Assembly: GCA_036517295.1 (NCBI GenBank)
Contig: DATDWZ010000008.1
Location: 304-64,303 of the forward strand
Direction of reading: 5' to 3'
Length of the DNA: 64,000 nucleotides
DNA from: Minisyncoccota bacterium
Lineage (GTDB): Bacteria; Patescibacteriota; Minisyncoccia; Phycocordibacterales; DATDWN01
The position numbers and the translations under genes were made by a program. Shown piece after piece: positions 1-64,000 of the stretch. How positions within the stretch are numbered: the stretch's first letter is position 1; every line of letters starts with the position of its first letter. The notes beneath the pieces were generated by a model. The model searched no databases, had not been told where the DNA came from, and was given only the letters and a program-made list of their open reading frames with translations.

Positions 1-240
1 GTTCGAACAATTCCTCGACCAGAGCCTTCGCGACCTCCGGAGTCCGCGCTTTAGAGCGCAGAGAATCTGTGAGCGACCGTTCTTCTTCAAGCAGCGTGCG
101 TTTACGGCTCTCGAAATCTTCCTTGTTGAGAGTGCCGTCAACGAACGCGTCGATGAGACGGGTCAACCGCATCTGTATCGCGCCGATTTGCGCTTGCAAA
201 TGTGACTTCCGCTCGTCCTCACTCGCGTCGTCCTGCCGCT
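1..240 (-). pseudogene. Fragment of a large serine recombinase coiled-coil region (partial, runs off window start)
   Basis: Minus-strand translation of 1..240 gives ...QRQDDASEDERKSHLQAQIGAIQMRLTRLIDAFVDGTLNKEDFESRKRTLLEEERSLTDSLRSKARTPEVAKALVEELFE. This heptad-like coiled coil is typical of the C-terminal part of large serine recombinases. Its N-terminal side would lie where the + strand fragment sits, so it is a remnant or rearranged. Confidence 0.35.
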
Positions 241-242
241 GA

Positions 243-730
243 ACGGAATACACCTGCCAGAAGTGTAAGAACAAGATTCCGGCCGCTGACCTCGAAACCG
301 TGTTCCGGGAACAGCTCAAGGAATTCTTCCTATCGTCCGAGGAGCTGACCAACTACCTCGAACAGGCCGACGAGAAGGTAGTGGAGAAGCGCGAACTCCT
401 GGGAACCCTGGAGACGGACCGAGCGACCGTCCAGGCCGAGATGGAGAAGGTCTACAAGCTCTACGTCTCGGACCAAATCAGCGCCGATGGGTTCGGCCGG
501 ACATACAAGCCGCTCGAAGAACGCCTCAAGGCGCTCGACGACCAGCTCCCCAGGCTCCAGGCCGAACTCGATTTCCTGCGCATCAAGAACCTCTCCCGTG
601 ACGAAATCGTAAGCGAGGCCCAGGACCTCTATGGCCGGTGGTCGGATCTCCTGCCGGAGGAGAAGCGCCAGATTATTGAGAACGTGGTCGACCGCATCAC
701 CATCGACCTTTCATACGTTCCCTCTCCCTC
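243..730 (+). pseudogene. C-terminal fragment of a large serine recombinase (zinc-ribbon CxxC plus coiled coil); N-terminus missing
   Basis: The frame opens right after an in-frame TGA at 240-242. It reads ..TCQKCKNKIPAADLETVFREQLKEFFLSSEELTNYLEQ...RLQAELDFLRIKNLSRDEIVSEAQDLYGRWSDLLPEEKRQIIENVVDRITID, the recombinase zinc-ribbon/coiled-coil tail. It is oriented head-to-head with the minus-strand fragment at 1..240. Confidence 0.45.
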
Positions 731-756
731 TGAAATAGCCACAAAAAGGCAACGCG

Positions 757-792
757 ACCACACCCCTGCGTTGCCTTTTTGTACGGCGACCA
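757..792 (+). terminator. Putative intrinsic terminator hairpin (aggcaacgc/gcgttgcct) followed by TTTTTGT
   Basis: 9-bp GC-rich inverted repeat with a 12-nt loop and a T-tract. It lies inside the six-frame ORF 300..1214, which argues that ORF is really two genes. Confidence 0.4.
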
Positions 793-1214
793 TGAGAACC
801 GAACGGAAGCCAGAGGGATATCCCAGTGTTCTCAATAACTTAGCGGACCATTTGAAGAAGAGAATCCTCGACCTCGGAACCAATCAGAAAGAGGCGGCGA
901 GGCAGATTGGCGTCGGGACCGGGAGCTTCACGCATTGGATGAGAAAACACCGCAACCCGACCATTCGTCGCTGGCCGAAGGTCATCCAGTTCCTTGGATA
1001 CGACCCACGGCAGGCGTCGGAGGGCATCGGACAGGGCCTCGTTCGATGGCGACAGGGCAGAGGGATGTCACAGAAGGAATTGGCGGCGCAGCTCGACGTT
1101 GACCCGACCACGCTGGCCAAGTGGGAGCGTGGTGAACGTTGTCCGTCGGGCGACCGCCAGATGCAATGCACCATGCTCCTGTGCAATCTAGGCTTTCCGC
1201 GATTGCATCTGTAA
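792..1214 (+). CDS. Tandem helix-turn-helix (XRE-like) DNA-binding protein
   Basis: Starts at ATG 792, after the hairpin. There are two XRE-like HTH motifs: KKRILDLGTNQKEAARQIGVGTGSFTHWMRK and RWRQGRGMSQKELAAQLDVDPTTLAKWERGE. High GC. Confidence 0.45.
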   Translation: MRTERKPEGYPSVLNNLADHLKKRILDLGTNQKEAARQIGVGTGSFTHWMRKHRNPTIRRWPKVIQFLGYDPRQASEGIGQGLVRWRQGRGMSQKELAAQLDVDPTTLAKWERGERCPSGDRQMQCTMLLCNLGFPRLHL

Positions 1215-1321
1215 GCAGTTGACAATAAAGGACTTAGGAGGTACTCTAGTATTAGAAATCGTCTCGTCGGTAGGAGGAAGCGTTCCTTTTTCGAACGTTT
1301 CCTCGCTGCCTAGGAGGCGAC

Positions 1322-1525
1322 ATGCAGGACAAAGCGCAAGACTGCCTTCGATTTGAAGAACTACTTCGGCGTCTGGAACTCACAGACGACGAGGTCGATT
1401 TCTGCCTCAACCATCCGGGGGCGTGCGCGATTGGCGTACACACCCGAGAGGCTCAGACTCGGACCAGAAACGCCTTGCTGAGGTGGGTCGAAAGTCTCGG
1501 TCAACGGAGAGAACGGACCACGTAA
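1322..1525 (+). CDS. Small hypothetical protein (67 aa) with strong SD
   Basis: AGGAGG sits 7 nt upstream of ATG 1322. A terminator hairpin with T-tract lies at 1549..1572. Confidence 0.45.
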   Translation: MQDKAQDCLRFEELLRRLELTDDEVDFCLNHPGACAIGVHTREAQTRTRNALLRWVESLGQRRERTT

Positions 1526-1548
1526 CTTGCCACCGGCAGGTCCTGAAA

Positions 1549-1572
1549 GCCACCATTGCGGTGGCTTTTTTG
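1549..1572 (+). terminator. Intrinsic terminator gccacc-ATTGC-ggtggc + TTTTTT
   Basis: Perfect 6-bp GC stem, 5-nt loop, U-tract. Confidence 0.55.
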
Positions 1573-1669
1573 TGCTCTCGCGTCCCTACATCTTGCCAAA
1601 TAGACGAGACTTACCGGCGGCAGCCAAAAAAGATTCCCACGCTCGTCCAGGCCGGCCGAATATCCTTCC

Positions 1670-2806
1670 GTGAACGCCGCGCACTGTGCCATGGATGAAC
1701 ACAGCGAGCCACAGTTCAGGGACCTTGAGGAAGTCTTCGCGACCGGCGAGGACCAGGCGGCTGAGATCGCCCTCGAAAAGCTGCTTGAAATCCATGGACA
1801 CCGCGTCCGCCATTTTCTTTACAACGTCACGGATGTGGATGGCGCACATGAAGAGATATACGGAGACGCTTACGCGCAGGCGATCGACGACACGACCACG
1901 AACCAAATCACCAAGAAGAGTACCGAGCTAACGAAGAAGGTCATCACAGACAAGCTCAGACGCAGCTTCCAGGACGAACTGGTCGGCCTGGAATTCACCC
2001 ACCTCGCGGTTGAGATCCAGGCAGCGGGCGGCGCGAAGGGTGCGCTCCTTCACAAGCTGGCTTTCAGTAATGCTCCTGGCGTCACCGTCACAGATGTTCT
2101 CAGCGAGGGCGAATCGCGGGCCCTGTCCCTTGCGGCGTTCTTGACCGAATTAAGCACGGCCCCGACAAAGGCCGGGATCATATTCGACGATCCTGTGTCC
2201 TCATTGGATCACGTCTGGCGGGAGCGGATTGCCAAACGACTCGTGGCGGAAGCGAAGGACCGCCAGGTCATCGTCTTCACGCACGACCTGTTTTTTCTTC
2301 GAAGTCTGCTCGCAACATGCGACAGAGAATCTGTTCCGCTTCAACATCAGTACGTTCGCCGCGATGGCCAGGCTGGCATCTGCTCACCTGACCTCCCGTG
2401 GGTCGCGATGAACGTGAAGAGCAGAATTGGCGTCCTCCGACAGCGCTGGCAGGCGGCCGACAAGCTCCAGAGAACCGTGGGAAACCAAGCGTACGAGCCT
2501 GCTGCCCGCGAAATATTTGGTCTGCTTCGCGAGGCCTGGGAGCGTGGCGTGACCGAAGTCCTGCTCAATGACGTCGTCGAGCGTTACCGCCCTGCAATTG
2601 AAACGAAGAAGGTCGCGATTCTGCACGACATCACGAATGCGGACTGCAAGGCAGTTGATGATGGGATGGCAGAGTGCTCGCGGTGGATGCGTGGACATGA
2701 CGAGTCGATGGCAGACGGGACGCCGTTTCCGACGCCGGCACAGCTTAAGACAAGGATCGACGAACTTGAGGGCTGGGCAAAGGGCATTCGAGCCAAACGG
2801 ACCTGA
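1670..2806 (+). pseudogene. 5'-truncated PrrC/RloC-like ABC-type ATPase with C-terminal HEPN-like domain (no Walker A)
   Basis: ABC signature LSEGESRAL, Walker B IIFDDPVSSLD (D-loop) and H-loop VIVFTHDLFF are present. There is no GxxxxGK[ST] anywhere in the 378 aa. The C-terminal domain contains SRWMRGH (an Rx4H HEPN-type motif). The fold assignment is an inference. Confidence 0.45.
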
Positions 2807-2925
2807 GTCGACGGGTGGCACTGGCCGCACATCAGGCTGCTTCGCCACGGCCTGCTAGGCCATGCCGTGGTCAGCTTGCCGTCGTGATGGCCGCGTGAAG
2901 ATTGTTCAGGCGTTCAAAGCCGCAT

Positions 2926-4074
2926 TTACTGCCAAGGCCACGCGCCTTTTGCGGCGAACCCGAGAAGCACAGCCGCGGCTCCCCAAAGTACCGCCCTGTT
3001 ATGGACAAGTCTCAGGCTCACGGGGTCGTGTGTGGCGCGCACTAGAATGGGCAACACTGCGCGGTCGACCACAAGTACCACAGCCATCACTAGAGTTCCG
3101 AATGGGATTAGGGTTACGTAAAGATTCGATTCCGCTGCTATCGAAAGTGGAGCAGCAAGGAACTCGACAACGCCCGAAGGTATGGGCAGCACACCATTCA
3201 TGGCGAGCATCAGGGGAATGCGCGGCAGGATGTTCAGGGCGACAAGTAGACCAAGACTTGAGACGATTAGGCCGAATGCTCGCCACCTGCTCGATCTCGA
3301 TGCTCGCGTGAGAATCCGTCGAAAGACAGCGATGACTGCGAAATCTGCAAGGGCTCCGATGAGCCAGCCAGGAAGAAGTGGAAGTAGGACCGCAGGCGAG
3401 GTTACGAAAACATACTTTGTGGTGCTCGTAGGCTGTGAGCCGACCTCGATAGTGAACCAGCCGCCGATGTGGACCGCGAATGGGGAAAACAACGGTGAGA
3501 ACGACGCAAATAGAGTCAAGCAGATTAAGAGAGCCAAGGTCAGATTCTGAAGCGCCCTGGCGATGATTAGCCAGAACCGTCTTGTGGCAAAGACAGTCAC
3601 AACAAACGTCGAGGCGAGTATCGCCCCGGCCGCGCTGAGGAAGAGCCCGGCGACCTTCGCTGATGCTCTGGTGATCTCGCTTTGCACTATGCCGCGCAGA
3701 AATTGAAGGGGCTCGCCGTCTGTGAAATCATCCGGCGACAATAAGAACGCAATAGCGTACAAACCAACACCTTCTGTGACGAGCACTGACGACAGTGACA
3801 GAAGGAGCGCGGCATTGAAGGCGCGTCGAGACCATATGGTTGGGCCATAGACCTTATTGAGGAGGAGCGTTCCTATCGAGGCAAAGCCACGCATCCAACC
3901 TAAGTGACGGTTCGTTGTTGTTGCGCGGACTTCGGCAAGTCGGAGCCACCAAGTCTCCAGCGAGCTTTGGAGGACGCCTCGTTCGTCTGGGAACATGAAT
4001 AGGGCGATGTAAATCAGCAATAAAGCTGCACATAGTGCGAGACCCCGAAGAACGACCTCGGCTACGAGCAGCAT
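2926..4074 (-). CDS. Polytopic integral membrane protein, function unknown
   Basis: 382 aa with about 10 hydrophobic segments. High GC. No recognisable motif. Confidence 0.55.
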   Translation of the reverse strand: MLLVAEVVLRGLALCAALLLIYIALFMFPDERGVLQSSLETWWLRLAEVRATTTNRHLGWMRGFASIGTLLLNKVYGPTIWSRRAFNAALLLSLSSVLVTEGVGLYAIAFLLSPDDFTDGEPLQFLRGIVQSEITRASAKVAGLFLSAAGAILASTFVVTVFATRRFWLIIARALQNLTLALLICLTLFASFSPLFSPFAVHIGGWFTIEVGSQPTSTTKYVFVTSPAVLLPLLPGWLIGALADFAVIAVFRRILTRASRSSRWRAFGLIVSSLGLLVALNILPRIPLMLAMNGVLPIPSGVVEFLAAPLSIAAESNLYVTLIPFGTLVMAVVLVVDRAVLPILVRATHDPVSLRLVHNRAVLWGAAAVLLGFAAKGAWPWQ

Positions 4075-4696
4075 GGCTTTATTTCAATGAAAGGAAAGTG
4101 CACGAGTCCGGCCCGACGCAGAGAATACATCAGTCGCCTCAGGCAATCAGACTTTCCACGCCGGGGCGCCAGTGGTGGGCGGCTCCGGGCAATGGAGTTA
4201 AGCACGAGCGCACCGGCGCATCTCGGTGCACTTCTCTCTTCGCCCATTCCCAGGGTTCTCTCGCGATGCGTTTGACTTCGTCGATGGAAAGATCAGACAC
4301 CGGTTGACTGGTGTTCATGATGGTGGTGGGTTAGCTGATATGCCGCCAGCAGCATCCTGAATCGTACCGCCAGACCGCGATCTGTCACCAATTCCTGGCC
4401 GCTGAAGCTCCTTCTTGGCCCAGTCGAGGAGAGCGCGAGCTTGTACGTTCAATTCCTCGGTGTCATACTGGACGGATGAATTGGTCGAATCGGTTCGAGC
4501 CCTGTCCTGAAGACGGTCACAATCTTACGGAGTAAAAAAGTCACGGGAGTTGAAGCCTGTTTGAGATATTTTTAGAGTGAAACGAATAAAAATATCCAAA
4601 CACGGGGACTGACCGAGTAGCGGTCAACTCCCGGTAAGGTCACAAAGAGAAACTTCGGCAGAAGTGAGCGAAAAAATGGGTATATTTTCTGATGCT

Positions 4697-7600
4697 TTAT
4701 GGCACAATCCGAACAGAGTCTTTGGCTTGGAATAAGGCTCCGCTCTTGGTCTTACCATTCAATACTCCAGCAGTATCCTGGGCCTGGAAATTACTGACCT
4801 TGGTTGAGAAGTGACAAATCAAATCTTTCCTTCCGTCATTATTAACATCTTCACCATTAGAATTGCAGAGACTTAGGGACTTTTCATCACCGACATGGCC
4901 GAAAGTAAGAGAAGAAAGATCAATTTGAGTTAGGGCGTTGAAATTAACCGAGGAAAGAATCGCTACAGGAATCTTGCCACTACTTTTTGGATTAATTGGA
5001 TTCGGAAAACTGCCGGGCTTGATGTCAATTTTTACGACAATATCTTCTGGCGGGGTTTCAACAGGTTCGGTAATGACGAATGGTGAAAGAGAATTAGCAA
5101 CTCCGCAAATTATTTTATTTACCTTATCTGGATAACCCGATTTGGTTATGTCCACCCAGCTCGTACCGTCAAAATGCCTTAATTTAAGATTATTTTCATT
5201 TTGATAATTTACTCCTGCATAACTAAAGCAGACTTCAACGGGTGGAGTGTAGATGGCGGTAGTACTGATATCATAATAAATTGCCGGATTCCCTAACTTA
5301 AACTGTGTCGGCAAAGCCGGTCCAGCCGAACTAGTAGTAACCGTCGTTATGCCACCAGTTAAAACATTTGAGAATGTCACATTTACATTTGAATCAAGAG
5401 CAACAGAAACACCAGCGCCTGTTTCAGTATAACCCGGCGGTAATGGAAGCACCTGAACTTGCTGAGTTGCTTGGGCCGAATTACCAGCTTGATCTTGCGC
5501 CATCCAAATAACCACAGTGATTCCGATTGGAAATATGGCTGGAGCATTATTTGTCACCGTTGGATTTGGATCAATGTTGTCCGAAACAACTGGGATCCCG
5601 AGAACAACACCACTGGCACCGGCTGAACTTGTAGCCGGTACAACTACATCTTGAGGAGCTATGATGGTTGGCGACTCCGTATCTGCTGGCGGAATATACG
5701 ATACCGTTACAGTAAATGAAGCATTTGCTATATTTCCAGCAGCATCACTAGCTGAACAATTAACCGTATTTTGACCAATTGGAAATGTAGAGCCGGATGC
5801 AGGACTGCAGGAAAAACTAATTACGCCAACATTATCCGTGGCCGAAGCGTCATAATTAACTATGACGCCCTCGGGCGAAACAGCTTCAACGGTGATTGGC
5901 GCTGGTACTGTAATCGTTGGGGCTATGGTGTCTGCCGGAACTGTCCCGCAACTTATGCCGTTTTGATAACGCTGCTCTATTTCGGATGATGTAAGAGCAC
6001 GATTATAGATTTCCACCTCGTCCAGCAGTCCTGGAAATGGCTGAATTTGGGTATCAAAATTACCCAGTGTAAAGTTTGAGTTGAACACGAAGCCGGGGTT
6101 ATAGGAAATAACGGGTGTTCCCCCGCGCTGTGCTCCGGCCGCTATGCCGTCAAGATAAAAAGTCACTGTACCGCCACTTTTGGTGACAGCCACATGGTGC
6201 CATCCTGTGTCATTTACAGAGAGAGGAGCAGCAACCATGTCGAAACCGGGTTTGTCCAAGCTGAGTTGCCGAACCGCGGTCGCCCCATTAGTATTCACGA
6301 CGCTTGGGCCAGACAAGAAGAATCCGTAACCGCCGATCCCATATCCCGCGATTCTTTCGGCAAAGCCGTCAATAGACAAAGTATTGAGTTTGATCCAGGC
6401 ATCAATGGTAAAATCCTGGAAGCGAAGATTGACTGGATTGCCGATAAGTACTTTATCATCCACACCATCAAAACTAAACGCCTGGCCAACTTGTCCTGAC
6501 GCAAATGTAGCGCCACCTTGTAATGTCCCATTATTTACGCCGACAGCATCATTTGCATTTCCCTCGCCGGACCACTCACTAACTATTCCGGACAATGGAA
6601 CAACGCATGCCCCTACCACTCTCGGCACCACAGCAATGCCGTGCGGGCTACTGCCAAAACTTGCCAAAACTGTCGCCACTCCTGTGGTTGGATTCAGTTT
6701 AATAACAGCCCCCGGCTCATTACACGGATCATCGACTAAGAGATTGCCGGAATTATCAAATGCTATTCCTGTCGGACAAACAAATGGACCACCCGAAGCA
6801 ATCACCGTTTGCGCTCCTGTTGTGGGATTGACTTTAATTACCTTACCAATATTGTCAGACACAAAAATATCACCGTTAGGAGCAACCACGACACCTACCG
6901 GATCAACAAAATTTCCACCCGACGAAACCACAGTCCAGGCACCGGTTGCGGGATTGACGCGGATTATTCCCCCAAGTTGTCCGAAACCACTTACATCGGC
7001 CACCAGAACATCCCCATTAGGAGCAACTGTTAGGTAATACGGTCCTGCATTTTGGTCTGTGCTAACATAGACCGGTGTTTGTACTCCTGTTATTGGATTA
7101 ACTTTAATAACTCCGCCATAATAATTGAAGGCGTCGCTATCGGCCACAAATATATCACCGTTGGCGGCTACTGCCACGCCACGGGGATCAACAAAATATT
7201 GTCCCTGTGAGACTACCGTTTGGACTCCATTTGTTGGATTTATTTTAAATACGGCTCCACCTAAACTAAATGCTTGAGGATCACCGACAATAAGATTTCC
7301 GTCTCCATCAATAGCAACTCCCATTGGTTCTTCAAGATCAGGACCTGAATAAACCGCTTTTTGATTTCCTAAAAAATCAAAATGATAAATACCGCCCTGA
7401 TCGGAGGGAGCACTCGGGTCAGCGATAAACATATCACCGGGGATTAATGGCGTGGTCTGAGGAGAAACACTTTCAATAACTAATTTAGGTCTTAATGAAG
7501 CTGTGCCATAATCTGAAGAAGCAATTGTGTTAAGCCAAACACCCCCATCCCAAGTAGATCCTAACCTAGTAAACCCGATTCCGTGGTTTGTAATCGTTCC

Positions 7601-8176
7601 ATTTTTCCAACCATTATATAAATCTGTAATATCAACGGATACCCATTGATCATGTCCACTTTCATTTAACGCGCTAGGTGAAGCCGGAATATTCAATGTA
7701 CCATAAGACCCACCTAAAGTCGGACGATTATTCCAAGTTGCGCTCATTTCATCCCAAGATGAAGTAATACTATTAACGGTCCAACTCATTGCGGGGCACG
7801 AGCCGCCACCACAATTAGCAGTTGAATATAAATACAGCTTGGCAGATACTATGTCGCTAGGCAAAGTTGAAACATCAAATTTCAATATTGGATAACCGTT
7901 ATAGCTAGCGTAGTAATCAAAAATCAATTCGGATCTTGTTCCAAAATTCAGACCCGACCCAAGGTCTACATCGGTATCGCCATATCTAGTAAAACTAACA
8001 TAATTATCCTTTCCTCCAGATACAGTACCCTCATCCGTTCCATTATTCAAACCGCTGGATGGTTGAAAGACGATTTCAGAATTAGGCGCCGCCTGAGAAA
8101 TTGTAATGAGGCTAAAATTAAAAATTAAAACGCTTACAATTATACCAACTTTAAAACTAAAAAGTTTATATTTCAT
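4697..8176 (-). CDS. Large secreted cell-surface protein: signal peptide, DNRLRE-like domain, NHL/SMP-30-like beta-propeller repeats, LamG/concanavalin-like domain, HYR-like domains
   Basis: N-terminal MKYKLFSFKVGIIVSVLIFNFSLITISQA. Repeated GDIFVADS../GNLLVDD.. NHL-like blades. LDEVEIYNRALTSSEIEQRY LamG motif. PTITVPAPITVEAVSPEGV..NASFTVTV HYR-like. ILKFDVSTLPSDIVSAKLYLY DNRLRE-like. Confidence 0.85.
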   Translation of the reverse strand: MKYKLFSFKVGIIVSVLIFNFSLITISQAAPNSEIVFQPSSGLNNGTDEGTVSGGKDNYVSFTRYGDTDVDLGSGLNFGTRSELIFDYYASYNGYPILKFDVSTLPSDIVSAKLYLYSTANCGGGSCPAMSWTVNSITSSWDEMSATWNNRPTLGGSYGTLNIPASPSALNESGHDQWVSVDITDLYNGWKNGTITNHGIGFTRLGSTWDGGVWLNTIASSDYGTASLRPKLVIESVSPQTTPLIPGDMFIADPSAPSDQGGIYHFDFLGNQKAVYSGPDLEEPMGVAIDGDGNLIVGDPQAFSLGGAVFKINPTNGVQTVVSQGQYFVDPRGVAVAANGDIFVADSDAFNYYGGVIKVNPITGVQTPVYVSTDQNAGPYYLTVAPNGDVLVADVSGFGQLGGIIRVNPATGAWTVVSSGGNFVDPVGVVVAPNGDIFVSDNIGKVIKVNPTTGAQTVIASGGPFVCPTGIAFDNSGNLLVDDPCNEPGAVIKLNPTTGVATVLASFGSSPHGIAVVPRVVGACVVPLSGIVSEWSGEGNANDAVGVNNGTLQGGATFASGQVGQAFSFDGVDDKVLIGNPVNLRFQDFTIDAWIKLNTLSIDGFAERIAGYGIGGYGFFLSGPSVVNTNGATAVRQLSLDKPGFDMVAAPLSVNDTGWHHVAVTKSGGTVTFYLDGIAAGAQRGGTPVISYNPGFVFNSNFTLGNFDTQIQPFPGLLDEVEIYNRALTSSEIEQRYQNGISCGTVPADTIAPTITVPAPITVEAVSPEGVIVNYDASATDNVGVISFSCSPASGSTFPIGQNTVNCSASDAAGNIANASFTVTVSYIPPADTESPTIIAPQDVVVPATSSAGASGVVLGIPVVSDNIDPNPTVTNNAPAIFPIGITVVIWMAQDQAGNSAQATQQVQVLPLPPGYTETGAGVSVALDSNVNVTFSNVLTGGITTVTTSSAGPALPTQFKLGNPAIYYDISTTAIYTPPVEVCFSYAGVNYQNENNLKLRHFDGTSWVDITKSGYPDKVNKIICGVANSLSPFVITEPVETPPEDIVVKIDIKPGSFPNPINPKSSGKIPVAILSSVNFNALTQIDLSSLTFGHVGDEKSLSLCNSNGEDVNNDGRKDLICHFSTKVSNFQAQDTAGVLNGKTKSGALFQAKDSVRIVP

Positions 8177-8626
8177 ATTATGTTATTAATTATTTATTCT
8201 TATAAAGAAAGGGCCCTTCACTGGCATTCTACCTCTTGAATTAATAATGTCAACCCCGAACGGTGTACTAGTTTCTCGCGCAGAATACTGATTCCTAGTT
8301 CATCCGAAAGTGACGCACAGTCGCGCTTCGGTCGGAGCCTTCATCATCCAAGACGGCACCAAGACTTCTCTGTACCTCGACGTACGAGTGAACGCGTTCT
8401 AAACGACCCATCGCGCACGGCCGGCCCCAGCCATCACGTTCTAAAGACAATTCGCCACCACGGCGACGGAAGATCCGTCACTGGGGAGGCGGATTTTTTG
8501 TTATGCAAATTTATTTTCTGAAATAACTTTTATATACGAAGAACCGGCGATCATACGACCGCCGGCGAGGGTATGTCTCCCTCTACTCGATATCCGTCGA
8601 GACGGAGGGTCGTCCTAACGACCTAT

Positions 8627-10069
8627 CTAGAAATGCAAGTTCACCGGATCCTGCGACTCGTCCTGCCGTCTGGCATAGTTCAGAGTGTCAAGGAAATCTG
8701 GCAGGTTCCCAAAGCCCCTCTTGAACCGATACAACAGATGGATGAGCTTCTGCTTCGGTTCACTGCCTTGTGGTGAGATGCGCCAGTGGTTGCTGGCTAC
8801 ACGAAGCGCGCGACTGACCATCTCTTCCGAATCCTGTCCGTTCGGCACGGCGTTCCTGAGTCGCGCTTGACTCAAGTTGACATGAGGTTGCCCTTTCGAG
8901 AAGAACAGGGCGTCCAGAACCTGTCGCGCAAGTTTCAGGTCCTCATCCGTGACTGGCGCAGAAGTCGGTGGAAGCCGCTTCTTCACAGTCATCTTCTCCG
9001 AAGCCGAAGGTTTTGGTGTGGCCGCCACCGACCTCGTTGGCGGAGGCGGAGCAGGTTTTGGAGTCGGTATTTTCGTAACCAGCTTTTGTTCCGGAATCTC
9101 GATCTTGGCCAAACCGGTCGAGACTTGGGGTCTCGAAGAAGTCGGTTCCGTCAGTGCCACCTTCAGTTGATTGAGGCGAACGACACACTGCTCGATCTCG
9201 GTCGCCATGAGAGCCAGATCCTTCGGGTCGCGCCTCTGAATTGCGACCAGAGTGGGAGGTGATAGAAGAACGTCCACTCCTTCCTGTGTTCTCTGGACAT
9301 ACCGCCGCATTGACCTGAGATAGTCCGCAATCAAGTGTGGTCTTTTGGCGTTGCCCACTTGCACACCCGCCTCTTCGGCCATCTGTCTGGCCTGAACACG
9401 CGCCTGATTGATGTTCAGTCTTTTGGTCACCACCATCCTTGCAATTTCCATCTGCAAGTCGTGGTGGAGGCCGGAGATGAACACACCAAGCGTATGGCTG
9501 AGTCGGTCTTCTTCCGAAATAGTCGGCGACATCATCGCCTGAACTTCTGGATGAAGCCGGAGAAGCGCGAGATGAGAGTACACCCAGGGTTCAGACCGAG
9601 CGAAAATCTTGGCGATTTTCGCAATCTGTTCACCGGGTGAGAAACTCTCCATTCGCTTTGACTTCCTGATACGGTTGATGGCTTGAGAGATTTCCAGAGG
9701 TGTGTGACTGGACCTGCCGAAGTTGCCGACCACCGACGCGACGAACTGTTCGTCGCTATCTTTAATTGGGCGCACCCAGGCAAGCATGGTATCCACCCCG
9801 GCCATACCGCAGGCAATCCACCGACGTTCACCGTCAACAAGCTCGTACTTGTGTTTCGGGTCGCCAATGACTGCTTTAACCACAATCGGGGTTTGCTGTC
9901 CGATTTCCTCGATGCTTGCAGCCAGGTCGTTCATGTCCTTGGCATCGAAGAAGTTGCGAGGCTGGTCGGTGAAACGCCGGATTTGGTTCCGGAGAATACG
10001 CTCAACCTTGCTGACTTCCGAACCGAGAACGCTAAAACCCGCTTCTGCTTGCTCTTGTGTGGTGGCCAT
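8627..10069 (-). CDS. ParB/Srx-domain (ParB-like nuclease/partition) protein with Pro-rich linker and C-terminal extension
   Basis: N-terminal QQTPIVVKAVIGDPKHKYELVDGERRWIACGMAGVDTMLAWVR (ParB N-domain GERR motif). SD AAGGAG 7 nt upstream. GC about 55%, unlike the flanks. Confidence 0.7.
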   Translation of the reverse strand: MATTQEQAEAGFSVLGSEVSKVERILRNQIRRFTDQPRNFFDAKDMNDLAASIEEIGQQTPIVVKAVIGDPKHKYELVDGERRWIACGMAGVDTMLAWVRPIKDSDEQFVASVVGNFGRSSHTPLEISQAINRIRKSKRMESFSPGEQIAKIAKIFARSEPWVYSHLALLRLHPEVQAMMSPTISEEDRLSHTLGVFISGLHHDLQMEIARMVVTKRLNINQARVQARQMAEEAGVQVGNAKRPHLIADYLRSMRRYVQRTQEGVDVLLSPPTLVAIQRRDPKDLALMATEIEQCVVRLNQLKVALTEPTSSRPQVSTGLAKIEIPEQKLVTKIPTPKPAPPPPTRSVAATPKPSASEKMTVKKRLPPTSAPVTDEDLKLARQVLDALFFSKGQPHVNLSQARLRNAVPNGQDSEEMVSRALRVASNHWRISPQGSEPKQKLIHLLYRFKRGFGNLPDFLDTLNYARRQDESQDPVNLHF

Positions 10070-10081
10070 TGCTAGGCTCCT

Positions 10082-10100
10082 TGTGTAAGAACACTTACAA
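10082..10100. promoter_or_regulatory. Inverted repeat TGTAAG-N4-CTTACA immediately upstream of the ParB-like gene SD (candidate operator)
   Basis: Near-perfect palindrome between the SD and the upstream AT-rich region. A regulatory role is inferred, not shown. Confidence 0.3.
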
Positions 10101-10170
10101 ACGAACCCCTACAAAGGGGCGCGAAGAATCTATGTTCATACTATATTCATGAAATATAAAGTCAATCAAT

Positions 10171-11667
10171 CTACCTATTTAGCCACTCTTTCTCCTGTCT
10201 GACCAAAAGTCTATTTTTGTCTTCAGGACACATCATTACTTCCTCAACAACTTTTTCCATACGCATAGCCTGTGAACCTTTTACCAAAATCATATCTCCC
10301 GCTTGTAGTATTTTTTGTAATTCCTTGCCCGCCTCAACTGAAGAGTCAACCGAGATTATGTTTGACTGGCCAAAACCGAGATTAATAAGCTCTTCCAAAA
10401 TCTTTTTAGCACGCAAACCGACACATATCACAAATGAAGCTGAATCTTTTATTTGTTCGGCAATCTTTCTGTGTTCATCAGCCGAATATTTGCCAAGTTC
10501 CAACATATCACCAATAATAGCAATTTTTCTACCAGAAGATTTAAGCCGAGACAACACCGACATTGCTTGGAACATTGCAACCGGTGAAGAGTTATAGGAA
10601 TCATCGATTATGATACTATCTTTTAGCCCGGGAATAAAATTCATTCTACCGGGAAGACTTCTGTTTTTATTCAAAGAAGCGGTAATTACTGACGGCTGAA
10701 GTCCGAATTCAAGACCGACGGCAAAGGCCAGGAGGCTTGAGTATTCGTTTTGAACACCTATGGACCCTTGAGATGTTACCCCATAAAGATCTTTTTCCGA
10801 AATAATATCAAAAGACATACCGGTTGGGGTTGTGTATTTTTCATCGTTATAAATGATCTCAAAATCCGAACCGCCAACATCAAAAACCTTTCCTATTCCA
10901 CAAGACACTTTCCTACCTTCCCTATCCTGTAAGAGGTTCACTGTTCGCAAATCGTCAGCATTATAAATTATAACCCCATCTTTCTTCATAGAAGCCATAA
11001 TAGACCTCTGTTCAAACAAAAGAGCTTCAATATCACGGAAGGCCTCTGTATGAACCGGCACCTCACCCATAACAGTCATGACCAAGATGTCTATATTGAG
11101 ATACGATAGTCCTGAAAGATCCCCCGGCTTGTCACCATCGAGTTCGAGAATTAACCATTTTGGGTAGGCGGATTTAATGACTATGATTTTTAGTGCAAAA
11201 AAACCCGCCTGGATCAAATCAAACCAGGTAGTCATACCGTAAGGAGAGCCAATAATGGTAAGCGGTATACCCAATTCAGCGGTAAAACTCTTTTCACTTC
11301 TGCGAACAAAAAACCTCTTGGATAGCACGAGATAAACCGCCTCACGAGTCAGAGTCTTGCCGACACTTCCGGTTATGGCAATAATTTTGGGTTTATATTT
11401 TTTTAACACCAATTTCGCTTCCCACCGAAGAATATTTTTCGCTGTTTTTTTTAGAAAATCCATGTAATATTCAGGTTTTATATTTTCCGAAACCGCATAA
11501 ATCGCTGGTGCAATTTTGCTTATCTCGTCGTTCAAGGAAACAATATCCTTGATGCATAGCCCTCTCGCAAACTCAGGCTTCGCCCTCAGACAATGCTTCG
11601 GGCTTATTTCATCTTCGTCTTTGTTTCCTAAACTCCTGCGAAGTCTCTGAAAACATAAAACCCTCAC
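10171..11667 (-). CDS. murF: UDP-N-acetylmuramoyl-tripeptide--D-alanyl-D-alanine ligase (MurF-type Mur ligase)
   Basis: ITGSVGKTLTRE P-loop. DDSYNSSP motif (MurF-like DDSYNANP). Position at the end of the mraZ-rsmH-ftsL-ftsI cluster. Confidence 0.75.
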   Translation of the reverse strand: MRVLCFQRLRRSLGNKDEDEISPKHCLRAKPEFARGLCIKDIVSLNDEISKIAPAIYAVSENIKPEYYMDFLKKTAKNILRWEAKLVLKKYKPKIIAITGSVGKTLTREAVYLVLSKRFFVRRSEKSFTAELGIPLTIIGSPYGMTTWFDLIQAGFFALKIIVIKSAYPKWLILELDGDKPGDLSGLSYLNIDILVMTVMGEVPVHTEAFRDIEALLFEQRSIMASMKKDGVIIYNADDLRTVNLLQDREGRKVSCGIGKVFDVGGSDFEIIYNDEKYTTPTGMSFDIISEKDLYGVTSQGSIGVQNEYSSLLAFAVGLEFGLQPSVITASLNKNRSLPGRMNFIPGLKDSIIIDDSYNSSPVAMFQAMSVLSRLKSSGRKIAIIGDMLELGKYSADEHRKIAEQIKDSASFVICVGLRAKKILEELINLGFGQSNIISVDSSVEAGKELQKILQAGDMILVKGSQAMRMEKVVEEVMMCPEDKNRLLVRQEKEWLNR

Positions 11668-11679
11668 AAATGTAAAAAC

Positions 11680-13386
11680 TCACCGGTCGGGCGGTACTTC
11701 GTAGTAGTTAATAAGAAAATTTACTATACCCATAAAAGGTGTGGTTAGTGTTTCCGAACCGAACCTGGCACCCTTTGGATTTACAGTATACAACAAGATA
11801 ATAAATTTTGGATTATATGAAGGGAAATAACCGACAAAGGAGTGGAGAATACGATCCTCATAATACCCACCTCCCCTTTCTTTTGCCACCTGAGCCGTAC
11901 CGGTCTTGGCAGCAATACTATAGTTTGGCATACGAAGCATACCTCCCGCCAAAACCTTGTCTACGCTATAGGTAAGCATCCTGGAAAGTTCTTCCGAGGT
12001 CTCCCTTTTTATTACAGGAAAACTTCGTTGGATAGCGGTGTCTTTCGATATGCCTATTTTATAATTTATGGTTTTTACAATATGGGGATTAACTAAAACG
12101 CCACCGTTGGCCACAGCAGCCAAAGCCCGTATCGTGGCTATAGGTGTCAAGGCTATTCCCTGGCCAAAAGAAGCCGTAGCATGATCTATATCTATCGTGC
12201 TGTTTAGGTTGTCGGTCAAATCTTTTGATTCATTCGGTAAGTCGATACCAGTTTTTGTATTTATACCAAAGGCATACATATAATTGGTAAATCTTTTATT
12301 GCCAAGTAGTCTTTGAACATGCGCCGCTCCGACATTGAGAGATTGAGATAAAACATCCTGCATGCTGACTATTCCACGCTCCTTTCCGTCAAAGTTCGAA
12401 ACCTTTTTATTATTTATCATGACGAATCCTCTATCATAATAGGTGGAAGTGGCGGTAATAACCCCGGCATCAATACCCGCAGCTATGGTCAACGGTTTTA
12501 TAATAGATCCCATTTCGTATACATTTTCTACAAGTGGATTTGAGAATATAGAAACTCGTTTTTCCACTTGCGGATTATTCAAATCAAATGTGGGGTAGAC
12601 TTCCATTGCGTATATTTCTCCGGTTCCGGGGTTCATGATAATCCCACCGGTAATATCAGATTGCCATTTTCTGGTCGTACTGGCTAAAATATTTTGCAAA
12701 TAAGCCTGAACAGTTGGCTCAATAGAGGTGACTATGTCAGCCTCACTTCCACCCACATCACTGGCAACCGATTTTATGTCGGAAAAAATCTCCGCAAAAA
12801 AATTAACATAACCACCGTCTTTTCTGACCAGTTCCGACTCGTATTGTCTCTCCAGACCATACCTGCCGGCATATTCGTTTCCTTTAAAACCAAGTATCCC
12901 GATAATATGAGAAGCCGAGTCGCCTCCGGGATAAAACCTCCAGCGTTCTTTATAAGCCTCCAATCCGGGAATCTTCAAATCACTGACTTTCTGACCGAGA
13001 ATACTGTCCACATGTGTAGCTATCTCCTCATACGGGTCACCAAGTTTAGAAGCCTTAACTAAAAAGGCGTCGTGATCAATGGGTATTATTTCATTCAAAG
13101 TCTTATAGACATCTTCCGGATTTTTTAAGATTTCCGGATTGATAGCGATAATAAAACCGGCCTCTAAGGTAGCGGCTGAAACCAAACTCCCATCCTTGTT
13201 CTGAAAAAATATGGTTCCCCTGTCGAAAATCTTGATAGACGAACTGGAATACTGTCTGTCGGCCTTATTTAGATAGAAATCATTATCTACTATTTGTAGT
13301 ACATACAACCTACCAATAAGCAGAAAAGCAAAAATCAAAATACATATTGAAACAAAACGAATCCTACCTGAATAATTGGATTTCAT
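11680..13386 (-). CDS. ftsI: Penicillin-binding protein (FtsI/PBP3-type transpeptidase)
   Basis: N-terminal TM. SIIKPLT (SxxK), SxN and KTGTA motifs. dcw cluster context. Confidence 0.85.
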   Translation of the reverse strand: MKSNYSGRIRFVSICILIFAFLLIGRLYVLQIVDNDFYLNKADRQYSSSSIKIFDRGTIFFQNKDGSLVSAATLEAGFIIAINPEILKNPEDVYKTLNEIIPIDHDAFLVKASKLGDPYEEIATHVDSILGQKVSDLKIPGLEAYKERWRFYPGGDSASHIIGILGFKGNEYAGRYGLERQYESELVRKDGGYVNFFAEIFSDIKSVASDVGGSEADIVTSIEPTVQAYLQNILASTTRKWQSDITGGIIMNPGTGEIYAMEVYPTFDLNNPQVEKRVSIFSNPLVENVYEMGSIIKPLTIAAGIDAGVITATSTYYDRGFVMINNKKVSNFDGKERGIVSMQDVLSQSLNVGAAHVQRLLGNKRFTNYMYAFGINTKTGIDLPNESKDLTDNLNSTIDIDHATASFGQGIALTPIATIRALAAVANGGVLVNPHIVKTINYKIGISKDTAIQRSFPVIKRETSEELSRMLTYSVDKVLAGGMLRMPNYSIAAKTGTAQVAKERGGGYYEDRILHSFVGYFPSYNPKFIILLYTVNPKGARFGSETLTTPFMGIVNFLINYYEVPPDR

Positions 13387-13485
13387 CCCATTAGAGATAC
13401 CAGTAATTTTGGACTACTTGTATTAAAATTATTTAATAACCTTATTCCCTAAAAAGATTTTCAATAAACTGAAATCTCTAACGGG
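13387..13485 (-). repeat. Copy D of ~100-bp leader/MITE-like element (CCCATTAGAG ... CTCTAACGGG) abutting the ftsI start codon
   Basis: Terminal inverted repeats. The element ends exactly at ATG 13386. It shares the flanking GACTTGTCCCGTTAGAG with copy C. Confidence 0.55.
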
Positions 13486-13509
13486 ACAAGTCGACTCTAA
13501 TTCTAACAA

Positions 13510-13821
13510 TTAGTGGTCGCGGTAAGCAATCTTGGTTGATGGATCTCTGGAGATAAAAGATTTATTGGCCGTATCCCTGAAACCGAGGGAATAGGCAAGT
13601 TGAATATTAACGGTATTTCGCTTTGTTATATACAAAAATTCTTTGTTTCCTATATCGAGAGTCAACCTGGAAGCTTCATGTTCAAGGTTTTGACGAATAA
13701 CGACATTACTTATTGTCATCCTGACAAAATACATATAAAAACCAATAAATAAAAATAAAGTACAGAGTAGCATCCAGAATATGTATTTTTCTCTATTAAG
13801 TTGTAGTACTTTTTCAACCAT
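13510..13821 (-). CDS. Small single-TM cell-division protein, FtsL-like
   Basis: 103 aa with one N-proximal TM. Position between rsmH and ftsI. Confidence 0.5.
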   Translation of the reverse strand: MVEKVLQLNREKYIFWMLLCTLFLFIGFYMYFVRMTISNVVIRQNLEHEASRLTLDIGNKEFLYITKRNTVNIQLAYSLGFRDTANKSFISRDPSTKIAYRDH

Positions 13822-13836
13822 TTTATTGTCTTTTAT

Positions 13837-14730
13837 CTATATTTTCTCGATTATTCTCATCTTTGCGCTCCTCGATCTCGGATTTTCCTCTATTTCCACC
13901 TCGGTAGGAATGATCGGTTTTTTTGTAATCCTTTTCCCCCGACCAACCTCCTCCTGTTCTTTGAAAAATTGCTTGACGAACCTGTCTTCGAGGCTGTGGA
14001 AAGAAATTACGGCCAGCCGGCCTTTTGTATTCAAATGTTCAAAACCTTTCTTTACGCCTTCTTTCAAAGCCTCTATCTCGTCATTGACCGTGATTCGGAG
14101 AGCCTGAAATGTTTTCGTGGCTGGATGGATACGACGGGTGTGATAGAACTTTGGAGTAGCGGATTTTATAATCTCAACCAAATCAAATGTAGTCTCAATC
14201 GGTTTCGATTCCCTCCTCTCCACGATGGCCTTTGAAATTTTCCAAGCGAATCTCTCTTCGCCATAGCCTTTGAGAATAGCCTCTATGTTTTCCCTGTCCC
14301 AAGTATTCACAATCTCTCGTGCGGTCAAGTCGCTCTCGGTCAAATCTTTCTTGAAAGACATGATGAGTGATTCGTCTCTTTGAAAAGAGAATCCCCTGCC
14401 CGAGTCTTCGAACTGATTTGACGAGAGACCAATGTCTAGAAGTATCTTGTCAACTTTCGATAGACCTACGGAAGACAGGACTTTGTCTATGTTCCGGAAA
14501 CTTTCCTGTGCGTACGAAATATTGCACTTGATTCCGAACAGTCTCTGTCTTGTCCTCTCGACAGCTTCGGTATCCAAGTCAATTCCAATTATTTTAACGG
14601 AATCACCAAATCTTTTGACCACTTCCAGGGTATGTCCTCCTCCACCTAAGGTCCCGTCAACAAAAACGTCGCCGGGCTGAATCTCTAAACCATCTATTGC
14701 TTCTTGTAAAAGAACTGTCTTGTGAAGCAT
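13837..14730 (-). CDS. rsmH: 16S rRNA (cytosine1402-N4)-methyltransferase RsmH/MraW
   Basis: MLHKTVLLQEAIDGL...VDGTLGGGGH SAM-binding motif. Follows mraZ. Confidence 0.9.
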   Translation of the reverse strand: MLHKTVLLQEAIDGLEIQPGDVFVDGTLGGGGHTLEVVKRFGDSVKIIGIDLDTEAVERTRQRLFGIKCNISYAQESFRNIDKVLSSVGLSKVDKILLDIGLSSNQFEDSGRGFSFQRDESLIMSFKKDLTESDLTAREIVNTWDRENIEAILKGYGEERFAWKISKAIVERRESKPIETTFDLVEIIKSATPKFYHTRRIHPATKTFQALRITVNDEIEALKEGVKKGFEHLNTKGRLAVISFHSLEDRFVKQFFKEQEEVGRGKRITKKPIIPTEVEIEENPRSRSAKMRIIEKI

Positions 14731-14734
14731 GTTT

Positions 14735-15169
14735 TTAGAGGACTCCTACTTGACCAAGTTTCTCGGCCAAAGTATCCGCTTGCTTCTCCACAACCTTTTT
14801 GTATTCAATCCAGGCCTTCTCGTTCCAAATTTCCACACGACTGGAGACTCCTATCACCACCACCTTATTTTTTAGTCCCGCTCTATCGCGAAGAAACTCT
14901 GGAACGAGAATTCGACCAATCGAATCTATTTCCGCCTCAACCGCACTGGAAAACATTAGGCGATTGAAGCTTCGATTGTCCGCCTGGCCAATAGAAGACT
15001 GATTAAGTTTTTCTTCTATCTTCTTCCACTCCACGTGTTTGAAGATCCAGAGACAACTATCCAACCCTTGGGTCACTACTATTTTTTTCCCAAGTTCGGA
15101 ACGAAATTTCGCGGGAAGAGATAGTCTGTTTTTGTCATCTATTGAGTGTGTATACTCTCCGATTAACAT
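14735..15169 (-). CDS. mraZ: Transcriptional regulator MraZ
   Basis: Duplicated DxxxR-containing halves (SIDDKNRLSLPAKFR / IDSIGRILVPEFLR). Confidence 0.9.
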   Translation of the reverse strand: MLIGEYTHSIDDKNRLSLPAKFRSELGKKIVVTQGLDSCLWIFKHVEWKKIEEKLNQSSIGQADNRSFNRLMFSSAVEAEIDSIGRILVPEFLRDRAGLKNKVVVIGVSSRVEIWNEKAWIEYKKVVEKQADTLAEKLGQVGVL

Positions 15170-15289
15170 AAAAAGTGATGCTTATTTTCTCCTAAACCAA
15201 GACTTCGTCTTGGTCGGACGAACAATTTTTTCAAAATTGTTTTAGTCCCACTTCTTCCCACTTGATTCCTATTATATACCACTCTATCC

Positions 15290-15800
15290 CACTGTCTACC
15301 ATAGTTATCCCCCTCCTGTGGATAATTCAAGTATAGGAAAAGACCGAGAATTCTCGGCCTTTGAAAGATGGGAGGGTGGAGTTCTCCCCCGCATGGTACC
15401 TTGAGAAAACATACCAAGGCTCACACCACAGTGGTAAGACGGAACACACTGGTAACCCCGGTCAATCGCAGGGCTCCACCCTCCTACTGCGGAGAATAGC
15501 ATACTACATATAAAAATCAATTAATATAAGAAAGGGACCCGCCATTCGCCGAAGCGACTGCGGGCCCCAGTGGAAGGGCACTTCCTCTCTCTGTCTAGGC
15601 GGACCTGCAGATCCGCCACCCATCGCCCAGAAACTAAACTTCTGAGCGCAGGATTTCAACTGAGCCGTCTCTAACGCTGCACAGCGACCCGCTTTTCGAC
15701 GTCGCTTACGTCGTCACACCACGAATTCCCTGCTCTCGCGGCCCGTCCAGGCCCGCACGCTGGGGTGGCGATTGTGCGCTATGCAAACCGTTTTTATTAG
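15290..15800. ncRNA. GC-rich, highly structured non-coding island (candidate structured RNA; identity unresolved)
   Basis: ~55-60% GC within ~38% GC flanks. An 11-bp long-range pairing, gggagggtggag (15371) with ctccaccctcc (15470), encloses nested hairpins (ccttg...caagg; cagtg...cactg). Many further GC hairpins follow at 15530-15780. No convincing ORF. It lies between lysS and mraZ. Confidence 0.25.
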
Positions 15801-15916
15801 ACTGCCCGCTTCCGTTTGAAATTATAGCATAGTATATATTAGGTGTCAAGTATTTTTGGTATCCCAAAAAAGCCCTTATTTTAAGGACTTTTTAGAGTAA
15901 ACTAAAATAATCATGC

Positions 15917-17812
15917 TTATTTAAACAATTCCAATCCTTTGGTTAATTCATCCACTTCAGACTTTGGACCAAATATAAGGAGCCCAAGAAAATCAATGTC
16001 TTTTACATCCTTCGCTTTCGTCCATTCAACCACTTTGTTATCACTTGTTGTTTCTATCATCTCTTTTGTAAAGTGAGCAATTTCCAATCCCCTTTCTTGG
16101 GCCAAGTCCGATAGTCTCCAGATATCCTCCGAACTTCCGGCGGTCTTTATCATGATTGCGTGTCGGATATTCAATCTTATATTTTTATTGTCTTGAGTTT
16201 TTATGGAATCGAATTTAAAAAGATTATTTTTCGACCGTGCGCCAAAAGCCACACCGAGATGAGCGATGGTATTTGCAACCTTCCAGGGTTCCAGATTCAA
16301 CCCTTTATTTATTATGGCTGTCACGACCCAAGTCGCCTTATCTTTCTTTTTTATTTCCTCCAGAGGTCTCATCAGCGGGAAAGCTTGCAGTTCGCGAAGT
16401 GGTTTATCCGCCAGAAAAGCAAAGAGTCTCTCGCCGAAACCGAACCCACAGGTGGGAGGCATACCGTGTTCCAGCATTTCCACAAATTCATCATCCTGCA
16501 TCATGGCCTCCGTATCGCCGGCATCTATCAACCTCTGTTGAGCCTCAAATCTCTGTTTTTGATCAATCGGATCATTCAACTCGGAATAACCGTTCCCGAC
16601 TTCACTGCCGGCAATAATCGGCTGAAATCTTTGGGCGGTTTTTATATTATCCGGGTTCGCTTTTGACAGTGGTGCAACCAGAGTCGGATGGTTTATGAGA
16701 AAGGCCGGGCCGGAAATCTGCCTACGGCAATATTTCCATAAGGTATCCGTCAGCCTCTCCTTATTGTCTCCTTCATACTTTACACCGAGCTCATCCAATT
16801 TCTTTTTCATATCACCTTCGCTCGCGGTTAACAAATCAATGTTGGTCATTTCTTTCACTTTTGAAACATAGTCTATTTTTTTCCATTCATCGGCCAAATC
16901 GAAAGAGTGTCCGTGAGTGGTAAACTTTGTAGTACCAAAAACTTTTTTGGCAATCTCAATATACATTTCCCGCACCAATTCCATACCATCGTTATAATCG
17001 GCAAAGGACCAGTAAAATTCCATGTTCGTAAATTCTTGAGCGTGCTCGGGAGAAGTCCCCTCATTCCGATATGCCTTTCCTATCTCAAAAGTCTTTGGGA
17101 AGCCACCGGCCATAAGTCTCTTCTGCCACAATTCGCCTATCGATATGCGTAAATAAACATCGAGGTCATAATCGTTGTGGTGTGTTCTGAATGGAGTGGC
17201 CTCCGCGCCTCCAGTGGTGGTTTCAAGAGTCGGGGTCTCAACTTCGAGAAACCCTTTGCTCTTCATAAACTCCCGAGTTACATCCCAGAATTTGGATTTT
17301 TTTACTATCAAATCGCGTAACTCGCCGTTCATTAAAAAATCCAGGTATCGCTTTCTATACCTTTCATCAACATCCTGTAATCCGTGCCATTTTTCCGGTA
17401 ACGGCAGGATGGACTTACAGGCCATGACCCAAGAATTAACTATGATACTTTGTTCGCCTGTTTTAGAAACCGCAGGAACGCCGGTAATAGAAATAAAATC
17501 TCCAACATCGATGGTGTCCGTAAATAAAGAAAAATTATCGACCTTTATTTCATCCTTTTTTACAATAGCCTGAATCCTTTCCGTTCCATCAAAAAGCACG
17601 GCAAAAAGTATGGCCCCCTGGCCACGCAGAGCCATTACTCTTCCGGCTACAGAAACCGGTTTGCCCGATTTACTCCTTGTATCAAATTCGGATTTTAAAA
17701 TAGATATCGGAAAATCTCGTGGGACTTTTGCCGGATATGGGTTTATACCTTTACTTTTCAGTATTTCAAGCTTTTGTAATCGCGCTTGCCTTATTTCTTC
17801 TAGTGAGGCCAT
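15917..17812 (-). CDS. lysS: Lysine--tRNA ligase (class II) with ~140-aa C-terminal PTH2/DUF2000-like domain
   Basis: Class II LysRS core (anticodon-binding OB fold, then motifs through ...GMPPTCGFGFGERL). The C-terminal extension TWVVTAIINKGLNLEPWKVANTIAHLGVAFGA...LLIFGPKSEVDELTKGLELFK resembles the peptidyl-tRNA hydrolase PTH2 fold (VIVVRTDL...AQ..HA ... AIGP...VTG.LKLL). Confidence 0.85.
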   Translation of the reverse strand: MASLEEIRQARLQKLEILKSKGINPYPAKVPRDFPISILKSEFDTRSKSGKPVSVAGRVMALRGQGAILFAVLFDGTERIQAIVKKDEIKVDNFSLFTDTIDVGDFISITGVPAVSKTGEQSIIVNSWVMACKSILPLPEKWHGLQDVDERYRKRYLDFLMNGELRDLIVKKSKFWDVTREFMKSKGFLEVETPTLETTTGGAEATPFRTHHNDYDLDVYLRISIGELWQKRLMAGGFPKTFEIGKAYRNEGTSPEHAQEFTNMEFYWSFADYNDGMELVREMYIEIAKKVFGTTKFTTHGHSFDLADEWKKIDYVSKVKEMTNIDLLTASEGDMKKKLDELGVKYEGDNKERLTDTLWKYCRRQISGPAFLINHPTLVAPLSKANPDNIKTAQRFQPIIAGSEVGNGYSELNDPIDQKQRFEAQQRLIDAGDTEAMMQDDEFVEMLEHGMPPTCGFGFGERLFAFLADKPLRELQAFPLMRPLEEIKKKDKATWVVTAIINKGLNLEPWKVANTIAHLGVAFGARSKNNLFKFDSIKTQDNKNIRLNIRHAIMIKTAGSSEDIWRLSDLAQERGLEIAHFTKEMIETTSDNKVVEWTKAKDVKDIDFLGLLIFGPKSEVDELTKGLELFK

Positions 17813-17825
17813 ATGAATAAATTAT

Positions 17826-17950
17826 AGCATAGACAATTTTCAATTTCTAATTTTAAATTTTCAAACAATTTTCAATGCTTCAATGAATTAAACGGGTTAT
17901 TTTATAAATTAATTCATTAGAAATTGTTTAGAAATTAGAAATTGAAAATT
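17826..17950. repeat. AT-rich palindromic intergenic repeat (core AATTTTCAATTTCTAATTTT; central 10-bp hairpin aatgaattaa/ttaattcatt)
   Basis: Large imperfect palindrome between cfa and lysS. Related motifs occur at 26401-26460, 27080-27140 and 29975-30012. Confidence 0.6.
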
Positions 17951-17955
17951 AGAAA

Positions 17956-19068
17956 TTACCTAATCGATTCGTATCCCCCCACCACACCATCCGGTGACAA
18001 GACTATCTGCCATAGATATATTTTCCTCGCCCGAAAGGCTCCAGCGCATGATAATAGATAATACCTCCACATTCTGTAGAATCTATCGCCATATTTTTGT
18101 GACAGTTCCAACCAGTGGGTATCAAAATTCTTGAACCAAGCGCAAAGGGTCTTGTCATAGTCGGCGCCAAAATTATGCCAATCTTCGATAACAAACTTAT
18201 CTTCAATAGCCCGACTCAACTGGACAAAAGAAGGTAGTTTGCTGTTTGGAAAAATATATTTGTTCATCCAGGCGTCGGTGGCTCGGGTAGTTCTGTTATT
18301 ACCGATGGTGTGCAATAAAAACAACCCGTCGTCTTTCAGACATCTTCGCACCATCTTCATATATATGGAATAATTTTTTATACCGACATGTTCAAACATC
18401 CCGAGAGAAATTATGTGATCGAATTTTTCGTCAACTTCTCTGTAATCCTGCAATCGAATCTCGACGGGTAGTCCTGCACATCTCTCTCGGGCCAGCTCGA
18501 CCTGTTCCTTAGACACCGTTATTCCCACAACACTCACTCCGTATTTTTCTGTGGCGAATTTTGCAAAACTTCCCCATCCGCAACCTATATCCAAAACCCT
18601 CTGACCTTTTTGAAAATTAAGTTTTTTGCAAACCAGATCAAGTTTATTCTCTTGGGCTTCATCCAGATTTTTTGCATTCTTCCAATAAGCACAAGTGTAA
18701 ACCATTCTTTTATCCAACATGATTTCGAACAAATCGTTTCCTATATCATAGTGTTTCTCTCCGATCTCAAAGGCCTTAGCTCTTGCTCCTTGGTTCGTCA
18801 GCAAAGCCTTAAGATAAAGGGATAAATTGGAAAAATTCAGAGAAACCCTTTTTTGTATATCGGTTTTTAGAATGCGATTTATACACTCATCCAGTCCATC
18901 GCAATCCCACCAACCGTCCATGTATGACTCACCAAAAGCCAGAGGGCCACCGGAGATTACTCTTTTATAAAATTTATCGTTATGTACTTTTATATCGAAA
19001 GGCCTATCACCGTTTATTTTTACATCCGCACTTTGGAGAAGTTTTTCTACAAATGAGCGCGAGTTCAT
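17956..19068 (-). CDS. cfa: Cyclopropane-fatty-acyl-phospholipid synthase family SAM-dependent methyltransferase
   Basis: VLDIGCGWGSFAKFA SAM motif. CFA-synthase-like length and C-terminal region. Confidence 0.8.
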   Translation of the reverse strand: MNSRSFVEKLLQSADVKINGDRPFDIKVHNDKFYKRVISGGPLAFGESYMDGWWDCDGLDECINRILKTDIQKRVSLNFSNLSLYLKALLTNQGARAKAFEIGEKHYDIGNDLFEIMLDKRMVYTCAYWKNAKNLDEAQENKLDLVCKKLNFQKGQRVLDIGCGWGSFAKFATEKYGVSVVGITVSKEQVELARERCAGLPVEIRLQDYREVDEKFDHIISLGMFEHVGIKNYSIYMKMVRRCLKDDGLFLLHTIGNNRTTRATDAWMNKYIFPNSKLPSFVQLSRAIEDKFVIEDWHNFGADYDKTLCAWFKNFDTHWLELSQKYGDRFYRMWRYYLLSCAGAFRARKIYLWQIVLSPDGVVGGYESIR

Positions 19069-19077
19069 ATTAAAGTA

Positions 19078-19530
19078 TTACTTTATTTCTAATAATTTAT
19101 AAGTTAATTCACCATTCGGGGCCATGAAAGAAAAGGCTTCTCCTTTTTTCTTGCCGACAATCGCCTGACCAAACGGTGATTTGATAGATATTTTATTATT
19201 GACCGTATCGGCTTCTTCCGAACCAACTATGTTGTAGGTAGCTTTCTTACCATCCCTCTCTACCGTAACAACGGAACCGACATTTACCACTCCGGAGTGA
19301 CCACCGGAAACAATAGTAACGGTCTTTAAAAGGTCCTCCAATTTCATTATCCTGTCTTCAATCGTGGCCTGAACATCTCGCGCTTCGTGATATTCGGCAT
19401 TTTCTTTTAAATCGCCGAGAGATTTTGCATACTCCAAATTTTCTGCCACCTCTTTCCTACGCTTATTTTTAAGCTCCGCCAGTTCCTTTGTAAACTCGTC
19501 AAACTTCTCTTTGGTCAAATATTCAGCCAT
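19078..19530 (-). CDS. greA: Transcription elongation factor GreA
   Basis: N-terminal coiled coil (KLEDLL) and C-terminal FKBP-like domain. Confidence 0.9.
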   Translation of the reverse strand: MAEYLTKEKFDEFTKELAELKNKRRKEVAENLEYAKSLGDLKENAEYHEARDVQATIEDRIMKLEDLLKTVTIVSGGHSGVVNVGSVVTVERDGKKATYNIVGSEEADTVNNKISIKSPFGQAIVGKKKGEAFSFMAPNGELTYKLLEIK

Positions 19531-19585
19531 ATTTTTTTGTTAAATAATTGCCAAAAGTTTAGCAAAAAAACAGCTCCAGGTCAAC

Positions 19586-21325
19586 CTATTTTAGATACTC
19601 GTTGGCGTAAACAGCTATCCAATTAAAAAACTCCTGCATAACCAGTACCGCACCGAATTGATTGTTTTTTGAACCCCTTTCCATAACCACGGCATAAGCA
19701 TATTTTGGATCTTTGTATGGCCAAAAACCGACCACCCAAGAATTGACTAGGTCTTTACTGACACCCAGTTGAGCCGTACCGGTCTTTGAAACAATCTCTA
19801 CAAATGGGAAATTGATGGCTCCAGATGTCCCTTCGGTCACACCAAGTCTCATCCCCTCTTTTATTATGGTGTAAAAGTCAGGGTTAAGATCTATTTTGCC
19901 GGAAGACATCCCAACATTTGTTTTTAAAAATGTTGGTACGAGTAAAGTCCCTTCGTTGGCGATAGCGGCTACGGCTCTGACAACCTGGATCGGTGATGTT
20001 TGAAAACCGTATTGTCCTATCGCCGTGTTATATGTGTCCCCCACTCTCCAAACCTCCCCTTTGAAATTCTTAGCCTTCCAACTGGGACTTGGTATGATGC
20101 CGTCTTCCTCTCCCGGAAAATAAATACCAGTGGTACTTCCAAAACCGAACATCCGTGTATATTTTTCTATGTTCGCTATTCCTATACCTTTTTGACCTTC
20201 ATATCCACCGGTAACTTCATAAAAATAAACGTTGGAAGAAACGGCTATAGCATGCCGTAAATCAACATAGCCGTGAGCTTTCCAATCTAAAAATATCGAT
20301 GGTTTGTCGGGGAAAAACGGGTTTGGTACAGATATGGAACCGGTAGAAAGAATCTGTTTTGTGGGAGAAATAATATTCTGATCCAAAGCCCCTATAGCCA
20401 TAAAGAGTTTCATTATTGAGCCGGGGGTATAAAGACCGCCCACGACACGGTTTAGGAATGGGTAATTGGTTGAAACAACCCAAGAAGATATTCTTTTTTG
20501 ATCAGCCCCGTCGGTCATGGTCTGTGAATCGTATTCGGGGAAATTACTACTGGCCAATATCTCACCGGTATGCACATTCATAATAACCCCCGCCCCTCCT
20601 TTGTAACCGGCCCTGTCCGCTATATCTAGCAAAGCGTTGTGTAGTTCTCTTTGTAAATCAATATCGATTGATAAATCAATATTGTCGCCATCAACAGGAA
20701 GCTGGATAATACTTTCTCCAACAACATTACCCTTAACATCGGTTTCTATTATCTTTGTGCCATTGGAACCGCTAATTTCTCCGTCGTATATTTTTTCTAT
20801 ACCGTCTTTCGGATCAAATTTATCCTGATAATAAAATCCGTTGGAATCCTTTGTGGGATATTTAATATAACCCAGAACCGTCGAGAGTCCTGTTGATGTA
20901 GCATATACTCTTAAAGAAAAATCCGTAGAGTTCGGATTTATATTGTTCCAGACCAGGGGCACCTTGTTCCTGTCGTATATTATCCCACGGTCTGCATAGA
21001 CCAGAGTCTTGTGTAGACTATTGTTGTCACTCCTGTTACGAAAATTTGCTCCTTGAATGATTTCAAGATTGGATAATTTATATACAAAAATAAGACCAAC
21101 ACAAAAAATAAAAAGGGTGATGAAACTTTTAACACTGTGTGGAATCGGTTTTTCTATGCGTCCCTCAAACTGATTAGTATCGAAGTTCGGTAAGTTTTTT
21201 GAATCAAGAAAAATTTCATCCGGATCAATGTCGTGGTTAGTGTTACGGGACCGTCTTTTAAATATTTTCTTTATTTGGTGGAACATGACTTTATCTCCTG
21301 ATTTGTGTTTTAGTAAAATAAACAA
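19586..21325 (-). CDS. mrdA: Penicillin-binding protein 2 (elongasome transpeptidase, MrdA-type)
   Basis: SIMKLF (SxxK), SSN and KTGTAQ motifs. Immediately downstream of mreB-mreC-mreD. Confidence 0.85.
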   Translation of the reverse strand: MFILLKHKSGDKVMFHQIKKIFKRRSRNTNHDIDPDEIFLDSKNLPNFDTNQFEGRIEKPIPHSVKSFITLFIFCVGLIFVYKLSNLEIIQGANFRNRSDNNSLHKTLVYADRGIIYDRNKVPLVWNNINPNSTDFSLRVYATSTGLSTVLGYIKYPTKDSNGFYYQDKFDPKDGIEKIYDGEISGSNGTKIIETDVKGNVVGESIIQLPVDGDNIDLSIDIDLQRELHNALLDIADRAGYKGGAGVIMNVHTGEILASSNFPEYDSQTMTDGADQKRISSWVVSTNYPFLNRVVGGLYTPGSIMKLFMAIGALDQNIISPTKQILSTGSISVPNPFFPDKPSIFLDWKAHGYVDLRHAIAVSSNVYFYEVTGGYEGQKGIGIANIEKYTRMFGFGSTTGIYFPGEEDGIIPSPSWKAKNFKGEVWRVGDTYNTAIGQYGFQTSPIQVVRAVAAIANEGTLLVPTFLKTNVGMSSGKIDLNPDFYTIIKEGMRLGVTEGTSGAINFPFVEIVSKTGTAQLGVSKDLVNSWVVGFWPYKDPKYAYAVVMERGSKNNQFGAVLVMQEFFNWIAVYANEYLK

Positions 21326-21545
21326 TAACCAAGAAAACGGCGGATGTAGTCAATCCGATGTATGGGAATTGGAAATTTACAGCATATAGGATGTCAAAAA
21401 GGAAGCCGAAAAACAGAACTTCCGGATAGAGTGGTAAATAAATCGTCAAACTGACCAGAATCAGACAAGATATATACCACGGCAATAAAAGTAGAGACAA
21501 AAAAACAACAACGAAAAGTAATATTCTTACTAAAATACCGTTCAT
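21291..21545 (-). CDS. Small polytopic membrane protein, MreD-like (rod-shape)
   Basis: Three hydrophobic helices. Position between mreC and mrdA. The likely start is MNGILVR at 21545; the upstream MINSNG comes from the repeat element. Confidence 0.45.
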   Translation of the reverse strand: MNGILVRILLFVVVFLSLLLLPWYISCLILVSLTIYLPLYPEVLFFGFLFDILYAVNFQFPYIGLTTSAVFLVIVYFTKTQIRR

Positions 21546-21644
21546 CCCGTTAGAGTTTATCATTATATATTCTAGTACATTAGAACTTGCTTAATTCCAT
21601 TAGCATAATCACAACATCTCGGAGCCAAGTTAAACTCTAACGGG
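21546..21644 (-). repeat. Copy A of ~100-bp leader/MITE-like element with 14-bp terminal inverted repeats CCCGTTAGAGTTTA / TAAACTCTAACGGG
   Basis: Perfect 14-bp TIRs. Internal TAGAATATATAATGATAAACTCTAACGGG-ATG. About 85% identical to copy B (52343-52451) in gene-relative orientation. Confidence 0.6.
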
Positions 21645-21676
21645 ATTAATGGAATTACTATATCACAAAGACCATT

Positions 21677-22471
21677 TTATTTGGTTTTTTCTATAAAGAC
21701 AGACTTCGCGGAGAAAACATTGCCCAAACTTCTTATATACACCGTTTTAAAAGAACTTTGAGAATTAGTGTCTATGTAATACACACTACCTATGATAGAC
21801 GAGGCTATTCCCGGATACATAAAAACATCACCCCATAAAATATCAGTTTCCTTCGGAACTTCCAGTTTCATATTAGCCCCTCCCGCACCAGTAATAGTAA
21901 ACGAAGCTCCGGTACGGGATAGGGTCATTTGTTCTGCCACACCGCTACTGGAAAAAAGACGAACCAGAGATGTGTGTGGGGTGATATTGGTAACAATACC
22001 TATAATAGTTACATCCGACAAATAAACTTTATTACCGAGGACAACACCGTCAGAGGAGCCCGCGTCCACAACAAATGTATCGTACGGAGATTGTGGCGGT
22101 TTGGATAATATTCGAGCCATGACCCGACTGGTTGAGATTTTTCTTCCCAATTCCTCTTTCAGTTCCAGATTTTCTTTTAACAAAGCATCATAATCTATTT
22201 CTTTCATCCGTAGGTTGGATAACTCCTCTTTTATAGCAAGATTATCCGTAATCAACCTGCTCTTGAAAACAAAAAAATCTTTTGCATATATGAACGGTTT
22301 GGCCGATGTATTACCTATAATCCAGATAGGCCTGGAAACGGTATAAAAAAAACTTCGGAGATAACCCATAAATAAAAAACCGGAAAAGCTTAGAAGCATG
22401 AACAAGACAATGGTGAAGATCATTTTCCTGTGACCGAAAGACTTTGGTTTACTTCTTAGGAGGTAATTCAT
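21677..22471 (-). CDS. mreC: Rod shape-determining protein MreC
   Basis: N-terminal TM, coiled coil (KENLELKEEL), C-terminal beta domains. Downstream of mreB. Confidence 0.75.
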   Translation of the reverse strand: MNYLLRSKPKSFGHRKMIFTIVLFMLLSFSGFLFMGYLRSFFYTVSRPIWIIGNTSAKPFIYAKDFFVFKSRLITDNLAIKEELSNLRMKEIDYDALLKENLELKEELGRKISTSRVMARILSKPPQSPYDTFVVDAGSSDGVVLGNKVYLSDVTIIGIVTNITPHTSLVRLFSSSGVAEQMTLSRTGASFTITGAGGANMKLEVPKETDILWGDVFMYPGIASSIIGSVYYIDTNSQSSFKTVYIRSLGNVFSAKSVFIEKTK

Positions 22472-23510
22472 CTTGGTTGGCGATTAAAACATCTTTGTAT
22501 AATTCTATGTCGTCCAAGATAATACCCGTGCCACGACAAACAGCAGTCAGTGGATCGTCGGCTATGTGAACGGGGATTTTTGTATATTCATGAATAATCT
22601 CAGCAAGTCCTTTTATCAAGGCCCCTCCACCAAACAGATAAACTCCCCGATGCATCACATCAGATAGAATTTCCGGCGGAGTCGTTTCCAAAACCTCCTT
22701 AACCGATTCTATGAGTGTATCTATCGACTGCGAAATGGCTTCCCGAATATCGGAGTCGGTTATGACCACTTCGCGTGGAAGACCTGATATAAGATCACGA
22801 CCTTTTATCGATGCCTCAAGCGGAACATCACTCGGTAATATCGCTCCTATGGATATTTTTATATTTTCTGCAGTTTTTTCACCGATTAAAATTTTGAACT
22901 CGCTTCGAACATAGGAAATGATGTCGTTGTTCAATTTATCTCCTGCGATACGGACATTTTTTGAACGAACCACTCCACCGAGAGAAATTACGGCGATATC
23001 GGAAGTTCCGCCACCTATATCTATGACCATATTACCAATAGGTTCGTGAATAGGAAGTCTTATGCCAATCGCGCCGGCCATTGGCTCTTCGACGATATAT
23101 ACCTCCGAAGCTCCGGCATTTTTACACGCATCACGAACCGCACGAGTTTCCACATTTGTAATTCCAGACGGAACACCGACAACAACGCGCGGACCTAAAA
23201 GTTTTTTATTATGCTTTTGGGCTTTGTTCAAGAGATAAGTAATCATTTCCTCGGTTACTTCGAAATCAGAAATAACACCGTCCACAAGAGGACGGATGGC
23301 AACGATATGCCCCGGAGTTCTGCCGAGCATCTGCTTGGCATCTTTACCAACAGCAACCACACGACCGGTCTTTTGGTTCACAGCAACAACAGACGGTTCG
23401 TTCAACACTATTCCCTTACCGCGCAAATAGACCAAAGTATTGGCGGTACCCAAATCGATACCGATATCGTTCGAGAGAAGTCTTTTAAATTGTTCGAAGT
23501 TTTTTATCAT
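22449..23510 (-). CDS. mreB: Rod shape-determining protein MreB (actin-like ATPase)
   Basis: GIDLGTANTLVY phosphate-1 motif, DIGGGTSD and LFGGGALIKG motifs. Confidence 0.9.
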   Translation of the reverse strand: MIKNFEQFKRLLSNDIGIDLGTANTLVYLRGKGIVLNEPSVVAVNQKTGRVVAVGKDAKQMLGRTPGHIVAIRPLVDGVISDFEVTEEMITYLLNKAQKHNKKLLGPRVVVGVPSGITNVETRAVRDACKNAGASEVYIVEEPMAGAIGIRLPIHEPIGNMVIDIGGGTSDIAVISLGGVVRSKNVRIAGDKLNNDIISYVRSEFKILIGEKTAENIKISIGAILPSDVPLEASIKGRDLISGLPREVVITDSDIREAISQSIDTLIESVKEVLETTPPEILSDVMHRGVYLFGGGALIKGLAEIIHEYTKIPVHIADDPLTAVCRGTGIILDDIELYKDVLIANQDELPPKK

Positions 23511-23554
23511 AAATTAAATCAGAACAAGAAAATCTCATCGAGCACTGTCTTGAT

Positions 23555-23627
23555 GAGAGACTAGTGAGCGCGTCGGCGCGAACTCAAGGAAAATTTTAGC
23601 AAAAATTTATCCGTATCTCTCAGAGAG
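23555..23627. repeat. Copy 1 of ~73-nt structured repeat (closing stem gagagac/gtctctc; internal hairpin cgcg-tcgg-cgcg; conserved AACTCAAGGAAAATTTTAGCAAAAATTTATCCG)
   Basis: Second copy at 58766-58838 in opposite orientation. The internal hairpin there is gctc-gacg-gagc, a compensatory change that keeps the pairing. Confidence 0.5.
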
Positions 23628-23661
23628 ATAGTGTGAGAAAGAGATTTTCTCTATACAAGTC

Positions 23662-24906
23662 TTACAAAATTTTCAAAGCATCCTCAACCGACATCAATTC
23701 CGAATCTGCGGATGTCCTCATCTTCACTTCAACCTTATTCTCAGCAACGGTCTTATCGCTAACCACAAACCGAACCGGAATACCTATAAGGTCAGAATCT
23801 GCGAATTTCTCTCCCGGTCGTATATCCCGGTCATCATAGAGTACAGGAATTCCCCTCTTTCGCAAATCGGCATATAAGTTGTCTGTAAAAGAGACTACTG
23901 CCTCGTTTACACCGAGTCTCACTAGATGGACCACAAACGGAGCAACTTCTTTCGGCCAAACCATACCTTTGTCGTCGGAAAGAAGTTCAACAATTGTACC
24001 CATAAGTCGTCCGAGGCCAATACCATAAGCTCCAAGAACAACGGTACTTTCTTTACCATTTTCTTCTTTAAAATTAAGACCGAGCTCGGTAGTATAACGA
24101 GTACCATATTTGAATATATTTCCAACTTCGATTGATTTCGCCTCTACCAATGTTTCTTTTTTTAATCCTAATCCTTGTAAAATATCATTCTGCATAACCT
24201 CGTCATTTACAGCCAAACTTTTTTCTTTATCTATAAAAATATGATCCTCCCCAGCATCACAAATCGTCTGAAATTCGTGACTGAATTTACTAAACATTCC
24301 TCCTGAGGCAAAAGTTAAATAAGTTTTATCTCCAATCCCCACCCGGTTATATACATTTTTATATGCTCGAATAGCTTTTTCATAGAACGCATCTAACTCC
24401 TTCTGATTTCTATTGAAAGAGTACATGTCTTTCATTAGAAATTCTCTCCCACGCATTATTCCGGACTTTGACCTTAGTTCATTTCTAAATTTTGTCTGGA
24501 ATTGATGTGTATACCTAGGCAAATCACGATATGAACTAATGTGATCCTTCATCATTCTTACCATTGGTTCTTCGTGAGTACAGCCAAGCCCAAGCTCCGT
24601 ATCATTTTTTAATTTTGTCTTAAACCATACATCAACTTTTTCGTCGCTCCATCTATCGGTTGCTTTCCATATCTCTGGATCCTGAAGTGTTGAGAGAGAT
24701 ACTTCTTCACTACCAATCGCTTCCATTTCCTCTCTAATGATTTTTCTAAGGTTATTGATTACCCTTAAACCTAGAGGTAAGTAATCATAAACTCCAGCCA
24801 TTTCTTTGTGTATAAATCCAGCTTTAATAAGAAGCTGGGCGTTCTTTGAAACCTCATCGGACGGAGCTTCTTTACGGGTTTTTGTAAAAAGTTGTGATTG
24901 TTTCAT
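23662..24906 (-). CDS. proS: Proline--tRNA ligase (short form lacking editing insertion)
   Basis: Class II motifs. KNAQLLIKAGFIHKEMAGVYDYLPLGLRV N-terminus. The likely start is MKQSQLF at 24906. Confidence 0.85.
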   Translation of the reverse strand: MKQSQLFTKTRKEAPSDEVSKNAQLLIKAGFIHKEMAGVYDYLPLGLRVINNLRKIIREEMEAIGSEEVSLSTLQDPEIWKATDRWSDEKVDVWFKTKLKNDTELGLGCTHEEPMVRMMKDHISSYRDLPRYTHQFQTKFRNELRSKSGIMRGREFLMKDMYSFNRNQKELDAFYEKAIRAYKNVYNRVGIGDKTYLTFASGGMFSKFSHEFQTICDAGEDHIFIDKEKSLAVNDEVMQNDILQGLGLKKETLVEAKSIEVGNIFKYGTRYTTELGLNFKEENGKESTVVLGAYGIGLGRLMGTIVELLSDDKGMVWPKEVAPFVVHLVRLGVNEAVVSFTDNLYADLRKRGIPVLYDDRDIRPGEKFADSDLIGIPVRFVVSDKTVAENKVEVKMRTSADSELMSVEDALKIL

Positions 24907-25003
24907 CCCGTTAGAGTTTATGTTTATATATTCTAGCAAATAAAATAAATTTATCTGAATACTGTGACAACGGTGTCTCCGAAACGAGTAAGACTCTAAC
25001 GGG
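24907..25003 (-). repeat. Copy C of ~100-bp leader/MITE-like element (CCCGTTAGAGTTTA ... GACTCTAACGGG) abutting the proS start codon
   Basis: TIRs. Internal TAGAATATATAA. Ends exactly at ATG 24906. Confidence 0.55.
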
Positions 25004-25032
25004 ACAAGTCACTACATATTATAGCAAAAAAG

Positions 25033-25086
25033 AGAGAGGGTCAAAAAAACTCCTGGGCCGTAGGGCGCCAAGCTTTTGGCTTGGCT
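25033..25086 (-). terminator. Strong hairpin (ccgtaggagccaagc-caaaa-gcttggcgccctacgg) + U7 on minus strand; A7 on plus (bidirectional-capable)
   Basis: Long GC stem followed by TTTTTTT on the minus strand, 200 nt downstream of the rseP stop. Confidence 0.5.
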
Positions 25087-25279
25087 CCTACGGGGAGGAG
25101 TATCATCGCGCATGTCTTGTTTTGGTCGACACCTCAGCCTTCAGCCGAGGGACTGCGTCGAGGGGGATAAGAATGCCGATGGCTCTTGATCTAACCATGA
25201 TGGGCGACCATTCCCTCGGGCCGTCCAGTTAGATCTTGGAAAAATCGCTTTCGCTACTATACATTATGTCAACTTTTTG

Positions 25280-26386
25280 TCAAATCAGATTAAAAATATC
25301 ATGACCGGTAACAACTAGCATCAAAATTATTAAGCATGCGAAGCCGAGAATATTTGTCCACTTAACTATGTTCGGCGATATCGATCTTCGTAGGATAGCC
25401 TCAACTCCGACGAACAAAAGCCTTCCTCCGTCAAGCGCAGGAAACGGAACAAGATTTATTATGGCCAAGTTAACGGAAATGAGTGTGACGAGAGATAGAA
25501 GGTATGCAAATCCAAGTTGGGTTGCTTCTCCCACAATCTTTGCTATGCCGATGGGCCCGCTGACCTGAGAAAGATCGGATTTAAGCATAATCGTATTCCA
25601 TAGAAATATTCCAAGGCTTATGGCCGTACCTTTTGTCAGAAGATATGTAGTACGAGCGCCTTCAAGTAAAGCCAGATGGGGTGGAAGTTTCAAAATACCC
25701 ATTTCGTCCAATGCAACACCTATAGAACGCGAGCCAAAAACCATATCGGCGGTAGGCGCGATAAAAATAGTAGCCGGAGGATTGTCCCCTCTCTTGTATA
25801 AAACTTGTATGTTTCGTCCAGCGCTCTCAGTAATAAGATTTTTGAAACTCTGCGGATTGAGACTTTCGTTCTGTAAAGAAGTTTTGCCCGAATTAGCAAA
25901 AACTATCAGGTCGCCCGCCAACAGTCCCGACTCTTCAGCCGGTGAACCACCTAAAACTTCCGTGACAATAAGATGTGGATTTGTGATTTGGCCATATTCA
26001 GAATATCCGGCCGAGGATGGGAGGCCGATTGAAAATCCTAGAGAAATAACCAGCCAGGCAAAAATCATATTGAAAGCAACACCGGCCACTAGGACCATAG
26101 CCTGGATAAATCTGTTTTTGTGAATGAAACTTCTAGACTTATCGGCCTCCGATAAGGATTCTACATGAGAGTTCTCGCCAAATATCTTTACAAAACCTCC
26201 GAACGGGATAAGGTTCAGGGTATATCTTGTTTCGCCCAACTTCACAGAAAAAATCCTCGGCGGAAATCCTAGGCCAAACTCGTCCACCCGTATTCCACAC
26301 ATTTTTGCCACAATAAAATGCCCAAATTCGTGGACTAGGACTAAAATAGCGAGAATGATGAGGAAAATGATGATTGACATATTCAA
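25280..26386 (-). CDS. rseP: Site-2 protease RseP family (M50 zinc metalloprotease with PDZ domain)
   Basis: HEFGHFIVAK HExxH motif in the first TM. PDZ-like middle region. LDGG motif near the C-terminus. Confidence 0.85.
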   Translation of the reverse strand: MNMSIIIFLIILAILVLVHEFGHFIVAKMCGIRVDEFGLGFPPRIFSVKLGETRYTLNLIPFGGFVKIFGENSHVESLSEADKSRSFIHKNRFIQAMVLVAGVAFNMIFAWLVISLGFSIGLPSSAGYSEYGQITNPHLIVTEVLGGSPAEESGLLAGDLIVFANSGKTSLQNESLNPQSFKNLITESAGRNIQVLYKRGDNPPATIFIAPTADMVFGSRSIGVALDEMGILKLPPHLALLEGARTTYLLTKGTAISLGIFLWNTIMLKSDLSQVSGPIGIAKIVGEATQLGFAYLLSLVTLISVNLAIINLVPFPALDGGRLLFVGVEAILRRSISPNIVKWTNILGFACLIILMLVVTGHDIFNLI

Positions 26387-26400
26387 TAGAAATTTTTAAT

Positions 26401-26460
26401 TCTTAATTTTGTAATTTTTAAATAATTTCTAATGAATTAATTTTTAAACATTTGAAATTA
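26401..26460. repeat. AT-rich intergenic repeat containing TTAATTTTGTAATTTTTAAATAATTTCTAATGAATTAAT (identical 39-mer at 27093-27131)
   Basis: 39-nt identity with the repeat upstream of frr. Shares the AATTTCTAATGAATTAA core with 17918 (reverse complement). Confidence 0.6.
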
Positions 26461-26499
26461 AAATTTATTTATAAAATTAAAAATTCAAAAATTATAAAA

Positions 26500-27057
26500 T
26501 TACTCCGTAATCTCCTTCTCTTTCTTTGCAAAATTCTCCTCAAGCATCCGCCCGGCATCGTCCAACATCTTCTGAAGTTCCGCTTTAAAACGAAACTTCT
26601 CGTCCTCAGACATCCCTCCTTCTTTTTCTTGCCTGTCGATATCCTTTATAACCCTTTCCCTCTCGGCGCGTAAAGTGACTCTGGCATCCTCCAGTTTCTG
26701 CTTAGCGATTTTTACAAGATCCGCTCGCCTATCCGAAGTCAGCCCCGGAAAAGTTACCCGCAGTCCCTTATCGTCCAGAGCAACCGAAAGCCCGAGGTCT
26801 GCGAGAACTATTGCCTTTTCTATAGCCTTGGCCACCGACATGTCCCACGGAGTAATACGCAACATCCGAGCATCTTCAATGGAAATATTGGCGAGCTCCA
26901 TTACCGCCATGTCAGCGTCGTATGCCTCCACCCTAACTCCGTCCAAAATAGCCGGTGTCGCTCGTCCGGTGCGGATGGTTGTGAACTCACGCCGGAGCCA
27001 GTCTTCTGTGTCTTTAACAGACTGTTTAAATGTAGCGAAATTGTATTGCATAGTCAT
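26500..27057 (-). CDS. frr: Ribosome recycling factor
   Basis: 185 aa, canonical RRF sequence (…RTGRATPAILDGVRVEAYD…VKIAKQKLEDARV…). Confidence 0.9.
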   Translation of the reverse strand: MTMQYNFATFKQSVKDTEDWLRREFTTIRTGRATPAILDGVRVEAYDADMAVMELANISIEDARMLRITPWDMSVAKAIEKAIVLADLGLSVALDDKGLRVTFPGLTSDRRADLVKIAKQKLEDARVTLRAERERVIKDIDRQEKEGGMSEDEKFRFKAELQKMLDDAGRMLEENFAKKEKEITE

Positions 27058-27079
27058 TACAGCATAACATATTATGCTG

Positions 27080-27140
27080 AATTTTCAATTTTTAATTTTG
27101 TAATTTTTAAATAATTTCTAATGAATTAATGTCTAAAAAA
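27080..27140. repeat. AT-rich intergenic repeat (second copy of the 39-mer)
   Basis: See 26401-26460. Confidence 0.6.
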
Positions 27141-27854
27141 TTAAATGTTTAGTAATAAATTTTCCAAGATTATTTTCACCGGCGCACCGCGATCGTATAG
27201 AGAGGCCCGAGCTTCCTGACAAAGTTCTAGGACTTTAGATGATTTCTCGACGCCCAATCCATACAATTCCGATTCAACTTGATTAAGAAAGGCGATAGCA
27301 TCTTGTTTTGTCTTCTCTTCGTCACTTATGGCTTCCGTTATTTCTTTTACTCTAGCCAAACGCTCGACTAGCTTTAGTTCCAAAATACTTTCTAACTTTA
27401 TAGACTTTTGACTTTCGCCTCCTATCACCAACATTCTAGATCGTAATGTTGGTAATAACATATCCTGCGGAGAAATTATGAAAAAATGCGTCCCAACTGT
27501 CGGTTCCTCAAATACTTTGAGTAGCGAGTTCTGTGCTTCTTGTGTAATAAAATCTGCTTGAATTATAAAAATCCTCTTACTTGGAAGCCGAGCTTCCAAG
27601 TAGGTTTCGAATGGCTTACGATTGGCACTTTCCATAATGGCACGAGCGTCGTCAATGGTCAGCGTTTTAAACTCTCCGTGCCAAAAATCCGGATTGCCGG
27701 CCGTTTTAACTCCAACCGTGTTTTCCAAAAAGTCTTTAAGTTTTTCGACCAACCCCTTTGCTTTATTCTCAACAAAAAAATAGGCGTGGTGGAGATGCTC
27801 TGAGTTTTTATATAAATCAATAAGCGACTGCATGAGTTCAGTATAACAAAACAT
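27141..27854 (-). CDS. holB: DNA polymerase III delta-prime subunit-like (clamp-loader AAA+ without functional P-loop)
   Basis: IFIIQADFITQEAQNSLLKVFEEP (sensor and Walker-B-like region). No GKT P-loop. Size about 230 aa. Confidence 0.65.
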   Translation of the reverse strand: MFCYTELMQSLIDLYKNSEHLHHAYFFVENKAKGLVEKLKDFLENTVGVKTAGNPDFWHGEFKTLTIDDARAIMESANRKPFETYLEARLPSKRIFIIQADFITQEAQNSLLKVFEEPTVGTHFFIISPQDMLLPTLRSRMLVIGGESQKSIKLESILELKLVERLARVKEITEAISDEEKTKQDAIAFLNQVESELYGLGVEKSSKVLELCQEARASLYDRGAPVKIILENLLLNI

Positions 27855-27905
27855 AAAACAAAACGGCGCACCTTGTAAGGGTGCGCCCGAGTGAAACCGG
27901 CGTTA

Positions 27906-28118
27906 GGGGGAAGAATAAGCCAGACGAAGCACCGGCATGGCCCACGACGGTGTTGGGACGATGTAGAGAATCATAACCACCGACCCAAAACTGAGGTAGT
28001 ACCGATTCTGGACCGGGTCATACCTCGCACCCTCTCTCACCAACGCCTGACCGGCCAGTTCTTCCGAAGCGAAGAGGCCGTTCGGCCTCCCGAAAAAATC
28101 AATGCTGTACATCCGCAC
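27906..28118 (-). CDS. Small GC-rich hypothetical protein (71 aa) with SD
   Basis: GGAGG 5 nt upstream of ATG. A terminator hairpin ggcgcacc-ttgtaa-gggtgcgcc + T-tract lies at 27866-27895 on the minus strand. About 55% GC versus an AT-rich genome. Only moderate support for coding. Confidence 0.3.
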
Positions 28119-28172
28119 CTCCGAGAATAATGATACTGTATTCTCTCCGAAATAGAATCTTCCCAGGAGGAA

Positions 28173-29186
28173 TCAGCGCTTCGAAATTATCAATCGCTTG
28201 TATGTATCTAGATGTTCTAAAGCAATCCCTGTCCCCTTTGCCACACAATATAGAGGGTCTTTTGCCAAAACGGCTTTCACACCAGTCCGACGAAAAACAA
28301 GTTCGGGGAAATTGCGTAGTTGTGACGAACCGCCAGTCATTATGATTCCCTGATCAATAATATCTGACGAAAGTTCTGGTGGAGTTTCCTGCAAAACATC
28401 TTTTATTGCTTTTATCATTTCACGCAGGTCTTTCGATATCGCTTTGACTATCTCGTTTGTTTTTATTTCAACGCTTCGTGGAAGACCGGTCACAAAATCG
28501 CGACCTTTTATGGTCATTGAAAGTTCTTCATCGAGAGGAATGGCCGAGCCGATGTTTATTTTTATATCTTCCGCTGTCTTGTCGCCGATGCCGAGATTGA
28601 ATGTTTTCTTTATATAGTCGGTTATAGCATAATCGATTTTATTTCCTGCGCATTTAACCGATGTTGAAGAAACGATACCGCCGAGAGAAATCACCGCCAC
28701 GTCCGTCGTTCCTCCGCCGATATCAACGATCATGTGTCCCATTGCTTCGTGAATCGGAATCCCCGCGCCGATAGCGGCCAGAATCGGCTCTTTGACCACG
28801 TAGGCGTTTTTCGCGCCGGCTCGTATTGCCGCTTCTATAACCGCCCGCCGTTCGGTCGATGTCACGCCCGCAGGGACAGAAACAAGAACCTCGGGCTTTG
28901 TAAAATTCCATTTACCCAAAGCTTTATCCATGTAATATCGCAACATCGCTTCCGTAACACGATAATCAGCAATGACACCGTCTTTCATAGGACGATAAGC
29001 AATTATGTTTTCTGGAGTACGACCAATCATCTCCTTTGCTTCGATACCGATGGCCACAATACGATTGTCCTCTTCAGACACTGCCACAACGGATGGTTCA
29101 TTCAGAACTATCCCGCGACCAGGAACAAAGACCAGTATATTGGCCGTACCAAGGTCGATTCCGAGCTTTTTTGAGAAAATTCCCAT
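28173..29186 (-). CDS. MreB-like actin homolog (second paralog)
   Basis: GIDLGTANILVF, DIGGGTTD and IMTGGSSQLRN motifs. About 45% identical by eye to the mreB at 22449..23510. Confidence 0.85.
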   Translation of the reverse strand: MGIFSKKLGIDLGTANILVFVPGRGIVLNEPSVVAVSEEDNRIVAIGIEAKEMIGRTPENIIAYRPMKDGVIADYRVTEAMLRYYMDKALGKWNFTKPEVLVSVPAGVTSTERRAVIEAAIRAGAKNAYVVKEPILAAIGAGIPIHEAMGHMIVDIGGGTTDVAVISLGGIVSSTSVKCAGNKIDYAITDYIKKTFNLGIGDKTAEDIKINIGSAIPLDEELSMTIKGRDFVTGLPRSVEIKTNEIVKAISKDLREMIKAIKDVLQETPPELSSDIIDQGIIMTGGSSQLRNFPELVFRRTGVKAVLAKDPLYCVAKGTGIALEHLDTYKRLIISKR

Positions 29187-29206
29187 AATGGTATACTATA
29201 GCTGAT

Positions 29207-29971
29207 ATGCTGGATAATGCAAAAAGGGAAATCTTGAAACATAAAGAGCTTTACGCGACTATCTTGGTCGTTGTTTTAATTATTATTTCTGGTCTTGTCG
29301 GCTACAAAAAAGGCTACAGGTTCCAGAACAACTTTTTGATCGGAAAAGTTGGAACTTTATCTATAACCATACCGACAATACAGACAAATATTTTTATCGA
29401 CCAAAACCGTAAAATCACAACAATGAGCGACAACCAAACGGTGAGCATCCCACTATCCCCACGCAGTCACTCGGTCATTGTTTCTCACGACGGATACTTT
29501 CCTTGGAAGAAAGACTTTACTATGCCTAGTGGCGGAAACATCGTCCTCTCCCCTATTTTTGTAACCCAAAATGCAACGGGGCAAATTATTTTGAAAAACG
29601 ATCCAGAGTTTTGGGAAATCAGAAGCCGAATAATTCGCGACATCTTACCCACAAAAGAAAACCCCAGATTCTCTACAGATAATTTCGGAGCAATGTGGAT
29701 TGAAGACAACGCGGTAATAGTTAAGGTACAAGAAAAAATGTTCACGGTTATCCAGCCCGACACTGTAATAAAAAACCTCTACTTTTACAAAGACAGAAGC
29801 GACACCGTAGTTTTCTCAACAAATAATTCTATATATGTAATCGAGGTTAACAAAGAAGGTACCCAGAACTTCATACCCATATACAAAGGTAAAAACCCTT
29901 ACTTCATCGCCAGGGACATCGGCTTCATATATGTTCTCGATGGAGAGACTTTGATGCAGGTGATTATCTAA
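29207..29971 (+). CDS. Single-TM hypothetical protein with PEGA-like beta domain
   Basis: N-terminal TM. SHSVIVSHDGYFPWKKDF resembles a PEGA motif. Weak. Confidence 0.55.
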   Translation: MLDNAKREILKHKELYATILVVVLIIISGLVGYKKGYRFQNNFLIGKVGTLSITIPTIQTNIFIDQNRKITTMSDNQTVSIPLSPRSHSVIVSHDGYFPWKKDFTMPSGGNIVLSPIFVTQNATGQIILKNDPEFWEIRSRIIRDILPTKENPRFSTDNFGAMWIEDNAVIVKVQEKMFTVIQPDTVIKNLYFYKDRSDTVVFSTNNSIYVIEVNKEGTQNFIPIYKGKNPYFIARDIGFIYVLDGETLMQVII

Positions 29972-29974
29972 ATA

Positions 29975-30012
29975 AATTTTCAATTTCTAATTTTCAATTT
30001 TCAAAGATTTGA
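29975..30012. repeat. AT-rich intergenic repeat AATTTTCAATTTCTAATTTTCAATTTTCAAA
   Basis: Same core as 17837-17870. Confidence 0.55.
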
Positions 30013-30079
30013 CAGTGAGCGTAAAATTGACATAATAGCCTTAGATTGCGGGATAGAAACCCCATACGAGGAGAAGTCC

Positions 30080-30373
30080 ATGCTCACAGTAACACATGTG
30101 ATCTCAGTCGTTCTGATCCTTACCGGAGTGTTCACCTGGTTCAGAATCTCCAGACGGAACATCCCGCCGGCCACACCTTATCCCGTCGGTTCGGAAATCC
30201 TCCTCGGGAAGGAACTCGTAACGATCGTGGGGCACCGGCACTCCACCAGAAACGGAGACTTCCTGTACGATGTCGAGGGCGAAACGGGTGATCAGGCGGT
30301 GGCACGACATTCAGAAATGTCGTCTATGAAAAAAGTGCGGTCGTCTGGGCAAGAGAAGCAATGGCTACACTAG
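30080..30373 (+). CDS. Small GC-rich protein with N-terminal TM helix (97 aa)
   Basis: AGGAG 6 nt upstream of ATG 30080. The downstream hairpin caggaaaacc-tgccggc-ggttttcctg is a 10-bp perfect stem. About 58% GC. Confidence 0.45.
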   Translation: MLTVTHVISVVLILTGVFTWFRISRRNIPPATPYPVGSEILLGKELVTIVGHRHSTRNGDFLYDVEGETGDQAVARHSEMSSMKKVRSSGQEKQWLH

Positions 30374-30478
30374 ACTGGAAACGGTCCGCGTGTCTGCTAC
30401 GAGCGTGAGAAGCATCCCGGCACAATGGCCGCCGAGCAGGAAAACCTGCCGGCGGTTTTCCTGTTATAATGGAAAATC

Positions 30479-32386
30479 ATGCGAATTCTTACAGTCATAC
30501 CCATCAGCAAGGGCATATCCAAAGACACCCTGACCTACTTCACAAGCAAGGATGTGAGTACTGGCTCCATAGTCTCAATCCCCCTCCGAAACAAAACTAT
30601 TTACGGACTGGTAACCGCAAGCAAGGTGGCTCAGGAAATAAAATCCGAACTAAAATCGCTTTCGTACAGTATAAAAAAGATAGAGAAAATAGAGGCCAGA
30701 AACTTTTTGTCAGATGGTTTTATCGAGAGCGCACAGAAAATTGCAGATTATAACGCCGGAAGTGTCGGTGCCGTTTTGTCCGCTCTTATCCCGCGGACCA
30801 TACTGGAAGAAAGCGAGAAGTTGTCCTACACTCCACTGCAAACTCCAAAAAATACATTTCATGAAACCGTACTCCTACAATCGGATGATGAGGAAAGATA
30901 CGCAACATACAGAAGTCTCATACGTGAAGAATTTGCCAAGAATCGAAGCGTTTTTTTCTGTCTACCAACGACCGAGGATTTATTGAACGCCAAATTAACC
31001 CTAGAAAAAGGCATAGAAAAATATACATACATGTTACATTCCGGTTTGTCGAAAAAAGAACTCGTTGGTCTTTGGCAGAACATTATAGACGAACCACACC
31101 CACTGCTTATTATCGCCACAGGTTCTTTCTTGTCTCTACCCCGTCATGATCTCGGCACTATCATATTGGAAAAAGAAAGCTCGCGCGCATACAAAATGCA
31201 GGTGAGGCCGTTCATAGATATCCGTAGTGCCGTAGAAATAATAACCAAACAATTAAGTGTTCGCCTGGTGCTGGGTGATTTATTGCTTCGTACCGAAACG
31301 CTATGGGAAGAAAAGAATGGTCGATACGCGGAACTGTCCCCCCTCAAGTTCCGCTCACTTACAACGGCTGGATGCGAACTTGTCAGCATGCGCGTACCGC
31401 AGGATATGAAGAAAAAAGAGTTCACGATATTTAGTGATAAATTGAAAGATATGATTCGTGAAGCAAAAGAAAACAACGAACACACATTTTTATTTTGTGG
31501 ACGAAAAGGCCTGTACCCCGTAACTGTTTGTAGTGATTGTGGAACCGTTGTGGTGTGTAAAAATTGCAACGCCCCGGTGGTTTTGTACGGCCCTGCTTCG
31601 CGCAAGGCTACGCAGGGTAAGAGAAGCTTGTTCGTATGTAACCATTGTGGAGAGAGGCGTGATGCGGAAGAGTTGTGCGCGCATTGTGGAGGTTGGAGAC
31701 TGAATCCTATGGGACTGGGTATTGATAGGGTAGTCGAAGAAATTAAATCCATGATTCCAGAAGCTAATATAGTACTCATGGACAAAGACCATGTAACTAC
31801 CCATAAACAAGCGGTCAAGGCACGCGACCTTTTTTATTCCACCCCGGGCAGTGTTATGGTCGGCACAGAAATGGCCGCCACCTATCTTAATGAAAAAATA
31901 GAAAATGTGGCTGTCATTTCAATAGATTCATATTTTTCCATACCGGATTTTCAGGTGAATGAAAAAATATTCCATATTCTTTTGGGGCTGCGAGCTTTGG
32001 CAGAGAAAAATCTCCTGTTTCAGACGAGACAAGAGAATACCAAAATATTCGACTATGCTTTGCGCGGAAATCTTCTGGATTTTTATCGTGATGAAATAGA
32101 AGAGCGGGAGTCAATCGGCTATCCACCTTTTGTAACATATATAAAACTCAGTCTTGAAGGAGAAAAAAATGACATAAAAAAGGAAATGGCTAATATTGCT
32201 GACCAGATGAAACCGTACGAGGTCAATATCTTTGATGCATTCAATCCGGGCGGAAAATTAAAGTACACCATACACGGGCTTTTATCTCTCCCACACGGCA
32301 AATGGATGGATAAAATACTTTTGGATAAACTAAGAACGCTTCCACCGCATGTAGCGGTCAGAATAGACCCCGTCACGCTTTTGTGA
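30479..32386 (+). CDS. priA: Primosomal protein N' (PriA) homolog with degenerate helicase motifs I/II/III
   Basis: N-terminal 3'-DNA-binding domain. Cys-rich region CSDCGTVVVCKNCNAPVV...CNHCGERRDAEELCAHCG. C-terminal domain present. At the Walker A position it reads QSDDEERYATY instead of GxGKT. It reads LEKES instead of DEEH and VLGDLL instead of SAT. Confidence 0.8.
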   Translation: MRILTVIPISKGISKDTLTYFTSKDVSTGSIVSIPLRNKTIYGLVTASKVAQEIKSELKSLSYSIKKIEKIEARNFLSDGFIESAQKIADYNAGSVGAVLSALIPRTILEESEKLSYTPLQTPKNTFHETVLLQSDDEERYATYRSLIREEFAKNRSVFFCLPTTEDLLNAKLTLEKGIEKYTYMLHSGLSKKELVGLWQNIIDEPHPLLIIATGSFLSLPRHDLGTIILEKESSRAYKMQVRPFIDIRSAVEIITKQLSVRLVLGDLLLRTETLWEEKNGRYAELSPLKFRSLTTAGCELVSMRVPQDMKKKEFTIFSDKLKDMIREAKENNEHTFLFCGRKGLYPVTVCSDCGTVVVCKNCNAPVVLYGPASRKATQGKRSLFVCNHCGERRDAEELCAHCGGWRLNPMGLGIDRVVEEIKSMIPEANIVLMDKDHVTTHKQAVKARDLFYSTPGSVMVGTEMAATYLNEKIENVAVISIDSYFSIPDFQVNEKIFHILLGLRALAEKNLLFQTRQENTKIFDYALRGNLLDFYRDEIEERESIGYPPFVTYIKLSLEGEKNDIKKEMANIADQMKPYEVNIFDAFNPGGKLKYTIHGLLSLPHGKWMDKILLDKLRTLPPHVAVRIDPVTLL

Positions 32387-32539
32387 TAAATTAGGGGAAA
32401 TTGAGAATAATTCTTTCTCACCATATCCTTTTTGGAGTACGCACTTTTTTTGGTAAAAAAGATGCTCGAATCCTCGCGCCGACGGGCTTCTGAGCCTCCA
32501 AAAAGGACACGGCTCAAAGAATTATTCAATTTTATTTAA

Positions 32540-33082
32540 ATGAAAAAAATACTACAAAAAGACTCGCCCATATTACGACAGAAATCTCTGGAGGTTCCGG
32601 TGAAAGATATTAGTTCACCTAAAATCAAAAAGGTTATAAGGGAAATGAAGGAAGCGTTGAACTCCCAGGATGACGGCGTGGCTATCGCTGCTCCGCAGAT
32701 TGGGTATTCCCTTCGGATATTTATCGTCTCAAAGAAGGTCTTTGAGATAAATAAAGCAGTCAAGGAAAATCCTAGGGGGATTAGTTCAACTGGTCTTGTT
32801 TTTATAAATCCGGTCATAAAAAAAGTATCGAAGGAAAAGAAAGGATTGGAAGAAGGGTGTCTGTCGGTTAGATTTTTATACGGTAAGGTTGAGAGAAGTA
32901 ACAAAGCCACCATATCGGCATACAACGAGGCCGGTAAAAAATTCGAAAGGGGCGGAACGGGACTCTTGGCCCAAATATTCCAACACGAAGTGGATCACCT
33001 GAACGGAATCCTGTTTATCGACAAAGCAAAGAGTCTGGAAGAACTGCCACCTGGGCATGGTATAGATGAACCAAAAAAATAA
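32540..33082 (+). CDS. def: Peptide deformylase
   Basis: EGCLSV and QHEVDHLNG metal-binding motifs. Confidence 0.9.
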   Translation: MKKILQKDSPILRQKSLEVPVKDISSPKIKKVIREMKEALNSQDDGVAIAAPQIGYSLRIFIVSKKVFEINKAVKENPRGISSTGLVFINPVIKKVSKEKKGLEEGCLSVRFLYGKVERSNKATISAYNEAGKKFERGGTGLLAQIFQHEVDHLNGILFIDKAKSLEELPPGHGIDEPKK

Positions 33083-33946
33083 ATGTCGTCAAAAAATAAT
33101 TCTAGTTGGGCATTTTTCGGCACTTCACTATTTTCCGTAACTATATTGGATGAGTTAAGAAGCGCGGGCTTTGTCCCGAATCTTTTAGTCACGGTCCCGG
33201 ACAAGCCGAAAGGCAGAAAGCTAATACTGACCCCTTCGGATACAAAAATCTGGGCGGAGAAAAACGGTATTCCCGTCTTCCAACCGGAAAAATGGGACGA
33301 AGATGCGGTTTCAAAACTTTCAGATTACAGTTTTCGATTTTTTGTCGTAGCCTCGTATGGAAAAATTATTCCTCGACATATTTTGGATATTCCTAAGCAC
33401 GGCGCTTTGAATGTCCACCCCTCACTCCTACCAACACTACGAGGTCCATCCCCTATAGAGAGCGCCATATTGAAAGAAAGTGGGACCGGTGTGACAATCA
33501 TCAAGCTGGATAAAGAGATGGACCATGGGCCGATAATCGCCCAGGAAAAAGTACTGGTTGATGAGTGGCCTCCATACACCAAAGATCTCGAAAACAAACT
33601 GGGGATGGTCGGCGGACAAATACTGGTAAATGTAATCCCTGATTGGCTTCTCGGAAAAATAAAAGGGATCGAGCAAAATCACAGTCTTGCCACTTTTTGT
33701 AAAAAAATAGAAAAGGAAGATGGAAAAATAAATCTAGCCGACAGCCCTGAAGTAAATCTGAGAAAAATAAGAGCCTACCATATATGGCCGGGAGCTTTTT
33801 ATCTCCATCAATCTGGGAAAAGAGAAATCCGTGTAATCATAAAAAGGGCACATATAGAAAACGGTGCATTGATTTTGGATAGAGTATTGCCAGAGGGTAA
33901 GAAAGAAATGGGTTACAAAGATTTCCTTAGAGGATTAAGAAATTAG
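33083..33946 (+). CDS. fmt: Methionyl-tRNA formyltransferase
   Basis: Formyltransferase N-domain, HPSLLP motif, C-terminal domain. Adjacent to def. Confidence 0.9.
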   Translation: MSSKNNSSWAFFGTSLFSVTILDELRSAGFVPNLLVTVPDKPKGRKLILTPSDTKIWAEKNGIPVFQPEKWDEDAVSKLSDYSFRFFVVASYGKIIPRHILDIPKHGALNVHPSLLPTLRGPSPIESAILKESGTGVTIIKLDKEMDHGPIIAQEKVLVDEWPPYTKDLENKLGMVGGQILVNVIPDWLLGKIKGIEQNHSLATFCKKIEKEDGKINLADSPEVNLRKIRAYHIWPGAFYLHQSGKREIRVIIKRAHIENGALILDRVLPEGKKEMGYKDFLRGLRN

Positions 33947-34100
33947 TATTAATAATCATCTATTGACTGGAGAGAAAGATTTTCTGCGGTAGCTTCGGCT
34001 TTTTGCATAACATACAAAAGCACGATGGTTATTATAATGCAACCGAAGACAAAGATTACTAAAAAAGAATTGGCTTTTTGTTGCAATTTACCAATATTTA

Positions 34101-34478
34101 TCATCTCCTTCGTTTAAAGTTAATCCTTTTTAGTATCTCTTTCATCCTAATCGCTCCCTTCTTGAATAAAGTCTTGTATTTATTTTTTCGGGAAACTATG
34201 GCTCGTTCGGCCTCATCGCGAACTATATCTATGGCAGTATATAAATCTATTTCTTCCGCAACAACATATACCTGTTTATTCCCCGGTTGGAGTATGTTTA
34301 CCTCCGCCTTGAATATATCCCCCGATTTGTGATGCTTTGTAGTTCTACCTATCTCGACTTCACACAGAGTCCCATTTTTCACATTCAGAAACTTCTCCAG
34401 CGAAGATATTTTACTCGTTACATAATCCTTTATCGACGGTGTTAAGTCAAAATTTTTTGAGCGAATTTTAATTTGCAT
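34101..34478 (-). CDS. hpf: Ribosome hibernation promoting factor / RaiA family
   Basis: MQIKIRSKNFDLTPSIKDYVTSKISSLEKF... canonical HPF N-terminus. Confidence 0.85.
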   Translation of the reverse strand: MQIKIRSKNFDLTPSIKDYVTSKISSLEKFLNVKNGTLCEVEIGRTTKHHKSGDIFKAEVNILQPGNKQVYVVAEEIDLYTAIDIVRDEAERAIVSRKNKYKTLFKKGAIRMKEILKRINFKRRR

Positions 34479-34597
34479 ATACATACTATTATACACTGTC
34501 AAAAAAGGCCGACAAGGAATTGCATTACTTCATATTTTTGCTATTATCTCTAAGTGCATAAAAAATGCATATGTTAATTTGAAAACGGTTAGTAAGC

Positions 34598-34915
34598 TCC
34601 GGTGTAGCTCAGTGGTAGAGCAATCGCCTGTACCGAAAGGTTGTGCAGCTTCCTAAAGTAATTTAGGATGAAAAATGAGGTGAATTCGGGGAACCCCACA
34701 GTTTAATAGCTGAGGGCAATCCCGAGCCAAGTCCCGAGAGAAATCGAGGGAAAGGTGTAGAGACTATCTCGTAAGAGAGTAGCCGTCACGCAAGTGAGTA
34801 GGCGAAGCGCCCCACATCCCACTCAGAAATGAAGGATGATGATATAGTCCAGACCAAAGGCAACTTTGGATAAAATGTAAGCGATTGGTCGTAGGTTCGA
34901 TCCCTACCGCCGGAG
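34598..34915 (+). tRNA. tRNA-Asn(GUU) interrupted by a group I intron in the anticodon loop (exons 34598-34631 and 34878-34915; CCA not encoded)
   Basis: Acceptor tccggtg/cgccgga (U1-A72, G73 as in Asn). D-arm gctc-agtggta-gagc. Anticodon stem atcgc/gcgat with loop CUGU|UAA after splicing. T-arm gtagg-ttcgatc-cctac. 5' exon ends in U; intron ends in G. Confidence 0.7.
34632..34877 (+). ncRNA. Group I intron (IC3-like, tRNA anticodon-loop type), ~246 nt
   Basis: Conserved core strings AAUCCCGAGCCAAGUCCCGAGAG (cf. AAUCCUGAGCCAAGCCGAAG), AAGGUGUAGAGACUA (P7; cf. GGUGUAGAGACUA) and UCGGGGAACCCC. Ends with omega-G. Confidence 0.7.
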
Positions 34916-36562
34916 CAATGGTCGTGAAAGAGGTATAATTTGCCTCTGTCGTGGCTTTACCAGGGACTTTTTTGAGGTTCGAAAATGATTTCGAGGCTCC
35001 GGAAGTTCCACAAATGGTTGAGAACTCGTTTTTAACAAGGAACCGCCAGCCGTAAGGGTTTTGGTGGTTTTTTGTGCTTGTTCGAAAGTTTTCTCTTGAT
35101 CTAGTCGTTGCTGTACTCTTTCCGCAAGTTTCTGAACTGGAGTTTTCATTGTCGGAGTTACTTCTTTATCTGTAAGTATTAAGTTCGAAAAGATATGACT
35201 CAAAAGTAATCTTCTGTCTTCGGGAGACCTTTTCTCGTATATCTCTCTTGCTCTCCTAGCAAGGTCAATTATATTCAACCAGATTTCAAAATACTTTGCT
35301 TCTTCAGTCTTAATCCTACCAAGTTGTTCTATCACAGCATTTTGCTCTTCTATTATTTCCTTATTTTTTATCTCCCAACGCTCTCTTGTAATTCTCTCAT
35401 CAAGACGGTCATCATATACGTTATCTAAACGTCTCTGTAGTGAGCTGTAGCGGTCGTTAAGCCCCTTGATAGCACTTTCCTTGTACTCTATCTCTTGGGC
35501 GTGGTTTTCCTTAATTTTAACCTTAATTTGCTCTGCCTCTTCTGGTGTTATGGTTTCAAAGAACTTAAAGACTCCAAAGAGTTTGTCTTCGAGTTCCTTT
35601 TCCGGTGCATACTTTTTCTGAGAGCAGTTTCGGTAATGATTGCAGTGATAATAGACTATTCCTTTCTGTATTTCTGCCGTAATAGTCCCACTACATTCTC
35701 CACAGATAAACATTTTTCTAAATTGAAACTCGTGGCGGTTAAAGTGAGGAGTCTTTTTACCCATTCTAATATCTCTAACCTTTTCAAATAACTCTTTGGT
35801 GATAAGGGGTTCGTGAGACCCATTACTAAAAACCTCATCATTCCATTCCATCGCTCCATAGTAAAAAGGATTATTAAGAATACTCTCAATAACACTTTTT
35901 ACCATCTTCTTACCAGATCGAGTCCGAAATCCCTCTTTGTAAAACATCTCAATCACGGCTTTCATAGAATAGTTACCAGAACCATAAAGTTCAAACATCC
36001 TTTTTACGAATGGAGCGATTTCTTGATCTATTATGTGTGTTTTATGTCCCTTCTCACCAATGGTTTTATATCCGAGTGGAGGTTTTGTTGGTAACCACCC
36101 TTGAGCAAGTTTTTCTTTCTGACCCTTTTTTACCTCTTCAGATAGATTTGAAATAAACTTCTTAGCTAGAACTATTTCAATATCCCAGCGAAACTTTTCG
36201 TCAGATTTAGCGTTCTTATGGATAATCAGATTTTGCTTAACAAAATGTATTTGCCTAGAAACATCTCCCTCAACCCAATCGTTAATCGCTAGTGCTTCCT
36301 TGAAGTTGCGAGTAAGTCTATCTACTTTCTCACAGAGTAATATATTTACTTTATTTTTTTCCAAAAACTCTAACATTTCTGCAAAAACCACTCGTTGTTT
36401 TGCACCACTTGCTGACTCTGCAATCGAAAAGACTTTTATCATCTGAAAATCTTTTCGCTGAGCATATTCCTCCATAAGTTTAACCTGTGATGGCAAAGAA
36501 TAACCTGTTTCTTCTTGTTCTTTTGATGAAACTCTACAATAACTAACTGCTTTTATTTTCAT
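34904..36562 (-). CDS. Large serine recombinase (resolvase catalytic domain + recombinase domain + zinc ribbon + coiled coil)
   Basis: YCRVSSKEQ catalytic Ser motif. Recombinase domain. CGECSG...YYHC zinc ribbon. Long coiled coil. The 3' end overlaps the tRNA-Asn 3' end. Confidence 0.85.
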   Translation of the reverse strand: MKIKAVSYCRVSSKEQEETGYSLPSQVKLMEEYAQRKDFQMIKVFSIAESASGAKQRVVFAEMLEFLEKNKVNILLCEKVDRLTRNFKEALAINDWVEGDVSRQIHFVKQNLIIHKNAKSDEKFRWDIEIVLAKKFISNLSEEVKKGQKEKLAQGWLPTKPPLGYKTIGEKGHKTHIIDQEIAPFVKRMFELYGSGNYSMKAVIEMFYKEGFRTRSGKKMVKSVIESILNNPFYYGAMEWNDEVFSNGSHEPLITKELFEKVRDIRMGKKTPHFNRHEFQFRKMFICGECSGTITAEIQKGIVYYHCNHYRNCSQKKYAPEKELEDKLFGVFKFFETITPEEAEQIKVKIKENHAQEIEYKESAIKGLNDRYSSLQRRLDNVYDDRLDERITRERWEIKNKEIIEEQNAVIEQLGRIKTEEAKYFEIWLNIIDLARRAREIYEKRSPEDRRLLLSHIFSNLILTDKEVTPTMKTPVQKLAERVQQRLDQEKTFEQAQKTTKTLTAGGSLLKTSSQPFVELPEPRNHFRTSKKSLVKPRQRQIIPLSRPLLRR

Positions 36563-36600
36563 ATATATATTTATATTATCACTTTTTAATAATCAGCTAC

Positions 36601-36770
36601 AGTCCGACTTCTACCTTCTGATACTATCAACAGGTAGTGGACTCTTATGTATCAGATAACTATGAGCGAGTTTTGTGATAACCTTTTCGTAAATTATTTT
36701 ACGTTTTATATATCCAACCCCGTTCTGAACTATTCCGATACTCTTCAGATGGCAGGGCGAGAAGTCGGAC
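36601..36770. repeat. Long-range inverted repeat agtccgacttct ... agaagtcggac(a) flanking ~150 nt immediately upstream of the recombinase gene (candidate att/recombination site or structured RNA)
   Basis: 11/12-bp inverted repeat at 36601-36612 and 36760-36770. Confidence 0.3.
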
Positions 36771-36818
36771 ACTCGTTTTCCCTGCTTTCGCAAGAGTACC
36801 TGAACACCCCTTATAGGA

Positions 36819-37091
36819 CTAAACGTCCTGTTTTAAAGAACAAGTTTTACCTGATGTCCTTATAGCAGGTTTGTTATCTAAATTGTCTTCCGTTTGCGAC
36901 ACGGGCTCTCTGGGGTTGGTCAAAGAGCTTGTGTCGATAACCGAATATTCGTTTTTCTTATCTTCGTAATCAAACCTTGATAACAAATCAAAGAAAGACG
37001 CCAACCCATTTATTTCTTCTCCGCTCAAAATTGAACTAACAGATTTTTCTGTATCAACTTCATTATTAAAGTTTTGAGATTTCACTGTCAT
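36819..37091 (-). CDS. Hypothetical acidic protein (90 aa)
   Basis: ORF only. Lies between the recombinase and the RM genes. Confidence 0.3.
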   Translation of the reverse strand: MTVKSQNFNNEVDTEKSVSSILSGEEINGLASFFDLLSRFDYEDKKNEYSVIDTSSLTNPREPVSQTEDNLDNKPAIRTSGKTCSLKQDV

Positions 37092-37099
37092 TTCAATTT

Positions 37100-37140
37100 T
37101 TGATAAACAAAAACACCACCCTTTTAGGTGGTTAATTTAC
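37100..37140 (-). terminator. Intrinsic terminator downstream of res (accacc-cttttag-ggtggt + U-tract on minus strand)
   Basis: Hairpin plus TTTTTGTTT on the minus strand. Confidence 0.5.
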
Positions 37141-37287
37141 GTACAGCAAAAGAGCCCCTTGATTGGGTAACTGTATCGGATTATTTAGTAGAGCGAAGTT
37201 TCCATCGGAAACTCACAGTAGCTTGATAACTTAATTATACCCTTTCACAACAGAATAGCAATCACATCTTATCCACTTATTCTATAC

Positions 37288-39699
37288 CTAGAACAAGTCC
37301 TCAAACGGTCTCCATTCCTTACTGTCATTTACTGACTGTCTTTCCCTAAAGGAATACTTCGGACTATCGTTGTAATACCAAAGTCCTGCTTCTTGTACCG
37401 CAATACCACCTACAAACTTTTTACCAAATTGCTTGAGCTTAGCTTGCAATGATTTTGCCTTATCAGCGGTATCTGTACTTGTTGCGGTATCTCCTTTCTT
37501 CGTATCAAAAATACCTATACGACCATCAGAGAAGCGAATAATCCAGTCAGGATAAAACAGGTTTTCTTCTTTTGTTGATGAGTTTGTATATTTAATGCCT
37601 AGATAGTTTTTTCCTTGATCGCCGTTTTTGAACCACCAATCAATCTTCCCTTTTTTCTTTTCCAAGTACTCGACAAAAGCAATTTCATTTTTGCGTCCAT
37701 TATAATCTTCTAATAAGTAGAACTTGTCTAATACACATAACTTTTGAGGGACAACCTTATAATCTTCAGGATACCGATATTCTTCTTGTATAGTAAAAGT
37801 ATATGCTTGCTGTTCTTCTATCTTCTTTTTCTTGTCAGTGAGTAAACTATCTGAAATTGGTTTGTAAGCTCTAAGTGCCTTTGTTATTGCCGGACGAAAC
37901 TTACTTTCAGTACCTTTACGAATATCTTTAATAAATATCTTGTACCAAAAAATATGGTCATCAAGTAAAACTGTCTTAAACCAAACACGAAGTGCTTGTT
38001 TTAACACTGACCAAGAACGAGCTATGTTAGAGTATCTAGCTTTGTCGTCTTCTTGTTCTTTCAAGATTTGGTAACAAAGATAGTTGAATGTTTTTTCAAC
38101 ATCACTCACTGACATTTCAAGAGAAACATCACTACCTTTCTTTTTGAAATCAAAAGCAAGGTTATCGTAGTCCTCAAAACGAGCATTGGCTATAACTTCA
38201 TTTACTAAAGTATTACTAAGATCCAGCCCTGCCTTTTTTAATTTTATCTCTGATTTACCTAAAATATCTTTCTCACTAATACCAAAATGCTTGTTTAATT
38301 CTATTCTAAAAACTTTTTGGAACTCTGAAGATACACGAATATCTCCGTAATCTAAGCGAGAAATATAATCAGAAGGCAACTCTATATTACTTATTCCTTT
38401 TTTTATATGTGCAGTTTCTGTAAGAGCTTTATTCGCAGGGTTTTGATCTGGTATTACTACTTCCTTACGCTTATAGTTTGTATATAGATAACCCAATCGG
38501 AGGTTAGGATTATTTTTGTAATCTTCTTTTGCTTGAGGTTCAGGCATTCGCAAAATACGCCCAACAGTTTGAGTATAAAAAGTATTTGATTGTATCTCTC
38601 TAAACATCACAAGTACCGATGCACGAGGACAGTCCCAACCATTACCAGCAGTTTGTTTGAAGATCAGAAAATCGTGTTCATCGTCATTTTCTTCTAGCCC
38701 CTTCGGTTTATCTTGTCCCTTAGACCATTTTGCAATTTTATGTTCAGGTACTTTCATTCTAACAAGATAATCTGTAACAATTTTTTCCTTTGTCTGTTCG
38801 CCTTTTTCTATTAACTTACTGTCGTCATTCGGTATTTGTATTAACATTAAAGGATTTATTTCTTTCCCGAGTGCCTTAAGTTCAGCTTTTAATTCTTCTC
38901 TTTTATTTATTCCATTTTCAAGAAGAACTCTATCAAGGTCTTTACCGGACATACCCTTAAAATCTTCATCTGTTTGAGTAACAATAGCTTCTTTTATTAA
39001 ACCTTGATCAACCACTTCTTTTCTTGGGACTTCATAATAACTACCAAGACGGCGAGCATCCAGTTCGTCATCTCGGTTTGGTGTAGCTGTAATGTGAAGA
39101 ATTACCTTAGGATCAATCATCTCGATAATATCCTTTGCGAGCCTCGTGTCTTTGTTTTTATGGGCTTCATCAATAACTAAAATAATCTGCCTGCCATCAG
39201 CGTGTGTTTGCTCAATTACATCCTCAAAGTATTTACCCGTTTCTTTTATCCACTCTTCATCTTCAGGACGGCGAAGTAATCTTGTTTCTGCACTTTTAGC
39301 AGTAACTTTTTGCCAATTCAAAAACAAAATATCATTTTGATATAGTTTGCCTTGATTTATATCTGCAACAGTCAAAGCTCTGTTTTCAAGCATATTTTCA
39401 AAATACTCAAGAAACTTACCTTTACTTTGCATAGCCAAATCATCACTGAAAGTAATCCAAATAAATGCCTTGTCTTCTTTCCATTGTGGTAAATGATTAA
39501 GGCCACGAATAAAGAGTGAGGTCATAAAGGTTTTACCGCTACCAGTTGGCGATTTGAAAACAATAGGTAATTGTCTGCCTTGTTGTTTCCATATCGCTAC
39601 AAACATATCTGTAAGATTTTCTACAGCAGTTTTTTGGAATTGTAATGGATTAAATGTTTTCATATTAAATAATATTGTATATTTGCTTGTATACCTCAA
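37288..39699 (-). CDS. res: Type III restriction enzyme Res subunit (SF2 helicase + C-terminal PD-(D/E)xK endonuclease)
   Basis: KSPTGSGKTF (motif I), LVIDEAHKN (DEAH), ITATPN (motif III). C-terminal PDWIIRF...IGIFDTKKG nuclease motif. Confidence 0.85.
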   Translation of the reverse strand: MRYTSKYTILFNMKTFNPLQFQKTAVENLTDMFVAIWKQQGRQLPIVFKSPTGSGKTFMTSLFIRGLNHLPQWKEDKAFIWITFSDDLAMQSKGKFLEYFENMLENRALTVADINQGKLYQNDILFLNWQKVTAKSAETRLLRRPEDEEWIKETGKYFEDVIEQTHADGRQIILVIDEAHKNKDTRLAKDIIEMIDPKVILHITATPNRDDELDARRLGSYYEVPRKEVVDQGLIKEAIVTQTDEDFKGMSGKDLDRVLLENGINKREELKAELKALGKEINPLMLIQIPNDDSKLIEKGEQTKEKIVTDYLVRMKVPEHKIAKWSKGQDKPKGLEENDDEHDFLIFKQTAGNGWDCPRASVLVMFREIQSNTFYTQTVGRILRMPEPQAKEDYKNNPNLRLGYLYTNYKRKEVVIPDQNPANKALTETAHIKKGISNIELPSDYISRLDYGDIRVSSEFQKVFRIELNKHFGISEKDILGKSEIKLKKAGLDLSNTLVNEVIANARFEDYDNLAFDFKKKGSDVSLEMSVSDVEKTFNYLCYQILKEQEDDKARYSNIARSWSVLKQALRVWFKTVLLDDHIFWYKIFIKDIRKGTESKFRPAITKALRAYKPISDSLLTDKKKKIEEQQAYTFTIQEEYRYPEDYKVVPQKLCVLDKFYLLEDYNGRKNEIAFVEYLEKKKGKIDWWFKNGDQGKNYLGIKYTNSSTKEENLFYPDWIIRFSDGRIGIFDTKKGDTATSTDTADKAKSLQAKLKQFGKKFVGGIAVQEAGLWYYNDSPKYSFRERQSVNDSKEWRPFEDLF

Positions 39700-41350
39700 G
39701 GATTGGTTGCGGTATTGTTTTGAGATTTATTTTTTTGTTATCTTCAAAATCAGCAATTTCAACTCTTTCTTCCCAACTAAACATATAAACTGTTACTGGT
39801 TTTTTAAGTGATAGGACTTCTTTTATAAACTCATCAAGTTTGTTTTGTTCTTCTCTGAAATATACTGCTGTCATTCTATCTTTGTTTTCAAACACTTGCC
39901 AATAATCATTTTTCTTTACTTGCTCTAGCGTATTTTCTGCGATTGCGAGCATTTCACCTGCGTGATGAGCTAGTAGTATTTTGTCTTTATCATCTGCATC
40001 AAGAATGTTGTGCTTACCAACAAAAGCAGTTTTGTAAAACTTAACTGATTGAAACAACCCACCTTTATCATTATATCCAGTAATGGCTGTTTTAATTCTT
40101 GGTAAACAAATATCGCTCATTATGTTATTTTCGTTGTCGGTAACTAAGATAAATTGCCTTGAACCTTTTGTGTCTTCATCTTTATTTAATTGCATAACAG
40201 CGTGTCCTGTTGTTCCTGAACCAGCAAAGAAATCTAAAACAATTATATTATTATCAAAATGGTTTAGTAATTCTCTTATTAGTTTAGTAGGTTTTACTGT
40301 GTCAAAACCGTGTTCTTTACCAAGAATTAAAGATAACTCTTTTTTACCGTCTTCAGCTGTATCAACTTGTTCTTTAAGCAGAAGCGACCAAAAAGGTCTT
40401 TCAATGGATTGATTTTCGTCTTCAGGATAGATAATTTTTTTTACTTTCCCTTCCACTATAATTATTTTATCTTCTTCAATTAAGCGATTAACTTCCTGAA
40501 GTCCAATTTTCCATCTTTTACCCGTTTGTGGAATAACACCTAAGATTGGAAACTTCATAGTATCTCTTTTCTTTCTTCCTATATCTGAGTCCTCAATATC
40601 AACAAGACGAGCTAGTCCTTTTTTAGTTTGAAAATTATATTTTCTTTGACCTTGTTCTTTTAGGACAAAACCTAGATATTTTTCTTTTGGTATCGCATTA
40701 CTATAACAAAGAATGTATTCTATGTTTTGCTGTATTTGATATTTTGCCTTACCAGAATTAACTGGTTTGGTTTTATTCTGCCAATTAAGGATACCCAGCA
40801 ATGAAGTTTCGCCAAAAATACTATCAGTAAGAAGTTTTAATTGTGCAAACTCGTTATCGTCAATACTTATGAAAATAACACCGTCTTTCGTTAGAAGGTC
40901 TTTGGATAACTCTAACCTCTTTCGCATAAAAGAAAGCCAGTAGCTATGACGAAAAGGGTGGTCTTTTGGCACATCTGTTCCATCAGGATATTTATCTAAA
41001 ATCCTTTTATCTTTATAACGAAAACCGTCTTCTCCTGTGTTGTACGGCGGGTCAATATAAATAACATCAATCTTGCTCTTATGTGTGTAATTTAAGCAAG
41101 TAAGTGCGTGGTAATTATCACCCTCAATAAGTAGGTGGGTGGGTTCGGTATCTTTACTTTTAATTCCTTTTGTGGGTACATCTTCAAGAATTGGTAGTTT
41201 ATTTTCTACATCATCTTCAAAACCTTCAGGCACATCAAGCCACACTAAACCATAGTGTTGTGTTTTTACAGCTTTTTTCCATTTCTCAATTTCTTTTTCA
41301 AGCTTGAGAATGTGATTTTCTTTTTGTTGTAGTAATTCTTTTTCAGTCAT
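39665..41350 (-). CDS. mod: Type III restriction-modification Mod subunit (N6-adenine DNA methyltransferase, beta class)
   Basis: YIDPPYNTG (motif IV) lies upstream of FFAGSGTTGHAV (motif I). Overlaps the res start. Confidence 0.85.
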   Translation of the reverse strand: MTEKELLQQKENHILKLEKEIEKWKKAVKTQHYGLVWLDVPEGFEDDVENKLPILEDVPTKGIKSKDTEPTHLLIEGDNYHALTCLNYTHKSKIDVIYIDPPYNTGEDGFRYKDKRILDKYPDGTDVPKDHPFRHSYWLSFMRKRLELSKDLLTKDGVIFISIDDNEFAQLKLLTDSIFGETSLLGILNWQNKTKPVNSGKAKYQIQQNIEYILCYSNAIPKEKYLGFVLKEQGQRKYNFQTKKGLARLVDIEDSDIGRKKRDTMKFPILGVIPQTGKRWKIGLQEVNRLIEEDKIIIVEGKVKKIIYPEDENQSIERPFWSLLLKEQVDTAEDGKKELSLILGKEHGFDTVKPTKLIRELLNHFDNNIIVLDFFAGSGTTGHAVMQLNKDEDTKGSRQFILVTDNENNIMSDICLPRIKTAITGYNDKGGLFQSVKFYKTAFVGKHNILDADDKDKILLAHHAGEMLAIAENTLEQVKKNDYWQVFENKDRMTAVYFREEQNKLDEFIKEVLSLKKPVTVYMFSWEERVEIADFEDNKKINLKTIPQPILEVYKQIYNII

Positions 41351-41352
41351 AT

Positions 41353-41526
41353 TTATTTTGTGCTTGCTTTTTTTAAGAATGCTTCAAACTCAACTTTCGC
41401 TATCCGATACTCTTTGCCTATTTTATATGCCTTGAGCTTTTTTGCATCTATGTAGCGATAAATGGTCATAATGTTCAGGCCAAGTTTTTCTGCTAAATCA
41501 TTTGCTGTGTAAAAATCTTTATTCAT
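41353..41526 (-). CDS. Excisionase-family / MerR-like HTH DNA-binding protein (57 aa); possible controller of the RM operon
   Basis: MNKDFYTANDLAEKLGLNIMTIYRYIDAKKLKAYKIGKEYRIAKVEFEAFLKK is the Xis-family HTH pattern. The stop is 2 nt before the mod ATG, and the ATG overlaps the upstream gene's stop. Confidence 0.6.
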   Translation of the reverse strand: MNKDFYTANDLAEKLGLNIMTIYRYIDAKKLKAYKIGKEYRIAKVEFEAFLKKASTK

Positions 41527-42005
41527 TGTAATTGCTTAAGGTTTTTATAATACTGATCAACTTTTTTAGACCAATTTGGGTAAAATTGTTCCCAAGTAGG
41601 TATAACACTCACTGGTAATTGCCTCATCGGTGTTTCTTTGTGTTGTTGACTTTTTCTTCCGAGTGTTTTCATCCATATTTCTTGTGAATGTTTTATCAAT
41701 GGAGCAACCACCTTGCTTGGGATAATCCAGAAGTCTGGCTCTTTGTTGAATTGATTGAGGCGAACAAAAGCATAATAGAAATCATTAGACGCTCCATTTT
41801 CATCCTTAGCCGAAAGTATAAAACTTTTTGCAGTTTCTCTGTAAGCAGTTTTTATTGAAAGTTTTATAGCTCTACCGTCTGGACTCAATGCTAAAATATC
41901 ATATTTTTCAGCTCGTCCAAGCGTAAGGGTAGCAATGAAGTTTTCCGCTGAGAGCCGAGAAGCTATGTAGTATTCTCCTGCGTTACCGATATTTTGTTTT
42001 TGCAT
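41523..42005 (-). CDS. Hypothetical protein, possible PD-(D/E)xK-like nuclease fold, first gene of the HTH-mod-res operon
   Basis: GNAGEYYIASRLSAENFIATLTLGRAEKYDILALSPDGRAIKLSIKT resembles the Mrr/Hjc-type E..VA..L..G...D(i)la...K.xVK core. The fold assignment is tentative. Translationally coupled (ATGA overlap) to the HTH gene. Confidence 0.5.
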   Translation of the reverse strand: MQKQNIGNAGEYYIASRLSAENFIATLTLGRAEKYDILALSPDGRAIKLSIKTAYRETAKSFILSAKDENGASNDFYYAFVRLNQFNKEPDFWIIPSKVVAPLIKHSQEIWMKTLGRKSQQHKETPMRQLPVSVIPTWEQFYPNWSKKVDQYYKNLKQLQ

Positions 42006-42296
42006 AGTTATAATTATACTTTACTATTCTTTACAAGCCAAACTCACGAAGTGGACAACCTTATGAACACAACATAATAAAAATAGTATTGGCAGATCAA
42101 TAACCTATGATATAATTCACCCACAACTGAATAAGCAGACCTAACCCTATAGTTTTTATTATAGGTATGGTTGCAGGTCGTATAAGGCACAAAGAACCCA
42201 TCGCAGGGTCGCCTTATACGCCTTATCGGGAAACCGGTATGAGGGACTTCGGTCTCTACCTGTGGTGGGCTTTTTGTATATAAAAATAGTAAAATT

Positions 42297-43271
42297 ATGA
42301 AAAAACACTACTCCTCAAACAAGGGTTTCATACAAATACCTGTTTTATTTTTTATAATTACCGGGATAATTATTACTGGTGGTGCTGGTTATTTTGGAGT
42401 AAAAAAATATGAAAATTATCATATTACCAAAGGGAAAGAAAAAGTAACGGAAGAAATTAAACCTCAAAAAGACATAGGGGTTGAAAAATTAACGAAAGAG
42501 ACTGGGGCATCAAAAGATACTAAGCCAGATGTTAAAAAGGGGGCAATTACACCTTATGACTATGACCACCCCGAAAATAATCTTTCGTCATACCAACCCA
42601 AAATAAATGGTGCTGATGATAGTGTTTCTGTCATCAAAAAATGGAAGCCTAGAGTTGCATACATTGATTGTAAGGTTGTTTTTAATGGAAATAATATGGG
42701 AGAACAAACTGGTTCTGGGTATTTACTGGGTTACGACTCTCAAAATGGCGACATTATAATACTAACAAATCTTCACATAATTAAAGTTAATTTGTACTAC
42801 CCTGACGGTGAACCAATCGGCACATCCCTCACAGCAACTTCTTGTGATATTAAAATCCCGGGTGATACTCAGTTTGTAACAGTTTATAAAGAAGATGGTT
42901 CTTTCACTGTTTCAGATAAAGAAGATTTTGCTCAAGTAACTGTAAAAAACCCAACTCCTTATATGACTAAAACTATAAAAAGTATATCGGGTAGTAACTG
43001 TATAAGTAAAGCCGAACTGGGTGAAAGAATACTAATACTTGGTTATCCCGGAATTGGCGACCAAAATGATATAACTGTAACTGACGGAATAATATCTGGC
43101 TATGACGGAAACCACTACATAACATCAGCAAAAATTGAATACGGTAATTCTGGTGGTATAGCAATATCGCTTAAAAATAACTGTTATTTAGGCATCCCAA
43201 CTTTTGTTATTTCTGGAGAGCTGGAGTCTTTAGCAAGGATTTTGAACGTCAATGCGATATTTCCTAATTAA
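42297..43271 (+). CDS. Membrane-anchored trypsin-like (S1) serine protease
   Basis: N-terminal TM. TNLHII (His), GNSGGIA (catalytic Ser, GDSGG-like). No PDZ domain. Confidence 0.7.
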   Translation: MKKHYSSNKGFIQIPVLFFIITGIIITGGAGYFGVKKYENYHITKGKEKVTEEIKPQKDIGVEKLTKETGASKDTKPDVKKGAITPYDYDHPENNLSSYQPKINGADDSVSVIKKWKPRVAYIDCKVVFNGNNMGEQTGSGYLLGYDSQNGDIIILTNLHIIKVNLYYPDGEPIGTSLTATSCDIKIPGDTQFVTVYKEDGSFTVSDKEDFAQVTVKNPTPYMTKTIKSISGSNCISKAELGERILILGYPGIGDQNDITVTDGIISGYDGNHYITSAKIEYGNSGGIAISLKNNCYLGIPTFVISGELESLARILNVNAIFPN

Positions 43272-43274
43272 AAT

Positions 43275-43646
43275 ATGTTCAAAACAATTAACAAGTTTTC
43301 AAGATTAACAATTGTATTCACTGTTTTATATATACTTAGTGGTGTGTTTCTATTACTTCTCTCATTATCAGAAATATACCCAGTTTCAACTCCTTTTGAG
43401 TGGATACCAACCTTTGTATATGGAAACAAACTCTTATTACATCTAGTTTTGTCAATTCCTAATTACCTGTTTTGGATATTATCTACTCTTATACTTGGAC
43501 TTGTAATTACAGCAATTGTTTTAGGTATAAGAGCGATCAAACAGACAAGCAAAACAAAAGAGAAAGGTAGGTGGATAGCGTTACTGCTGACAACACTTAA
43601 TATCTTCCTACTTATAATTCTTGTGCCTATTGCTTTTATACTTTAA
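43275..43646 (+). CDS. Small polytopic membrane protein (3-4 TM), unknown
   Basis: Hydrophobic profile only. 4 nt downstream of the protease. Confidence 0.5.
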   Translation: MFKTINKFSRLTIVFTVLYILSGVFLLLLSLSEIYPVSTPFEWIPTFVYGNKLLLHLVLSIPNYLFWILSTLILGLVITAIVLGIRAIKQTSKTKEKGRWIALLLTTLNIFLLIILVPIAFIL

Positions 43647-43663
43647 TACCGAATATAGTAAGT

Positions 43664-44065
43664 CTATTTTTTCTGAAACTTAGACATAAGTCGCTCAATT
43701 AACTGTTCACGGGTATAACTAGCATAGATATTATGTTCCTCTGGAGAATATGCACCGACAACTTTGAATACTTGATCTGTTGCTTTTAATCTATCGTTTG
43801 GCTTTACTTTATCATTTAACATTATTTCTTCCACCACTTTCCTAGCAGAATACTCGTCAAAGCCTAGTGCTTTTAGTTCCTCTTGTACTCCTTTTTGAGC
43901 AATAGTCTCTCCGGGCTTTTTCTTTGCTTGCGTTTTGGTATATCCTACTTTTTCCAACAACTCACTCTTATTAAGAGGTTTAGCTCTTTTAGAGTTAAGG
44001 ACTATCTCATTTGCGAGATTTTTTTGTCTTAGTGTAGATCTATTTTTGTTTTGTTTTATATACAC
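43664..44065 (-). CDS. Phage terminase small-subunit-like HTH protein (TerS/Terminase_2-like), tentative
   Basis: LRQKNLANEIVLNSKRAKPLNKSELLEKVGYTKTQAKKKPGETIAQKGVQEEL resembles the N-terminal Terminase_2 pattern. No large subunit nearby. Confidence 0.35.
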   Translation of the reverse strand: MYIKQNKNRSTLRQKNLANEIVLNSKRAKPLNKSELLEKVGYTKTQAKKKPGETIAQKGVQEELKALGFDEYSARKVVEEIMLNDKVKPNDRLKATDQVFKVVGAYSPEEHNIYASYTREQLIERLMSKFQKK

Positions 44066-44075
44066 CTTTTTTTAT

Positions 44076-44831
44076 TTAATTCTTTTTTTTACTATTTCTG
44101 GTTCTACGACTATTACTTTTTTTAGAAATCTTCTTTACAAAAACGGTCGGTGTTATATCATCTGAAACTGGTGGATTGCTGATAATCTGATCATTATCGA
44201 TTTGATTAGTTGGTGCAGGTAATTGAGAAACAGGTTTAATTCTTTTCTCATAGTAGTTGTTCAATATCTCTGGTTGAGGAGTTACAAAGTATGTAGGTAA
44301 ATAGACTGGATAACCCTTATTATTCTCATACTCGATGGTTTTTCTTAAACCCGTAATTTCCATAAAAAATGGAGCTGGATAATCAGTAATATTTGTTGTG
44401 TATATTACCGAGTTTGTAATAAAAGCTGTAGCCCCTACAATTTTATCAGCTAATGATACTTGACCCGTAGAAATACCAATTTCTTTGTAGAAACAACCTA
44501 GTCGTCCTGCAATTCTCAAAACAACTTCGTCAATTAAAAATGTCTGTACTCCATTTAATGCATTCTCAATCTTAATTTCTTCCTCTACAGAAGACTCATC
44601 AATAAGTTCAAACAAGGTAACACTAGAGATTGCAACTCCCCAACCCGGACTTACAGCAAATACACTTTTCAAGTAGTCGATTATAAGCTTTGCAACCTGA
44701 TCGTTACTTTTACTTATTCCACCTCTGCAAGCAGATGCACGTGAAAGAGTGTTGGTATCAAAAATTAAATAACGAGATGGTTTTTCATTATTTGGTTGAG
44801 TATTATTCTGCGGTGTTTGTTCTGTGTCCAT
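44076..44831 (-). CDS. PIN-like domain protein with C-terminal extension, tentative
   Basis: RYLIFDTNTL ... LFELIDE acidic pattern typical of PIN. Weak. Confidence 0.4.
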   Translation of the reverse strand: MDTEQTPQNNTQPNNEKPSRYLIFDTNTLSRASACRGGISKSNDQVAKLIIDYLKSVFAVSPGWGVAISSVTLFELIDESSVEEEIKIENALNGVQTFLIDEVVLRIAGRLGCFYKEIGISTGQVSLADKIVGATAFITNSVIYTTNITDYPAPFFMEITGLRKTIEYENNKGYPVYLPTYFVTPQPEILNNYYEKRIKPVSQLPAPTNQIDNDQIISNPPVSDDITPTVFVKKISKKSNSRRTRNSKKKN

Positions 44832-45039
44832 CTTGTTCTAATTTATTTTCCCCTATTGAAGAAAAAACGCCACCAGAAATAGCCCTCTCAATTTGATCTA
44901 AAGCACTGTTAGTTGAGAGTTTTTTTATCTCTTTCTTTTCACTCAACAGATCATTTGGATTTCTACTAAAATCAAACTTTACTAACTCTGCGTTAGGTAA
45001 TTTGCCTTTTGAACTATATTTTTCTTCTTCTTTTGTCAT
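44803..45039 (-). CDS. Small hypothetical protein overlapping the PIN-like gene start (antitoxin-like position)
   Basis: 78 aa. 29-nt overlap with the downstream PIN-like ORF. Confidence 0.3.
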   Translation of the reverse strand: MTKEEEKYSSKGKLPNAELVKFDFSRNPNDLLSEKKEIKKLSTNSALDQIERAISGGVFSSIGENKLEQDGHRTNTAE

Positions 45040-45176
45040 AGTGGTATTATACTACACAAAAAGCAAACTTTTTATTTGTTCCAATGCTATGTTGGGATAT
45101 GGGTATTCCTTAATCCAATCTATCGTTCTAAAATCGTCCGCCAGAGCGAGCTTAATAACTGTTTTGTAAGATTCAA

Positions 45177-45500
45177 ATGACAGAACCGACACATGTAGCG
45201 GTTGACTTAGGAGTTTTTCTTATATTGATGCAGATAGGTAGTTTAAATCCGAACTACACAGATTTATCGCTTATTATTGGTTCGAATCTTGTTGATTTGG
45301 ACCACTTATTCTCTCGACCTATTTACCAGCCAGGAAGAGATTCATTTAAAACCCATTTCCTCTACAAACAATGGAAAATGGTATTACTTTTATCAATACT
45401 TATGTTGTTTGTCAGGCCATTAATGTTTCTGGGCATTGGTCTGGTTCTTCACTTTTTCTTAGATTATCTGGATACAATAAAAGAGAAAATCCATCTCTAA
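45177..45500 (+). CDS. Small membrane protein, possibly YdjM/DUF457-like metal-dependent hydrolase
   Basis: N-terminal MTEPTHVAVDLGVFL (His-containing start typical of DUF457). Two TM segments. Confidence 0.35.
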   Translation: MTEPTHVAVDLGVFLILMQIGSLNPNYTDLSLIIGSNLVDLDHLFSRPIYQPGRDSFKTHFLYKQWKMVLLLSILMLFVRPLMFLGIGLVLHFFLDYLDTIKEKIHL

Positions 45501-45636
45501 TTTAATCCTGCTCCAATTCAGAATTTGGATACCCTAAATAAAAAGTTCGTAGGGGTTATAAAACCAGTATCAACTGGAAAGCCTAGGCGTTGATCATTTG
45601 ATATTTTTCGGAATGTTTAATGTATAATTAAACTCT

Positions 45637-46017
45637 ATGAATAAACAAACCAAGTTATTCCTTGAAATAATATTCTCCATCGCTTTCGTCCTCGTCGGCA
45701 CATATTTTGTATATGGACAATTGGAATTCGTAAATTCCTTTTGGAATGCGCAAAGTATTTGGAGTTCCATTTTGGCGATTGGATGGATTATTGTTTCCCT
45801 TGGATATTTTCATCAAGGTTGGCTCATTCATGAAAAAAGAAATGCCCACAATGTATCTGCCCTACTCCCAATAGCAGTATTTTTTATACAATGCATCTTA
45901 TTTGTGAAAGGCATCTACTATCACGACTGGTCACTGATTTGGGGTGCTTTAGTAGTAAACTCCGGAGTGGTTTTTAGTCTATACCATATAATTAGAGCGA
46001 ACAGGAAAAAATTATGA
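45637..46017 (+). CDS. Polytopic membrane protein (4 TM), unknown
   Basis: Hydrophobic profile. TGTATAAT -10-like hexamer upstream. Confidence 0.5.
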   Translation: MNKQTKLFLEIIFSIAFVLVGTYFVYGQLEFVNSFWNAQSIWSSILAIGWIIVSLGYFHQGWLIHEKRNAHNVSALLPIAVFFIQCILFVKGIYYHDWSLIWGALVVNSGVVFSLYHIIRANRKKL

Positions 46018-46439
46018 TTACCCAACTCCAAAGAGAACAACTTATAAAAGAAGCCGCTCTGGCTTTGGAAAATGTTTACCCAAAAAGTTCAAAGGTTGCA
46101 TATTCTGCGGCTTTATTGACCAATACGGGAAATATCTATTCGTCGTCGCAATACGGCTCAGACACATACTCTCTCACGCTACACGCAGAACAATCCGCCC
46201 TGGCTCACGCCGCGGCCCATGGCGAAGGAAATTTAGTGGCTATCGCTGTTACCAGTAACGAAAAGTTAGAAAAAGGAGAATTTACGGCACCGTGTCATAT
46301 GTGCAAGCAGCTTCTTTGGGAAAGCAGTCTTCATTCCGGATTACCTATGCTTATTATTCTTGCGAACAGTTTTGGAGAAATAAAAGAAGTAAATCTTGAC
46401 GACTTGATGTCTCTACCTTGGCCAACTAAAAAATCCTAA
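46014..46439 (+). CDS. Cytidine/deoxycytidylate deaminase-family zinc enzyme
   Basis: HAEQSAL (H-A-E) and PCHMCKQ (PCxxC) zinc-binding motifs. Confidence 0.75.
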   Translation: MITQLQREQLIKEAALALENVYPKSSKVAYSAALLTNTGNIYSSSQYGSDTYSLTLHAEQSALAHAAAHGEGNLVAIAVTSNEKLEKGEFTAPCHMCKQLLWESSLHSGLPMLIILANSFGEIKEVNLDDLMSLPWPTKKS

Positions 46440-46444
46440 AACTT

Positions 46445-46981
46445 ATGAAAATATATATCATCAGACACGGACTCACTAACTATAATAAAATAGGCAGAAT
46501 AAATAGCCGAGGAGTAGATGAGCCTTTGGCCCCTGAAGGAGTAGCGCAAGCGGAAGAGACATCGCAAAATATGCCGGAAGGCATCGTAAAAATATACGCA
46601 TCCCCCCTACTAAGAACTAGGCAGACCGCCGATATCCTGAATAAAGACCTTGGACTGGAGATCGAGTACGCGCCCGAACTTATGGAAGTCGATTTTGGTC
46701 TGTTCACGGACAGAACTTGGGTGGAGATCGAGGAAGAGTATAAAGGGTTTCGTCGGTCTTTCACCGACCAAACATACGACTTCACCTCTCACAATGGAGA
46801 AAGTATTACGGATGTGGTGGGACGAGCAAGAAAGATGATCGAGAAGATCAAGAAAGATCATGTGAACGAGAGAGTTCTCCTCGTCACCCACGGAGGCGTC
46901 GTGCGGGCTATTCATAATATTTATAATAATGAAATATTGGGAGAAACAAAAAACGCCACGATTTACGAAATTGAGGTATAA
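46445..46981 (+). CDS. Histidine phosphatase family protein (phosphoglycerate mutase-like)
   Basis: IIRHGLTNYN RHG motif. C-terminal VTHGGVVRA. Confidence 0.8.
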   Translation: MKIYIIRHGLTNYNKIGRINSRGVDEPLAPEGVAQAEETSQNMPEGIVKIYASPLLRTRQTADILNKDLGLEIEYAPELMEVDFGLFTDRTWVEIEEEYKGFRRSFTDQTYDFTSHNGESITDVVGRARKMIEKIKKDHVNERVLLVTHGGVVRAIHNIYNNEILGETKNATIYEIEV

Positions 46982-47009
46982 AGAGTGGTTGTGGAAAATA
47001 TTTAATCAC

Positions 47010-47507
47010 TTATATCCTAACCACCTCCGCTTTCAAAATCATTCCAGAAGAACTCGGCTTCAGGGTACCGCTTACGGTTATAACATCCCCTACACGAATA
47101 TCTGTAATAGCAACTTTTTTACCTTTAGAGTCTAGAAATATGGTACCGAAATGTCGTTTACCATAATCCGACGCGTCAGTATGAATTATCCAGCTCATCT
47201 TCGTCGCTTCCCATGAAGTACCCACAACTATAGTCGTCCCCGACACAGACTCCACTAGCCCACCTTGTAAAAAGACCATGCCGTTACTTGCTATATGAAC
47301 CTCAAGAATAGATTTACTGTTAGAAACCTTAGAAACTAGAGAGGCAGGATTGGGCTCTTCCGCTTTTACGGTTTCTGCACCGGGCAGTAAATATGTAACG
47401 GTAAAAAAGAGAAGACCAACAATAAAGGTACTGACGGATACACCAAGAAAACCGGCTAGGCGAGGATTGCTTCGAAAAATTGGGAATTTTGTTATCAGAT
47501 ATTTCAT
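47010..47507 (-). CDS. N-terminally anchored/secreted hypothetical protein
   Basis: N-terminal TM then a beta-rich region. No motif. Confidence 0.45.
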   Translation of the reverse strand: MKYLITKFPIFRSNPRLAGFLGVSVSTFIVGLLFFTVTYLLPGAETVKAEEPNPASLVSKVSNSKSILEVHIASNGMVFLQGGLVESVSGTTIVVGTSWEATKMSWIIHTDASDYGKRHFGTIFLDSKGKKVAITDIRVGDVITVSGTLKPSSSGMILKAEVVRI

Positions 47508-47650
47508 AATAAAAGTTGTTTGATGGTTACATACTGTGACGGTGGTATGAGATAATTCTTACAAAAAAATCGTGTTTTAATATGTAACAATTTGCACTTT
47601 AGGACGGCTTAATCTTTATAACAATCATATTAAAAACTAACACTAAAAAC

Positions 47651-47800
47651 ATGTTAACAACAATCGCTATTATCCTCGTTATATTATGGCTTCTCGGTGT
47701 GGTGTCTTCGTTTACTCTTGGAGGATTCATACATATCCTTTTGGTAATAGCAGTCGTGGTAATACTCTTAAGGGTAATTCGCGGAGACAGACTCCTCTAG
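47651..47800 (+). CDS. lmo0937-family small membrane protein (49 aa)
   Basis: MLTTIAIILVILWLLGVVSSFTLGGFIHILLVIAVVVILLRVIRGDRLL matches the lmo0937-family pattern (LWLLG...GG.IH.LLVIA.V.L..R). Not in the supplied ORF track because it is under 60 aa. Confidence 0.6.
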   Translation: MLTTIAIILVILWLLGVVSSFTLGGFIHILLVIAVVVILLRVIRGDRLL

Positions 47801-47883
47801 ACCCTATTTAATCGTGTTAATATTAACTAACTTGCACTTTCTATGTATCGTGGTATTATAGTGGACGGAGAAAAGGAGACCTT

Positions 47884-48222
47884 ATGTATCTAGACATGAT
47901 AAGACTGAATCAAACGCAGGTGGTGCAACACCCCTGCGGGCCGGAGATCCGTCACAGGTACCTGACACATCTGTCAAACGGAACTACGGTGGCATTGTGG
48001 TCTGTGTCGGCAGACTCCTGTTTCGGCCCAGAGACACGAAACTATGACATCGTGGTCACCGTCCTTGAGGGTATGGGTATCGTCCTCATCGGCGACGAAG
48101 AGGAGCCGTACCACCCGGGCATGACCACCCACATCCCGGCCGGCACGAAGGCCTGCATCAAGCAAGCCGGCACGGATACGACCGTGCTACAGTGCAACTT
48201 CCCCACCCTCAGGATTGAGTAA
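47884..48222 (+). CDS. Cupin-domain small protein (GC-rich)
   Basis: AAGGAG 6 nt upstream. G.E..H.H...VLEGMG...G...PYHPGMTTHIPAG cupin_2 pattern. Terminator follows. Confidence 0.65.
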   Translation: MYLDMIRLNQTQVVQHPCGPEIRHRYLTHLSNGTTVALWSVSADSCFGPETRNYDIVVTVLEGMGIVLIGDEEEPYHPGMTTHIPAGTKACIKQAGTDTTVLQCNFPTLRIE

Positions 48223-48249
48223 GAGGGGTAAGTCCCCGCCCGTCAACGA

Positions 48250-48290
48250 ACCCGCCCCTGTGCTGGTAGTCGGGGGCGGGTTTTGTTTTA
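48250..48290 (+). terminator. Intrinsic terminator (cccgcccc ... ggggcggg + TTTTGTTTT)
   Basis: GC stem plus U-tract after the cupin stop. Confidence 0.6.
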
Positions 48291-48300
48291 TATAAAACAC

Positions 48301-48335
48301 AAAAGACCACCGATCGGAGGTCTTTTGTTTATTAA
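48301..48335 (-). terminator. Intrinsic terminator for 48354..49304 (agacc-tccgatcgg-tggtct + U-tract on minus strand)
   Basis: Hairpin with a T-tract on the minus strand. Confidence 0.5.
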
Positions 48336-48353
48336 ACTAAATAATAAAGCAAT

Positions 48354-49304
48354 TTATTGAACCAGAGTCTTGAATGAACCCTCTGCGCCCAGAACCGTAT
48401 TTCCTTTAACATCAGTGCTTCCAACAACATAGAAGTATGTCGTACTTGTCGCTAAGTTAGACAAAGTTAAACTGTGCCAGAATCCCATTCCACCGGAAAC
48501 CTGTGTTGGAGTTTTTGTAGTATCAATCGGTGTTGTTGTACTTACCCACAATTTACTATTCGATGATTCATCTGTAACCCAAACTATATTGGCTGATATA
48601 TCGGTTATTCTGAAAGCGGTGGAGAAGAGGATTTTTGGAGCGGTAGCATCAACTTCCATGATTGCTTTTGTCTTGAACTCATAAACCTTTGATCTGACTA
48701 ATCTGCCATCCGTACCTTGATACTCTATGAAATAGTAGTACTTGGTACTCACCGACAAATTAGACAATGTTGTTTTGTGTTCGAGAGAGAAAACTGTCTC
48801 TTCTACAAAAGATAGACCGGTTGTCGTGCTGGTTTTTGACAAATTACTGTCTGTCGAGAAGTAAACTTTACCTTTTGTTTCTTCTTTTGTCTTCCAGTTA
48901 ACTAGTGCTGTGCTCGTTCCAACTCGTTCGTTAACGGCAGAAATCCTTATGCCCGCCTTTGTGTCTGCATCGGTCTTATTGAAGAAACGGGCAAACCAAC
49001 TAACCAACGATCCTCTGTTATCTTTATTTTCTTTACTGTTCGATTTTGAATTTTTCCTGTTATCACCGCCGGACTTATCATCGTCATTCGATTTTAACGA
49101 CGCTTCTCCTCTGATACTGTTATTTGATCTTATACTATTATCACCTTGATTGTTTTCGGCGATTAAAGCCGTTCTTAGTGCAACCGAGACTTCCGCTCTT
49201 TCATCGTCATTTATTTTTAATAATGATGCATTAGCCATAAATGGTGACAAGGCCATGCTCATTACCGAGAAAGCCAGTATGTAAGACATATTTCTTTTAA
49301 TCAT
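48354..49304 (-). CDS. Secreted protein with two fibronectin type III-like domains
   Basis: Signal peptide. Low-complexity Ser/Asn/Lys linker. Two FN3/PAP-N-like repeats (STKYYYFIEYQGTDG; STTYFYVVGSTDVKG). Confidence 0.65.
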   Translation of the reverse strand: MIKRNMSYILAFSVMSMALSPFMANASLLKINDDERAEVSVALRTALIAENNQGDNSIRSNNSIRGEASLKSNDDDKSGGDNRKNSKSNSKENKDNRGSLVSWFARFFNKTDADTKAGIRISAVNERVGTSTALVNWKTKEETKGKVYFSTDSNLSKTSTTTGLSFVEETVFSLEHKTTLSNLSVSTKYYYFIEYQGTDGRLVRSKVYEFKTKAIMEVDATAPKILFSTAFRITDISANIVWVTDESSNSKLWVSTTTPIDTTKTPTQVSGGMGFWHSLTLSNLATSTTYFYVVGSTDVKGNTVLGAEGSFKTLVQ

Positions 49305-49451
49305 AAATTTTTAAGTTAATTTTAATTGAGGTTAGGGTTATGGTTGTATTCAGAAACCCACACCTACTTTTGTTATGACGCCCTGTTTCTTTCGTTCTTA
49401 CACTATTATTAACGAGAGTTTGTGGTATAGTAAGCCTTAATCAAAGATGTA

Positions 49452-49486
49452 ATATTGGTAAGAAATAGTTACTTAAAGCGTCTAAA
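49452..49486 (+). promoter_or_regulatory. Candidate ECF-type promoter GGTAAG-N16-CGTCTAA directly upstream of the sigma gene (leaderless-like)
   Basis: CGTC-containing -10 with a GGTAAG -35-like element at 16-nt spacing. An autoregulatory ECF promoter is plausible. Confidence 0.3.
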
Positions 49487-49489
49487 ACT

Positions 49490-50002
49490 ATGAAAGGCCC
49501 CGAAGAAATGTTTCTGGATACATATAACACCTATTCGGACCAAATCTTTCGGTTTGTCCTCTTTAAGTTAAGCGACAGAGAAAAAGCCAAAGATCTGACG
49601 CAAGAAACTTTCATGAAGACCTGGATCCATATTTCCAAAAATGGCAACCTGGAAAATGTAAGGGCTTTTCTCTATAAGGTAGCGAGGAATCTGGTCGTCG
49701 ACGAATATAGGAGAAAAGGTAGAGTAAACATAAGGTCTTTGGATGAACTTGTGGAAGATGGCTACGATCCAAAAACGGAGGAATCCGAATCTTTGATGGA
49801 TAAGATAGACGGCAGAGAGGCCTTAAAATTCATAAAACAACTGCCCCAAGCATATTCGGATATTTTATTTATGAGGTATGTGGAAGAATTGGATATTTCT
49901 GAAATAGCTTCCGCTCTCGATAAATCAACAAATGTCGTCTCTGTCAGAATAAATCGAGGTATAAAGAAACTGAAAGAAATAATAAGTAAAAAAAATATAT
50001 AA
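49490..50002 (+). CDS. ECF-family RNA polymerase sigma factor (sigma-70 regions 2 and 4)
   Basis: DLTQETFMKTW (region 2.x). DILFMRYVEELDISEIASALDKSTNVVSVRINRG (region 4 HTH). Confidence 0.9.
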   Translation: MKGPEEMFLDTYNTYSDQIFRFVLFKLSDREKAKDLTQETFMKTWIHISKNGNLENVRAFLYKVARNLVVDEYRRKGRVNIRSLDELVEDGYDPKTEESESLMDKIDGREALKFIKQLPQAYSDILFMRYVEELDISEIASALDKSTNVVSVRINRGIKKLKEIISKKNI

Positions 50003-50010
50003 TTGCTCCT

Positions 50011-50748
50011 ATGTACCGAAATCTATTTAAAAAAATAAAGAAAGAACAACTAAGTCCGAAAGAAAAAGCGGATGGGTTTTTGAAACTCCGAGAGTTTATA
50101 AAAGAAAATCCAATACGATTTACTCCGGAAATGACCGTGGCAGAGAAAAAAGGCGCACCCATAAAATCTCCTTTCTTTAATGGCTTCTTTTTTGGGCAGA
50201 GAACTTTCGTTTTGGCCGGGGCTTGTATGCTTCTACTCGTTGCTGGAGGAACGGCTATCGGCTCAAACTCTTCGTTACCCGGAGAAATTCTTTACCCCGT
50301 GAAAATATTGAACGAAAAAATGGAATCATTCTTGTCTGTGGGAACAAGGGCCCAGACCGAAGTTGAAATTCAGCATACCTTAAAAAGGCTGGATGAAGCT
50401 GAAAATCTATCAAATCAGAACAGACTCGACGAGAAAAAACAGATAGAAATTACCGATAATGTCTCATTAGGACTCCAGGAGATATCAAAAAAGGTCACAA
50501 AATTGCAGGATGACGGCAAGACAAAAGATGTCGAGGAGATAAATACCAGATTTAAAAAATCTCTGGAGGTACGCCGAGGAATAATACTAAAACTTGAAGA
50601 AGGGTGGAATGAAAAACAAAAATCTGCCTCTAGCACGAAAGAAGATGGGGAAAATTCATCGAATAAGGACTCGTCAAAAAACAGGGAGCAAATCAGAGAA
50701 TCGGGAGGCGTATTGAATGTAAAAACGGAAAATCCTCTTGAATTATAA
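50011..50748 (+). CDS. Putative anti-sigma factor (single TM, cognate to the ECF sigma)
   Basis: Immediately downstream of the sigma gene. Cytoplasmic N-region, TM (VLAGACMLLLVAGGTAIG), extracytoplasmic coiled region. Confidence 0.45.
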   Translation: MYRNLFKKIKKEQLSPKEKADGFLKLREFIKENPIRFTPEMTVAEKKGAPIKSPFFNGFFFGQRTFVLAGACMLLLVAGGTAIGSNSSLPGEILYPVKILNEKMESFLSVGTRAQTEVEIQHTLKRLDEAENLSNQNRLDEKKQIEITDNVSLGLQEISKKVTKLQDDGKTKDVEEINTRFKKSLEVRRGIILKLEEGWNEKQKSASSTKEDGENSSNKDSSKNREQIRESGGVLNVKTENPLEL

Positions 50749-50754
50749 GAACCC

Positions 50755-51114
50755 TTACTTATCCTGAGATTCCAGTTTAACCGCCGCTTCAGGAGTTGAA
50801 ACAGTTCTACCCATAAGAAAGAGTCTGATTATACCAACCGCCACAATCCAGTAAACGAGCATGGCCAAAAGTGTAGTCCACTCAAACACACTCCCTTCTA
50901 TTTGGGTTCTGCTAAACACCGCGTTAAATGGAGAGGTAAAAACGGATGTGGCGCCATAAATAAAGCTTGTAAATCCGGCGCCAGCATTGGCACCGAGAAG
51001 TTTCAAGACGAATCGAAAGGCTAAGAGTATTTCCAGTAACCCCAACACATACCAAACTATTTGCGTGCCACGGTATAGAGGTTTTGTTGATGAAGAATTA
51101 TATGATGATTCCAT
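50755..51114 (-). CDS. YggT-family membrane protein
   Basis: About 100-aa two-TM protein. LLEILLAFRFVLKLLGAN matches the YggT pattern. Confidence 0.65.
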   Translation of the reverse strand: MESSYNSSSTKPLYRGTQIVWYVLGLLEILLAFRFVLKLLGANAGAGFTSFIYGATSVFTSPFNAVFSRTQIEGSVFEWTTLLAMLVYWIVAVGIIRLFLMGRTVSTPEAAVKLESQDK

Positions 51115-51139
51115 AAATTTTTGTTGTTAGAATTAATAT

Positions 51140-52243
51140 TTAGTTTTTTGTCTTAAACGCCTGCCTTTCCCCTCGTACCGTACCCATACTGTTTTCGGCA
51201 ACAAGTCGGAAATAGTAGTTAGTGCCCGAATTAAGCCCCGTAACAAATTTATCAATAGGCACAACCGCTCCCCCGGCACCCACATTAACAGGATCGGATG
51301 ATTGCAATAGTACCTGCCCTAGTAATGAATTCGTGCTGTACTCAAACCAATACTTCGTATCAGCAAGATTCGGATTAACCGTACCGTGCAAGGTTGCTCC
51401 CGAAGAGGTTACCGCCGAAGCGTTACCCGTAGTGACACTCGGAACTTTTGCCGATACCGGCCCCAATGTCTTGAAATTTAATATTGAACCGTTAATCGTC
51501 CCGAATTGGTTTTGAGCATTGATCCGAAAATAATATGTCGTCAGGGGTTCAAGGGAAGAAAGGGATACGGAAGCTGATGATTTCGTATTACCGTCACCAA
51601 TAGAAGAGAAAGCTGAGGTATCCCCCAATTCCACGGTCTTACCATATTCAAACCAATATTGTGTTGATGCATTATTTGGCGTAACTTCACCATTTATAAT
51701 AGCCGTTGTTCTGGATATGGCGCTGGCTGGCAGGGTTTTTGTCCTTGGAGCACTCCCCACCGGAGTTGATACACCTTCCGTGGTCTCTAATGTATATTGC
51801 CCACCAACCACTCTTCCATAGCGGTTTTCCGCGACAAGTCGAAAGTAATATGTTGTGTTTTTAACAAGTCCTGTAATATATGCCGGGGCTTGGATTGAGA
51901 CGAAACCGGAACCAAGCGTCTGATTTAAAGTCTTACTTCCAAGGTTATTGGTATTACCATATTCATACCAATAACTTGTAAACGCCCCCCGTGGGTTGAC
52001 CGTACCATTAACAACTGCTGTTGTATCCGTTGGAGAAAATGATGAGTTAGTGACGACAATTGGCAACCCGGCTTGAGATGTCACGACCGTGTTCGTACCG
52101 GTAGTATTAGTATCGTTATTTACGGTAGTAGATGTAGTTGTGGCATTAGGAGACGGACCAACACCTCCACTAAAGCTCCAGATAGCCCACCCAACTATTG
52201 CCACCACCACGATGCCTCCAACAATCATTATTGTTTTTTCCAT
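51140..52243 (-). CDS. N-terminally anchored protein with three fibronectin type III-like repeats
   Basis: Three repeats ending NTTYYFRLVAENRYG, TTYYFRINAQNQFG, TNYYFRLVAENSMG. Confidence 0.65.
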   Translation of the reverse strand: MEKTIMIVGGIVVVAIVGWAIWSFSGGVGPSPNATTTSTTVNNDTNTTGTNTVVTSQAGLPIVVTNSSFSPTDTTAVVNGTVNPRGAFTSYWYEYGNTNNLGSKTLNQTLGSGFVSIQAPAYITGLVKNTTYYFRLVAENRYGRVVGGQYTLETTEGVSTPVGSAPRTKTLPASAISRTTAIINGEVTPNNASTQYWFEYGKTVELGDTSAFSSIGDGNTKSSASVSLSSLEPLTTYYFRINAQNQFGTINGSILNFKTLGPVSAKVPSVTTGNASAVTSSGATLHGTVNPNLADTKYWFEYSTNSLLGQVLLQSSDPVNVGAGGAVVPIDKFVTGLNSGTNYYFRLVAENSMGTVRGERQAFKTKN

Positions 52244-52342
52244 AATATTTATGTTATTTTTTAATTATGTATAATCCTACACACTAAGACGAGACGGAAA
52301 CCGCTGTATTACAGGTGTATAATTATAATTTTGTTATAATGG

Positions 52343-52451
52343 AGTAATGAATCCCGTTAGAGTTTAACTGGGCTCGGAGATGTTGTAATCATACTAATGA
52401 GGTTAAATAGGCTTTAATGTACTAAAATATATAATGATAAACTCTAACGAG
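52343..52451 (+). repeat. Copy B of ~100-bp leader/MITE-like element (CCCGTTAGAGTTTA ... TAAACTCTAACGAG) abutting the ytxJ-like ATG
   Basis: About 85% identical to copy A over the full length in the same gene-relative orientation. Ends exactly at ATG 52452. Confidence 0.6.
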
Positions 52452-52781
52452 ATGAACTATTTTTATGAAACCCCATATCTGTCGGAAATAACAGAAAAAT
52501 CTCACAGTGAAACGGTTATGATTTTTAAACACTCCTCCACCTGCACCGGAAGTGTTAAATTATATAAAAAACTGGAGGAACTAATGGAGAAGGGCGATTG
52601 GAAAACTCCGGTTTATCTAGTAACGGTTCAAGTATACCCAACATTATCAAAAAACATATCCGAAATATTTGATATAAAACATGAAAGCCCGCAAATAATA
52701 GTTTTAAAATCCGGAAAAGTCTTATATGAAGCCCATCACAACCAAATAGATATAGAAAATCTTATTAATTCACGAATGTAG
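52452..52781 (+). CDS. YtxJ-like monothiol thioredoxin-fold protein (bacillithiol-system YtxJ/DUF2847 family)
   Basis: MIFKHSSTCTGS (TCxxS) and HESPQIIVLKSGKVLYEAHHNQID match the YtxJ pattern. Confidence 0.65.
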   Translation: MNYFYETPYLSEITEKSHSETVMIFKHSSTCTGSVKLYKKLEELMEKGDWKTPVYLVTVQVYPTLSKNISEIFDIKHESPQIIVLKSGKVLYEAHHNQIDIENLINSRM

Positions 52782-52910
52782 TTTCGGAGGATTTTTGGCC
52801 AAAAGTCGCGTATAAAATAAAAACTGGAACCCGAGACATACAGTTAGTACATTGAGGGACCAGTTTTTATTTTAGACGATGAAATTAAGCAAAAAGACCG
52901 GGAACCGATA

Positions 52911-53114
52911 CTACATCTTTCCCACTGAGCAAGCCTTGCAGTTACCCTTGTGAGTGAAAATCTCATACAAAGCTGCCAAACCTACCAACAAATAGACAAG
53001 CTTAGCCAAACCTGGACCCAGCGCCTCTACGACATCATATCCCAGAGCATGAAGACCCCATGCCAAACCACCAACTATCAAGAGCACGAACGCAACCATG
53101 TGTAATGATTTCAT
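52911..53114 (-). CDS. DUF378-family small membrane protein
   Basis: GGLAWGLHALGYDVVEALGPGLAKLVYLLVGLAALYEIF matches the DUF378 consensus. Confidence 0.7.
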   Translation of the reverse strand: MKSLHMVAFVLLIVGGLAWGLHALGYDVVEALGPGLAKLVYLLVGLAALYEIFTHKGNCKACSVGKM

Positions 53115-53212
53115 ACGATAAATTAATTAAGATAACTAATAACTACCCCTTTTATTATACAATATATAGTGATTTAGTCACCAGCAGCCTGTGTATTACT
53201 TTAGATCTAAAA

Positions 53213-53755
53213 CTAGTTATTATTATCAGCTATTTTATTCTGCTGACTGAATATAACCCGCCTAATTTCATCAGGGTGACGGACGGCACTGATATAGAAC
53301 TCTCGGCTGTCTTCACTGGCCGTCTGAACCTGCACATTACCGAAACCTAAGAGAGTCGGAATAAAACCGTGAACATCCAAAGTTATGTCCTGTATCTTGT
53401 CAAAATGTAGATTTGAAACCTCTCGATCGAAAATCCGGCGTTGATCTATGGCAATAATACGCTTCTCGGTTATATACCAAACATCAAGATAAAATTTCGT
53501 CCAATCGACAAAGAAAGAGGCCCATATAGACAGAAGCCAAAGTGAATAAAAAAATAAAAACGCGGCCGAATGATTTCCTGGAAAATCAATAGCAAGTATG
53601 GACGGTATGAACACCCTTATTACAGCGAATAAAATTATCGGCAGAAGAGCTACCACCAAGAGGGCCGCCCCGTAACCTACAAAAACAATCCAATGCTTGC
53701 GCACCACCATTATGACATGCTCGTCGTGATTTAAATGTAATACTTCGTATGACAT
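53213..53755 (-). CDS. Membrane-flanked bacterial PH-domain (bPH_2/DUF304) protein
   Basis: Two TMs. YITEKRIIAIDQRRIFDREVSNLHFDKIQDITLDVHGFIPTLLGFGNVQVQT. Confidence 0.65.
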   Translation of the reverse strand: MSYEVLHLNHDEHVIMVVRKHWIVFVGYGAALLVVALLPIILFAVIRVFIPSILAIDFPGNHSAAFLFFYSLWLLSIWASFFVDWTKFYLDVWYITEKRIIAIDQRRIFDREVSNLHFDKIQDITLDVHGFIPTLLGFGNVQVQTASEDSREFYISAVRHPDEIRRVIFSQQNKIADNNN

Positions 53756-53758
53756 AGT

Positions 53759-54055
53759 TTAAAAATAATTTATGGCCAAGCCGGCAACAGTAAACAAGGC
53801 TAGCGAGACTAGCACGAAAATTGTCTCCCCTATAACAACACCGGCACTGCGCATTCCGTATGACGACCAATGATACATCAAAACCGACGAGATGATCGTA
53901 TAAATAACAAAGAAAAAAACCAGTATGGCCACAAAAACAGGTTTATTTATAAAGAGTGATAGGTCTATATCGGGTAAGGCTGGCAATGAAAATAATGGTG
54001 ACTGCATATCTATATTATAACAATAACTATTCGTTTTTAGCAAAAGCTGAGCCAA
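53759..54055 (-). CDS. Small membrane protein (2 TM), unknown
   Basis: Hydrophobic profile only. Confidence 0.4.
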   Translation of the reverse strand: MAQLLLKTNSYCYNIDMQSPLFSLPALPDIDLSLFINKPVFVAILVFFFVIYTIISSVLMYHWSSYGMRSAGVVIGETIFVLVSLALFTVAGLAINYF

Positions 54056-54144
54056 ATTATCAATAAGTGGTTTGACTTATTGTCCGAAGTTTGCTTTAAT
54101 TGAGCGGTCGCCGGCACGGGCCGGTTTTTCAAATCATCAAAATT

Positions 54145-55938
54145 ATGGAAATTAGAAATATTGCAATAATAGCCCATGTCGACCATGGAAAAACGACCCT
54201 TACGGACGCCCTTATGAGACAGACGGGCATGGTTACGGCCGAGGGTGTGACCATGGATTCTAACGCTCTTGAGCAAGAGCGGGGCATTACTATATACGCC
54301 AAAAATACATCCGTGTATTATCCCGGAAAAAACTCCGGGCGAGAAGTGACAAAAATCAACATCGTCGATACGCCGGGCCACTCCGACTTCGGTTCGGAGG
54401 TAGAGCGAGTTTTGCGCTCCATCGACACGGTGCTCCTTTTGGTTGATGCTCAAGAAGGACCAATGCCCCAAACACGATTCGTTTTGAAAAAATCTCTTGA
54501 ACTCGGACTTAAGCCTATCGTCATAATAAACAAAATAGATAAACCGGCCGCTCGACCGGACGAAGTGCACGAGATGGTTTTGGAACTTTTTATGGAACTT
54601 GGGGCCAGCGATTCGCAGTTGGATTTTACGACAGTATATGCCATAGGTCGCGACGGTATAGCAAAAATGAAACTCACGGACGAATCGAAAGACCTAACTC
54701 CCCTTTTAGAAACAATACTTCGTGAAGTGCCACCGGCGACAGGGGATAAAAATCTGCCGGCAAGAATGCAATCGTTTAATCTAGCTTATGATAACTTCCT
54801 CGGTCGCCTCGCAGTCTGTCGAATGTATGAAGGCACAATAAAAGTCGGTGATGCGGTTTTCGTCAAACAACATCACGACGAAAAAGCAGCTCAAACAGTT
54901 TCCGGAAAATTAACAAAGATGTTCTCCTTTGAGGGTACCAAACGAGTAGAAATACAGGAAGCTTCTGCCGGAGATATTGTTATGATAGCCGGACTTCCTA
55001 CGGTTTATATTGGAGACACTATTTGTAAGGACGAGAATGCGGAAATGTTGCCTTCTATCAATATAGATGAGCCGACTATTTCGTTGAATTTCCTTGTGAA
55101 CGACTCACCTTTTGCTGGCCGTGAAGGAAAATTTGTAACGGGACGACAAATACGTGACAGACTGGAAAAAGAACTGGAAATAAACGTGGGGCTTAAGATT
55201 GATTGGAATAACAACGAGTACTTTACTGTTTATGGAAGAGGTGAATTGCACATCGCCATTCTCTGCGAAAATATGCGACGCGAAGGTTATGAACTTCAAG
55301 TCTCACAACCACAAGTTATTATAAAAGAAGAAAATGGAATCAAAACCGAGCCCTTTGAAGAAGTGACCGTAGATGTTTCGGATGAATTGGCCAGTTCGGT
55401 TATCGCAAGACTTACAGAAAGGCGCGGACTTTTGATGAATATAAAACAAAGGCATGGTCAGCAGAGAATCATTTTTGAAATACCAACAAGGGGTCTTTTA
55501 GGGTATCGTGGTCAGTTTGTGGTAGATACGAAAGGCAACGGGATTTTGTCTTCACGGTTTATAGAATTTCGAGAATATGTGGGTGATATAAAAAAGACCA
55601 GCTATGGCTCTATGGTTTCCATGACGGCAGGCAAGGTCCTGGCTTTTGCCTTAGACAACCTGCAACAGAGAGGGACATTGTATGTCGACCCGGGAGTAGA
55701 GGTATACGAAGGAATGGTTATCGGAAACACTTCAAAAGGTGAAGACCTCTTCGTAAACCCGACCAAAGGCAAACAGCTGACAAACATGAGAGCCTCCGGT
55801 TCCGACGACAAAGTCTATCTCACCGCAACAATGAAACTCGACATCGAGAAAGCCATGGAGGTCATGTCCGAAGATGAATATATAGAAATCACTCCAAAGT
55901 CGGTGAGATTGAGAAAGAAGGTACTGAAGGTTAAGTAA
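54145..55938 (+). CDS. typA: Translational GTPase TypA/BipA
   Basis: MEIRNIAIIAHVDHGKTTLTDAL G1 motif, DTPGH G3. Full-length TypA architecture. Confidence 0.9.
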   Translation: MEIRNIAIIAHVDHGKTTLTDALMRQTGMVTAEGVTMDSNALEQERGITIYAKNTSVYYPGKNSGREVTKINIVDTPGHSDFGSEVERVLRSIDTVLLLVDAQEGPMPQTRFVLKKSLELGLKPIVIINKIDKPAARPDEVHEMVLELFMELGASDSQLDFTTVYAIGRDGIAKMKLTDESKDLTPLLETILREVPPATGDKNLPARMQSFNLAYDNFLGRLAVCRMYEGTIKVGDAVFVKQHHDEKAAQTVSGKLTKMFSFEGTKRVEIQEASAGDIVMIAGLPTVYIGDTICKDENAEMLPSINIDEPTISLNFLVNDSPFAGREGKFVTGRQIRDRLEKELEINVGLKIDWNNNEYFTVYGRGELHIAILCENMRREGYELQVSQPQVIIKEENGIKTEPFEEVTVDVSDELASSVIARLTERRGLLMNIKQRHGQQRIIFEIPTRGLLGYRGQFVVDTKGNGILSSRFIEFREYVGDIKKTSYGSMVSMTAGKVLAFALDNLQQRGTLYVDPGVEVYEGMVIGNTSKGEDLFVNPTKGKQLTNMRASGSDDKVYLTATMKLDIEKAMEVMSEDEYIEITPKSVRLRKKVLKVK

Positions 55939-56010
55939 GAATATTAGATTTGAGAAAAGGCATTGGCCACGCGTGGAACTGCACGCGACCAATACCTTTT
56001 TCAAAAAGAG

Positions 56011-56345
56011 CTACCTCTTCCGGCCACCAAGTCGGCGGTAGTGACACCGCCTGCACTCTTGCCGTGGGGGTGAGATGATTTTGAGAAGCCGATGGGCCTC
56101 TCTCACTCGCCTCTCCTCTTCGGCCTTGTGCAGTTCACGAAGAGCATCGACGAGCTTCACAAGATCACCAATTCTGACTTGGTGAGCCTTGCTGTGCTCG
56201 ACGAGGCAGATCGCAAACATAGGAACCCCCGCTATCTGCGCAAGGTGATCACGGCTTATGTGACCCCTCCAACTCCTCATCTCCTTTCCGAAAATGAAAC
56301 ATGCGCGCCTTCTTCCGCCTTTCACTACCGCCCCTACTTTCATAG
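56011..56345 (-). CDS. GC-rich hypothetical protein (~110 aa), possible HTH
   Basis: AGGAG 4 nt upstream of ATG (MKVGAVVKGG...). The region is about 58% GC. HLAQIAGVPMFAICLVEHSK may be an HTH. Low support. Confidence 0.3.
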
Positions 56346-56422
56346 CGCTCCTGGGGAACTTGGAGTGACCATTCACTCTGTCTATAATCTAATACTATAT
56401 AAAGCAATATGCAAACATAGAC

Positions 56423-57187
56423 TTATGCACAGTCTTCGGTGCTATACTCCCCCACTTTTACCCTTTTTATATGAAAAGTTGTAGCTTTTACGCCTAAACT
56501 CTCGGCCAAATCAGAAACGAACTGCCTAACATAAAACCCGCTCGAAACAGTTATGGAAATTTTATCAATTAGAAAGATGTCAAAGAGACTCTTTGACATA
56601 AGTTCCTGCCATTGTTTTATTATTTCCTCTTGCCTGAAATCACCGGAAACGGAATTTATATTTCTTACGATATATCGTAAGAGATCATCTTTTACAATCT
56701 CTCGTCGTGATACAAAATCCACGGAATGAACCTCAACCTCATGACTCGGTATTTCAATCTCATTCAATTTCCCTTCCCTAGCCCATTGAAAAAGTGGCTT
56801 ACTGTCCACAGGCTTCGACGAATATGCCGGATACTTTTGTTCAAACTTACCAACAAACTTTTTTAACTCTTTTTTTAAATCTTTCCTAGACACTAAATGC
56901 TGACTACTAACCCCTACTCGACCTAAAAGGTCGAGTGTATCCGTCTCAAATCCCCATAAAATCTCAAACTCATATATTTTTGGTAACCCTAAATACTCAT
57001 CCTTTTTCTTTATCTCCTCACCTGACAAAACTAAAAGTAGCCCTTCTGCCATAGGATCCAGTCGCCCGGCATATGTCATTACCACATCCGAATACTCCGG
57101 ATTCTCCTTTTTGAACCTTAAAATTACCTCGTTTGGTGTCTCTCCAATATTTTTATACAGCAGATGGACACCACTATTTTTTTTCAT
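56423..57187 (-). CDS. truB: tRNA pseudouridine(55) synthase TruB
   Basis: AGRLDPMAEGLLLVL (catalytic Asp motif), HLLYKNIGETP N-terminus. Confidence 0.8.
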   Translation of the reverse strand: MKKNSGVHLLYKNIGETPNEVILRFKKENPEYSDVVMTYAGRLDPMAEGLLLVLSGEEIKKKDEYLGLPKIYEFEILWGFETDTLDLLGRVGVSSQHLVSRKDLKKELKKFVGKFEQKYPAYSSKPVDSKPLFQWAREGKLNEIEIPSHEVEVHSVDFVSRREIVKDDLLRYIVRNINSVSGDFRQEEIIKQWQELMSKSLFDIFLIDKISITVSSGFYVRQFVSDLAESLGVKATTFHIKRVKVGEYSTEDCA

Positions 57188-57209
57188 ATATTCTGTTACA
57201 ATAACCCAT

Positions 57210-58154
57210 ATGTCAGATAAATCAAAACCAGAAAACAAAATCAGCACTGAACCGTATAAAGGTGTTCGAGATTTCTATCCGGAAGACATGGCTGTTCAAA
57301 ATTATATTTTTGACACATGGAAAAAAGTGGCCAAAGAAGCCGGCTTTGTAGAATACTCCGCATCCATCCTTGAACCTGCCGAACTGTACAGAGCAAAAAC
57401 TGGCGAGGAAATAGTAAACGAGCAAATGTTCACTTTCACGGATAAGGGTGAGCGGGAGATTGCTCTGCGTCCAGAAATGACCCCAACCTTGGCCCGAATG
57501 ATTGCAGGAAAACGAAAATCTCTCAAATTCCCCCTCCGATGGTTCTCTATCCCGAATCTTTTCCGGTACGAGAGACCTCAACGAGGGCGAAAACGTGAAC
57601 ACTGGCAGTTGAATTGCGATATTATGGGCATAGCTGACCTCTCGGCAGAAGTAGAGACTATTTCTCTAGCTCACGCCATTATGAAAGCCTTCGGGGCGAA
57701 AGACAAGGACTTCGTGATACGAATAAACGACAGAAAACTCCTGAACGAAAAATTTGGGAACGAAAAAGCCATAAAACTTCTCGACAGAAAAGATAAAATG
57801 TCTGCTGAAGAGTTCGATCAAAAATGGAGTGAAGTATCATCGGAACCTTTTGACCCGAATATCGAACCGAACGAGACTATTAAAAAACTTATCGATGGTC
57901 TGAATAAAAAAGGGATAGCAAATGTCATCTTCGATACAACCATAACTCGTGGTTTTGACTACTACAACGGCGTAGTCTTTGAAGTTTTTGATACGGACCC
58001 AGCAAACAACCGCTCACTCTTTGGTGGCGGACGGTATGATAACCTCTTGGAGATTTTTGGCGTAGAACCAATACCGACTATCGGCTTCGGTATGGGAGAT
58101 ATTACTATACGAGACTTTCTCGAAACGCACGGCTTACCAACATGCGAAAAGTAG
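57210..58154 (+). CDS. Histidyl-tRNA synthetase catalytic-core protein lacking the C-terminal anticodon-binding domain (HisRS/HisZ-like)
   Basis: Motif 1 region (KGVRDFYPED). HisA (FTFTDKGEREIALRPEMTP). Motif 2 (FRYERPQRGRKREHWQLNCD). Motif 3 (GGGRYDNL...GFGMGDITIRDF). The protein ends about 12 aa later. Confidence 0.7.
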   Translation: MSDKSKPENKISTEPYKGVRDFYPEDMAVQNYIFDTWKKVAKEAGFVEYSASILEPAELYRAKTGEEIVNEQMFTFTDKGEREIALRPEMTPTLARMIAGKRKSLKFPLRWFSIPNLFRYERPQRGRKREHWQLNCDIMGIADLSAEVETISLAHAIMKAFGAKDKDFVIRINDRKLLNEKFGNEKAIKLLDRKDKMSAEEFDQKWSEVSSEPFDPNIEPNETIKKLIDGLNKKGIANVIFDTTITRGFDYYNGVVFEVFDTDPANNRSLFGGGRYDNLLEIFGVEPIPTIGFGMGDITIRDFLETHGLPTCEK

Positions 58155-58723
58155 TTTTTGATATCGAAACAAAGAATATTTTTCAAGATGTCGGGTCAAA
58201 CAACCCGGAGGATTTGGATATATCGGTCGTAGGAGTATACGATTACGAAACGGATAAATACCTGACCTTTTTGCAGGAAGAATTCGACAAGATGTGGTCG
58301 TTTTTCAAAAAAGCCGATGTTATAATCACATTCAACGGCGAGTACTTCGATATCCCCCTTCTGAACAAATACTACAAAAAAGCAGGCCACGGCGACCTAA
58401 AGAATATTCGCTCTCTTGATATTTTCAAAGAAGTGAAACAGACCTCCGGCAGATGGTTGAAATTGGATAAAATAGCCGAAGGGACTTTTGGTATAAATAA
58501 AGTCGGCGACGGCCTGGAAGCGGTAAAATGGTGGCGGACCGGCGAGATAGATAAAATAAAGAAATACTGCACGGAGGACGTAAAAATCACGAAGGATGTC
58601 TATGAATTCGCTCTTAAAAATAAAAAGATAATGTATAAAGAAGGACCTTTCGTTAAGGAAATAAAACTTGAAACGAAACACTGGGAGCCAATCGCGGAAG
58701 TAAAAACGCAAAGTTTGTTTTAG
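58142..58723 (+). CDS. DEDDy-type 3'-5' exonuclease (RNase H-like fold)
   Basis: VVFDIETKN (Exo I DxE), ITFNGEYFDIPLL (Exo II), YCTEDVKITKDVYE (Exo III YxxxD). Confidence 0.7.
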   Translation: MRKVVFDIETKNIFQDVGSNNPEDLDISVVGVYDYETDKYLTFLQEEFDKMWSFFKKADVIITFNGEYFDIPLLNKYYKKAGHGDLKNIRSLDIFKEVKQTSGRWLKLDKIAEGTFGINKVGDGLEAVKWWRTGEIDKIKKYCTEDVKITKDVYEFALKNKKIMYKEGPFVKEIKLETKHWEPIAEVKTQSLF

Positions 58724-58765
58724 AGACCACTCACGTCCGCTAAATTTCTTTCTCATAATATTTTT

Positions 58766-58838
58766 CAGAGAGACGCGGATAAATTTTTGCTAAAATTTTC
58801 CTTGAGTTCGCTCCGTCGAGCCTCACTAGTCTCTCTTC
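58766..58838. repeat. Copy 2 of the ~73-nt structured repeat (reverse orientation relative to copy 1)
   Basis: See 23555-23627. The hairpin gctc-gacg-gagc replaces cgcg-tcgg-cgcg. Confidence 0.5.
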
Positions 58839-58954
58839 AAAATATTATTCGACAAAATTTAGCTTAGTGGTTATTTTAAATTTTTTGTACGACTTTATTT
58901 TCTTATGAGTAACGCGAATTAGAAAATAAGAAGTGCCCTTGTGGTATTAAAAAA

Positions 58955-58979
58955 GGCGGAGGTTTGCAGTCCCTCCGCC
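58955..58979 (-). terminator. Intrinsic terminator (ggcggagg-tttgcagtc-cctccgcc) with U-tract on minus strand; A-tract on plus (bidirectional-capable)
   Basis: 8-bp GC stem. TTTTTTA follows on the minus strand. Confidence 0.6.
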
Positions 58980-59101
58980 TTTGCCCGTCGCCGACGCCAT
59001 CTGGGTTGGGCTCTCCGGCCCGCTTCCTCACCAGTGACGCTCCGCGCCGTCTTACCTCTTTTGGCCCACCATACTTCGTACGCAGGGCCGGCGCCCGCCG
59101 A

Positions 59102-59269
59102 TCAGCCGCCCGCCGTCGCGTCGGAGTGCGTGCCGTGGCTGTTGGCCGCCGTCGCCGCGCGCGTCGTGTGGTTGGTCGGAATCATCGTGCCGGCGCCCTT
59201 GGGCGTCGCGTTGATGTCGAAGTTATCCAGTCCGGCGCTCGCGCCGTGATCGCTCCGCATTCGTCGCAT
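59102..59269 (-). CDS. Very GC-rich (~70%) small gene: 55-aa Gly/Ala/Thr/His-rich hydrophilic protein with own promoter, SD and terminator (could alternatively be an sRNA)
   Basis: GAGGTGA sits 2 nt before ATG. The product is MRRMRSDHGASAGLDNFDINATPKGAGTMIPTNHTTRAATAANSHGTHSDATAGG. A promoter lies upstream and a terminator downstream. Confidence 0.4.
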   Translation of the reverse strand: MRRMRSDHGASAGLDNFDINATPKGAGTMIPTNHTTRAATAANSHGTHSDATAGG

Positions 59270-59321
59270 GGTCACCTCGTTGGCTCTTGGGTCGAAACAA
59301 CAATCAGTAACAGAAGACTAA

Positions 59322-59350
59322 ACTTTACCATACCCCTCTCTTGCCGTCAA
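59322..59350 (-). promoter_or_regulatory. Sigma70-like promoter TTGACG-N17-TAAAGT with upstream AT-rich UP-like tract, driving the 59269..59102 gene
   Basis: -35 TTGACG (59345-59350, minus strand). 17-nt spacer. -10 TAAAGT (59322-59327). AT-rich tract 59351-59380. Confidence 0.45.
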
Positions 59351-59567
59351 GTATTTTATATTGTTAAATATGAGAATCGCAAAAATATGGCTTAAAATAA
59401 CGAAAATCCGCAGGAGGGCGTTACTCCCACGGATGTCTATCTCGTCATGTACTGTTCGGTCAACCTTTGCACTGCCCTTGAGGCGTGTGTGCGTATGACC
59501 TACCGTTTACTGTCCTTGCCTCCCCATTGCCTAAACGCCGGGTGGGGGTAAAAAAATTGTAGCATAT

Positions 59568-60143
59568 TCACTCAGAATCACCAATCAATTTTTTAAGACT
59601 TGGACCTAGATATACAAATGTTAAATAAGCAACTACCACACCGAGAATCATTCCACCTAAAATATCCGATGGATAATGAACTCCAGCCATAACCCGTGCA
59701 ATGGTCATGAGAAGTGAAGCTATGAGAAACCAAATCCCCCACTTTTTGTTATAGAGATAAATAGCGAAAGAAAAAGCAAAAAAGAAACTGGCGTGTCCCG
59801 ACGGAAACGAGTAAGAATTTTCCGTAAACAACGACTGTATGTCATAAGTCAGAAAAGGTCTCGGACGATGATAGAAAAGTCGGATAAACTCCTCGACTGC
59901 GTATTTTGTAAACAGAGCGGAAAAGAAGACAACCCCCGCCAGCCATATTTTTTCTCTAAAAGAAGATGATTCTCGATAAAGTAACACAAGAAATGCTATC
60001 GGTAAAACAAAAGCTAAGTAAACAGCGAAAAAAACTATCGCCTGGTCTACCACTCCATAATTCCCAACCACAGTATTAAGCATAAGAAATATGAAGACAT
60101 CAAGGTTGGTAAAGAATTGCATCATATAGTAGAATGATATCAT
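59568..60143 (-). CDS. PAP2-family phosphatase (undecaprenyl-diphosphatase/phosphatidate phosphatase-like)
   Basis: KYAVEEFIRLFYHRPRP (KxxxxxxRP), PSGH, ARVMAGVHYPSD (SRxxxxxHxxxD). Confidence 0.85.
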   Translation of the reverse strand: MISFYYMMQFFTNLDVFIFLMLNTVVGNYGVVDQAIVFFAVYLAFVLPIAFLVLLYRESSSFREKIWLAGVVFFSALFTKYAVEEFIRLFYHRPRPFLTYDIQSLFTENSYSFPSGHASFFFAFSFAIYLYNKKWGIWFLIASLLMTIARVMAGVHYPSDILGGMILGVVVAYLTFVYLGPSLKKLIGDSE

Positions 60144-60173
60144 AATAACTTTATAAATTAATACTAGAATCTC

Positions 60174-60866
60174 ATGAATATGGAAAAATTATCGGTTCCA
60201 ATAGCAATCGTCATCGCCGGAATCCTCATCGCCGTAGCGCTTTATTATTCGAATATAAACCCTCCGAAACAAGTCGTGAACACCGCGCCGACTGGCACAT
60301 CCGGCGACATAGAAATGCGGGCTATTACGTCGGAAGACCATATTCTAGGAAATCCTAATGCGGATATAATTATCGTCGAATATTCTGACCTTGAGTGTCC
60401 GTATTGTAAGGCCTTCCACTCAACACTGAAACAGGTCATGGCGGACTATGGTTCAAATGGTAAAGTAGCTTGGGTATACAGACACTTCCCTATTGATCAA
60501 CTGCATTCCAAAGCTAGAAAAGAAGCCGAGGCTACCGAATGTGCCAACGAACTAGGTGGTAACGAAAAATTCTGGCAATATATAAATATGCTTTACGATA
60601 CTACAAACTCGAACGACTCTCTCGATTTGGCCCAACTCCCAATCATCGCTAAAAACGTAGGTCTAGATGTTAAGGCTTTCAACGAGTGTCTCTCCAGCGG
60701 AAGATACTCTGCCAAAGTCGAAGCTGACTACCAAGACGCGGTCAAAGCTGGAGGAAAAGGCACCCCAAACTCGATTCTGGTCTCGAAAGACGGTACAAAA
60801 ACAACGGTCCAGGGAGCACAGCCATATGCAAACTTGAAAGCAATAATCGACGCCCTACTTAAGTAG
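60174..60866 (+). CDS. DsbA-family thiol:disulfide oxidoreductase (membrane-anchored)
   Basis: N-terminal TM. CPYC active site in a thioredoxin fold. Confidence 0.85.
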   Translation: MNMEKLSVPIAIVIAGILIAVALYYSNINPPKQVVNTAPTGTSGDIEMRAITSEDHILGNPNADIIIVEYSDLECPYCKAFHSTLKQVMADYGSNGKVAWVYRHFPIDQLHSKARKEAEATECANELGGNEKFWQYINMLYDTTNSNDSLDLAQLPIIAKNVGLDVKAFNECLSSGRYSAKVEADYQDAVKAGGKGTPNSILVSKDGTKTTVQGAQPYANLKAIIDALLK

Positions 60867-63809
60867 TTTTCTATAAGCACAATACTGACAATTTTTATCT
60901 TCACAAGTCTCACTCCAAAAAGCCAGAGTGGTTATTTCTTGAACTACGGTTTTTATAGTTCCTGATAGCGCCTCCAGATCTTTATCTTCTATTTCAAATT
61001 CTTCTCGGTTGTAACCCCCCGAGTCGTTTGGCTCCAAAAACTCGATAATTCCGGATACCATCTCCGTCCCGTCATATAGTTTCAAAAGCAGTTTGTAGAA
61101 TTGCAATTGACGAATCAAATCTCCGTTGGAATTTCGAGTCTTACCTTCTATGTCGTTACGGGATCTTTGCTTACCTGTCTTATAATCCGTAACTATCACT
61201 TTGCCTTTTTTCAAAACTTCAACCTTGTCCAAGTTTCCGGATAGGATGACACCGTCGGATAGCTCGACGCCGTTTATTTTAAACTCTGTAATTACCGGAT
61301 TGGTTAGTATGGGCCTGGACCAGTCAAACCAGCCGGAAAGAGACTTTTTACCGCGGGCCAGAGCCTCCTCTGCCTCCCTAGGCGACAATATGCCTAAAAG
61401 TCCTAAATGCCTCTCATAAGAATCAAGAAGGAATTTTAAACTCGGTTCCCTATCTTTTGCCACTCGCCACAAATCCTCAACCGCCGAGTGTATAGCAATA
61501 CCATAAATCTGATGTTTTTCGGGAGAACTGGGAATACGCAGTAGGTTTCTATAAAAATACTTCCACGGACAAGATAAGTAGTTATTCAGAGCACTAACCG
61601 ATAAGGGGTGTGAGTGAAATAATTCCCCAACAAAATCCTTATCTATCTTCAATACTCCCGGAGCCTTTCTTTCGGTAAATAATTTCTGCGGATTCTCCAA
61701 GAGACTTTTTTCGAACTTGGTCGTATCCACTATTTCCTTTTTATCATCCCTTATTTCCAGAATAAAAGGCGACGGCAGAACATCCCTACCGTTTTCGTCA
61801 TACGAAGAGTAAGTTATACAAACTGACTTCTTGGCTCGGGTCAGGGCCACATAAAACAACCTCCTTTCGTCTTCTATTGAATTTTTCTCCATACTGACAT
61901 CGCTATCGCCTTTAATATACACCGCCGGAAGGAGGGGCAGATGGTCCCTGTCACTTTTTTCACCAAAAGATGTCTCGGTGGCATTCACGATAAAAACATG
62001 CTCAAACTCCAAACCTTTCGAGCCGTGGGCTGTCATAAGACGAACGGCATTTTCGGCAACATTGTGTCTTGGGCGCTTTATAAACAATTTATGCTCCCGT
62101 AAAACATCGATGTAGTGCATAAAATCTTTAAACTCCGCGCCGGCCTTATTAGTGGCAATCCTTTTACCTTCGGTAAACAATTTTTCGATACCGAGAAAGG
62201 CTCCGGCGTCACGCGAAGAAATCATTGAATCCAAAATGCCGGACTCCCGCAATATCTTTTCCAAAAATTCCGACAGGCTCGATGTATTGGCCGACTTGGC
62301 CCATGATTTGATTTTTCCTCCCAACTCTTTTATTGCTTTATTTTCAGAATCAGAAACCAGGTCGTAAAGAGAAACTTTACTTTTTGACGATTCGGCGATA
62401 AGTCGATATGAATCCAACGGGTCGATATCGAACTCGTCTATATGTAGAACCGGAGTCAAAAACTCTCCATCGCCATAGTGGTAGACGGCATCAAAAACAG
62501 CCAGGAGTTTCCGGACAAACCTCTCCGAGAGCAGGTCCTCATCGGATTCTATGGTATATGAAACCTTGGCTCTTTCCAAAGCCTCGGCCACGACAAAAGC
62601 CTCCCTGTTGGACCGATATAATACCGCAATCTCTCTCGGCGACACGCCTCCCGTTTCGATAAGACCCTTTATTTTATCGGCCACAAAATGAATCTCGTGA
62701 TTTTTATTTTTGAATTCGGCGATGCTTATCCCGGGATTATTTTTTATTCCACCTCCGGCTTTTAGTGCATTTTTTCCGGGCAAAACAGAATGAGCTCCAT
62801 CCAGTATGTTCTGTCCAGAACGATAATTTGTGACTAGTTCTATTATTTTCACCTTCGGATATAACTTCTTTATATAGAAAAAATTCTGAATAGAGGCTCC
62901 TTGAAAACGAAATATTGCCTGCTTCTCATCGCCGACAATAAAAATGTTCGGGTTTTTATGAAAATCACACAAAAGCTCCATGATTTTGTTTTGGGCATTA
63001 TTGGTATCTTGATGTTCATCAACCAAAATATATTGATGGTTTTCCTGAAGTTGTAGTTTCAAATCGTCGTTTGACTCCAGCGCACGCCGAACCTCCATTA
63101 TCATGTCGCTCCAATCATACAGTCGTTTCTCTCTCAACACCTTTTGATACTCGGCGTATAGCAACTGTAATTCCATATTCTTCGCGATAGTTCTTTCGAG
63201 CTTCTTATAATCCCCCTTCATTTTACCCTTATGGGCTCCTTTTTCATGATATAAATCATCTTTTTTTCTGAACTTTTTTTCTTCGGTCGCTACGATTTTT
63301 TTGAACTCTTCCGGAGTTATATCTTCCCGCTTTAATTCCTCTATTTTTTTATTTATGTCACGCAGATAATGCAAAGGCTCTCCCCATGGCCGTAAAATGT
63401 CCAAAGTCAGTTTCTCGACCAATCCTTCCAAAATAGAAAGTGATTCAACTTGGGTTATGTGAGCCGAACCTATAATAGTCGGAAAATATTCCGGATAATC
63501 TTTTATTATGTTGTTACAAAACGAATGAAATGTCTCTATAACCGTCCTGTACGCCAAAGCACCTATAAGTTGAGAAAGTCTTCGGCGCATATTCCCTGCC
63601 CCGGCGTCGGTAAAAGTAAGGGCTAAAATATTTTCCGGTCGAGTATCTGTCTTTTTTAAAATATTGGCAATACGAAGCGTAAGTATCTCCGTCTTGCCCG
63701 TTCCCGGACCGGCCACAACCAAAACCGGACCGTCTATGGTATTGACGGCTTTTTTCTGCTCGGCGTTTAAGTTTTTATATCTCTCTTCAAAATTATCAGT
63801 AATCGACAT
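60855..63809 (-). CDS. UvrD/PcrA-family SF1 helicase fused to a C-terminal PD-(D/E)xK (Cas4/AddB-like) nuclease domain with 4-Cys cluster
   Basis: VVAGPGTGKTEIL Walker A and UvrD motifs. C-terminal VIVTDYKTGK nuclease motif and CEDKNCQYCAYRK cysteines. The likely start is MSITDNF at 63809. Confidence 0.85.
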   Translation of the reverse strand: MSITDNFEERYKNLNAEQKKAVNTIDGPVLVVAGPGTGKTEILTLRIANILKKTDTRPENILALTFTDAGAGNMRRRLSQLIGALAYRTVIETFHSFCNNIIKDYPEYFPTIIGSAHITQVESLSILEGLVEKLTLDILRPWGEPLHYLRDINKKIEELKREDITPEEFKKIVATEEKKFRKKDDLYHEKGAHKGKMKGDYKKLERTIAKNMELQLLYAEYQKVLREKRLYDWSDMIMEVRRALESNDDLKLQLQENHQYILVDEHQDTNNAQNKIMELLCDFHKNPNIFIVGDEKQAIFRFQGASIQNFFYIKKLYPKVKIIELVTNYRSGQNILDGAHSVLPGKNALKAGGGIKNNPGISIAEFKNKNHEIHFVADKIKGLIETGGVSPREIAVLYRSNREAFVVAEALERAKVSYTIESDEDLLSERFVRKLLAVFDAVYHYGDGEFLTPVLHIDEFDIDPLDSYRLIAESSKSKVSLYDLVSDSENKAIKELGGKIKSWAKSANTSSLSEFLEKILRESGILDSMISSRDAGAFLGIEKLFTEGKRIATNKAGAEFKDFMHYIDVLREHKLFIKRPRHNVAENAVRLMTAHGSKGLEFEHVFIVNATETSFGEKSDRDHLPLLPAVYIKGDSDVSMEKNSIEDERRLFYVALTRAKKSVCITYSSYDENGRDVLPSPFILEIRDDKKEIVDTTKFEKSLLENPQKLFTERKAPGVLKIDKDFVGELFHSHPLSVSALNNYLSCPWKYFYRNLLRIPSSPEKHQIYGIAIHSAVEDLWRVAKDREPSLKFLLDSYERHLGLLGILSPREAEEALARGKKSLSGWFDWSRPILTNPVITEFKINGVELSDGVILSGNLDKVEVLKKGKVIVTDYKTGKQRSRNDIEGKTRNSNGDLIRQLQFYKLLLKLYDGTEMVSGIIEFLEPNDSGGYNREEFEIEDKDLEALSGTIKTVVQEITTLAFWSETCEDKNCQYCAYRKLLK

Positions 63810-64000
63810 GAATATAGAATAGCATTTTTTAGAAAAAGCCTCATGGCCCGGGTGTGACCCAAAAATCGGGTACACCCGGAACACGAAGCTCACTTCCCGC
63901 CAGCCATGGACTCCGGAGCGACCAGCCGCAGAACCCGATTGGCTAGAACCTCCGCCGAATCATGGCGGGACAGGAACATTACCAGACCCGCAAAGACGAC

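Follow-up and report, generated by a model that had tools for sequence, protein, structure and literature searches.

A 4.8-kb foreign genomic island carrying truncated recombinase genes next to tRNA-Glu(CTC)

How does a block of GC-rich DNA come to stand at the start of a contig that is otherwise much poorer in GC, and does it belong to the same chromosome? The question is raised by the window (the whole stretch of 64,000 nucleotides analysed here), in which GC is 0.570 over positions 1-4623 and 0.409 over 4646-64000, by window base counts. In steps of 400 nt, GC stays at 0.54-0.61 to about 4400 and is down to 0.39-0.47 by 4800, and GC3 is 0.60-0.78 in the ORFs of the block against 0.34-0.39 in the genes for MurE, a PBP and an adjoining 1159-aa product. 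A preliminary description had placed this sharp boundary at 4300-4600 and had proposed either the decayed edge of an integrative element or defence island, or a chimeric contig end. The boundary is real, lying slightly further to the right, at 4624-4645 (features in Table 1). The integrative element also stood up to scrutiny, being supported by att repeats, by a target in a tRNA gene, by an empty site and by recombinases that survive only as remnants, although what the window contains is not an edge but a small island in its entirety, apart from its left 160 nt, which lie with the tRNA-Glu gene beyond the window's left edge.

Table 1. Features of the island in window coordinates
Feature	Position	Strand	Remarks
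LSR-1, 3' remnant of a large serine recombinase gene	1..253	-	coiled-coil/C-terminal region
LSR-2, 3' third of a second large serine recombinase gene	249..740	+	second CxxC of zinc ribbon, coiled coil, C-terminal region
attP-like site of the LSR-2 family	741..782		perfect palindrome ACAAAAAGGCAACGC-N12-GCGTTGCCTTTTTGT; inside ORF 300..1214
Tandem-HTH (XRE-type) regulator	792..1214	+	in frame with LSR-2; whole ORF 300..1214
67-aa ORF, function unassigned	1322..1525	+	gene call in several assemblies
Terminator-like hairpin, then T-run	~1545..1572	+	just 3' of the 67-aa ORF
PDC-S06 (AAA_13-type, SMC/Rad50-like) ABC ATPase, 3' remnant	1868..2806	+	PADLOC profile match
382-aa multi-pass membrane protein, orphan	2926..4074	-	about 8-10 hydrophobic segments; codon periodicity
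59-aa ORF, coding uncertain	4139..4318	-	no family match
Right arm of island	4319..4623		no ORF of at least 50 aa; GC drops toward the att site
attR	4624..4645	+	22-bp perfect direct repeat of the tRNA-Glu(CTC) 3' end; right island boundary

A foreign block between two copies of a tRNA end

The GC break coincides with one copy of a 22-bp direct repeat (TCAACTCCCGGTAAGGTCACAA, at 4624-4645). The other copy, which matches it at 22 of 22 nucleotides, lies 4805 bp to the left, outside the window, at -181 to -160 in contigs L002 and L004; the chance expectation for the repeat at 4625-4644 was 0.00. In both contigs ARAGORN identifies the left copy as the 3' end of a tRNA-Glu(CTC) gene, with the tRNA ending at -162. 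No Rfam family was found within 1-5000. The corresponding empty site exists in a co-occurring strain (L011, Logan SRR2090155), in which the tRNA is joined directly to the sequence from 4646 onward: this contig is 99.9% identical to the window from 11533 to 4624 and passes from there immediately into the tRNA. Location at the 3' end of a tRNA gene, tRNA-derived flanking repeats, a precise empty site and non-host composition, all of them marks of a genomic island, are thus present, and the block is a real foreign 4.8-kb island next to tRNA-Glu.

Might the block nevertheless be the end of a contig from a high-GC organism, joined during assembly to one from Paceibacterota? The abrupt GC step, the position of the block at the start of the window, and five k141 contigs that all end at 4883 could be taken in this way. 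However, that common end lies 238 nt within host DNA, away from the GC break, and the junction itself is a duplication of 22 bp of the adjoining tRNA 3' end, for which the empty site is available. The junctions are crossed by at least 10 contigs, from several samples and from three kinds of assembly (MEGAHIT k141 contigs, Logan contigs and the differently named 'ANAN16' metagenome scaffolds), and both are identical in all three kinds. Identity to the window is 99.96-100% in contigs L001-L010 and L100-L109; L003, L009 and L010 extend from the island far into the chromosome, and L002, L004 and L104 cross the tRNA into genes for L21, RmuC, YqeY, DAGK and HhH-GPD. The chimeric contig end has therefore been set aside, and we give it practically no chance.

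The taxonomy of best matches divides at the same place. A host gene for an aspartyl/lysyl-type tRNA synthetase (the 631-aa ORF at 15917-17812) has a product 76-83% identical to those of Paceibacterota, Zambryskibacteria and other Patescibacteria MAG genes, and is named Candidatus Paceibacterota at NCBI; the named best matches of the island's ATPase and LSR-2 are in Acidobacteriota, at 67-74% identity. Judged by these similarities, the host, a tiny groundwater bacterium, belongs to the Patescibacteria/Paceibacterota, and the best named relatives of the island genes are Acidobacteriota.

Two recombinase remnants and the means of insertion

How might the island have arrived? There is no intact site-specific recombinase gene in it, only two 3' fragments without a catalytic domain, which leaves it incapable of moving by itself. 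The fragments meet head to head at about 245-253 (240-255 in the preliminary description, which had recognized them as inverted C-terminal parts of recombinases), and the Pfam scan found neither PF00239 nor PF07508 in LSR-1 or LSR-2. LSR-1 has kept the coiled coil alone, the catalytic, recombinase and zinc-ribbon domains being absent. A phmmer search of 1.84 billion representatives gave 55 matches to it, of which the long ones (P0256, P0262 and P0273) have the domains Resolvase, Recombinase and Zn_ribbon_recom and align at about residues 306-414; LSR-1, read from 253 to 1, corresponds to the coiled coil that follows the zinc ribbon, at about residues 355-410 of full-length proteins. Its GC1/2/3 periodicity is consistent with coding. 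The reading frame runs about 180 nt past the left edge of the window, and its stop codon falls within the att repeat at the 3' end of the tRNA-Glu gene (L002).

It seems very probable that the island was inserted by site-specific recombination, has since decayed, and came to its Paceibacterota host from a high-GC source. The target would have been the 3' end of tRNA-Glu(CTC) in a chromosome of Paceibacterota (Patescibacteria/CPR), at a point close to the cell-division (dcw) cluster, with this tRNA gene on one side and a gene for a large surface protein on the other, and the source a high-GC lineage. The most likely integrase is LSR-1, of which the 3' end alone would have survived: this is suggested by its 3' end abutting the tRNA, with the stop codon inside the att repeat, by its relatives being full-length large serine recombinases, and by the same convergent recombinase/tRNA-Glu(CTC) layout in L008 and L096, where the recombinases are intact. 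We infer both this identity and the order of the decay events.

Alternatively, a tyrosine integrase may have inserted the island and its gene have been deleted later, both serine recombinase fragments then being cargo or debris. The 22-bp block of identity, from the T-loop to just beyond the 3' end of the tRNA, has the classical shape for islands of tyrosine integrases, a perfect repeat of this extent being more typical of them than of serine integrases; moreover, LSR-1 has no BLASTP similarity to LSR_A, the intact tRNA-Glu-associated recombinase of L008. Against this, no fragment of a tyrosine recombinase came up when the ORFs of 1-4645 were scanned against Pfam, and at three separate loci a serine recombinase ORF converges on tRNA-Glu(CTC) and ends inside it, which would be unlikely unless this type of recombinase uses the site. 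We therefore consider a tyrosine integrase unlikely.

There are four observations that count against insertion by LSR-1 into the tRNA as outlined above: the shape of the repeat, the absence of BLASTP similarity between LSR-1 and the L008 recombinase, a frame offset (at the tRNA, LSR-1 is read 1 nt off from the frame that gives the L008 and L096 recombinases their common tail), and a second left-hand context of the island. In the last (L008, L005 and L098) the island is 100% identical and its right flank unchanged, but the tRNA-Glu is a different one, and the island is joined, at a GGTCACA core, to an AT-rich element whose 515-aa recombinase is intact. This second context is incompletely explained by the island model.

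Elements of this type are already known, and this one is ordinary among them. Like other tRNA-integrated islands (the integrase-less CIME type, and the tycheposons of Prochlorococcus), it occupies a tRNA 3' site, is bounded by repeats of the tRNA end, has a foreign composition and is present or absent among co-occurring strains. It is CIME-like in having att sites without an integrase of its own, and in the contigs with the second left-hand context (L008, L005 and L098) also in sharing its site with an intact element, the two being arranged in tandem. It differs from the known islands in its Patescibacteria host and Acidobacteriota best named matches, and in lacking an intact recombinase, a replication gene and recognizable adaptive cargo. 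Tycheposon-type elements mostly have tyrosine recombinases, a minority having large serine recombinases (bioRxiv 10.1101/2020.12.28.424599).

A probable part of a second element, of comM type

Homology of LSR-2 to other recombinases begins at YTCQKC (nt 249), and the fragment keeps the second zinc-ribbon CxxC (CQKC) and the coiled coil. It is 72-79% identical to residues of about 322-495 in P0122 and P0128, which are full-length recombinases of some 505-520 aa, and has a 7-codon deletion relative to its homologues; one named match is from Acidobacteriota. Homologues in L099 and L112 adjoin a comM gene truncated at its VAAMNPCG codons, with the recombinase ORF reading across the junction, and the identity of these two loci to the window ends in the middle of the spacer of the palindrome, where the truncated comM starts. 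The inverted repeat (15 nt, perfect, 741-755/768-782; dG -27.9 kcal/mol, z -6.9) is conserved as GGCAACGC-N12-GCGTTGCC in L096 and L097. LSR-2 belongs to a family that inserts into comM. The palindrome also resembles a bidirectional terminator.

ORF 300..1214 continues without a stop from LSR-2 into two HTH_3 domains (PF01381, E 3.1e-18, 66 bits against a cutoff of 23, in two stretches). The open frame had been noticed earlier and attributed to a frameshift or sequencing problem, an explanation that finds no support, because the sequence is identical in about 10 assemblies and the recombinase-HTH read-through is conserved in homologues of 36-65% identity (P0124, P0125, P0157 and P0181). Known large serine recombinase elements that insert into conserved genes include those in which the att site closes the recombinase gene on its 3' side; the LSR-2 homologues of L099 and L112, at comM, resemble them. 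The window, by comparison, keeps only the last third of the recombinase, inside another island, and has the site in palindromic attP-like form, followed by the in-frame HTH gene. The island very probably holds a fragment of a second, comM-type element in its unintegrated form, comprising recombinase tail, attP palindrome and HTH gene, within a patchwork of relics that also includes the PDC-S06 remnant, a small ORF and the orphan membrane protein.

The ATPase remnant and its neighbours

The ATPase gene had been described as 5'-truncated and PrrC/RloC-like, with a HEPN-like C-terminal domain. Truncation is borne out: residues 66-377 of ORF 1670..2806 match positions 546-857 of the 858-position PADLOC profile PDLC04891 (E 9.2e-105), that is, the last 312 of about 858 residues, or the 3' 36% of the gene. 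Homology to P0010 starts at residue 67, the 66 codons from 1670 to 1867 being unrelated sequence. As had been reported, the LSEGE signature, Walker B and D-loop (IIFDDPVSSLD) and H-loop (VFTHD) are present and Walker A is absent; tblastn found no N-lobe in any frame of 1-5000. Nor does the family naturally lack Walker A, which is GDNAAGKT in L014, within profile positions 7-223. What the window copy shares with PDC-S06 is the signature, Walker B, the D- and H-loops and the C-terminal domain specific to the family; missing are profile positions 1-545, where the Walker A lobe, the N-terminal domain and the region with a CxxC pair in longer homologues are located.

An ABC ATPase is thus confirmed, whereas its PrrC/RloC and HEPN character was not demonstrated, the best family being PDC-S06 and PrrC matching the ATPase core only (E 0.0018). 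PrrC/RloC anticodon nucleases have an ABC ATPase followed by a C-terminal nuclease; in the family found here an ABC-type ATPase is followed by a helical domain with a conserved R-x3-E, an invariant His and an Rx4H-like string, RWMRGH, and longer homologues have CxxC upstream of the signature motif. The conserved Arg, Glu and His, the Rx4H-like string and the CxxC presumably resemble motifs of PrrC/RloC. In a 47-sequence alignment the His of RWMRGH is invariant and its first Arg is conserved in less than 90%; among longer homologues, P0023 has T at this place, and P0015 and P0016 have SRWMHDE instead. In its fold the C-terminal domain is a four-helix bundle of generic type. PDC-S06 is a predicted defence gene only (bioRxiv 10.1101/2025.01.08.631966).

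Could the ATPase half, the membrane protein and the HTH regulator still be alive as a compact module, serving, for instance, in defence or as a toxin? The ORFs have remained open, with 100% conservation from sample to sample, the motifs and the family's invariant columns are intact in the C-terminal half (47-sequence alignment), the structure model is confident (pLDDT 83-87), and short PDC-S06 forms are common in databases. Identity across samples, however, points to recent common origin rather than selection, and the short forms inspected show signs of decay or stand at a contig start: one has a frameshift (L014), one has an IS21 beside it and an N-terminal remnant that lacks Walker A (L012), one stands alone as a 314-aa ORF, no N-lobe preceding it (L013), and one begins at a contig edge (L015). 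The model fits C-terminal segments of the heads of SMC and Rad50, and a head of this type requires the N-terminal Walker A segment; lacking that lobe, the remnant alone would be unable to form an ATP site. The first 66 codons of the ORF, moreover, are unrelated sequence. A living module is thus improbable, and the remnants are probably without function.

The large membrane protein mentioned in the preliminary description is indeed encoded in the block (ORF 4074..2926). It has no Pfam, NCBIfam or PADLOC match, and a search among 5.8 billion proteins returned only itself, leaving no relatives that could show co-occurrence. The 67-aa ORF likewise has no Pfam or NCBIfam match. The internal terminator hairpin described earlier has two counterparts: the palindrome at 741-782 and a second hairpin at about 1545-1572, which was unlisted by the consensus terminator scan and has a dG of -16.7 kcal/mol (z -3.3).

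An integrative element at a tRNA-Glu(CTC) gene

The first 4.6 kb of the window are set apart from the remainder by base composition. GC content in 400-nt windows is 0.54–0.61 up to about position 4400 and has fallen to 0.39–0.47 by 4800 (means of 0.570 at 1–4623 vs. 0.409 at 4646–64000), and GC3 is 0.60–0.78 in the ORFs of the block, against 0.34–0.39 in the neighbouring MurE, PBP and 1159-aa protein genes. All the elements that a preliminary description, made from the sequence alone, had listed for this region are present (see Table), and its main reading, that they belong to a decayed integrative element, is right: there are att sites without a recombinase, a tRNA target and an empty site. 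The block is a genomic island of a familiar type, targeted to a tRNA gene.

The same description had raised the alternative of a chimeric contig end. Exact-protein look-ups recovered the block at 99.96–100% identity in many contigs from different samples, and in assemblies of three types: MEGAHIT k141 contigs, Logan contigs and differently named 'ANAN16' metagenome scaffolds. Beyond the left edge of the window, four contigs (L002, L004, L006 and L104) have about 160 nt more of the island, and then a tRNA-Glu(CTC) gene, whose end corresponds to window coordinate -162 (negative values being nucleotides left of the window start), with chromosomal genes for DAGK, HhH-GPD, YqeY, RmuC and ribosomal protein L21 beyond it. 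The last 22 nt around the 3' end of this tRNA gene, TCAACTCCCGGTAAGGTCACAA, have a perfect second copy (attR) at the point where GC content drops; the spacing of the two copies is 4805 bp, and none would be expected by chance. The attP of the island, as reconstructed, reads …GAGTAGCGG-TCAACTCCCGGTAAGGTCACAA-TCAGCGACG…. The right junction is crossed by three contigs (L003, L009 and L010) that reach 3–13 kb into the chromosome, and a Logan contig from SRR2090155 (L011) is 99.9% identical to the window from 11533 to 4624 and then runs straight into the same tRNA gene, with no island, so that a co-occurring strain has the precise empty site. The junctions in multiple assemblies, the att repeat and the empty site together exclude a misjoin, as far as assemblies show, and leave the chimera alternative unsupported. 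The contig is sound, and its high-GC start is not contamination to be removed in binning.

Exact-pattern scans of genome and metagenome contig collections for attR with its flank gave no match, partly because of strain SNPs beside the repeat (the L011 strain differs from the window at 4647, 4662, 4678 and 4703). Five k141 contigs all end at 4883, inside the 3' end of the 1159-aa gene. SNPs relative to the island-free strain are an incomplete explanation for this common stop, as those of L011 end at 4703 and predict a stop at about 4843; another sequence variant must therefore exist in the population. The 1159-aa gene adjoins the integration site; its product is a secreted protein that has CBM96, Laminin_G_3 and HYR domains and matches NHL faintly.

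Table. Features of the island and of its right flank, in window coordinates
Feature	Position	Strand	Remarks
LSR-1 (3' remnant of a large serine recombinase gene)	253..1, onward to ~-179	minus	relatives from phmmer
LSR-2 (3' remnant of a large serine recombinase gene)	from nt 249	plus	72–79% identity to residues ~322–495 of 505–520-aa recombinases
Palindrome	741–782		ACAAAAAGGCAACGC-N12-GCGTTGCCTTTTTGT; between LSR-2 tail and HTH domains, inside the open frame
Tandem HTH_3 regulator	792–1214		followed by a 67-aa ORF, then a terminator-like hairpin
ATPase remnant (ORF)	1670..2806
Polytopic membrane ORF, 382 aa			at 4074..2926; no relative among 5.8 billion proteins
59-aa ORF			coding status doubtful; followed by a right arm without an ORF of at least 50 aa, up to attR
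attR	4624–4645		22-bp repeat
Secreted 1159-aa protein gene	4697–8176	minus
480-aa ParB_N-domain gene	8627–10069	minus

Recombinase remnants and an attP-like palindrome

The two recombinase remnants lie head to head at the left end of the island, and as they span overlapping parts of the recombinase fold they must come from two source genes, and not from an inversion within one. LSR-1 had no match in Pfam or NCBIfam and was identified by phmmer only, an exhaustive search giving 55 relatives. The long ones (504–533 aa, with Resolvase, Recombinase and Zn_ribbon_recom domains) align with it at about aa 306–414, so LSR-1 represents the C-terminal coiled-coil region of a large serine recombinase. 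BLASTP found no similarity between LSR-1 and LSR-2, LSR_A (the intact recombinase of contig L008) or P0122 (which, like P0128, is an intact LSR-2 homologue).

The LSR-1 ORF ends in ...ADCDLTGS*, its stop codon lying within the att repeat. The intact 515-aa recombinase of L008 (tail ...VTLRGIEPRFKP*) ends antisense to another tRNA-Glu(CTC) gene (L008 759–798) and a 505-aa recombinase of contig L096 (tail ...APRGVEPLFAP*) ends in a third (L096 15879–15919); with that of the island (~-179..-160, from L002), three serine recombinase ORFs terminate inside the antisense strand of tRNA-Glu(CTC). It is on account of this recurrent layout that LSR-1 is taken to be the likely original integrase of the island, in which the tail corresponding to those of L008 and L096 (...VTLPGVEPGFQP*) is present only in another reading frame. 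The intact genes run past the crossover into the host tRNA gene, so that the C-terminus of the integrase would change with integration state. An 8-nt motif common to the LSR-1 and LSR_A gene ends, TCGCAAAT, differs in its spacing from the core (19 vs. 22 nt) and was therefore left out of the evidence.

LSR-2 has a 7-codon deletion relative to the 505–520-aa recombinases; an extension of its homology to nt 174 (tblastn) crosses a stop codon with few identities, and was treated as chance. The palindrome downstream, in the form GGCAACGC-N12-GCGTTGCC with a C-rich 12-nt spacer, is kept in L096 (~8910) and in a second contig, L097 (~930), where the proteins at the palindrome loci have just 42–47% identity to those of the window; recombinase genes of the LSR-2 type have it, conserved, at their end. 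(Decay has reached the L096 copy too, which is 5'-truncated and has an in-frame stop; the copy in L097 is interrupted where the contig ends.) Two further contigs, L099 (11478) and L112 (11424), have stand-alone LSR-2 homologues and share with the window the left arm and the first 7–8 nt of the spacer, beyond which the right arm is replaced by antisense comM (Mg-chelatase family), truncated at its VAAMNPCG codons. On the simplest reading of these sequences, the LSR-2 family would integrate into comM, with crossover in the spacer, and the window, L096 and L097 would hold the unrecombined attP form.

The stop-less ORF 300..1214, which joins the LSR-2 tail to the HTH gene, had been thought to reflect a frameshift or a sequencing error. 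This finds no support, since the read-through is kept in five homologues with linkers of varying length, and it may be translated. Rather tentatively, the ORF might be seen as a relic of the design of comM elements, in which the integrase of the excised attP form would read across attP into the tandem-HTH regulator, giving an integrase–regulator fusion, and integration into comM would sever this tail and move the HTH gene to the far end. If that were so, the proteins made by comM-targeting elements would depend on integration state; the integration-dependent immunity of some mycobacteriophages offers a loose parallel. The attP-like palindrome within the recombinase–HTH frame is the most interesting loose end of the analysis. 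A palindrome scan of viral contigs gave two unrelated chance matches in a phage-like contig, and the lead was dropped; a consensus terminator scan recovered neither of the strong hairpins listed, and its six matches are within shuffle expectation.

The ATPase remnant and other island genes

Residues 66–377 of the ATPase ORF correspond to positions 546–857/858 of PDLC04891, the PADLOC profile for the candidate defence ATPase PDC-S06 (E 9e-105). Homology to longer relatives begins abruptly at residue 67 (nt 1868), and no other part of the family was found in any frame of 1–5000. The island ATPase belongs to PDC-S06, as a 3' remnant only. We rejected the idea that the common homologues of about 600 aa (P0010, P0015, P0027 and P0070) represent a natural form without Walker A: in contig L014 the missing N-lobe, with GDNAAGKT (profile positions 7–223), lies directly upstream in another frame, and the short form there is a frameshift; in L012 an IS21 adjoins the ATPase gene; and in L015 the gene begins at the contig edge. 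When superposed, a confident model of the remnant (pLDDT 83.5) matches the C-terminal chains in split-head structures of SMC and Rad50, and such heads require a separate Walker A segment. Remnants of defence genes, such as this 3' half, can be mistaken for 'Walker-A-less' ATPases. As for the earlier label of PrrC/RloC-like HEPN ATPase, RWMRGH conforms to Rx4H, yet in an alignment of 47 sequences the His alone is invariant, so membership of HEPN or PrrC/RloC is unproven. PDC-S06 is itself a predicted defence gene (bioRxiv 10.1101/2025.01.08.631966).

For genes of the PDC-S06 type, N-terminally short records (293–640 aa) are very common, even on long contigs, and a 314-aa copy in L013 adjoins McrBC genes and an OLD-TOPRIM/UvrD-helicase pair resembling Gabija. 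In the island, the membrane protein has no homologue from which anything could be learned of it, and no Rfam family was found in 1–5000.

Host, source and formation of the island

Genes in the remainder of the window include those for MraW, two PBPs, MurE, MreB and aminoacyl-tRNA synthetases. One of the synthetases, a 631-aa class II enzyme (ORF 15917–17812), has 76–83% identity to MAG genes of Paceibacterota, Zambryskibacteria and other Patescibacteria; ORF 300..1214 is assigned to Candidatus Paceibacterota at NCBI. The best named relatives of the ATPase remnant and LSR-2 are from Acidobacteriota (67–74% identity: Sulfotelmatobacter, Thermoanaerobaculia, Acidobacteriales and 'Acidobacteriota bacterium'). 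This points to acquisition across phyla by a reduced Patescibacteria genome; within a single aquifer population the insertion is polymorphic. Serine-recombinase elements have landed repeatedly at the tRNA-Glu(CTC) gene beside the cell-division gene cluster. In related Patescibacteria (L016 19669–19741, L021 and L022) this tRNA gene is found in the same position, a few kb downstream of the synthetase/cell-division cluster, so the site is syntenic across the group.

The island probably arose when a high-GC integrative element with LSR-1 inserted into tRNA-Glu(CTC), pieces of a comM-type element and a defence gene being gathered before or after insertion. Both recombinase genes would then have lost their 5' parts to deletions (with the two genes in divergent orientation, a single illegitimate deletion between them would suffice for head-to-head remnants), and most of the ATPase gene would also have been lost, leaving the att sites with the recombinase gone. 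Such an end state is like that of integrase-less, cis-mobilizable derivatives of integrative elements, and like tycheposons, small tRNA-associated islands among which large serine recombinases are in the minority (bioRxiv 10.1101/2020.12.28.424599). Existing knowledge of how such islands work is unchanged by these findings.

A second left-hand context was found in L001/L008, L005 and L098, where the left end of the island meets, at the GGTCACA core, an AT-rich element (27–38% GC) of about 7 kb (L008 1–7737) that carries the intact 515-aa recombinase gene and genes for a DUF4145 protein, three 266–269-aa proteins and an Excalibur-domain protein; on its far side is a different tRNA-Glu(CTC) gene, which shows some ten differences. 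L098, which stops about 126 nt into the island, includes the left junction only; L001/L008 and L005 have the window's own right flank, including the alleles of the island strain. This looks like the tandem accretion of an intact element beside an integrase-less one, be it within one genome or in a second species, or it may be a rearrangement.

The ParB_N-domain gene between MurE and the tRNA gene, at 55% GC (GC3 0.63) in a chromosome of about 40% GC, is shared with L011, the strain without the island, and looks like a second, older foreign gene. Outside the window, about 3.5 kb past tRNA-Glu, L002 has a 917-aa ORF (8282–11035) similar to coupling proteins of type IV secretion (DUF8128, TraG-D_C), which may belong to another mobile element.

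Follow-up and report, generated by a model that had tools for sequence, protein, structure and literature searches.

Directly behind murF in the genome of this Minisyncoccota bacterium lies a gene much richer in GC than the DNA around it, and the question raised by the locus is whether this gene is the debris of a mobile element that broke into the dcw cluster or an intact unit in its own right. In an earlier note it was described as a ParB-like gene, possibly a nuclease and possibly the remnant of an integrated element, by which the cluster was truncated. Throughout, the window denotes the whole stretch of 64,000 nucleotides that was analysed. The open reading frame at 8627..10069 on the minus strand is present and intact and encodes 480 amino acids. 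Its GC content of 55%, compared with 40% for the host part of the window, bears out the GC richness ascribed to it; at 0.55, it reaches z = 4.1 against all 1443-nt windows of the 10.2–64 kb region (mean 0.402, standard deviation 0.036, maximum 0.469). GC at the first, second and third codon positions is 0.61, 0.42 and 0.63, respectively, and GC3 of six host genes is 0.39–0.48. Misassembly is ruled out because the identical gene order is carried by 15 contigs from several independent assemblies, of which the five that were fetched are at least 99.9% identical to the window. An antisense gene within the GC-rich coding sequence was also considered and rejected: the antisense ORFs are conserved no more than the sense frame and are broken by stop codons in orthologues. 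The earlier observation that parA is not adjacent holds over a wider range, since no ParA-like (Walker-type ATPase) gene is found within 10 kb on either side in the window and contig L201.

Domain profiles, motif alignment and an AF2 model were used to annotate the gene product as an orphan ParB/Noc-type protein. Pfam places a ParB_N domain (PF02195) at aa 21–108 with E = 6.5e-16 and 58.6 bits against a cut-off of 26.3, and NCBIfam TIGR00180 scores 83.9 bits (cut-off 58.45), in agreement with the ParB/Srx N-domain recognised earlier. A ParB-type HTH, assigned by profile alignment and the AF2 model, extends to about aa 235 and is followed by a helical hairpin (aa 246–306), a disordered Pro-rich linker (aa 310–365) and a small helical C-terminal domain (aa 370–479); the linker and the separate C-terminal domain had likewise been predicted, and are borne out by the model. 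The family profile matches PDB entries for ParB, Spo0J and Noc at E-values of 3e-25 to 4e-21 over profile positions 16–238, and KorB at 2e-11. In the AF2 model, pLDDT lies above 90 over aa 20–235, and the predicted fold resembles those of C. crescentus ParB, Noc and KorB (target TM scores 0.65–0.73). The model also superposes on the ParB-parS and Noc-DNA domains, from which the presence of the HTH was accepted. The Pfam HTH_ParB score of the window protein is marginal (21.9 bits, slightly below the cut-off of 22.6) and was counted against the identification.

The residues of the predicted nucleotide pocket can be followed across 22 sequences, in which G79-E80-R81-R82 and N115 are invariant and Q35-P36-R37 is at least 90% conserved. 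In the alignment with M. xanthus ParB, these residues coincide with its DQPR, GERRW and ENLQR boxes, and the predicted CTP-pocket motifs, Box I QPR, Box II GERRW and Box III N115, are intact. The Pfam search of the window protein gave no match to the ParB_C dimerisation domain (PF23552), no ParA-stimulating LG(R/K)GL motif is readable in the N-terminus MATTQEQAEAGFSVLGSEV, and no nuclease domain was detected in the protein by Pfam, NCBIfam, PADLOC or fold searches. The designation "ParB-like nuclease" is therefore abandoned: profile and fold both point to the CTP-binding clamps of the ParB/Spo0J/Noc/KorB group, an HTH is present, and a nuclease domain is absent. As judged from profiles and model, the protein is a stand-alone ParB/Spo0J/Noc/KorB-type fold with a predicted CTP switch, not a nuclease-type ParB.

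Among the closer homologues, the gene appears to form a unit of its own, with promoter-like boxes, a leader hairpin, a Shine-Dalgarno sequence and a terminator, which in the window occupies about 1.65 kb. The promoter-like boxes (10138..10169, minus strand), recognised by consensus match and conservation, begin 2–6 nt past the murF stop codon (10173–10171) and comprise a -35-like TTGATT/TTGACT at 10169–10160 and a -10-like TATAGT/TAGTAT at 10145–10138; homologous loci have a TTGATTTT -35 box and a -10-like box in the same place. Subsequently, a hairpin designated SL1 (10102..10123, minus strand; CG.GCCCCU-UUGU-AGGGGU.CG, -11.7 kcal/mol) is followed by a U-rich tract. SL1 is present in 10/10 distinct family leaders, and its outer pairs change compensatorily (G-C, C-G, A-U, G-U). 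It was demonstrated by folding every leader separately; RNAalifold on the MAFFT alignment of the leaders returned no structure, because variable loop lengths had misaligned the 3' arm. The Shine-Dalgarno sequence AAGGAG (10077..10082, minus strand), rightly called good before, stands 7 nt before the ATG at 10069–10067. The conserved upstream elements are the -35/-10 boxes, SL1, a GTTCTTCA box and a AGGAGCTCA Shine-Dalgarno sequence, the full set being clearest in seven long-form leaders; mean leader identity is 0.58, compared with 0.48 in a control stretch farther upstream. At the other end, 60 nt past the stop codon, a terminator-like hairpin CCGGCG-N10-CGCCGG followed by TTCTTCGT (8536..8566, minus strand) was read by eye, the scanner having missed it because of its 10-nt loop. 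Long-form homologues have a different, mutually conserved terminator (AGCCAG..CTGGCTTTTTAAATTT); conservation of a terminator is seen in L001, L005, L008 and L009.

The palindrome reported beside the start codon, TGTAAG-tgtt-CTTACA (TGTAAGtgttCTTACA; 10084..10099, minus strand), is indeed there, and this 16-bp site in the gene's own leader is the sole exact match in the 64 kb. Allowing up to two mismatches gives 4 matches in the window where 2.5 are expected, which is no enrichment. The palindrome overlaps the conserved GTTCTTCA box of the family, itself able to pair with the Shine-Dalgarno sequence, and is a candidate either for a second leader stem-loop or for an operator. Binding sites for ParB were not identified in the window, the origin region lying outside it; the only palindrome is single, and its sequence is not kept between orthologues. 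Candidate palindromes within the gene recur at the same codons (GCGAAGATCTTCGC at about +447, GACGAACAGTTCGTC at about +315). They need not be internal parS sites: the gene here encodes the conserved peptides AKIFA and DEQFV in codons that end in G or C, which can produce such palindromes with no selection on the DNA itself.

The intergenic region downstream (8177–8626, 450 nt) is mostly GC-rich, as had been stated of the non-coding sequence there, with GC-rich parts at 8225–8495 and 8545–8626 separated by a 40-nt AT-rich stretch. The former, a non-coding segment of 270 nt with about 57% GC and no strand assigned (8225..8495), lies between the ParB unit and the surface-protein promoter and contains two minus-strand copies of GTC(G)TTTAGAACG (8437–8448 and 8395–8407). 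The only ORF in the spacer is 51 aa long with a TTG start. The spacer gave no Rfam match at E up to 1, its fold z of -0.5 does not indicate a structured RNA, and no homologue of it was found in 200 fetched loci.

The ParB family is small and, to date, known only from genomes and metagenomes of Patescibacteria (CPR): about 40 homologues, all from Patescibacteria, were recovered among 5.8 billion proteins, and about 10 close relatives in 185,579 species genomes. On one contig of the family, L005, a canonical ParB with ParB_C is encoded as well. In 14/14 distinct loci the ParB gene is richer in GC than its flanks (0.48–0.62 vs 0.33–0.52), usually as a one-gene island; host and gene values with a positive offset include 0.33 and 0.48, 0.37 and 0.52, 0.40 and 0.55, and 0.52 and 0.56. 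GC3 is raised by about 0.1–0.2 in the window, L001, L005 and L117, and by merely 0.01–0.09 in L116 and L118. For more distant ParB homologues the GC offset is mostly -0.03 to +0.10. The GC excess is thus a trait of the whole family, not the mark of a fresh insertion here, and therefore on its own dates no insertion in this genome.

In four relatives (L116, L117, L118 and L122) the gene is adjoined, in either order, by a gene for a PspF-like AAA+ ATPase, and in P0031 the ATPase is fused to ParB. This partner, of 322–354 aa, consists of an AAA+ sigma54-activator domain and a Fis-type HTH_8 and has no sensory N-domain; the sigma54-contacting GAFTGA loop reads GAFTDA in 5/5 copies. Searching with three partner proteins by tblastn found no such partner in the window, from which it follows that the partner is not obligatory. 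The same search disposed of the idea that the spacer is a decayed partner gene, as nothing was matched at 8200–8626 or elsewhere in the window.

Comparison with known systems places the protein more closely. Chromosomal ParB/Spo0J proteins (M. xanthus 7BNK, B. subtilis 6SDK, C. crescentus 6T1F) have the same CTP-pocket N-domain followed by the HTH, with profile E-values of 3e-25 to 4e-21 and target TM scores up to 0.73. Unlike the ParB of a ParABS system, the window protein has no parA neighbour, no LG(R/K)GL motif and, by Pfam, no ParB_C, in place of which stand the helical hairpin, the Pro-rich linker and a new helical domain of about 110 aa. Noc, an orphan ParB paralogue, shares the N-domain and HTH (TIGR04285 aligns with aa 22–285), and its structures rank among the top fold matches (target TM 0.65), but the TIGR04285 score of 82.2 bits is far under the family cut-off of 315. 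Moreover, Noc is a protein of the Bacillota with an N-terminal membrane-targeting helix, whereas no such helix is evident in the window protein. KorB of plasmid RK2, a member of the ParB family that represses transcription in a CTP-dependent manner together with KorA, offers the best functional parallel for a ParB that is autoregulated and depends on a partner. Its structure (8QA9) is a ParB-fold clamp with a target TM of 0.72–0.73 and a profile E of 2e-11. In contrast to KorB, the window protein is chromosomal, lacks a KorB-specific domain and KorA/IncC neighbours, and its plasmid relatives are at most 30% identical; the partner, where present, is the PspF-like AAA+ ATPase. That partner resembles PspF-type enhancer-binding proteins in its AAA+ domain and HTH_8, but differs in having GAFTDA for GAFTGA and in being linked or fused to ParB. 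The passages on orphan ParBs in Kaljevic et al. (bioRxiv 10.1101/2025.10.10.680097) describe a ParB-CTPase fold encoded outside a parAB operon and without the ParA-binding motif; a lineage-specific extra domain and a possible link to gene mobility are further points of likeness. The Patescibacteria family, its C-terminal domain, the pairing or fusion with a bEBP-type AAA+ protein and the GC excess do not appear in those passages.

The first alternative to be weighed is a recent insertion, in which a leftover of a plasmid, phage or ICE, with its ParB-like nuclease or partition gene, would have interrupted the dcw cluster after murF. Immediately behind the murF stop codon stands the ParB unit, and this part of the genome varies between relatives. 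In the closest relatives available, L120 and L121 (MurF 61–64%, FtsI 73–75%, LysS 78% and MraZ 84% identical), the block PBP2-greA-lysS-mraZ-rsmH-ftsL-ftsI-murF is carried as in the window and no ParB gene follows murF, although with flanking proteins just 61–84% identical this is not a clean empty site. Such an absence speaks for insertion, as do the GC content of 0.55 vs 0.40 (z = 4.1) and further GC-rich, decayed, foreign-looking genes in the adjoining 8 kb, including a truncated PDC-S06 ATPase, HTH and recombinase-like fragments. Orphan ParBs are, moreover, frequently tied to mobile elements in the passages cited above (bioRxiv 10.1101/2025.10.10.680097). However, the dcw block of L120 and L121 ends at murF too, without mraY, so this is where the cluster stops in the lineage and it has not been truncated here. 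The GC-rich parts do not make up a single contiguous island, because the surface-protein gene between them has a GC3 of 0.34, below the 0.39–0.48 of the sampled host genes. No integrase was found with the ParB segment in the window, no credible flanking or att-like repeats surround it, the window contains no tRNA, and no neighbours are common to the window and any other family locus. Nothing recombinase-like was seen apart from a weak fragment in ORF 300–1214, 7 kb off. An origin from a plasmid or phage was tried and rejected: the best plasmid relatives are ordinary ParBs, 25–30% identical, and the best viral contigs reach at most 35% identity to the ParB protein. Against a leftover stand also the intact gene with its own conserved regulatory signals and the ParB/Noc clamp fold in place of a nuclease. 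A horizontal origin, one of the options in the earlier note, is plausible from the absence after murF in L120 and L121, the patchy distribution and the foreign composition; the remnant of an integrated element finds no support, and recent insertion of this kind is improbable.

Vertical descent offers a different account, in which a lineage-specific second ParB has its GC held by selection or biased gene conversion and changes position because synteny is poor in CPR. In L005 and L129 (rpoA 90%, grpE 79% identical) the gene follows rpsI-grpE, in L118 and L122 it lies between prfA and rpsB, and in L001 and L117 the genes S1-lactamaseB-gyrA lie downstream. Four-fold sites between homologues are near saturation (0.19–0.53 vs 0.24–0.32 expected), yet GC3 is high, and the GC of the gene roughly follows that of its host. 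Because of this saturation and the sites kept in L005/L129 and L118/L122, parts of the data agree equally well with recent transfer and with a long stay during which the GC excess was maintained. In several pairs ParB identity resembles housekeeping identity, as with PBP2 50.5% and ParB 48–53% for the window and L005, and TypA 64% and ParB 51–54% for the window and L009. Against descent, very few of the thousands of Patescibacteria genomes have a member of the family, the gene is absent beside murF in relatives with 73–84% identical dcw proteins, and we know of no mechanism that would keep a single gene at a GC3 0.2 higher than its genome. Furthermore, L118 and L122 have prfA 74% and rpsB 75% identical but, at the same site, ParB only 41% and AAA+ 44%, with the gene order swapped, and the ParB of L122 is nearer to those of L116 and L117 (72–74% identical). 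Two further pairs were counted towards lateral exchange: L005 and L008, with TopA 84% and ParB 60% identical and the gene at different sites, and L001 and L117, with GyrA 54% and ParB 59%. Since ParB divergence mismatches host divergence, and given the GC excess and patchiness, the data suggest lateral exchange of the unit between Patescibacteria, in which one copy may have replaced another at a given site; purely vertical inheritance is judged unlikely. Patchy distribution, foreign composition and location in a variable region would also suit a defence or anti-mobile-element module, whose ParB-type clamp, joined in some genomes by the AAA+ ATPase, would detect foreign DNA or keep it silent. 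Several defence systems, DndB for one, contain ParB-fold domains, and the neighbours include the PDC-S06 fragment in the window, a PIN toxin in L001, DUF3800 in L116 and Fic/RhuM in L117. These neighbours are, however, not conserved, the ParB protein matches no PADLOC model, its AAA+ partner fits regulator-type models alone (RtcR/PspF), and a nuclease or other effector domain is absent. Of the readings considered, defence is the one to which we give the least credence.

Overall, the locus probably represents an intact orphan ParB/Spo0J/Noc-type gene of a Patescibacteria-only family, forming a self-contained unit that may have been laterally exchanged. By analogy with ParB, Noc and KorB, a dimer would recognise a specific DNA site via its HTH and bind CTP in the conserved QPR/GERRW/N115 pocket, whereupon the clamp would close and slide or spread. 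In this role the protein may be a regulator or an organiser of the nucleoid instead of serving ParA-driven segregation. Its effector or partner interface is probably provided by the C-terminal helical domain and, in those relatives that have one next to ParB or fused to it, by the PspF-like AAA+ ATPase, while the leader hairpin and the palindrome/anti-SD box near the Shine-Dalgarno sequence probably control expression of the gene itself. A bolder version, to which we attach a rather low probability, is that of a Patescibacteria-specific, laterally exchanged promoter-to-terminator cassette, in which the ParB-type CTP clamp works with the PspF-like GAFTDA AAA+ ATPase and is in one case fused to it. 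This would be a new two-component switch acting on DNA, in which, for example, the clamp delivers an AAA+ remodeller to promoters or foreign DNA, and either repeated transfer or selection acting on the DNA itself would maintain its GC of about 50–60% in hosts of 33–47% GC.

For the window itself, the practical outcome is negative: the dcw cluster is undisrupted, and the gene is judged to be neither a nuclease nor a plasmid remnant. For the family, the locus adds to the orphan ParB-CTPases, a growing class whose jobs are mostly unexplained, a compact and seemingly autoregulated example from minimal genomes, in which any regulator that is retained or repeatedly acquired is informative. With a single gene that lies 10–18 GC points above the genome in many hosts, amelioration can usefully be tested against selection on base composition in CPR genomes. 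Finally, that ParB clamps are repeatedly linked, in one case by fusion, to bEBP-type AAA+ proteins suggests how a CTP switch could feed an ATP-driven machine.

The open reading frame at 8627-10069(-) encodes a genuine ParB-type protein of 480 aa, and no parA lies near it; on both points the earlier note, made from the sequence alone, was right. The protein matched Pfam ParB_N (E 6.5e-16) and passed the NCBIfam ParB/RepB/Spo0J domain model with 83.9 bits (cut-off 58.45), and its Pfam match to HTH_ParB was marginal. A family profile of 22 members covered the N-domain and HTH of solved ParB, Spo0J, and Noc chains at E-values of 3e-25 to 4e-21, and matched KorB at 2e-11. In the AlphaFold model, pLDDT exceeded 90 for residues 20-235, and target TM-scores for superposition on C. 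crescentus ParB, Noc, and KorB were 0.65-0.73. Among the residues that make up the CTP pocket of ParB proteins, conservation is complete at G79-E80-R81-R82 and N115 and at least 90% at Q35-P36-R37. By profile, fold, and motifs, the protein is a ParB/Noc-type DNA-binding nucleotide switch; these features are found instead of a nuclease-type ParB fold, and the suggested ParB-like nuclease is set aside. C-terminal to the HTH, a helical hairpin spans aa 246-306, a disordered Pro-rich linker 310-365, and a five-helix domain 370-479, the last predicted confidently in the AlphaFold model. Neither a ParB_C domain nor a ParA-stimulating N-terminal motif was found in the 480 aa. The protein thus differs from segregation ParBs in lacking a parA neighbour, ParB_C, and the ParA-stimulating motif, and in possessing the hairpin, linker, and five-helix domain. 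On the features tested, it is outside the ParABS, Noc, and ParB-nuclease groups. The arrangement is not an assembly artefact, since 15 contigs, drawn from several independent groundwater assemblies, carry the identical protein, and gene order is the same in the five that were fetched, with identity of at least 99.9%.

The gene is GC-rich, as had been claimed. Its GC of 0.55 corresponds to z = 4.1 against all 1443-nt windows from 10.2 to 64 kb (mean 0.402, sd 0.036, maximum 0.469), and its GC3 is 0.63 versus 0.39-0.48 in murF, ftsI, rsmH, lysS, typA, and mreB; synonymous sites hold most of the excess. Among 5.8 billion proteins, 44 matches were obtained, 39 of which form the family proper (top identity 62%), whose source labels, where given, include Nomurabacteria, Doudnabacteria, Jorgensenbacteria, and Minisyncoccia. 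Long forms have about 430-480 aa and short forms about 310 aa. Scanning 185,579 species genomes, and likewise JGI metagenomes, yielded only about 10 further close loci in each case. At every distinct locus the GC of the family gene lies above its surroundings, usually as a one-gene island: 0.48 in flanks of 0.33, 0.52 in 0.37, 0.55 in 0.40, 0.54-0.59 in 0.42, 0.62 in 0.44, and 0.56 in 0.52. In remoter ParB homologues the offsets are mostly just -0.03 to +0.10. The GC excess is therefore a family trait, which alone cannot date an insertion in the window genome. In one family locus (L011, 1648-3200) the ParB-like gene is apparently frameshifted, a 412-aa ORF stopping early and the C-terminal domain going on in a different frame. 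Among database "proteins" of about 220 aa matching the C-domain profile, some (such as P0176) resemble split 3' halves of this kind.

Comparison of the dcw cluster relied on the nearest retrievable relatives, the contigs L120 and L121 (identity to the window: MurF 61-64%, FtsI 73-75%, LysS 78%, MraZ 84%). The order PBP2-greA-lysS-mraZ-rsmH-ftsL-ftsI-murF is common to all three. The cluster had been described as truncated after murF; this does not hold, because in both relatives the block likewise stops at murF and continues into unrelated genes, without mraY. The note had also stated what would refute its reading: a vertically inherited gene at the same position in relatives, with mraY simply elsewhere. 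The latter part stood, but the former did not: no ParB-like gene was found within 8 kb in L120 or L121. In L120, a different GC-rich gene lies just 3' of murF. As the relatives carry no ParB gene and one of them carries another GC-rich gene there, the post-murF position is a variable spot, where genes of foreign composition seem to accumulate in the window lineage. The L120 gene (10059-11153), next after murF-NUDIX, encodes an NMO-family oxidoreductase in a GC spike of 0.53 in a 1-kb window versus 0.29-0.45 elsewhere. Several differences within the block were also observed. The murF ORF (10171-11667(-)) gives 498 aa from the GTG at 11667, 66 aa beyond the 432-433 aa of the relatives; from the ATG at 11469 the alignment is end to end, and gene callers report 473 or 498 aa on other contigs. 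The lysyl-tRNA synthetase (15917-17812(-), 631 aa) bears a C-terminal DUF2000 extension, absent from the orthologues of 483-485 aa in L120 and L121. Between greA and lysS lies a CMAS-type (cyclopropane-fatty-acid-synthase-like) methyltransferase (17956-19068(-)), missing there in both relatives; a 61% identical copy lies directly 3' of a ParB-like gene in another locus (L019, 11524-12651).

Promoter-like boxes of the ParB gene begin 2-6 nt past the murF stop codon, with a -35 box (TTGATT/TTGACT, 10169-10160(-)) and a -10 box (TATAGT/TAGTAT, 10145-10138(-)). A hairpin and its U-rich tail (10102-10123(-)) lie 3' of the -10 box, followed by the palindrome and the Shine-Dalgarno (SD) sequence. The latter two had been noted before and are present: TGTAAGtgttCTTACA at 10084-10099, the sole exact copy within the window, and AAGGAG at 10082-10077. 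Alignment of homologues' upstream regions demonstrates that this layout is kept across genomes, most clearly in seven long-form leaders, with the hairpin preceded by a TTGATTTT -35 box and a -10-like box and followed by a GTTCTTCA box and a AGGAGCTCA SD. Mean leader identity is 0.58 versus 0.48 in a control stretch farther upstream. The hairpin folds in 10/10 distinct leaders (-6.8 to -11.7 kcal/mol), with an invariant CCC/GGG core and compensatory outer pairs (G-C, C-G, A-U, G-U). The G-U pairs favour a sense-strand element acting at the RNA level. The palindrome, which overlaps the GTTCTTCA box, is at least as likely to be a second leader stem-loop, or a switch sequestering the SD, as a protein operator, because in other leaders the arms flanking this box vary in sequence yet stay self-complementary, and in leader folding the box is also able to pair with the SD. 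At the other end, the GC-rich downstream spacer was likewise recovered (450 nt, mostly GC-rich). Long-form homologues share the terminator AGCCAG...CTGGCTTTTTAAATTT, and the hairpin at the terminator position in the window (8536-8566(-)) differs from it. The non-coding 270 nt at 8225-8495 (about 57% GC) contain GTC(G)TTTAGAACG twice on the minus strand (8437-8448 and 8395-8407) and lie just upstream of a near-consensus promoter of the surface-protein gene (TTGACA-16-TAGAAT, 8253-8226). For this stretch, Rfam gave no match, folding gave no signal, and no homologue turned up in other loci.

In three family loci (L116, L117, and L118), a gene for a PspF-like protein of 322-354 aa, comprising a sigma54-activator AAA+ domain and HTH_8, directly follows the ParB gene. 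It precedes the ParB gene in locus L122, and in the protein P0031 the ParB N-domain and HTH are fused straight to it. In 5/5 copies the sigma54-contact loop reads GAFTDA, not GAFTGA. No such partner gene was found beside the ParB gene or elsewhere in the 64-kb window.

Lateral exchange of the family among Patescibacteria has probably taken place, perhaps through same-site replacement. The family is very sparse and foreign in composition, and ParB divergence is out of step with host divergence. L118 and L122 share 74% (prfA) and 75% (rpsB) in host proteins versus 41% in ParB and 44% in the AAA+ partner, at the same site with gene order swapped; the L122 ParB shares 72-74% identity with the L116 and L117 proteins, to which it is much nearer than to that of L118. 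For L005 and L008, at differing sites, host TopA is 84% and ParB 60% identical; for L001 and L117, both with S1-lactamaseB-gyrA downstream, the values are 54% (GyrA) and 59%. Alternatively, the gene may have descended vertically with its GC excess maintained. L005 and L129 both carry it after rpsI-grpE, and L118 and L122 between prfA and rpsB; furthermore, four-fold degenerate sites are near saturation among homologues (0.19-0.53 identical versus 0.24-0.32 expected) and GC3 is still high. Against such descent stand the sparseness and mismatched pairs such as L118/L122. Regarding a vehicle for the exchange considered probable here, a search for integrase, repeats, tRNA, shared neighbours, and plasmid or phage relatives of the ParB gene found none.

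A second GC-rich block (57% GC, GC3 0.60-0.74) with decayed, foreign-looking genes occupies 1-4500, and the surface-protein gene, whose GC3 of 0.34 is below that of the sampled host genes (0.39-0.48), separates it from the ParB unit. Here, only the last 310 aa of a PADLOC PDC-S06 ATPase remain in ORF 1670-2806(+), which aligns to profile positions 546-857 of 858 (E 9e-105). In ORF 300-1214(+), two HTH_3 domains accompany a coiled-coil part with weak similarity to the C-part of the serine recombinase CcrC, and ORF 2926-4074(-) is a multi-pass membrane protein belonging to no family. Farther along, a group I intron (34630-34870(+), Rfam 75.6 bits) adjoins a large serine recombinase (34904-36562(-)). 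Beside them, in a stretch of 33-36% GC, is what appears by eye to be a restriction-modification pair (37288-41350(-)). ARAGORN found no tRNA anywhere in the 64 kb; the intron may belong to an intron-split tRNA bordering an AT-rich island. A LOOT RNA is present at 42138-42257(+).

The analysis itself shows the domain identity, motifs, fold, cis-elements, and genomic patterns, and the rest of the mechanism is proposed by analogy, with KorB above all but also with ParB and Noc. A ParB dimer would bind a specific DNA site, take up CTP, shut into a clamp, and slide; its role would lie in regulation or organisation and not in ParA-driven segregation. The output side would consist of the C-terminal domain and, where present, the AAA+ ATPase, and expression of the gene itself would be set by the leader elements. 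The gene fits the recently described orphan ParB class (bioRxiv 10.1101/2025.10.10.680097), within which the family appears set apart by its private C-terminal domain, its bEBP-type AAA+ partner or fusion, its conserved structured leader, and its persistent GC excess. The gene product is an ordinary kind of protein, and it is the evolutionary and compositional setting that is unusual.

Follow-up and report, generated by a model that had tools for sequence, protein, structure and literature searches.

Known examples of bacterial miniature elements (MITEs) are Correia/NEMIS of Neisseria, Chunjie of Geobacter uraniireducens and Nezha of cyanobacteria. With these, the four repeats present in the window (the whole 64-kb stretch of DNA that was analysed) share a length of approximately 100 bp, a non-coding sequence, terminal inverted repeats that give a long hairpin, a short target-site duplication, numerous intergenic copies, some of them within operons that are left unbroken, and ends that can supply promoter-like sequence. 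They most probably represent a MITE themselves, i.e. a non-autonomous DNA transposon, of a previously undescribed and very widely distributed family. The inverted-repeat sequence differs from those of the three described families; the ends span at least ten phyla instead of one genus, and approximately a quarter of the copies are located on a start codon that is rebuilt with the terminal purine of the element. In comparison with Correia, the duplicated target also differs (4 bp, TNNA, versus TA). Integron attC sites are likewise imperfect inverted repeats (approximately 60–140 bp) with GTTAGxx / xxCTAAC-like cores close to gene starts. They were rejected as candidates: their core order is reversed (RYYYAAC...GTTRRRY in attC versus GTTAGAG...CTCTAAC in the element), neither an integrase nor a cassette array is present, the neighbours are core housekeeping genes, and the 4-bp duplication is variable.

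The window contains four elements of 97–99 bp that are bounded by CCCGTTAGAG and CTCTAACGGG, and the start ATG of ftsI, mreD, proS and a ytxJ/brxC-like gene marks the exact end of one element each (Table 1). The eight window matches to CTCTAACGGG with at most one mismatch correspond to the eight arms of these elements; a relaxed search of the window revealed no fifth copy. The positions of copies A, B and C agree with those of a preliminary description of this DNA; copy D, which had been placed from 52343 onwards, starts at 52353, the additional 10 nt being flank that includes the duplicated ATGAAT. Directly 3' of each element follows ATGAA. The element-adjacent ATG is the real start of each downstream gene, as had been assumed: public gene calls place the ftsI and brxC starts at this codon, and the proS of relatives opens with the same ATGAAACAATCACAA as the window gene. 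The MINSNG-type N-terminal extensions on mechanically derived ORFs are present and artefactual, as described before. In pairwise comparison, the identity is 85% for B/D (a value formerly ascribed to A/B) and 70–71% for B/C and C/D; copy A is 60–64% identical to the other three and scores equally when flipped, so that its orientation is undefined. The proposed uniform orientation relative to the genes thus has a meaning for B, C and D only, and the proposed common terminal sequence does not extend to copy A, which ends in ...TATCTCTAATGGG and not in ...AAACTCTAACGGG. Copies A and C have the 5' flank AGTGACTTGT in common; this flank, AGT(C)GACTTGT, recurs next to approximately 15 copies elsewhere and weighs against the MITE reading. 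The cleanest insertion among the four is copy D, in which the A at 52452 pairs with T52352 and completes the working ATG; its uORF opens at the old start codon and terminates within the 5' arm. In copy B, the start-codon copy on the 5' side is ATT.

Table 1. Positions of the four elements in the window and of associated sequence features.
Feature	Position	Strand	Remarks
Copy A	13387-13485	(-)	ftsL stop codon 13510-13512; ftsI ATG 13384-13386; without target-site duplication; 5' flank AGTCGACTTGT
Copy A, arm CCCGTTAGAG	13476-13485		read as reverse complement
Copy A, arm CTCTAATGGG	13387-13396		read as reverse complement
Extended -10-like box TGTTAGAAT	13500-13508	(-)	14 nt 5' of copy A 5' arm; geometry as at copy C
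Copy B	21546-21644	(-)	mreC stop codon 21677-21679; ATG of small mreD-like ORF 21543-21545; flanks ATTAAT, element, ATGAAC; duplication TTAA/TGAA, alike at 3/4 positions
Copy B equivalent of TGATAAACT box	21554-21562	(-)
-10-like hexamer TATAGT	21657-21662	(-)	6 nt 5' of copy B degenerate old start ATTAAT (21645-21650)
Copy C	24907-25003	(-)	immediately 5' of proS (ATG 24904-24906); without target-site duplication
Copy C TAAACT	24915-24920	(-)	without TG
Promoter-like TTGACC-N15-TATAAT	25018-25044	(-)	5' of copy C; by consensus match only
Copy C upstream -10 hexamer	25018-25023		14 nt 5' of 5' arm
Copy D	52353-52451	(+)	5' of ytxJ/brxC-like gene (ATG 52452-52454); 3' arm CTCTAACGAG
Copy D 5' target-site duplication TGAA	52348-52351	(+)	within old start ATGAAT 52347-52352
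Copy D 3' target-site duplication TGAA	52453-52456	(+)
Copy D uORF	52347-52367	(+)	ATG AAT CCC GTT AGA GTT TAA (MNPVRV*)
Extended -10-like box TGTTATAAT	52332-52340	(+)	6 nt 5' of copy D old ATG; predicted from sequence only
Extended -10-like box TGATAAACT	52435-52443	(+)	within copy D; hexamer TAAACT 8 nt 5' of working ATG

The family statistics were drawn from 131 copies, each of which had been retrieved by an exact 10-mer; the invariance of the 10-mer is therefore in part made by the search. The copies are 80–110 bp in length and non-coding, their sole reading frames being insertion-made uORFs of 6–36 codons. The bases that adjoin the 10-mers pair as Y/R in 116 of 131 copies (Y-CCCGTTAGAG...CTCTAACGGG-R), and the perfect Watson-Crick stem inward from the 10-mer most often comprises 12 bp (range 10–18); the terminal inverted repeats measure 11–13 bp, Y-CCCGTTAGAG(NN)...(NN)CTCTAACGGG-R. 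Exact 4-nt direct repeats of the form TNNA occupy positions -5 to -2 and +1 to +4 in 83/131 copies (TTCA/TGAA, 28; TAAA/TTTA, 26; TTGA/TCAA, 11), and 48/131 are without exact duplication. For the inner dinucleotide, identity is seen in direct orientation in 90/131 copies and in inverted orientation in 10/131, approximately 8 being expected by chance. Within the window the duplication is perfect in D only. Terminal inverted repeats in combination with a target-site duplication constitute the signature of a MITE. Some copies hold a third, internal arm, which forms a local palindrome; one subfamily contains internal hairpins with compensatory changes, a feature unexplained by a plain MITE.

The preliminary description asked whether the element always ends at an ATG; an ORF start (ATG or GTG) is abutted in 34 of the 131 copies, and others are found, for example, at stop codons. 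Of 34 flanks whose triplet is ATG, 27 open an ORF of 80 codons or more in frame 0, and none does so in frames 1 and 2. The duplicated old start codon is kept in the 5' flank as a short uORF (MNPVR...) in 27 of the 34 start-abutting copies; these uORFs always terminate within the element, and the offset between old and new start is evenly distributed over the three frames (10/9/8). In these two respects the element differs from the Rickettsia palindromic elements (RPEs), likewise short palindromic mobile repeats at gene-compatible positions in reduced genomes, which are inserted within ORFs in frame and translated. Three copies (L015, L018, L101) are preceded by ATGAAC and followed by GTGAA; the new start codon thus takes its first base from the terminal R of the element. 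Fourteen element ends have a duplicated TNN that serves as stop codon for an ORF of 100 codons or more, and at six further ends the ORF stops at a TAG within the arm.

Under the MITE interpretation, insertion would proceed through a cut at TNNA sites that is staggered by 4 nt, and those four bases would thereby be duplicated. In a gene starting A|TGAA the target would be TGAA; the terminal purine of the element together with the downstream TGAA copy would restore ATG or GTG and the whole ORF, and the old start codon would stay upstream and open the short uORF that ends within the element. Since the start codon would be rebuilt at insertion, the element would end exactly at the ATG, so that the geometry of insertion accounts for the junction, for which an mRNA hairpin or an operator had been considered. 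In compact genomes that are largely leaderless, the present one included, the TNNA sites of start and stop codons would be among the few that spare the coding sequence; as insertion there leaves it intact, copies would accumulate at these positions.

The element had been regarded as genome-specific, which proved wrong; it occurs in many phyla of uncultivated bacteria. A pattern scan with one genome per species yielded at least 120 loci, most of them matched on both strands (for a one-strand pattern of such size, approximately 130 chance matches are expected in 596 Gb by our own estimate), and the same arms were found in at least ten phyla; CPR/Patescibacteria, Omnitrophota, Elusimicrobia, Planctomycetota, Nitrospirota, Desulfobacterota and WOR-3 are among the matches listed. 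Among the retrieved loci, a few such as L207 and L076 probably represent chance matches or artefacts. The copy density amounts to four in 64 kb in the window and reaches 4–5 per 8 kb elsewhere; the neighbours sampled are unrelated housekeeping genes, and copies are also located between convergent genes. Near-identical copies occupy different loci of one MAG (L042/L051), and members of the same subfamily adjoin different genes in different genomes (L071/L089). No copy is present 5' of proS in 80 metagenomic proS relatives (58–86% identity) or in the proS-mreB-mreC-PBP2 region of the approximately 40 relatives that keep this synteny. The entire 636 kb of the relatives contain one copy, in L144, which is flanked by TTGA/TTGA; the relative L140 has a single TTGA there, with diverged flanks. 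The MITE-like mobility suspected in the preliminary description is thus corroborated by the inverted repeats, the TNNA duplications, the dispersed near-identical copies and the absence at the relatives' proS.

A cis-regulatory mRNA leader, the arms of which would base-pair within the 5' UTR, mask or unmask the start region and thereby control translation, is very unlikely. In the 34 gene-oriented copies, the stem mismatches comprise 9 G.U versus 11 A.C and hence reveal no sense-strand bias. Admittedly, each copy has a long terminal stem with a predicted free energy of −32 kcal/mol (A; z −3.8), −33.2 kcal/mol (B; z −4.3), −30.2 kcal/mol (C; z −4.0) and −23 kcal/mol (D; z −1.9); in A and C, the flanking UUGU may lengthen it over AUGA via G.U pairs, and -10-like boxes just 5' of every copy would place the hairpin at the 5' end of the transcript. 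However, the abutted genes are unrelated housekeeping genes, copies are found on stop codons, too, and in the gaps of convergent gene pairs, and a well-conserved subfamily points either way relative to its genes. The absence from proS and the syntenic mreC-PBP2 region in the 80 relatives argues against an ancestral regulator, and a leader would give the direct-repeat flanks no role. Matches to known RNA families were not obtained either: with Rfam 15 at the gathering score, the window yielded only a group I intron and LOOT, the copies remaining unmatched; the best model for copy B at an E-value threshold was a plant miRNA (E 0.82), and 17 other loci gave tRNAs only. No intrinsic terminator-like site was found at any of the four window copies, the stem being followed by ATGAA and not by a T run.

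A palindromic element of the REP/REPIN type, spread by a RAYT (IS200/IS605-like tyrosine transposase) instead of a DDE transposase, is most improbable. REP/REPIN lack the target-site duplication seen here as an exact, variable 4-nt direct repeat in 83 of 131 copies, and REP sequences are species-specific, whereas the arms are common to many phyla. The abundance of an intergenic hairpin element of approximately 100 bp, often with several copies per 8 kb, and the third internal arm of some copies would suit such an origin; a conserved GTAG-type 5' tetranucleotide is missing from the element, and among 743 neighbouring ORFs nothing was enriched, no protein family, RAYT-like or other, being recurrent. 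No DDE transposase was found nearby, which would agree with a RAYT: the 20 window ORFs scanned contained none, and no autonomous element or transposase with the same ends, such as a MITE would need as its partner, was detected in approximately 1.5 Mb of loci or in the window (the collection scans spanned at most 600 bp). Inverted-repeat pairs with matching duplications at distances of 130–5000 bp proved to be merely neighbouring copies. MAGs usually lose insertion-sequence copies.

The ends of IS1380-family insertion sequences and of eukaryotic piggyBac transposons start with CC(C) and finish with (G)GG; the target-site duplication comprises 4 bp, TTAA, in piggyBac and 4–5 AT-rich bp in the IS1380 family. 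The CCC ends and the 4-bp T..A duplication of the element presumably resemble those of this group, a candidate source of its transposase: its ends read (Y)CCCG...CGGG(R) and 4 bp are duplicated. In contrast to the TTAA target of piggyBac, the target is TNNA, and TTAA accounts for 1/83 exact duplications. The relation, drawn from general descriptions of the ends only, may serve as a lead, not as a classification. IS1380 transposases have served as prokaryotic outgroup for piggyBac (PMC10813416).

Judged by its sequence, the genome is largely leaderless: the preferred position of TAnnnT is 8 nt 5' of the ATG (10/40 genes; 17/40 at 6–8 nt), and SD motifs are rare. The proS genes of the 80 relatives, with a -10 box 6–9 nt 5' of the ATG, look leaderless as well, and TAnnnT is found 6–9 nt 5' of 12/29 retained old starts. 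Upstream of copy D, TGTTATAAT is presumed to be the original leaderless promoter of the gene. An internal -10-like box approximately 20 nt before the ATG had been described for C and D; it was found in both and also in B, CTA(G/A)AATATATAA being common to the three copies at this distance. The TGATAAACT-type box is not family-wide but common to B, C and D by descent, and may act as a promoter in these copies only; in copy D, the 8-nt spacing of TAAACT equals the commonest -10-to-ATG spacing in the genome. In the promoter-like sequence 5' of copy C, the pair chosen by the consensus scan was TTGACC and TAATAT, with 17 nt between them; from the position of the upstream -10 hexamer, the candidate transcript start would lie approximately 7–8 nt 5' of the hairpin.

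The 10-bp sequence that is conserved and inverted around the -10-like boxes of B, C and D could suggest an operator, the arms being two half-sites that bracket a promoter. There is next to no probability of this: the half-sites lie approximately 80 bp apart around a variable interior, across at least ten phyla the arms adjoin unrelated genes, also lie at stop codons and come with target-site duplications, and no regulator gene co-occurs with them. For a MITE insertion, we infer that the genes behind B, C and D are most likely expressed from the element-borne -10 (TAAACT) and/or by read-through from the retained upstream promoter, and ftsI behind copy A most likely by read-through within the dcw operon. 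Essential genes are located here behind a hairpin of −23 to −33 kcal/mol without an SD motif.

In Saccharibacteria, two tRNA-Thr genes sit exactly between arms, bracketed by CCCGTTAGA / TCTAACGGG without a target-site duplication; a plain MITE does not account for them. They would be consistent with an RNA-processing stem in which an RNase III-like cut at the base of the duplex frees the interior (e.g. a tRNA) and regenerates a leaderless mRNA, the module itself being transposed. The targets are indeed mostly SD-less, leaderless-type genes, and in all start-associated copies the stem ends at or one base before the first base of the start codon. Nevertheless, such processing is very improbable indeed as the origin of the family: RNase III normally cuts within the stem and not at its base, the stem displays no strand bias, both orientations and stop-codon copies occur, and the tRNA cases are two related genes of one lineage.

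It is rather unlikely that the element goes beyond a tolerated parasite and works as a mobile 5' module adapted to leaderless genes, which would land on the +1 ATGAA, rebuild the start codon with its terminal purine and restore expression itself. Three routes would be conceivable: an outward-facing -10 at the 3' end (TGATAAACT 8 nt 5' of the ATG in B and D, TAAACT in C), a cut at the base of the conserved stem that would result in a leaderless mRNA, or re-initiation past the hairpin following the 5' uORF. If this were true, the same duplex around the Saccharibacteria tRNA-Thr genes would indicate a shared RNA-processing activity. MITEs as a kind are already known; what sets this family apart is ends common to at least ten phyla and start codons rebuilt with the terminal purine of the element.

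Reading of the regions of the four repeats of about 100 bp (copies A to D, preceding ftsI, an mreD-like ORF, proS and a ytxJ/brxC-like gene, respectively) confirmed that they are bordered by inverted repeats and end at an ATG, as given in the preliminary description; copy D, however, starts at 52353 and not at 52343, and the pair with about 85% identity is B/D instead of A/B, copy A reaching no more than 60-64% identity with the others, whichever way it is turned. In gene orientation, the copies have the layout T-CCCGTTAGAG, about 78 nt, CTCTAACGGG-ATGAA, with arm variants in A and D. At a maximum of one mismatch, CTCTAACGGG was present at eight sites in the window, all eight being arms of copies A to D, and a fifth copy was not found there by a further, relaxed search. 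According to Pfam, the gene at copy A encodes an ftsI-type PBP, copy B is surrounded by mreC followed by a small hydrophobic ORF and PBP2, the gene at copy C encodes a class II ProS and has an RseP-like protease upstream of it, and that at copy D encodes a BrxC/YtxJ monothiol protein. The ATG directly after each copy is the working start; the public gene calls use it (ftsI, brxC) and the proS relatives open with the same ATGAAACAATCACAA.

Locations of the element copies, of unusual copies and of further features (window positions, or positions within fetched loci designated by L-numbers)
Feature	Location	Strand	Remarks
Copy A	13387-13485	-	region read; arm variant CTCTAATGGG
Copy B	21546-21644	-	region read
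Copy C	24907-25003	-	region read
Copy D	52353-52451	+	region read; arm variant CTCTAACGAG
(G)ACTYGY-type flank, window	13486-13496 (copy A); 25004-25013 (copy C)		
(G)ACTYGY-type flank, other loci	L017, L019, L066, L064, L008, L034, L049, L013, L039, L098, L124		
Internal-hairpin subfamily	L077 6312-6419; L099 3771-3878; L042 2860-2967; L030 4328-4436; L109 2090-2197; L036 1895-2002; L107 4386-4490; others		
Identical copies with identical flanks	L095 1730-1811 and 3388-3469		1658 bp apart
Arm-bracketed tRNA-Thr genes	L013 4972-5059; L090 2732-2820		Saccharibacteria MAGs
tRNA gene split by group I intron	34590-34900		Rfam RF00028 at 34630-34870
Large serine recombinase	34904-36562		
Type III restriction-modification pair	res 37288-39699; methylase 39665-41350		
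LOOT RNA	42138-42257		RF03000, 72.9 bits
Second dispersed repeat, about 140 nt	23511-23661; 58724-58880	+; -	copies 85% identical
A/T-rich intergenic repeats	17835-17877; 26392-26456; 27080-27145; 29975-30017; L128 9700-9725		AATTTTCAATTTCTAATTTT...

In a set of 131 copies gathered via the exact 10-mer, the bases next to the 10-mers pair as Y/R in 116 (C-G 75, T-A 41), and the stem usually runs at least 2 bp further inwards (mode of the perfect stem length, 12). An exact 4-nt direct repeat (positions -5 to -2 versus +1 to +4) was found in 83 of the 131 copies; direct identity of the inner dinucleotide was seen in 90 copies and inverted identity in 10 (chance about 8), and the mean direct identity of the flanking hexamers amounted to 4.09, whereas shuffled pairings gave 2.66 and, in 200 shuffles, never more than 2.94. 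The duplicated 4-mers vary within TNNA (TTCA/TGAA 28, TAAA/TTTA 26, TTGA/TCAA 11). Inverted ends together with a direct repeat that is short, variable in sequence and fixed in length point to cut-and-paste transposition; because of this signature and a size too small for any coding, the elements are, judged by their sequence, MITEs. The MITE-like mobility suspected earlier was thus borne out by the inverted ends, the TNNA duplication and near-identical copies at different loci. Such copies within the same MAG (L042/L051), as well as members of one subfamily at different genes of different genomes (L071/L089), lend further support. The two copies of L095 look like a tandem duplication of a segment including the element.

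Where the 3' flank starts with ATG, an ORF of at least 80 codons follows in frame 0 in 27 of 34 cases and in frames 1 and 2 in none; for 3' flanks starting with GTG, a frame-0 ORF of this length was present in 7 of 25. A second start copy, ATGNNY and usually ATGAAT, ends the 5' flank in 27 of the 34 start-abutting elements. Such insertions have the layout ...A[TGAA]-Y CCCG...CGGG R-[TGAA]N..., in which the new start codon consists of the element's terminal purine and the duplicated TG, and they leave the protein as it was. At three loci (L015, L018, L101) ATGAAC on the 5' side is accompanied by GTGAA on the 3' side, so that the origin of the new start's first base from the terminal purine is seen directly. 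The old ATG opens a uORF, MNPVR(D/V/E)..., of 6-36 codons that always ends inside the element, and the old-to-new start offsets are even over the three frames (10/9/8); translation of the element as an in-frame N-terminal extension is therefore ruled out, by the uniform offsets and by the stop of every uORF within it. The mirror image was observed too: 14 ends of elements have a duplicated TNN that serves as stop codon for an upstream ORF of 100 or more codons, and at 6 more ends an ORF terminates at a TAG inside the arm. A junction at the ATG applied to all four window copies, and 34 of the 131 copies were located at an ORF start; 14 ends lie on stop codons.

Copy D is a textbook start-codon insertion with the duplication TGAA (TGTTATAAT-GGAGTA-ATGAAT, element, ATGAAC; uORF MNPVRV-stop), and copy B (TATAGT-AATTCC-ATTAAT, element, ATGAAC) resembles it, with the old start decayed to ATT. 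Copies A and C are without duplication and have a common 5' flank, AGT(C)GACTTGT. Among the public contigs listed with an identical BrxC, all those carrying the upstream gene have a gap of 208 nt to it, a uniform spacing which implies that the copy D site is filled in these contigs; no insertion polymorphism at copy D was present among the listed contigs encoding identical BrxC. The best of the BrxC relatives sought for an empty site was only 55% identical, and the nearest named one (49% identity) belongs to a Minisyncoccia (CPR) MAG. The window itself stems from a population of the Rifle aquifer type.

A metagenome scan with ProS yielded 80 loci of 58-86% identity, none of which has the element upstream of proS; it is absent at about 40 loci retaining the proS-mreB-mreC-PBP2 synteny. 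All 636 kb of proS-relative loci contain a single copy (L144, flanks TTGA/TTGA); the relative L140 has one TTGA, inside a TTGACA box, with an upstream flank too diverged for proof. In the relatives, the ATG of proS follows a -10-like hexamer at a distance of 6-9 nt, and an SD motif is absent. Across 40 gene starts in the window (8-60 kb), TAnnnT is most frequent 8 nt ahead of the ATG (10/40; 17/40 at 6-8 nt), and few genes have SD-like motifs. A -10-like box shortly before the ATG and a rarity of SD motifs are the published signature of leaderless genes (PMC3160421), and the genome looks largely leaderless. Retained old starts have TAnnnT at 6-9 nt upstream in 12 of 29 cases and a well-spaced SD motif in only one; the typical landing site of the element was therefore the +1 ATGAA of a leaderless gene. 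That the element ends at the ATG is a by-product of how it inserts, combined with selection for sites at which it does no harm in a compact and leaderless genome.

The copies fold into strong terminal hairpins. Stem mismatches in the 34 gene-oriented copies comprise 9 G.U versus 11 A.C, i.e. there is no sense-strand bias, which together with the by-product nature of the junction speaks against the dispersed regulatory element proposed before. Rfam searches at gathering and E-value thresholds in the window and 17 other loci gave nothing relevant to the element, and generic sigma-70 promoter and terminator scans around copies A to D did not exceed shuffled expectation. Readings as attC, REP or terminator were rejected on comparison with the features of these classes. 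TGATAAACT is present in copies B and D, and copy C has TAAACT minus the TG; in all three the hexamer is separated from the ATG by 8 nt, which is exactly the mode of the leaderless spacing in the genome, and it could re-create a leaderless promoter. This box is common to B, C and D by descent. An element-borne -10 as a general feature was rejected, with TAnnnT rightly spaced in only 1 of 30 non-window start-associated copies, a rate as at other element ends. The expression route of the four genes behind copies A to D is one that we infer.

The element is not genome-specific, as had been considered; a scan of 185,579 species-representative genomes with the pattern CCCGTTAGAG-N60-90-CTCTAAYGRG revealed at least 120 loci in many phyla. 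The matches listed belong to many CPR lineages (Saccharibacteria most often), Omnitrophota, Elusimicrobia, Planctomycetota, Nitrospirota, several deltaproteobacterial groups, WOR-3, Stahlbacteria and Bdellovibrionales. By our estimate, a one-strand pattern of such size would occur about 130 times in 596 Gb by chance; the matches as a whole are nevertheless not due to chance, since most match both strands, many loci have several copies and unrequested features are in common. Viral contigs gave two weak matches, one of them probably chance. In the literature on the arm sequences, on MITEs in CPR/Omnitrophota and on MITEs with leaderless genes, the element was not described; MITEs as a class are already known, and this one is notable for the cross-phylum spread and the insertions that rebuild start codons.

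Clustering of 743 neighbouring ORFs revealed no enriched protein family, the largest clusters (Pfam) being PBPs, IF-2, EF-G, class II aminoacyl-tRNA synthetases and glycosyltransferase. According to ORF layout, no single transposase-sized ORF fills the interval between the distant arm pairs of L105, L066, L059 and L010; where arms 130-5000 bp apart had matching duplications, they simply belonged to neighbouring copies. The 20 window ORFs scanned included one serine recombinase and no DDE transposase. The CCC...GGG ends and the 4-bp T..A duplication presumably resemble those of IS1380-family/piggyBac elements, whereas the target is TNNA here and TTAA in the piggyBac type; a possible kinship is only a lead. 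IS1380 has been treated as a prokaryotic relative of piggyBac (PMC10813416).

One subfamily, common to Nitrospirota, deltaproteobacterial, WOR-3 and Omnitrophota MAGs, has two hairpins in its interior, which show compensatory base changes, and, in most members, a third, internal arm copy; it is co-oriented with genes at some loci and antisense at others. About 15 copies elsewhere have a flank (G)ACTYGY beside one arm, a variant of the A/C flank, and in most of them an exact direct repeat of 4 nt is absent from the flanks; the inverted repeat of L019 reaches about 15 nt further out. Recombination between copies and a longer end in some subfamilies are both possibilities for the common A/C-type flank. 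In two loci, tRNA-Thr genes (anticodons CGU, UGU) are situated exactly between CCCGTTAGA and TCTAACGGG, which lengthen the acceptor stem by 9 bp and are without target-site duplication; these genes could be the source from which the ends of the element arose, a cargo, or a hint of a role at the RNA level.

Elsewhere in the window, both exon halves of the intron-split tRNA gene are visible in the sequence; ARAGORN called no tRNA in the window. The recombinase and the restriction-modification pair adjoin this gene, and 34904-41350 probably represents an island that integrated there. The LOOT RNA precedes a trypsin-like peptidase gene. Each copy of the second, intergenic repeat is co-oriented with the local genes, one between proS and mreB, and it has no Rfam match. 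At least one A/T-rich repeat occupies the -35/UP position immediately before a -10 box, and these repeats may be promoter modules common to the window genome and a relative.

The elements represent an undescribed MITE family with identical ends in CPR/Patescibacteria, Omnitrophota and several other phyla, which implies a widely transferred transposase (predicted). Insertion geometry explains the repeat-at-ATG pattern of unrelated essential genes, which recurs at start codons in dozens of genomes, and makes a dedicated regulator unnecessary. For annotation, the element is a hazard that creates false N-terminal extensions and short uORFs. It pushes leaderless promoters apart from their start codons, and the translation of SD-less essential genes behind a strong hairpin becomes a testable question. 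Finally, the identity of the ends across phyla implies that the element can serve as a marker for the exchange of DNA between uncultivated bacteria of groundwater and sediment.
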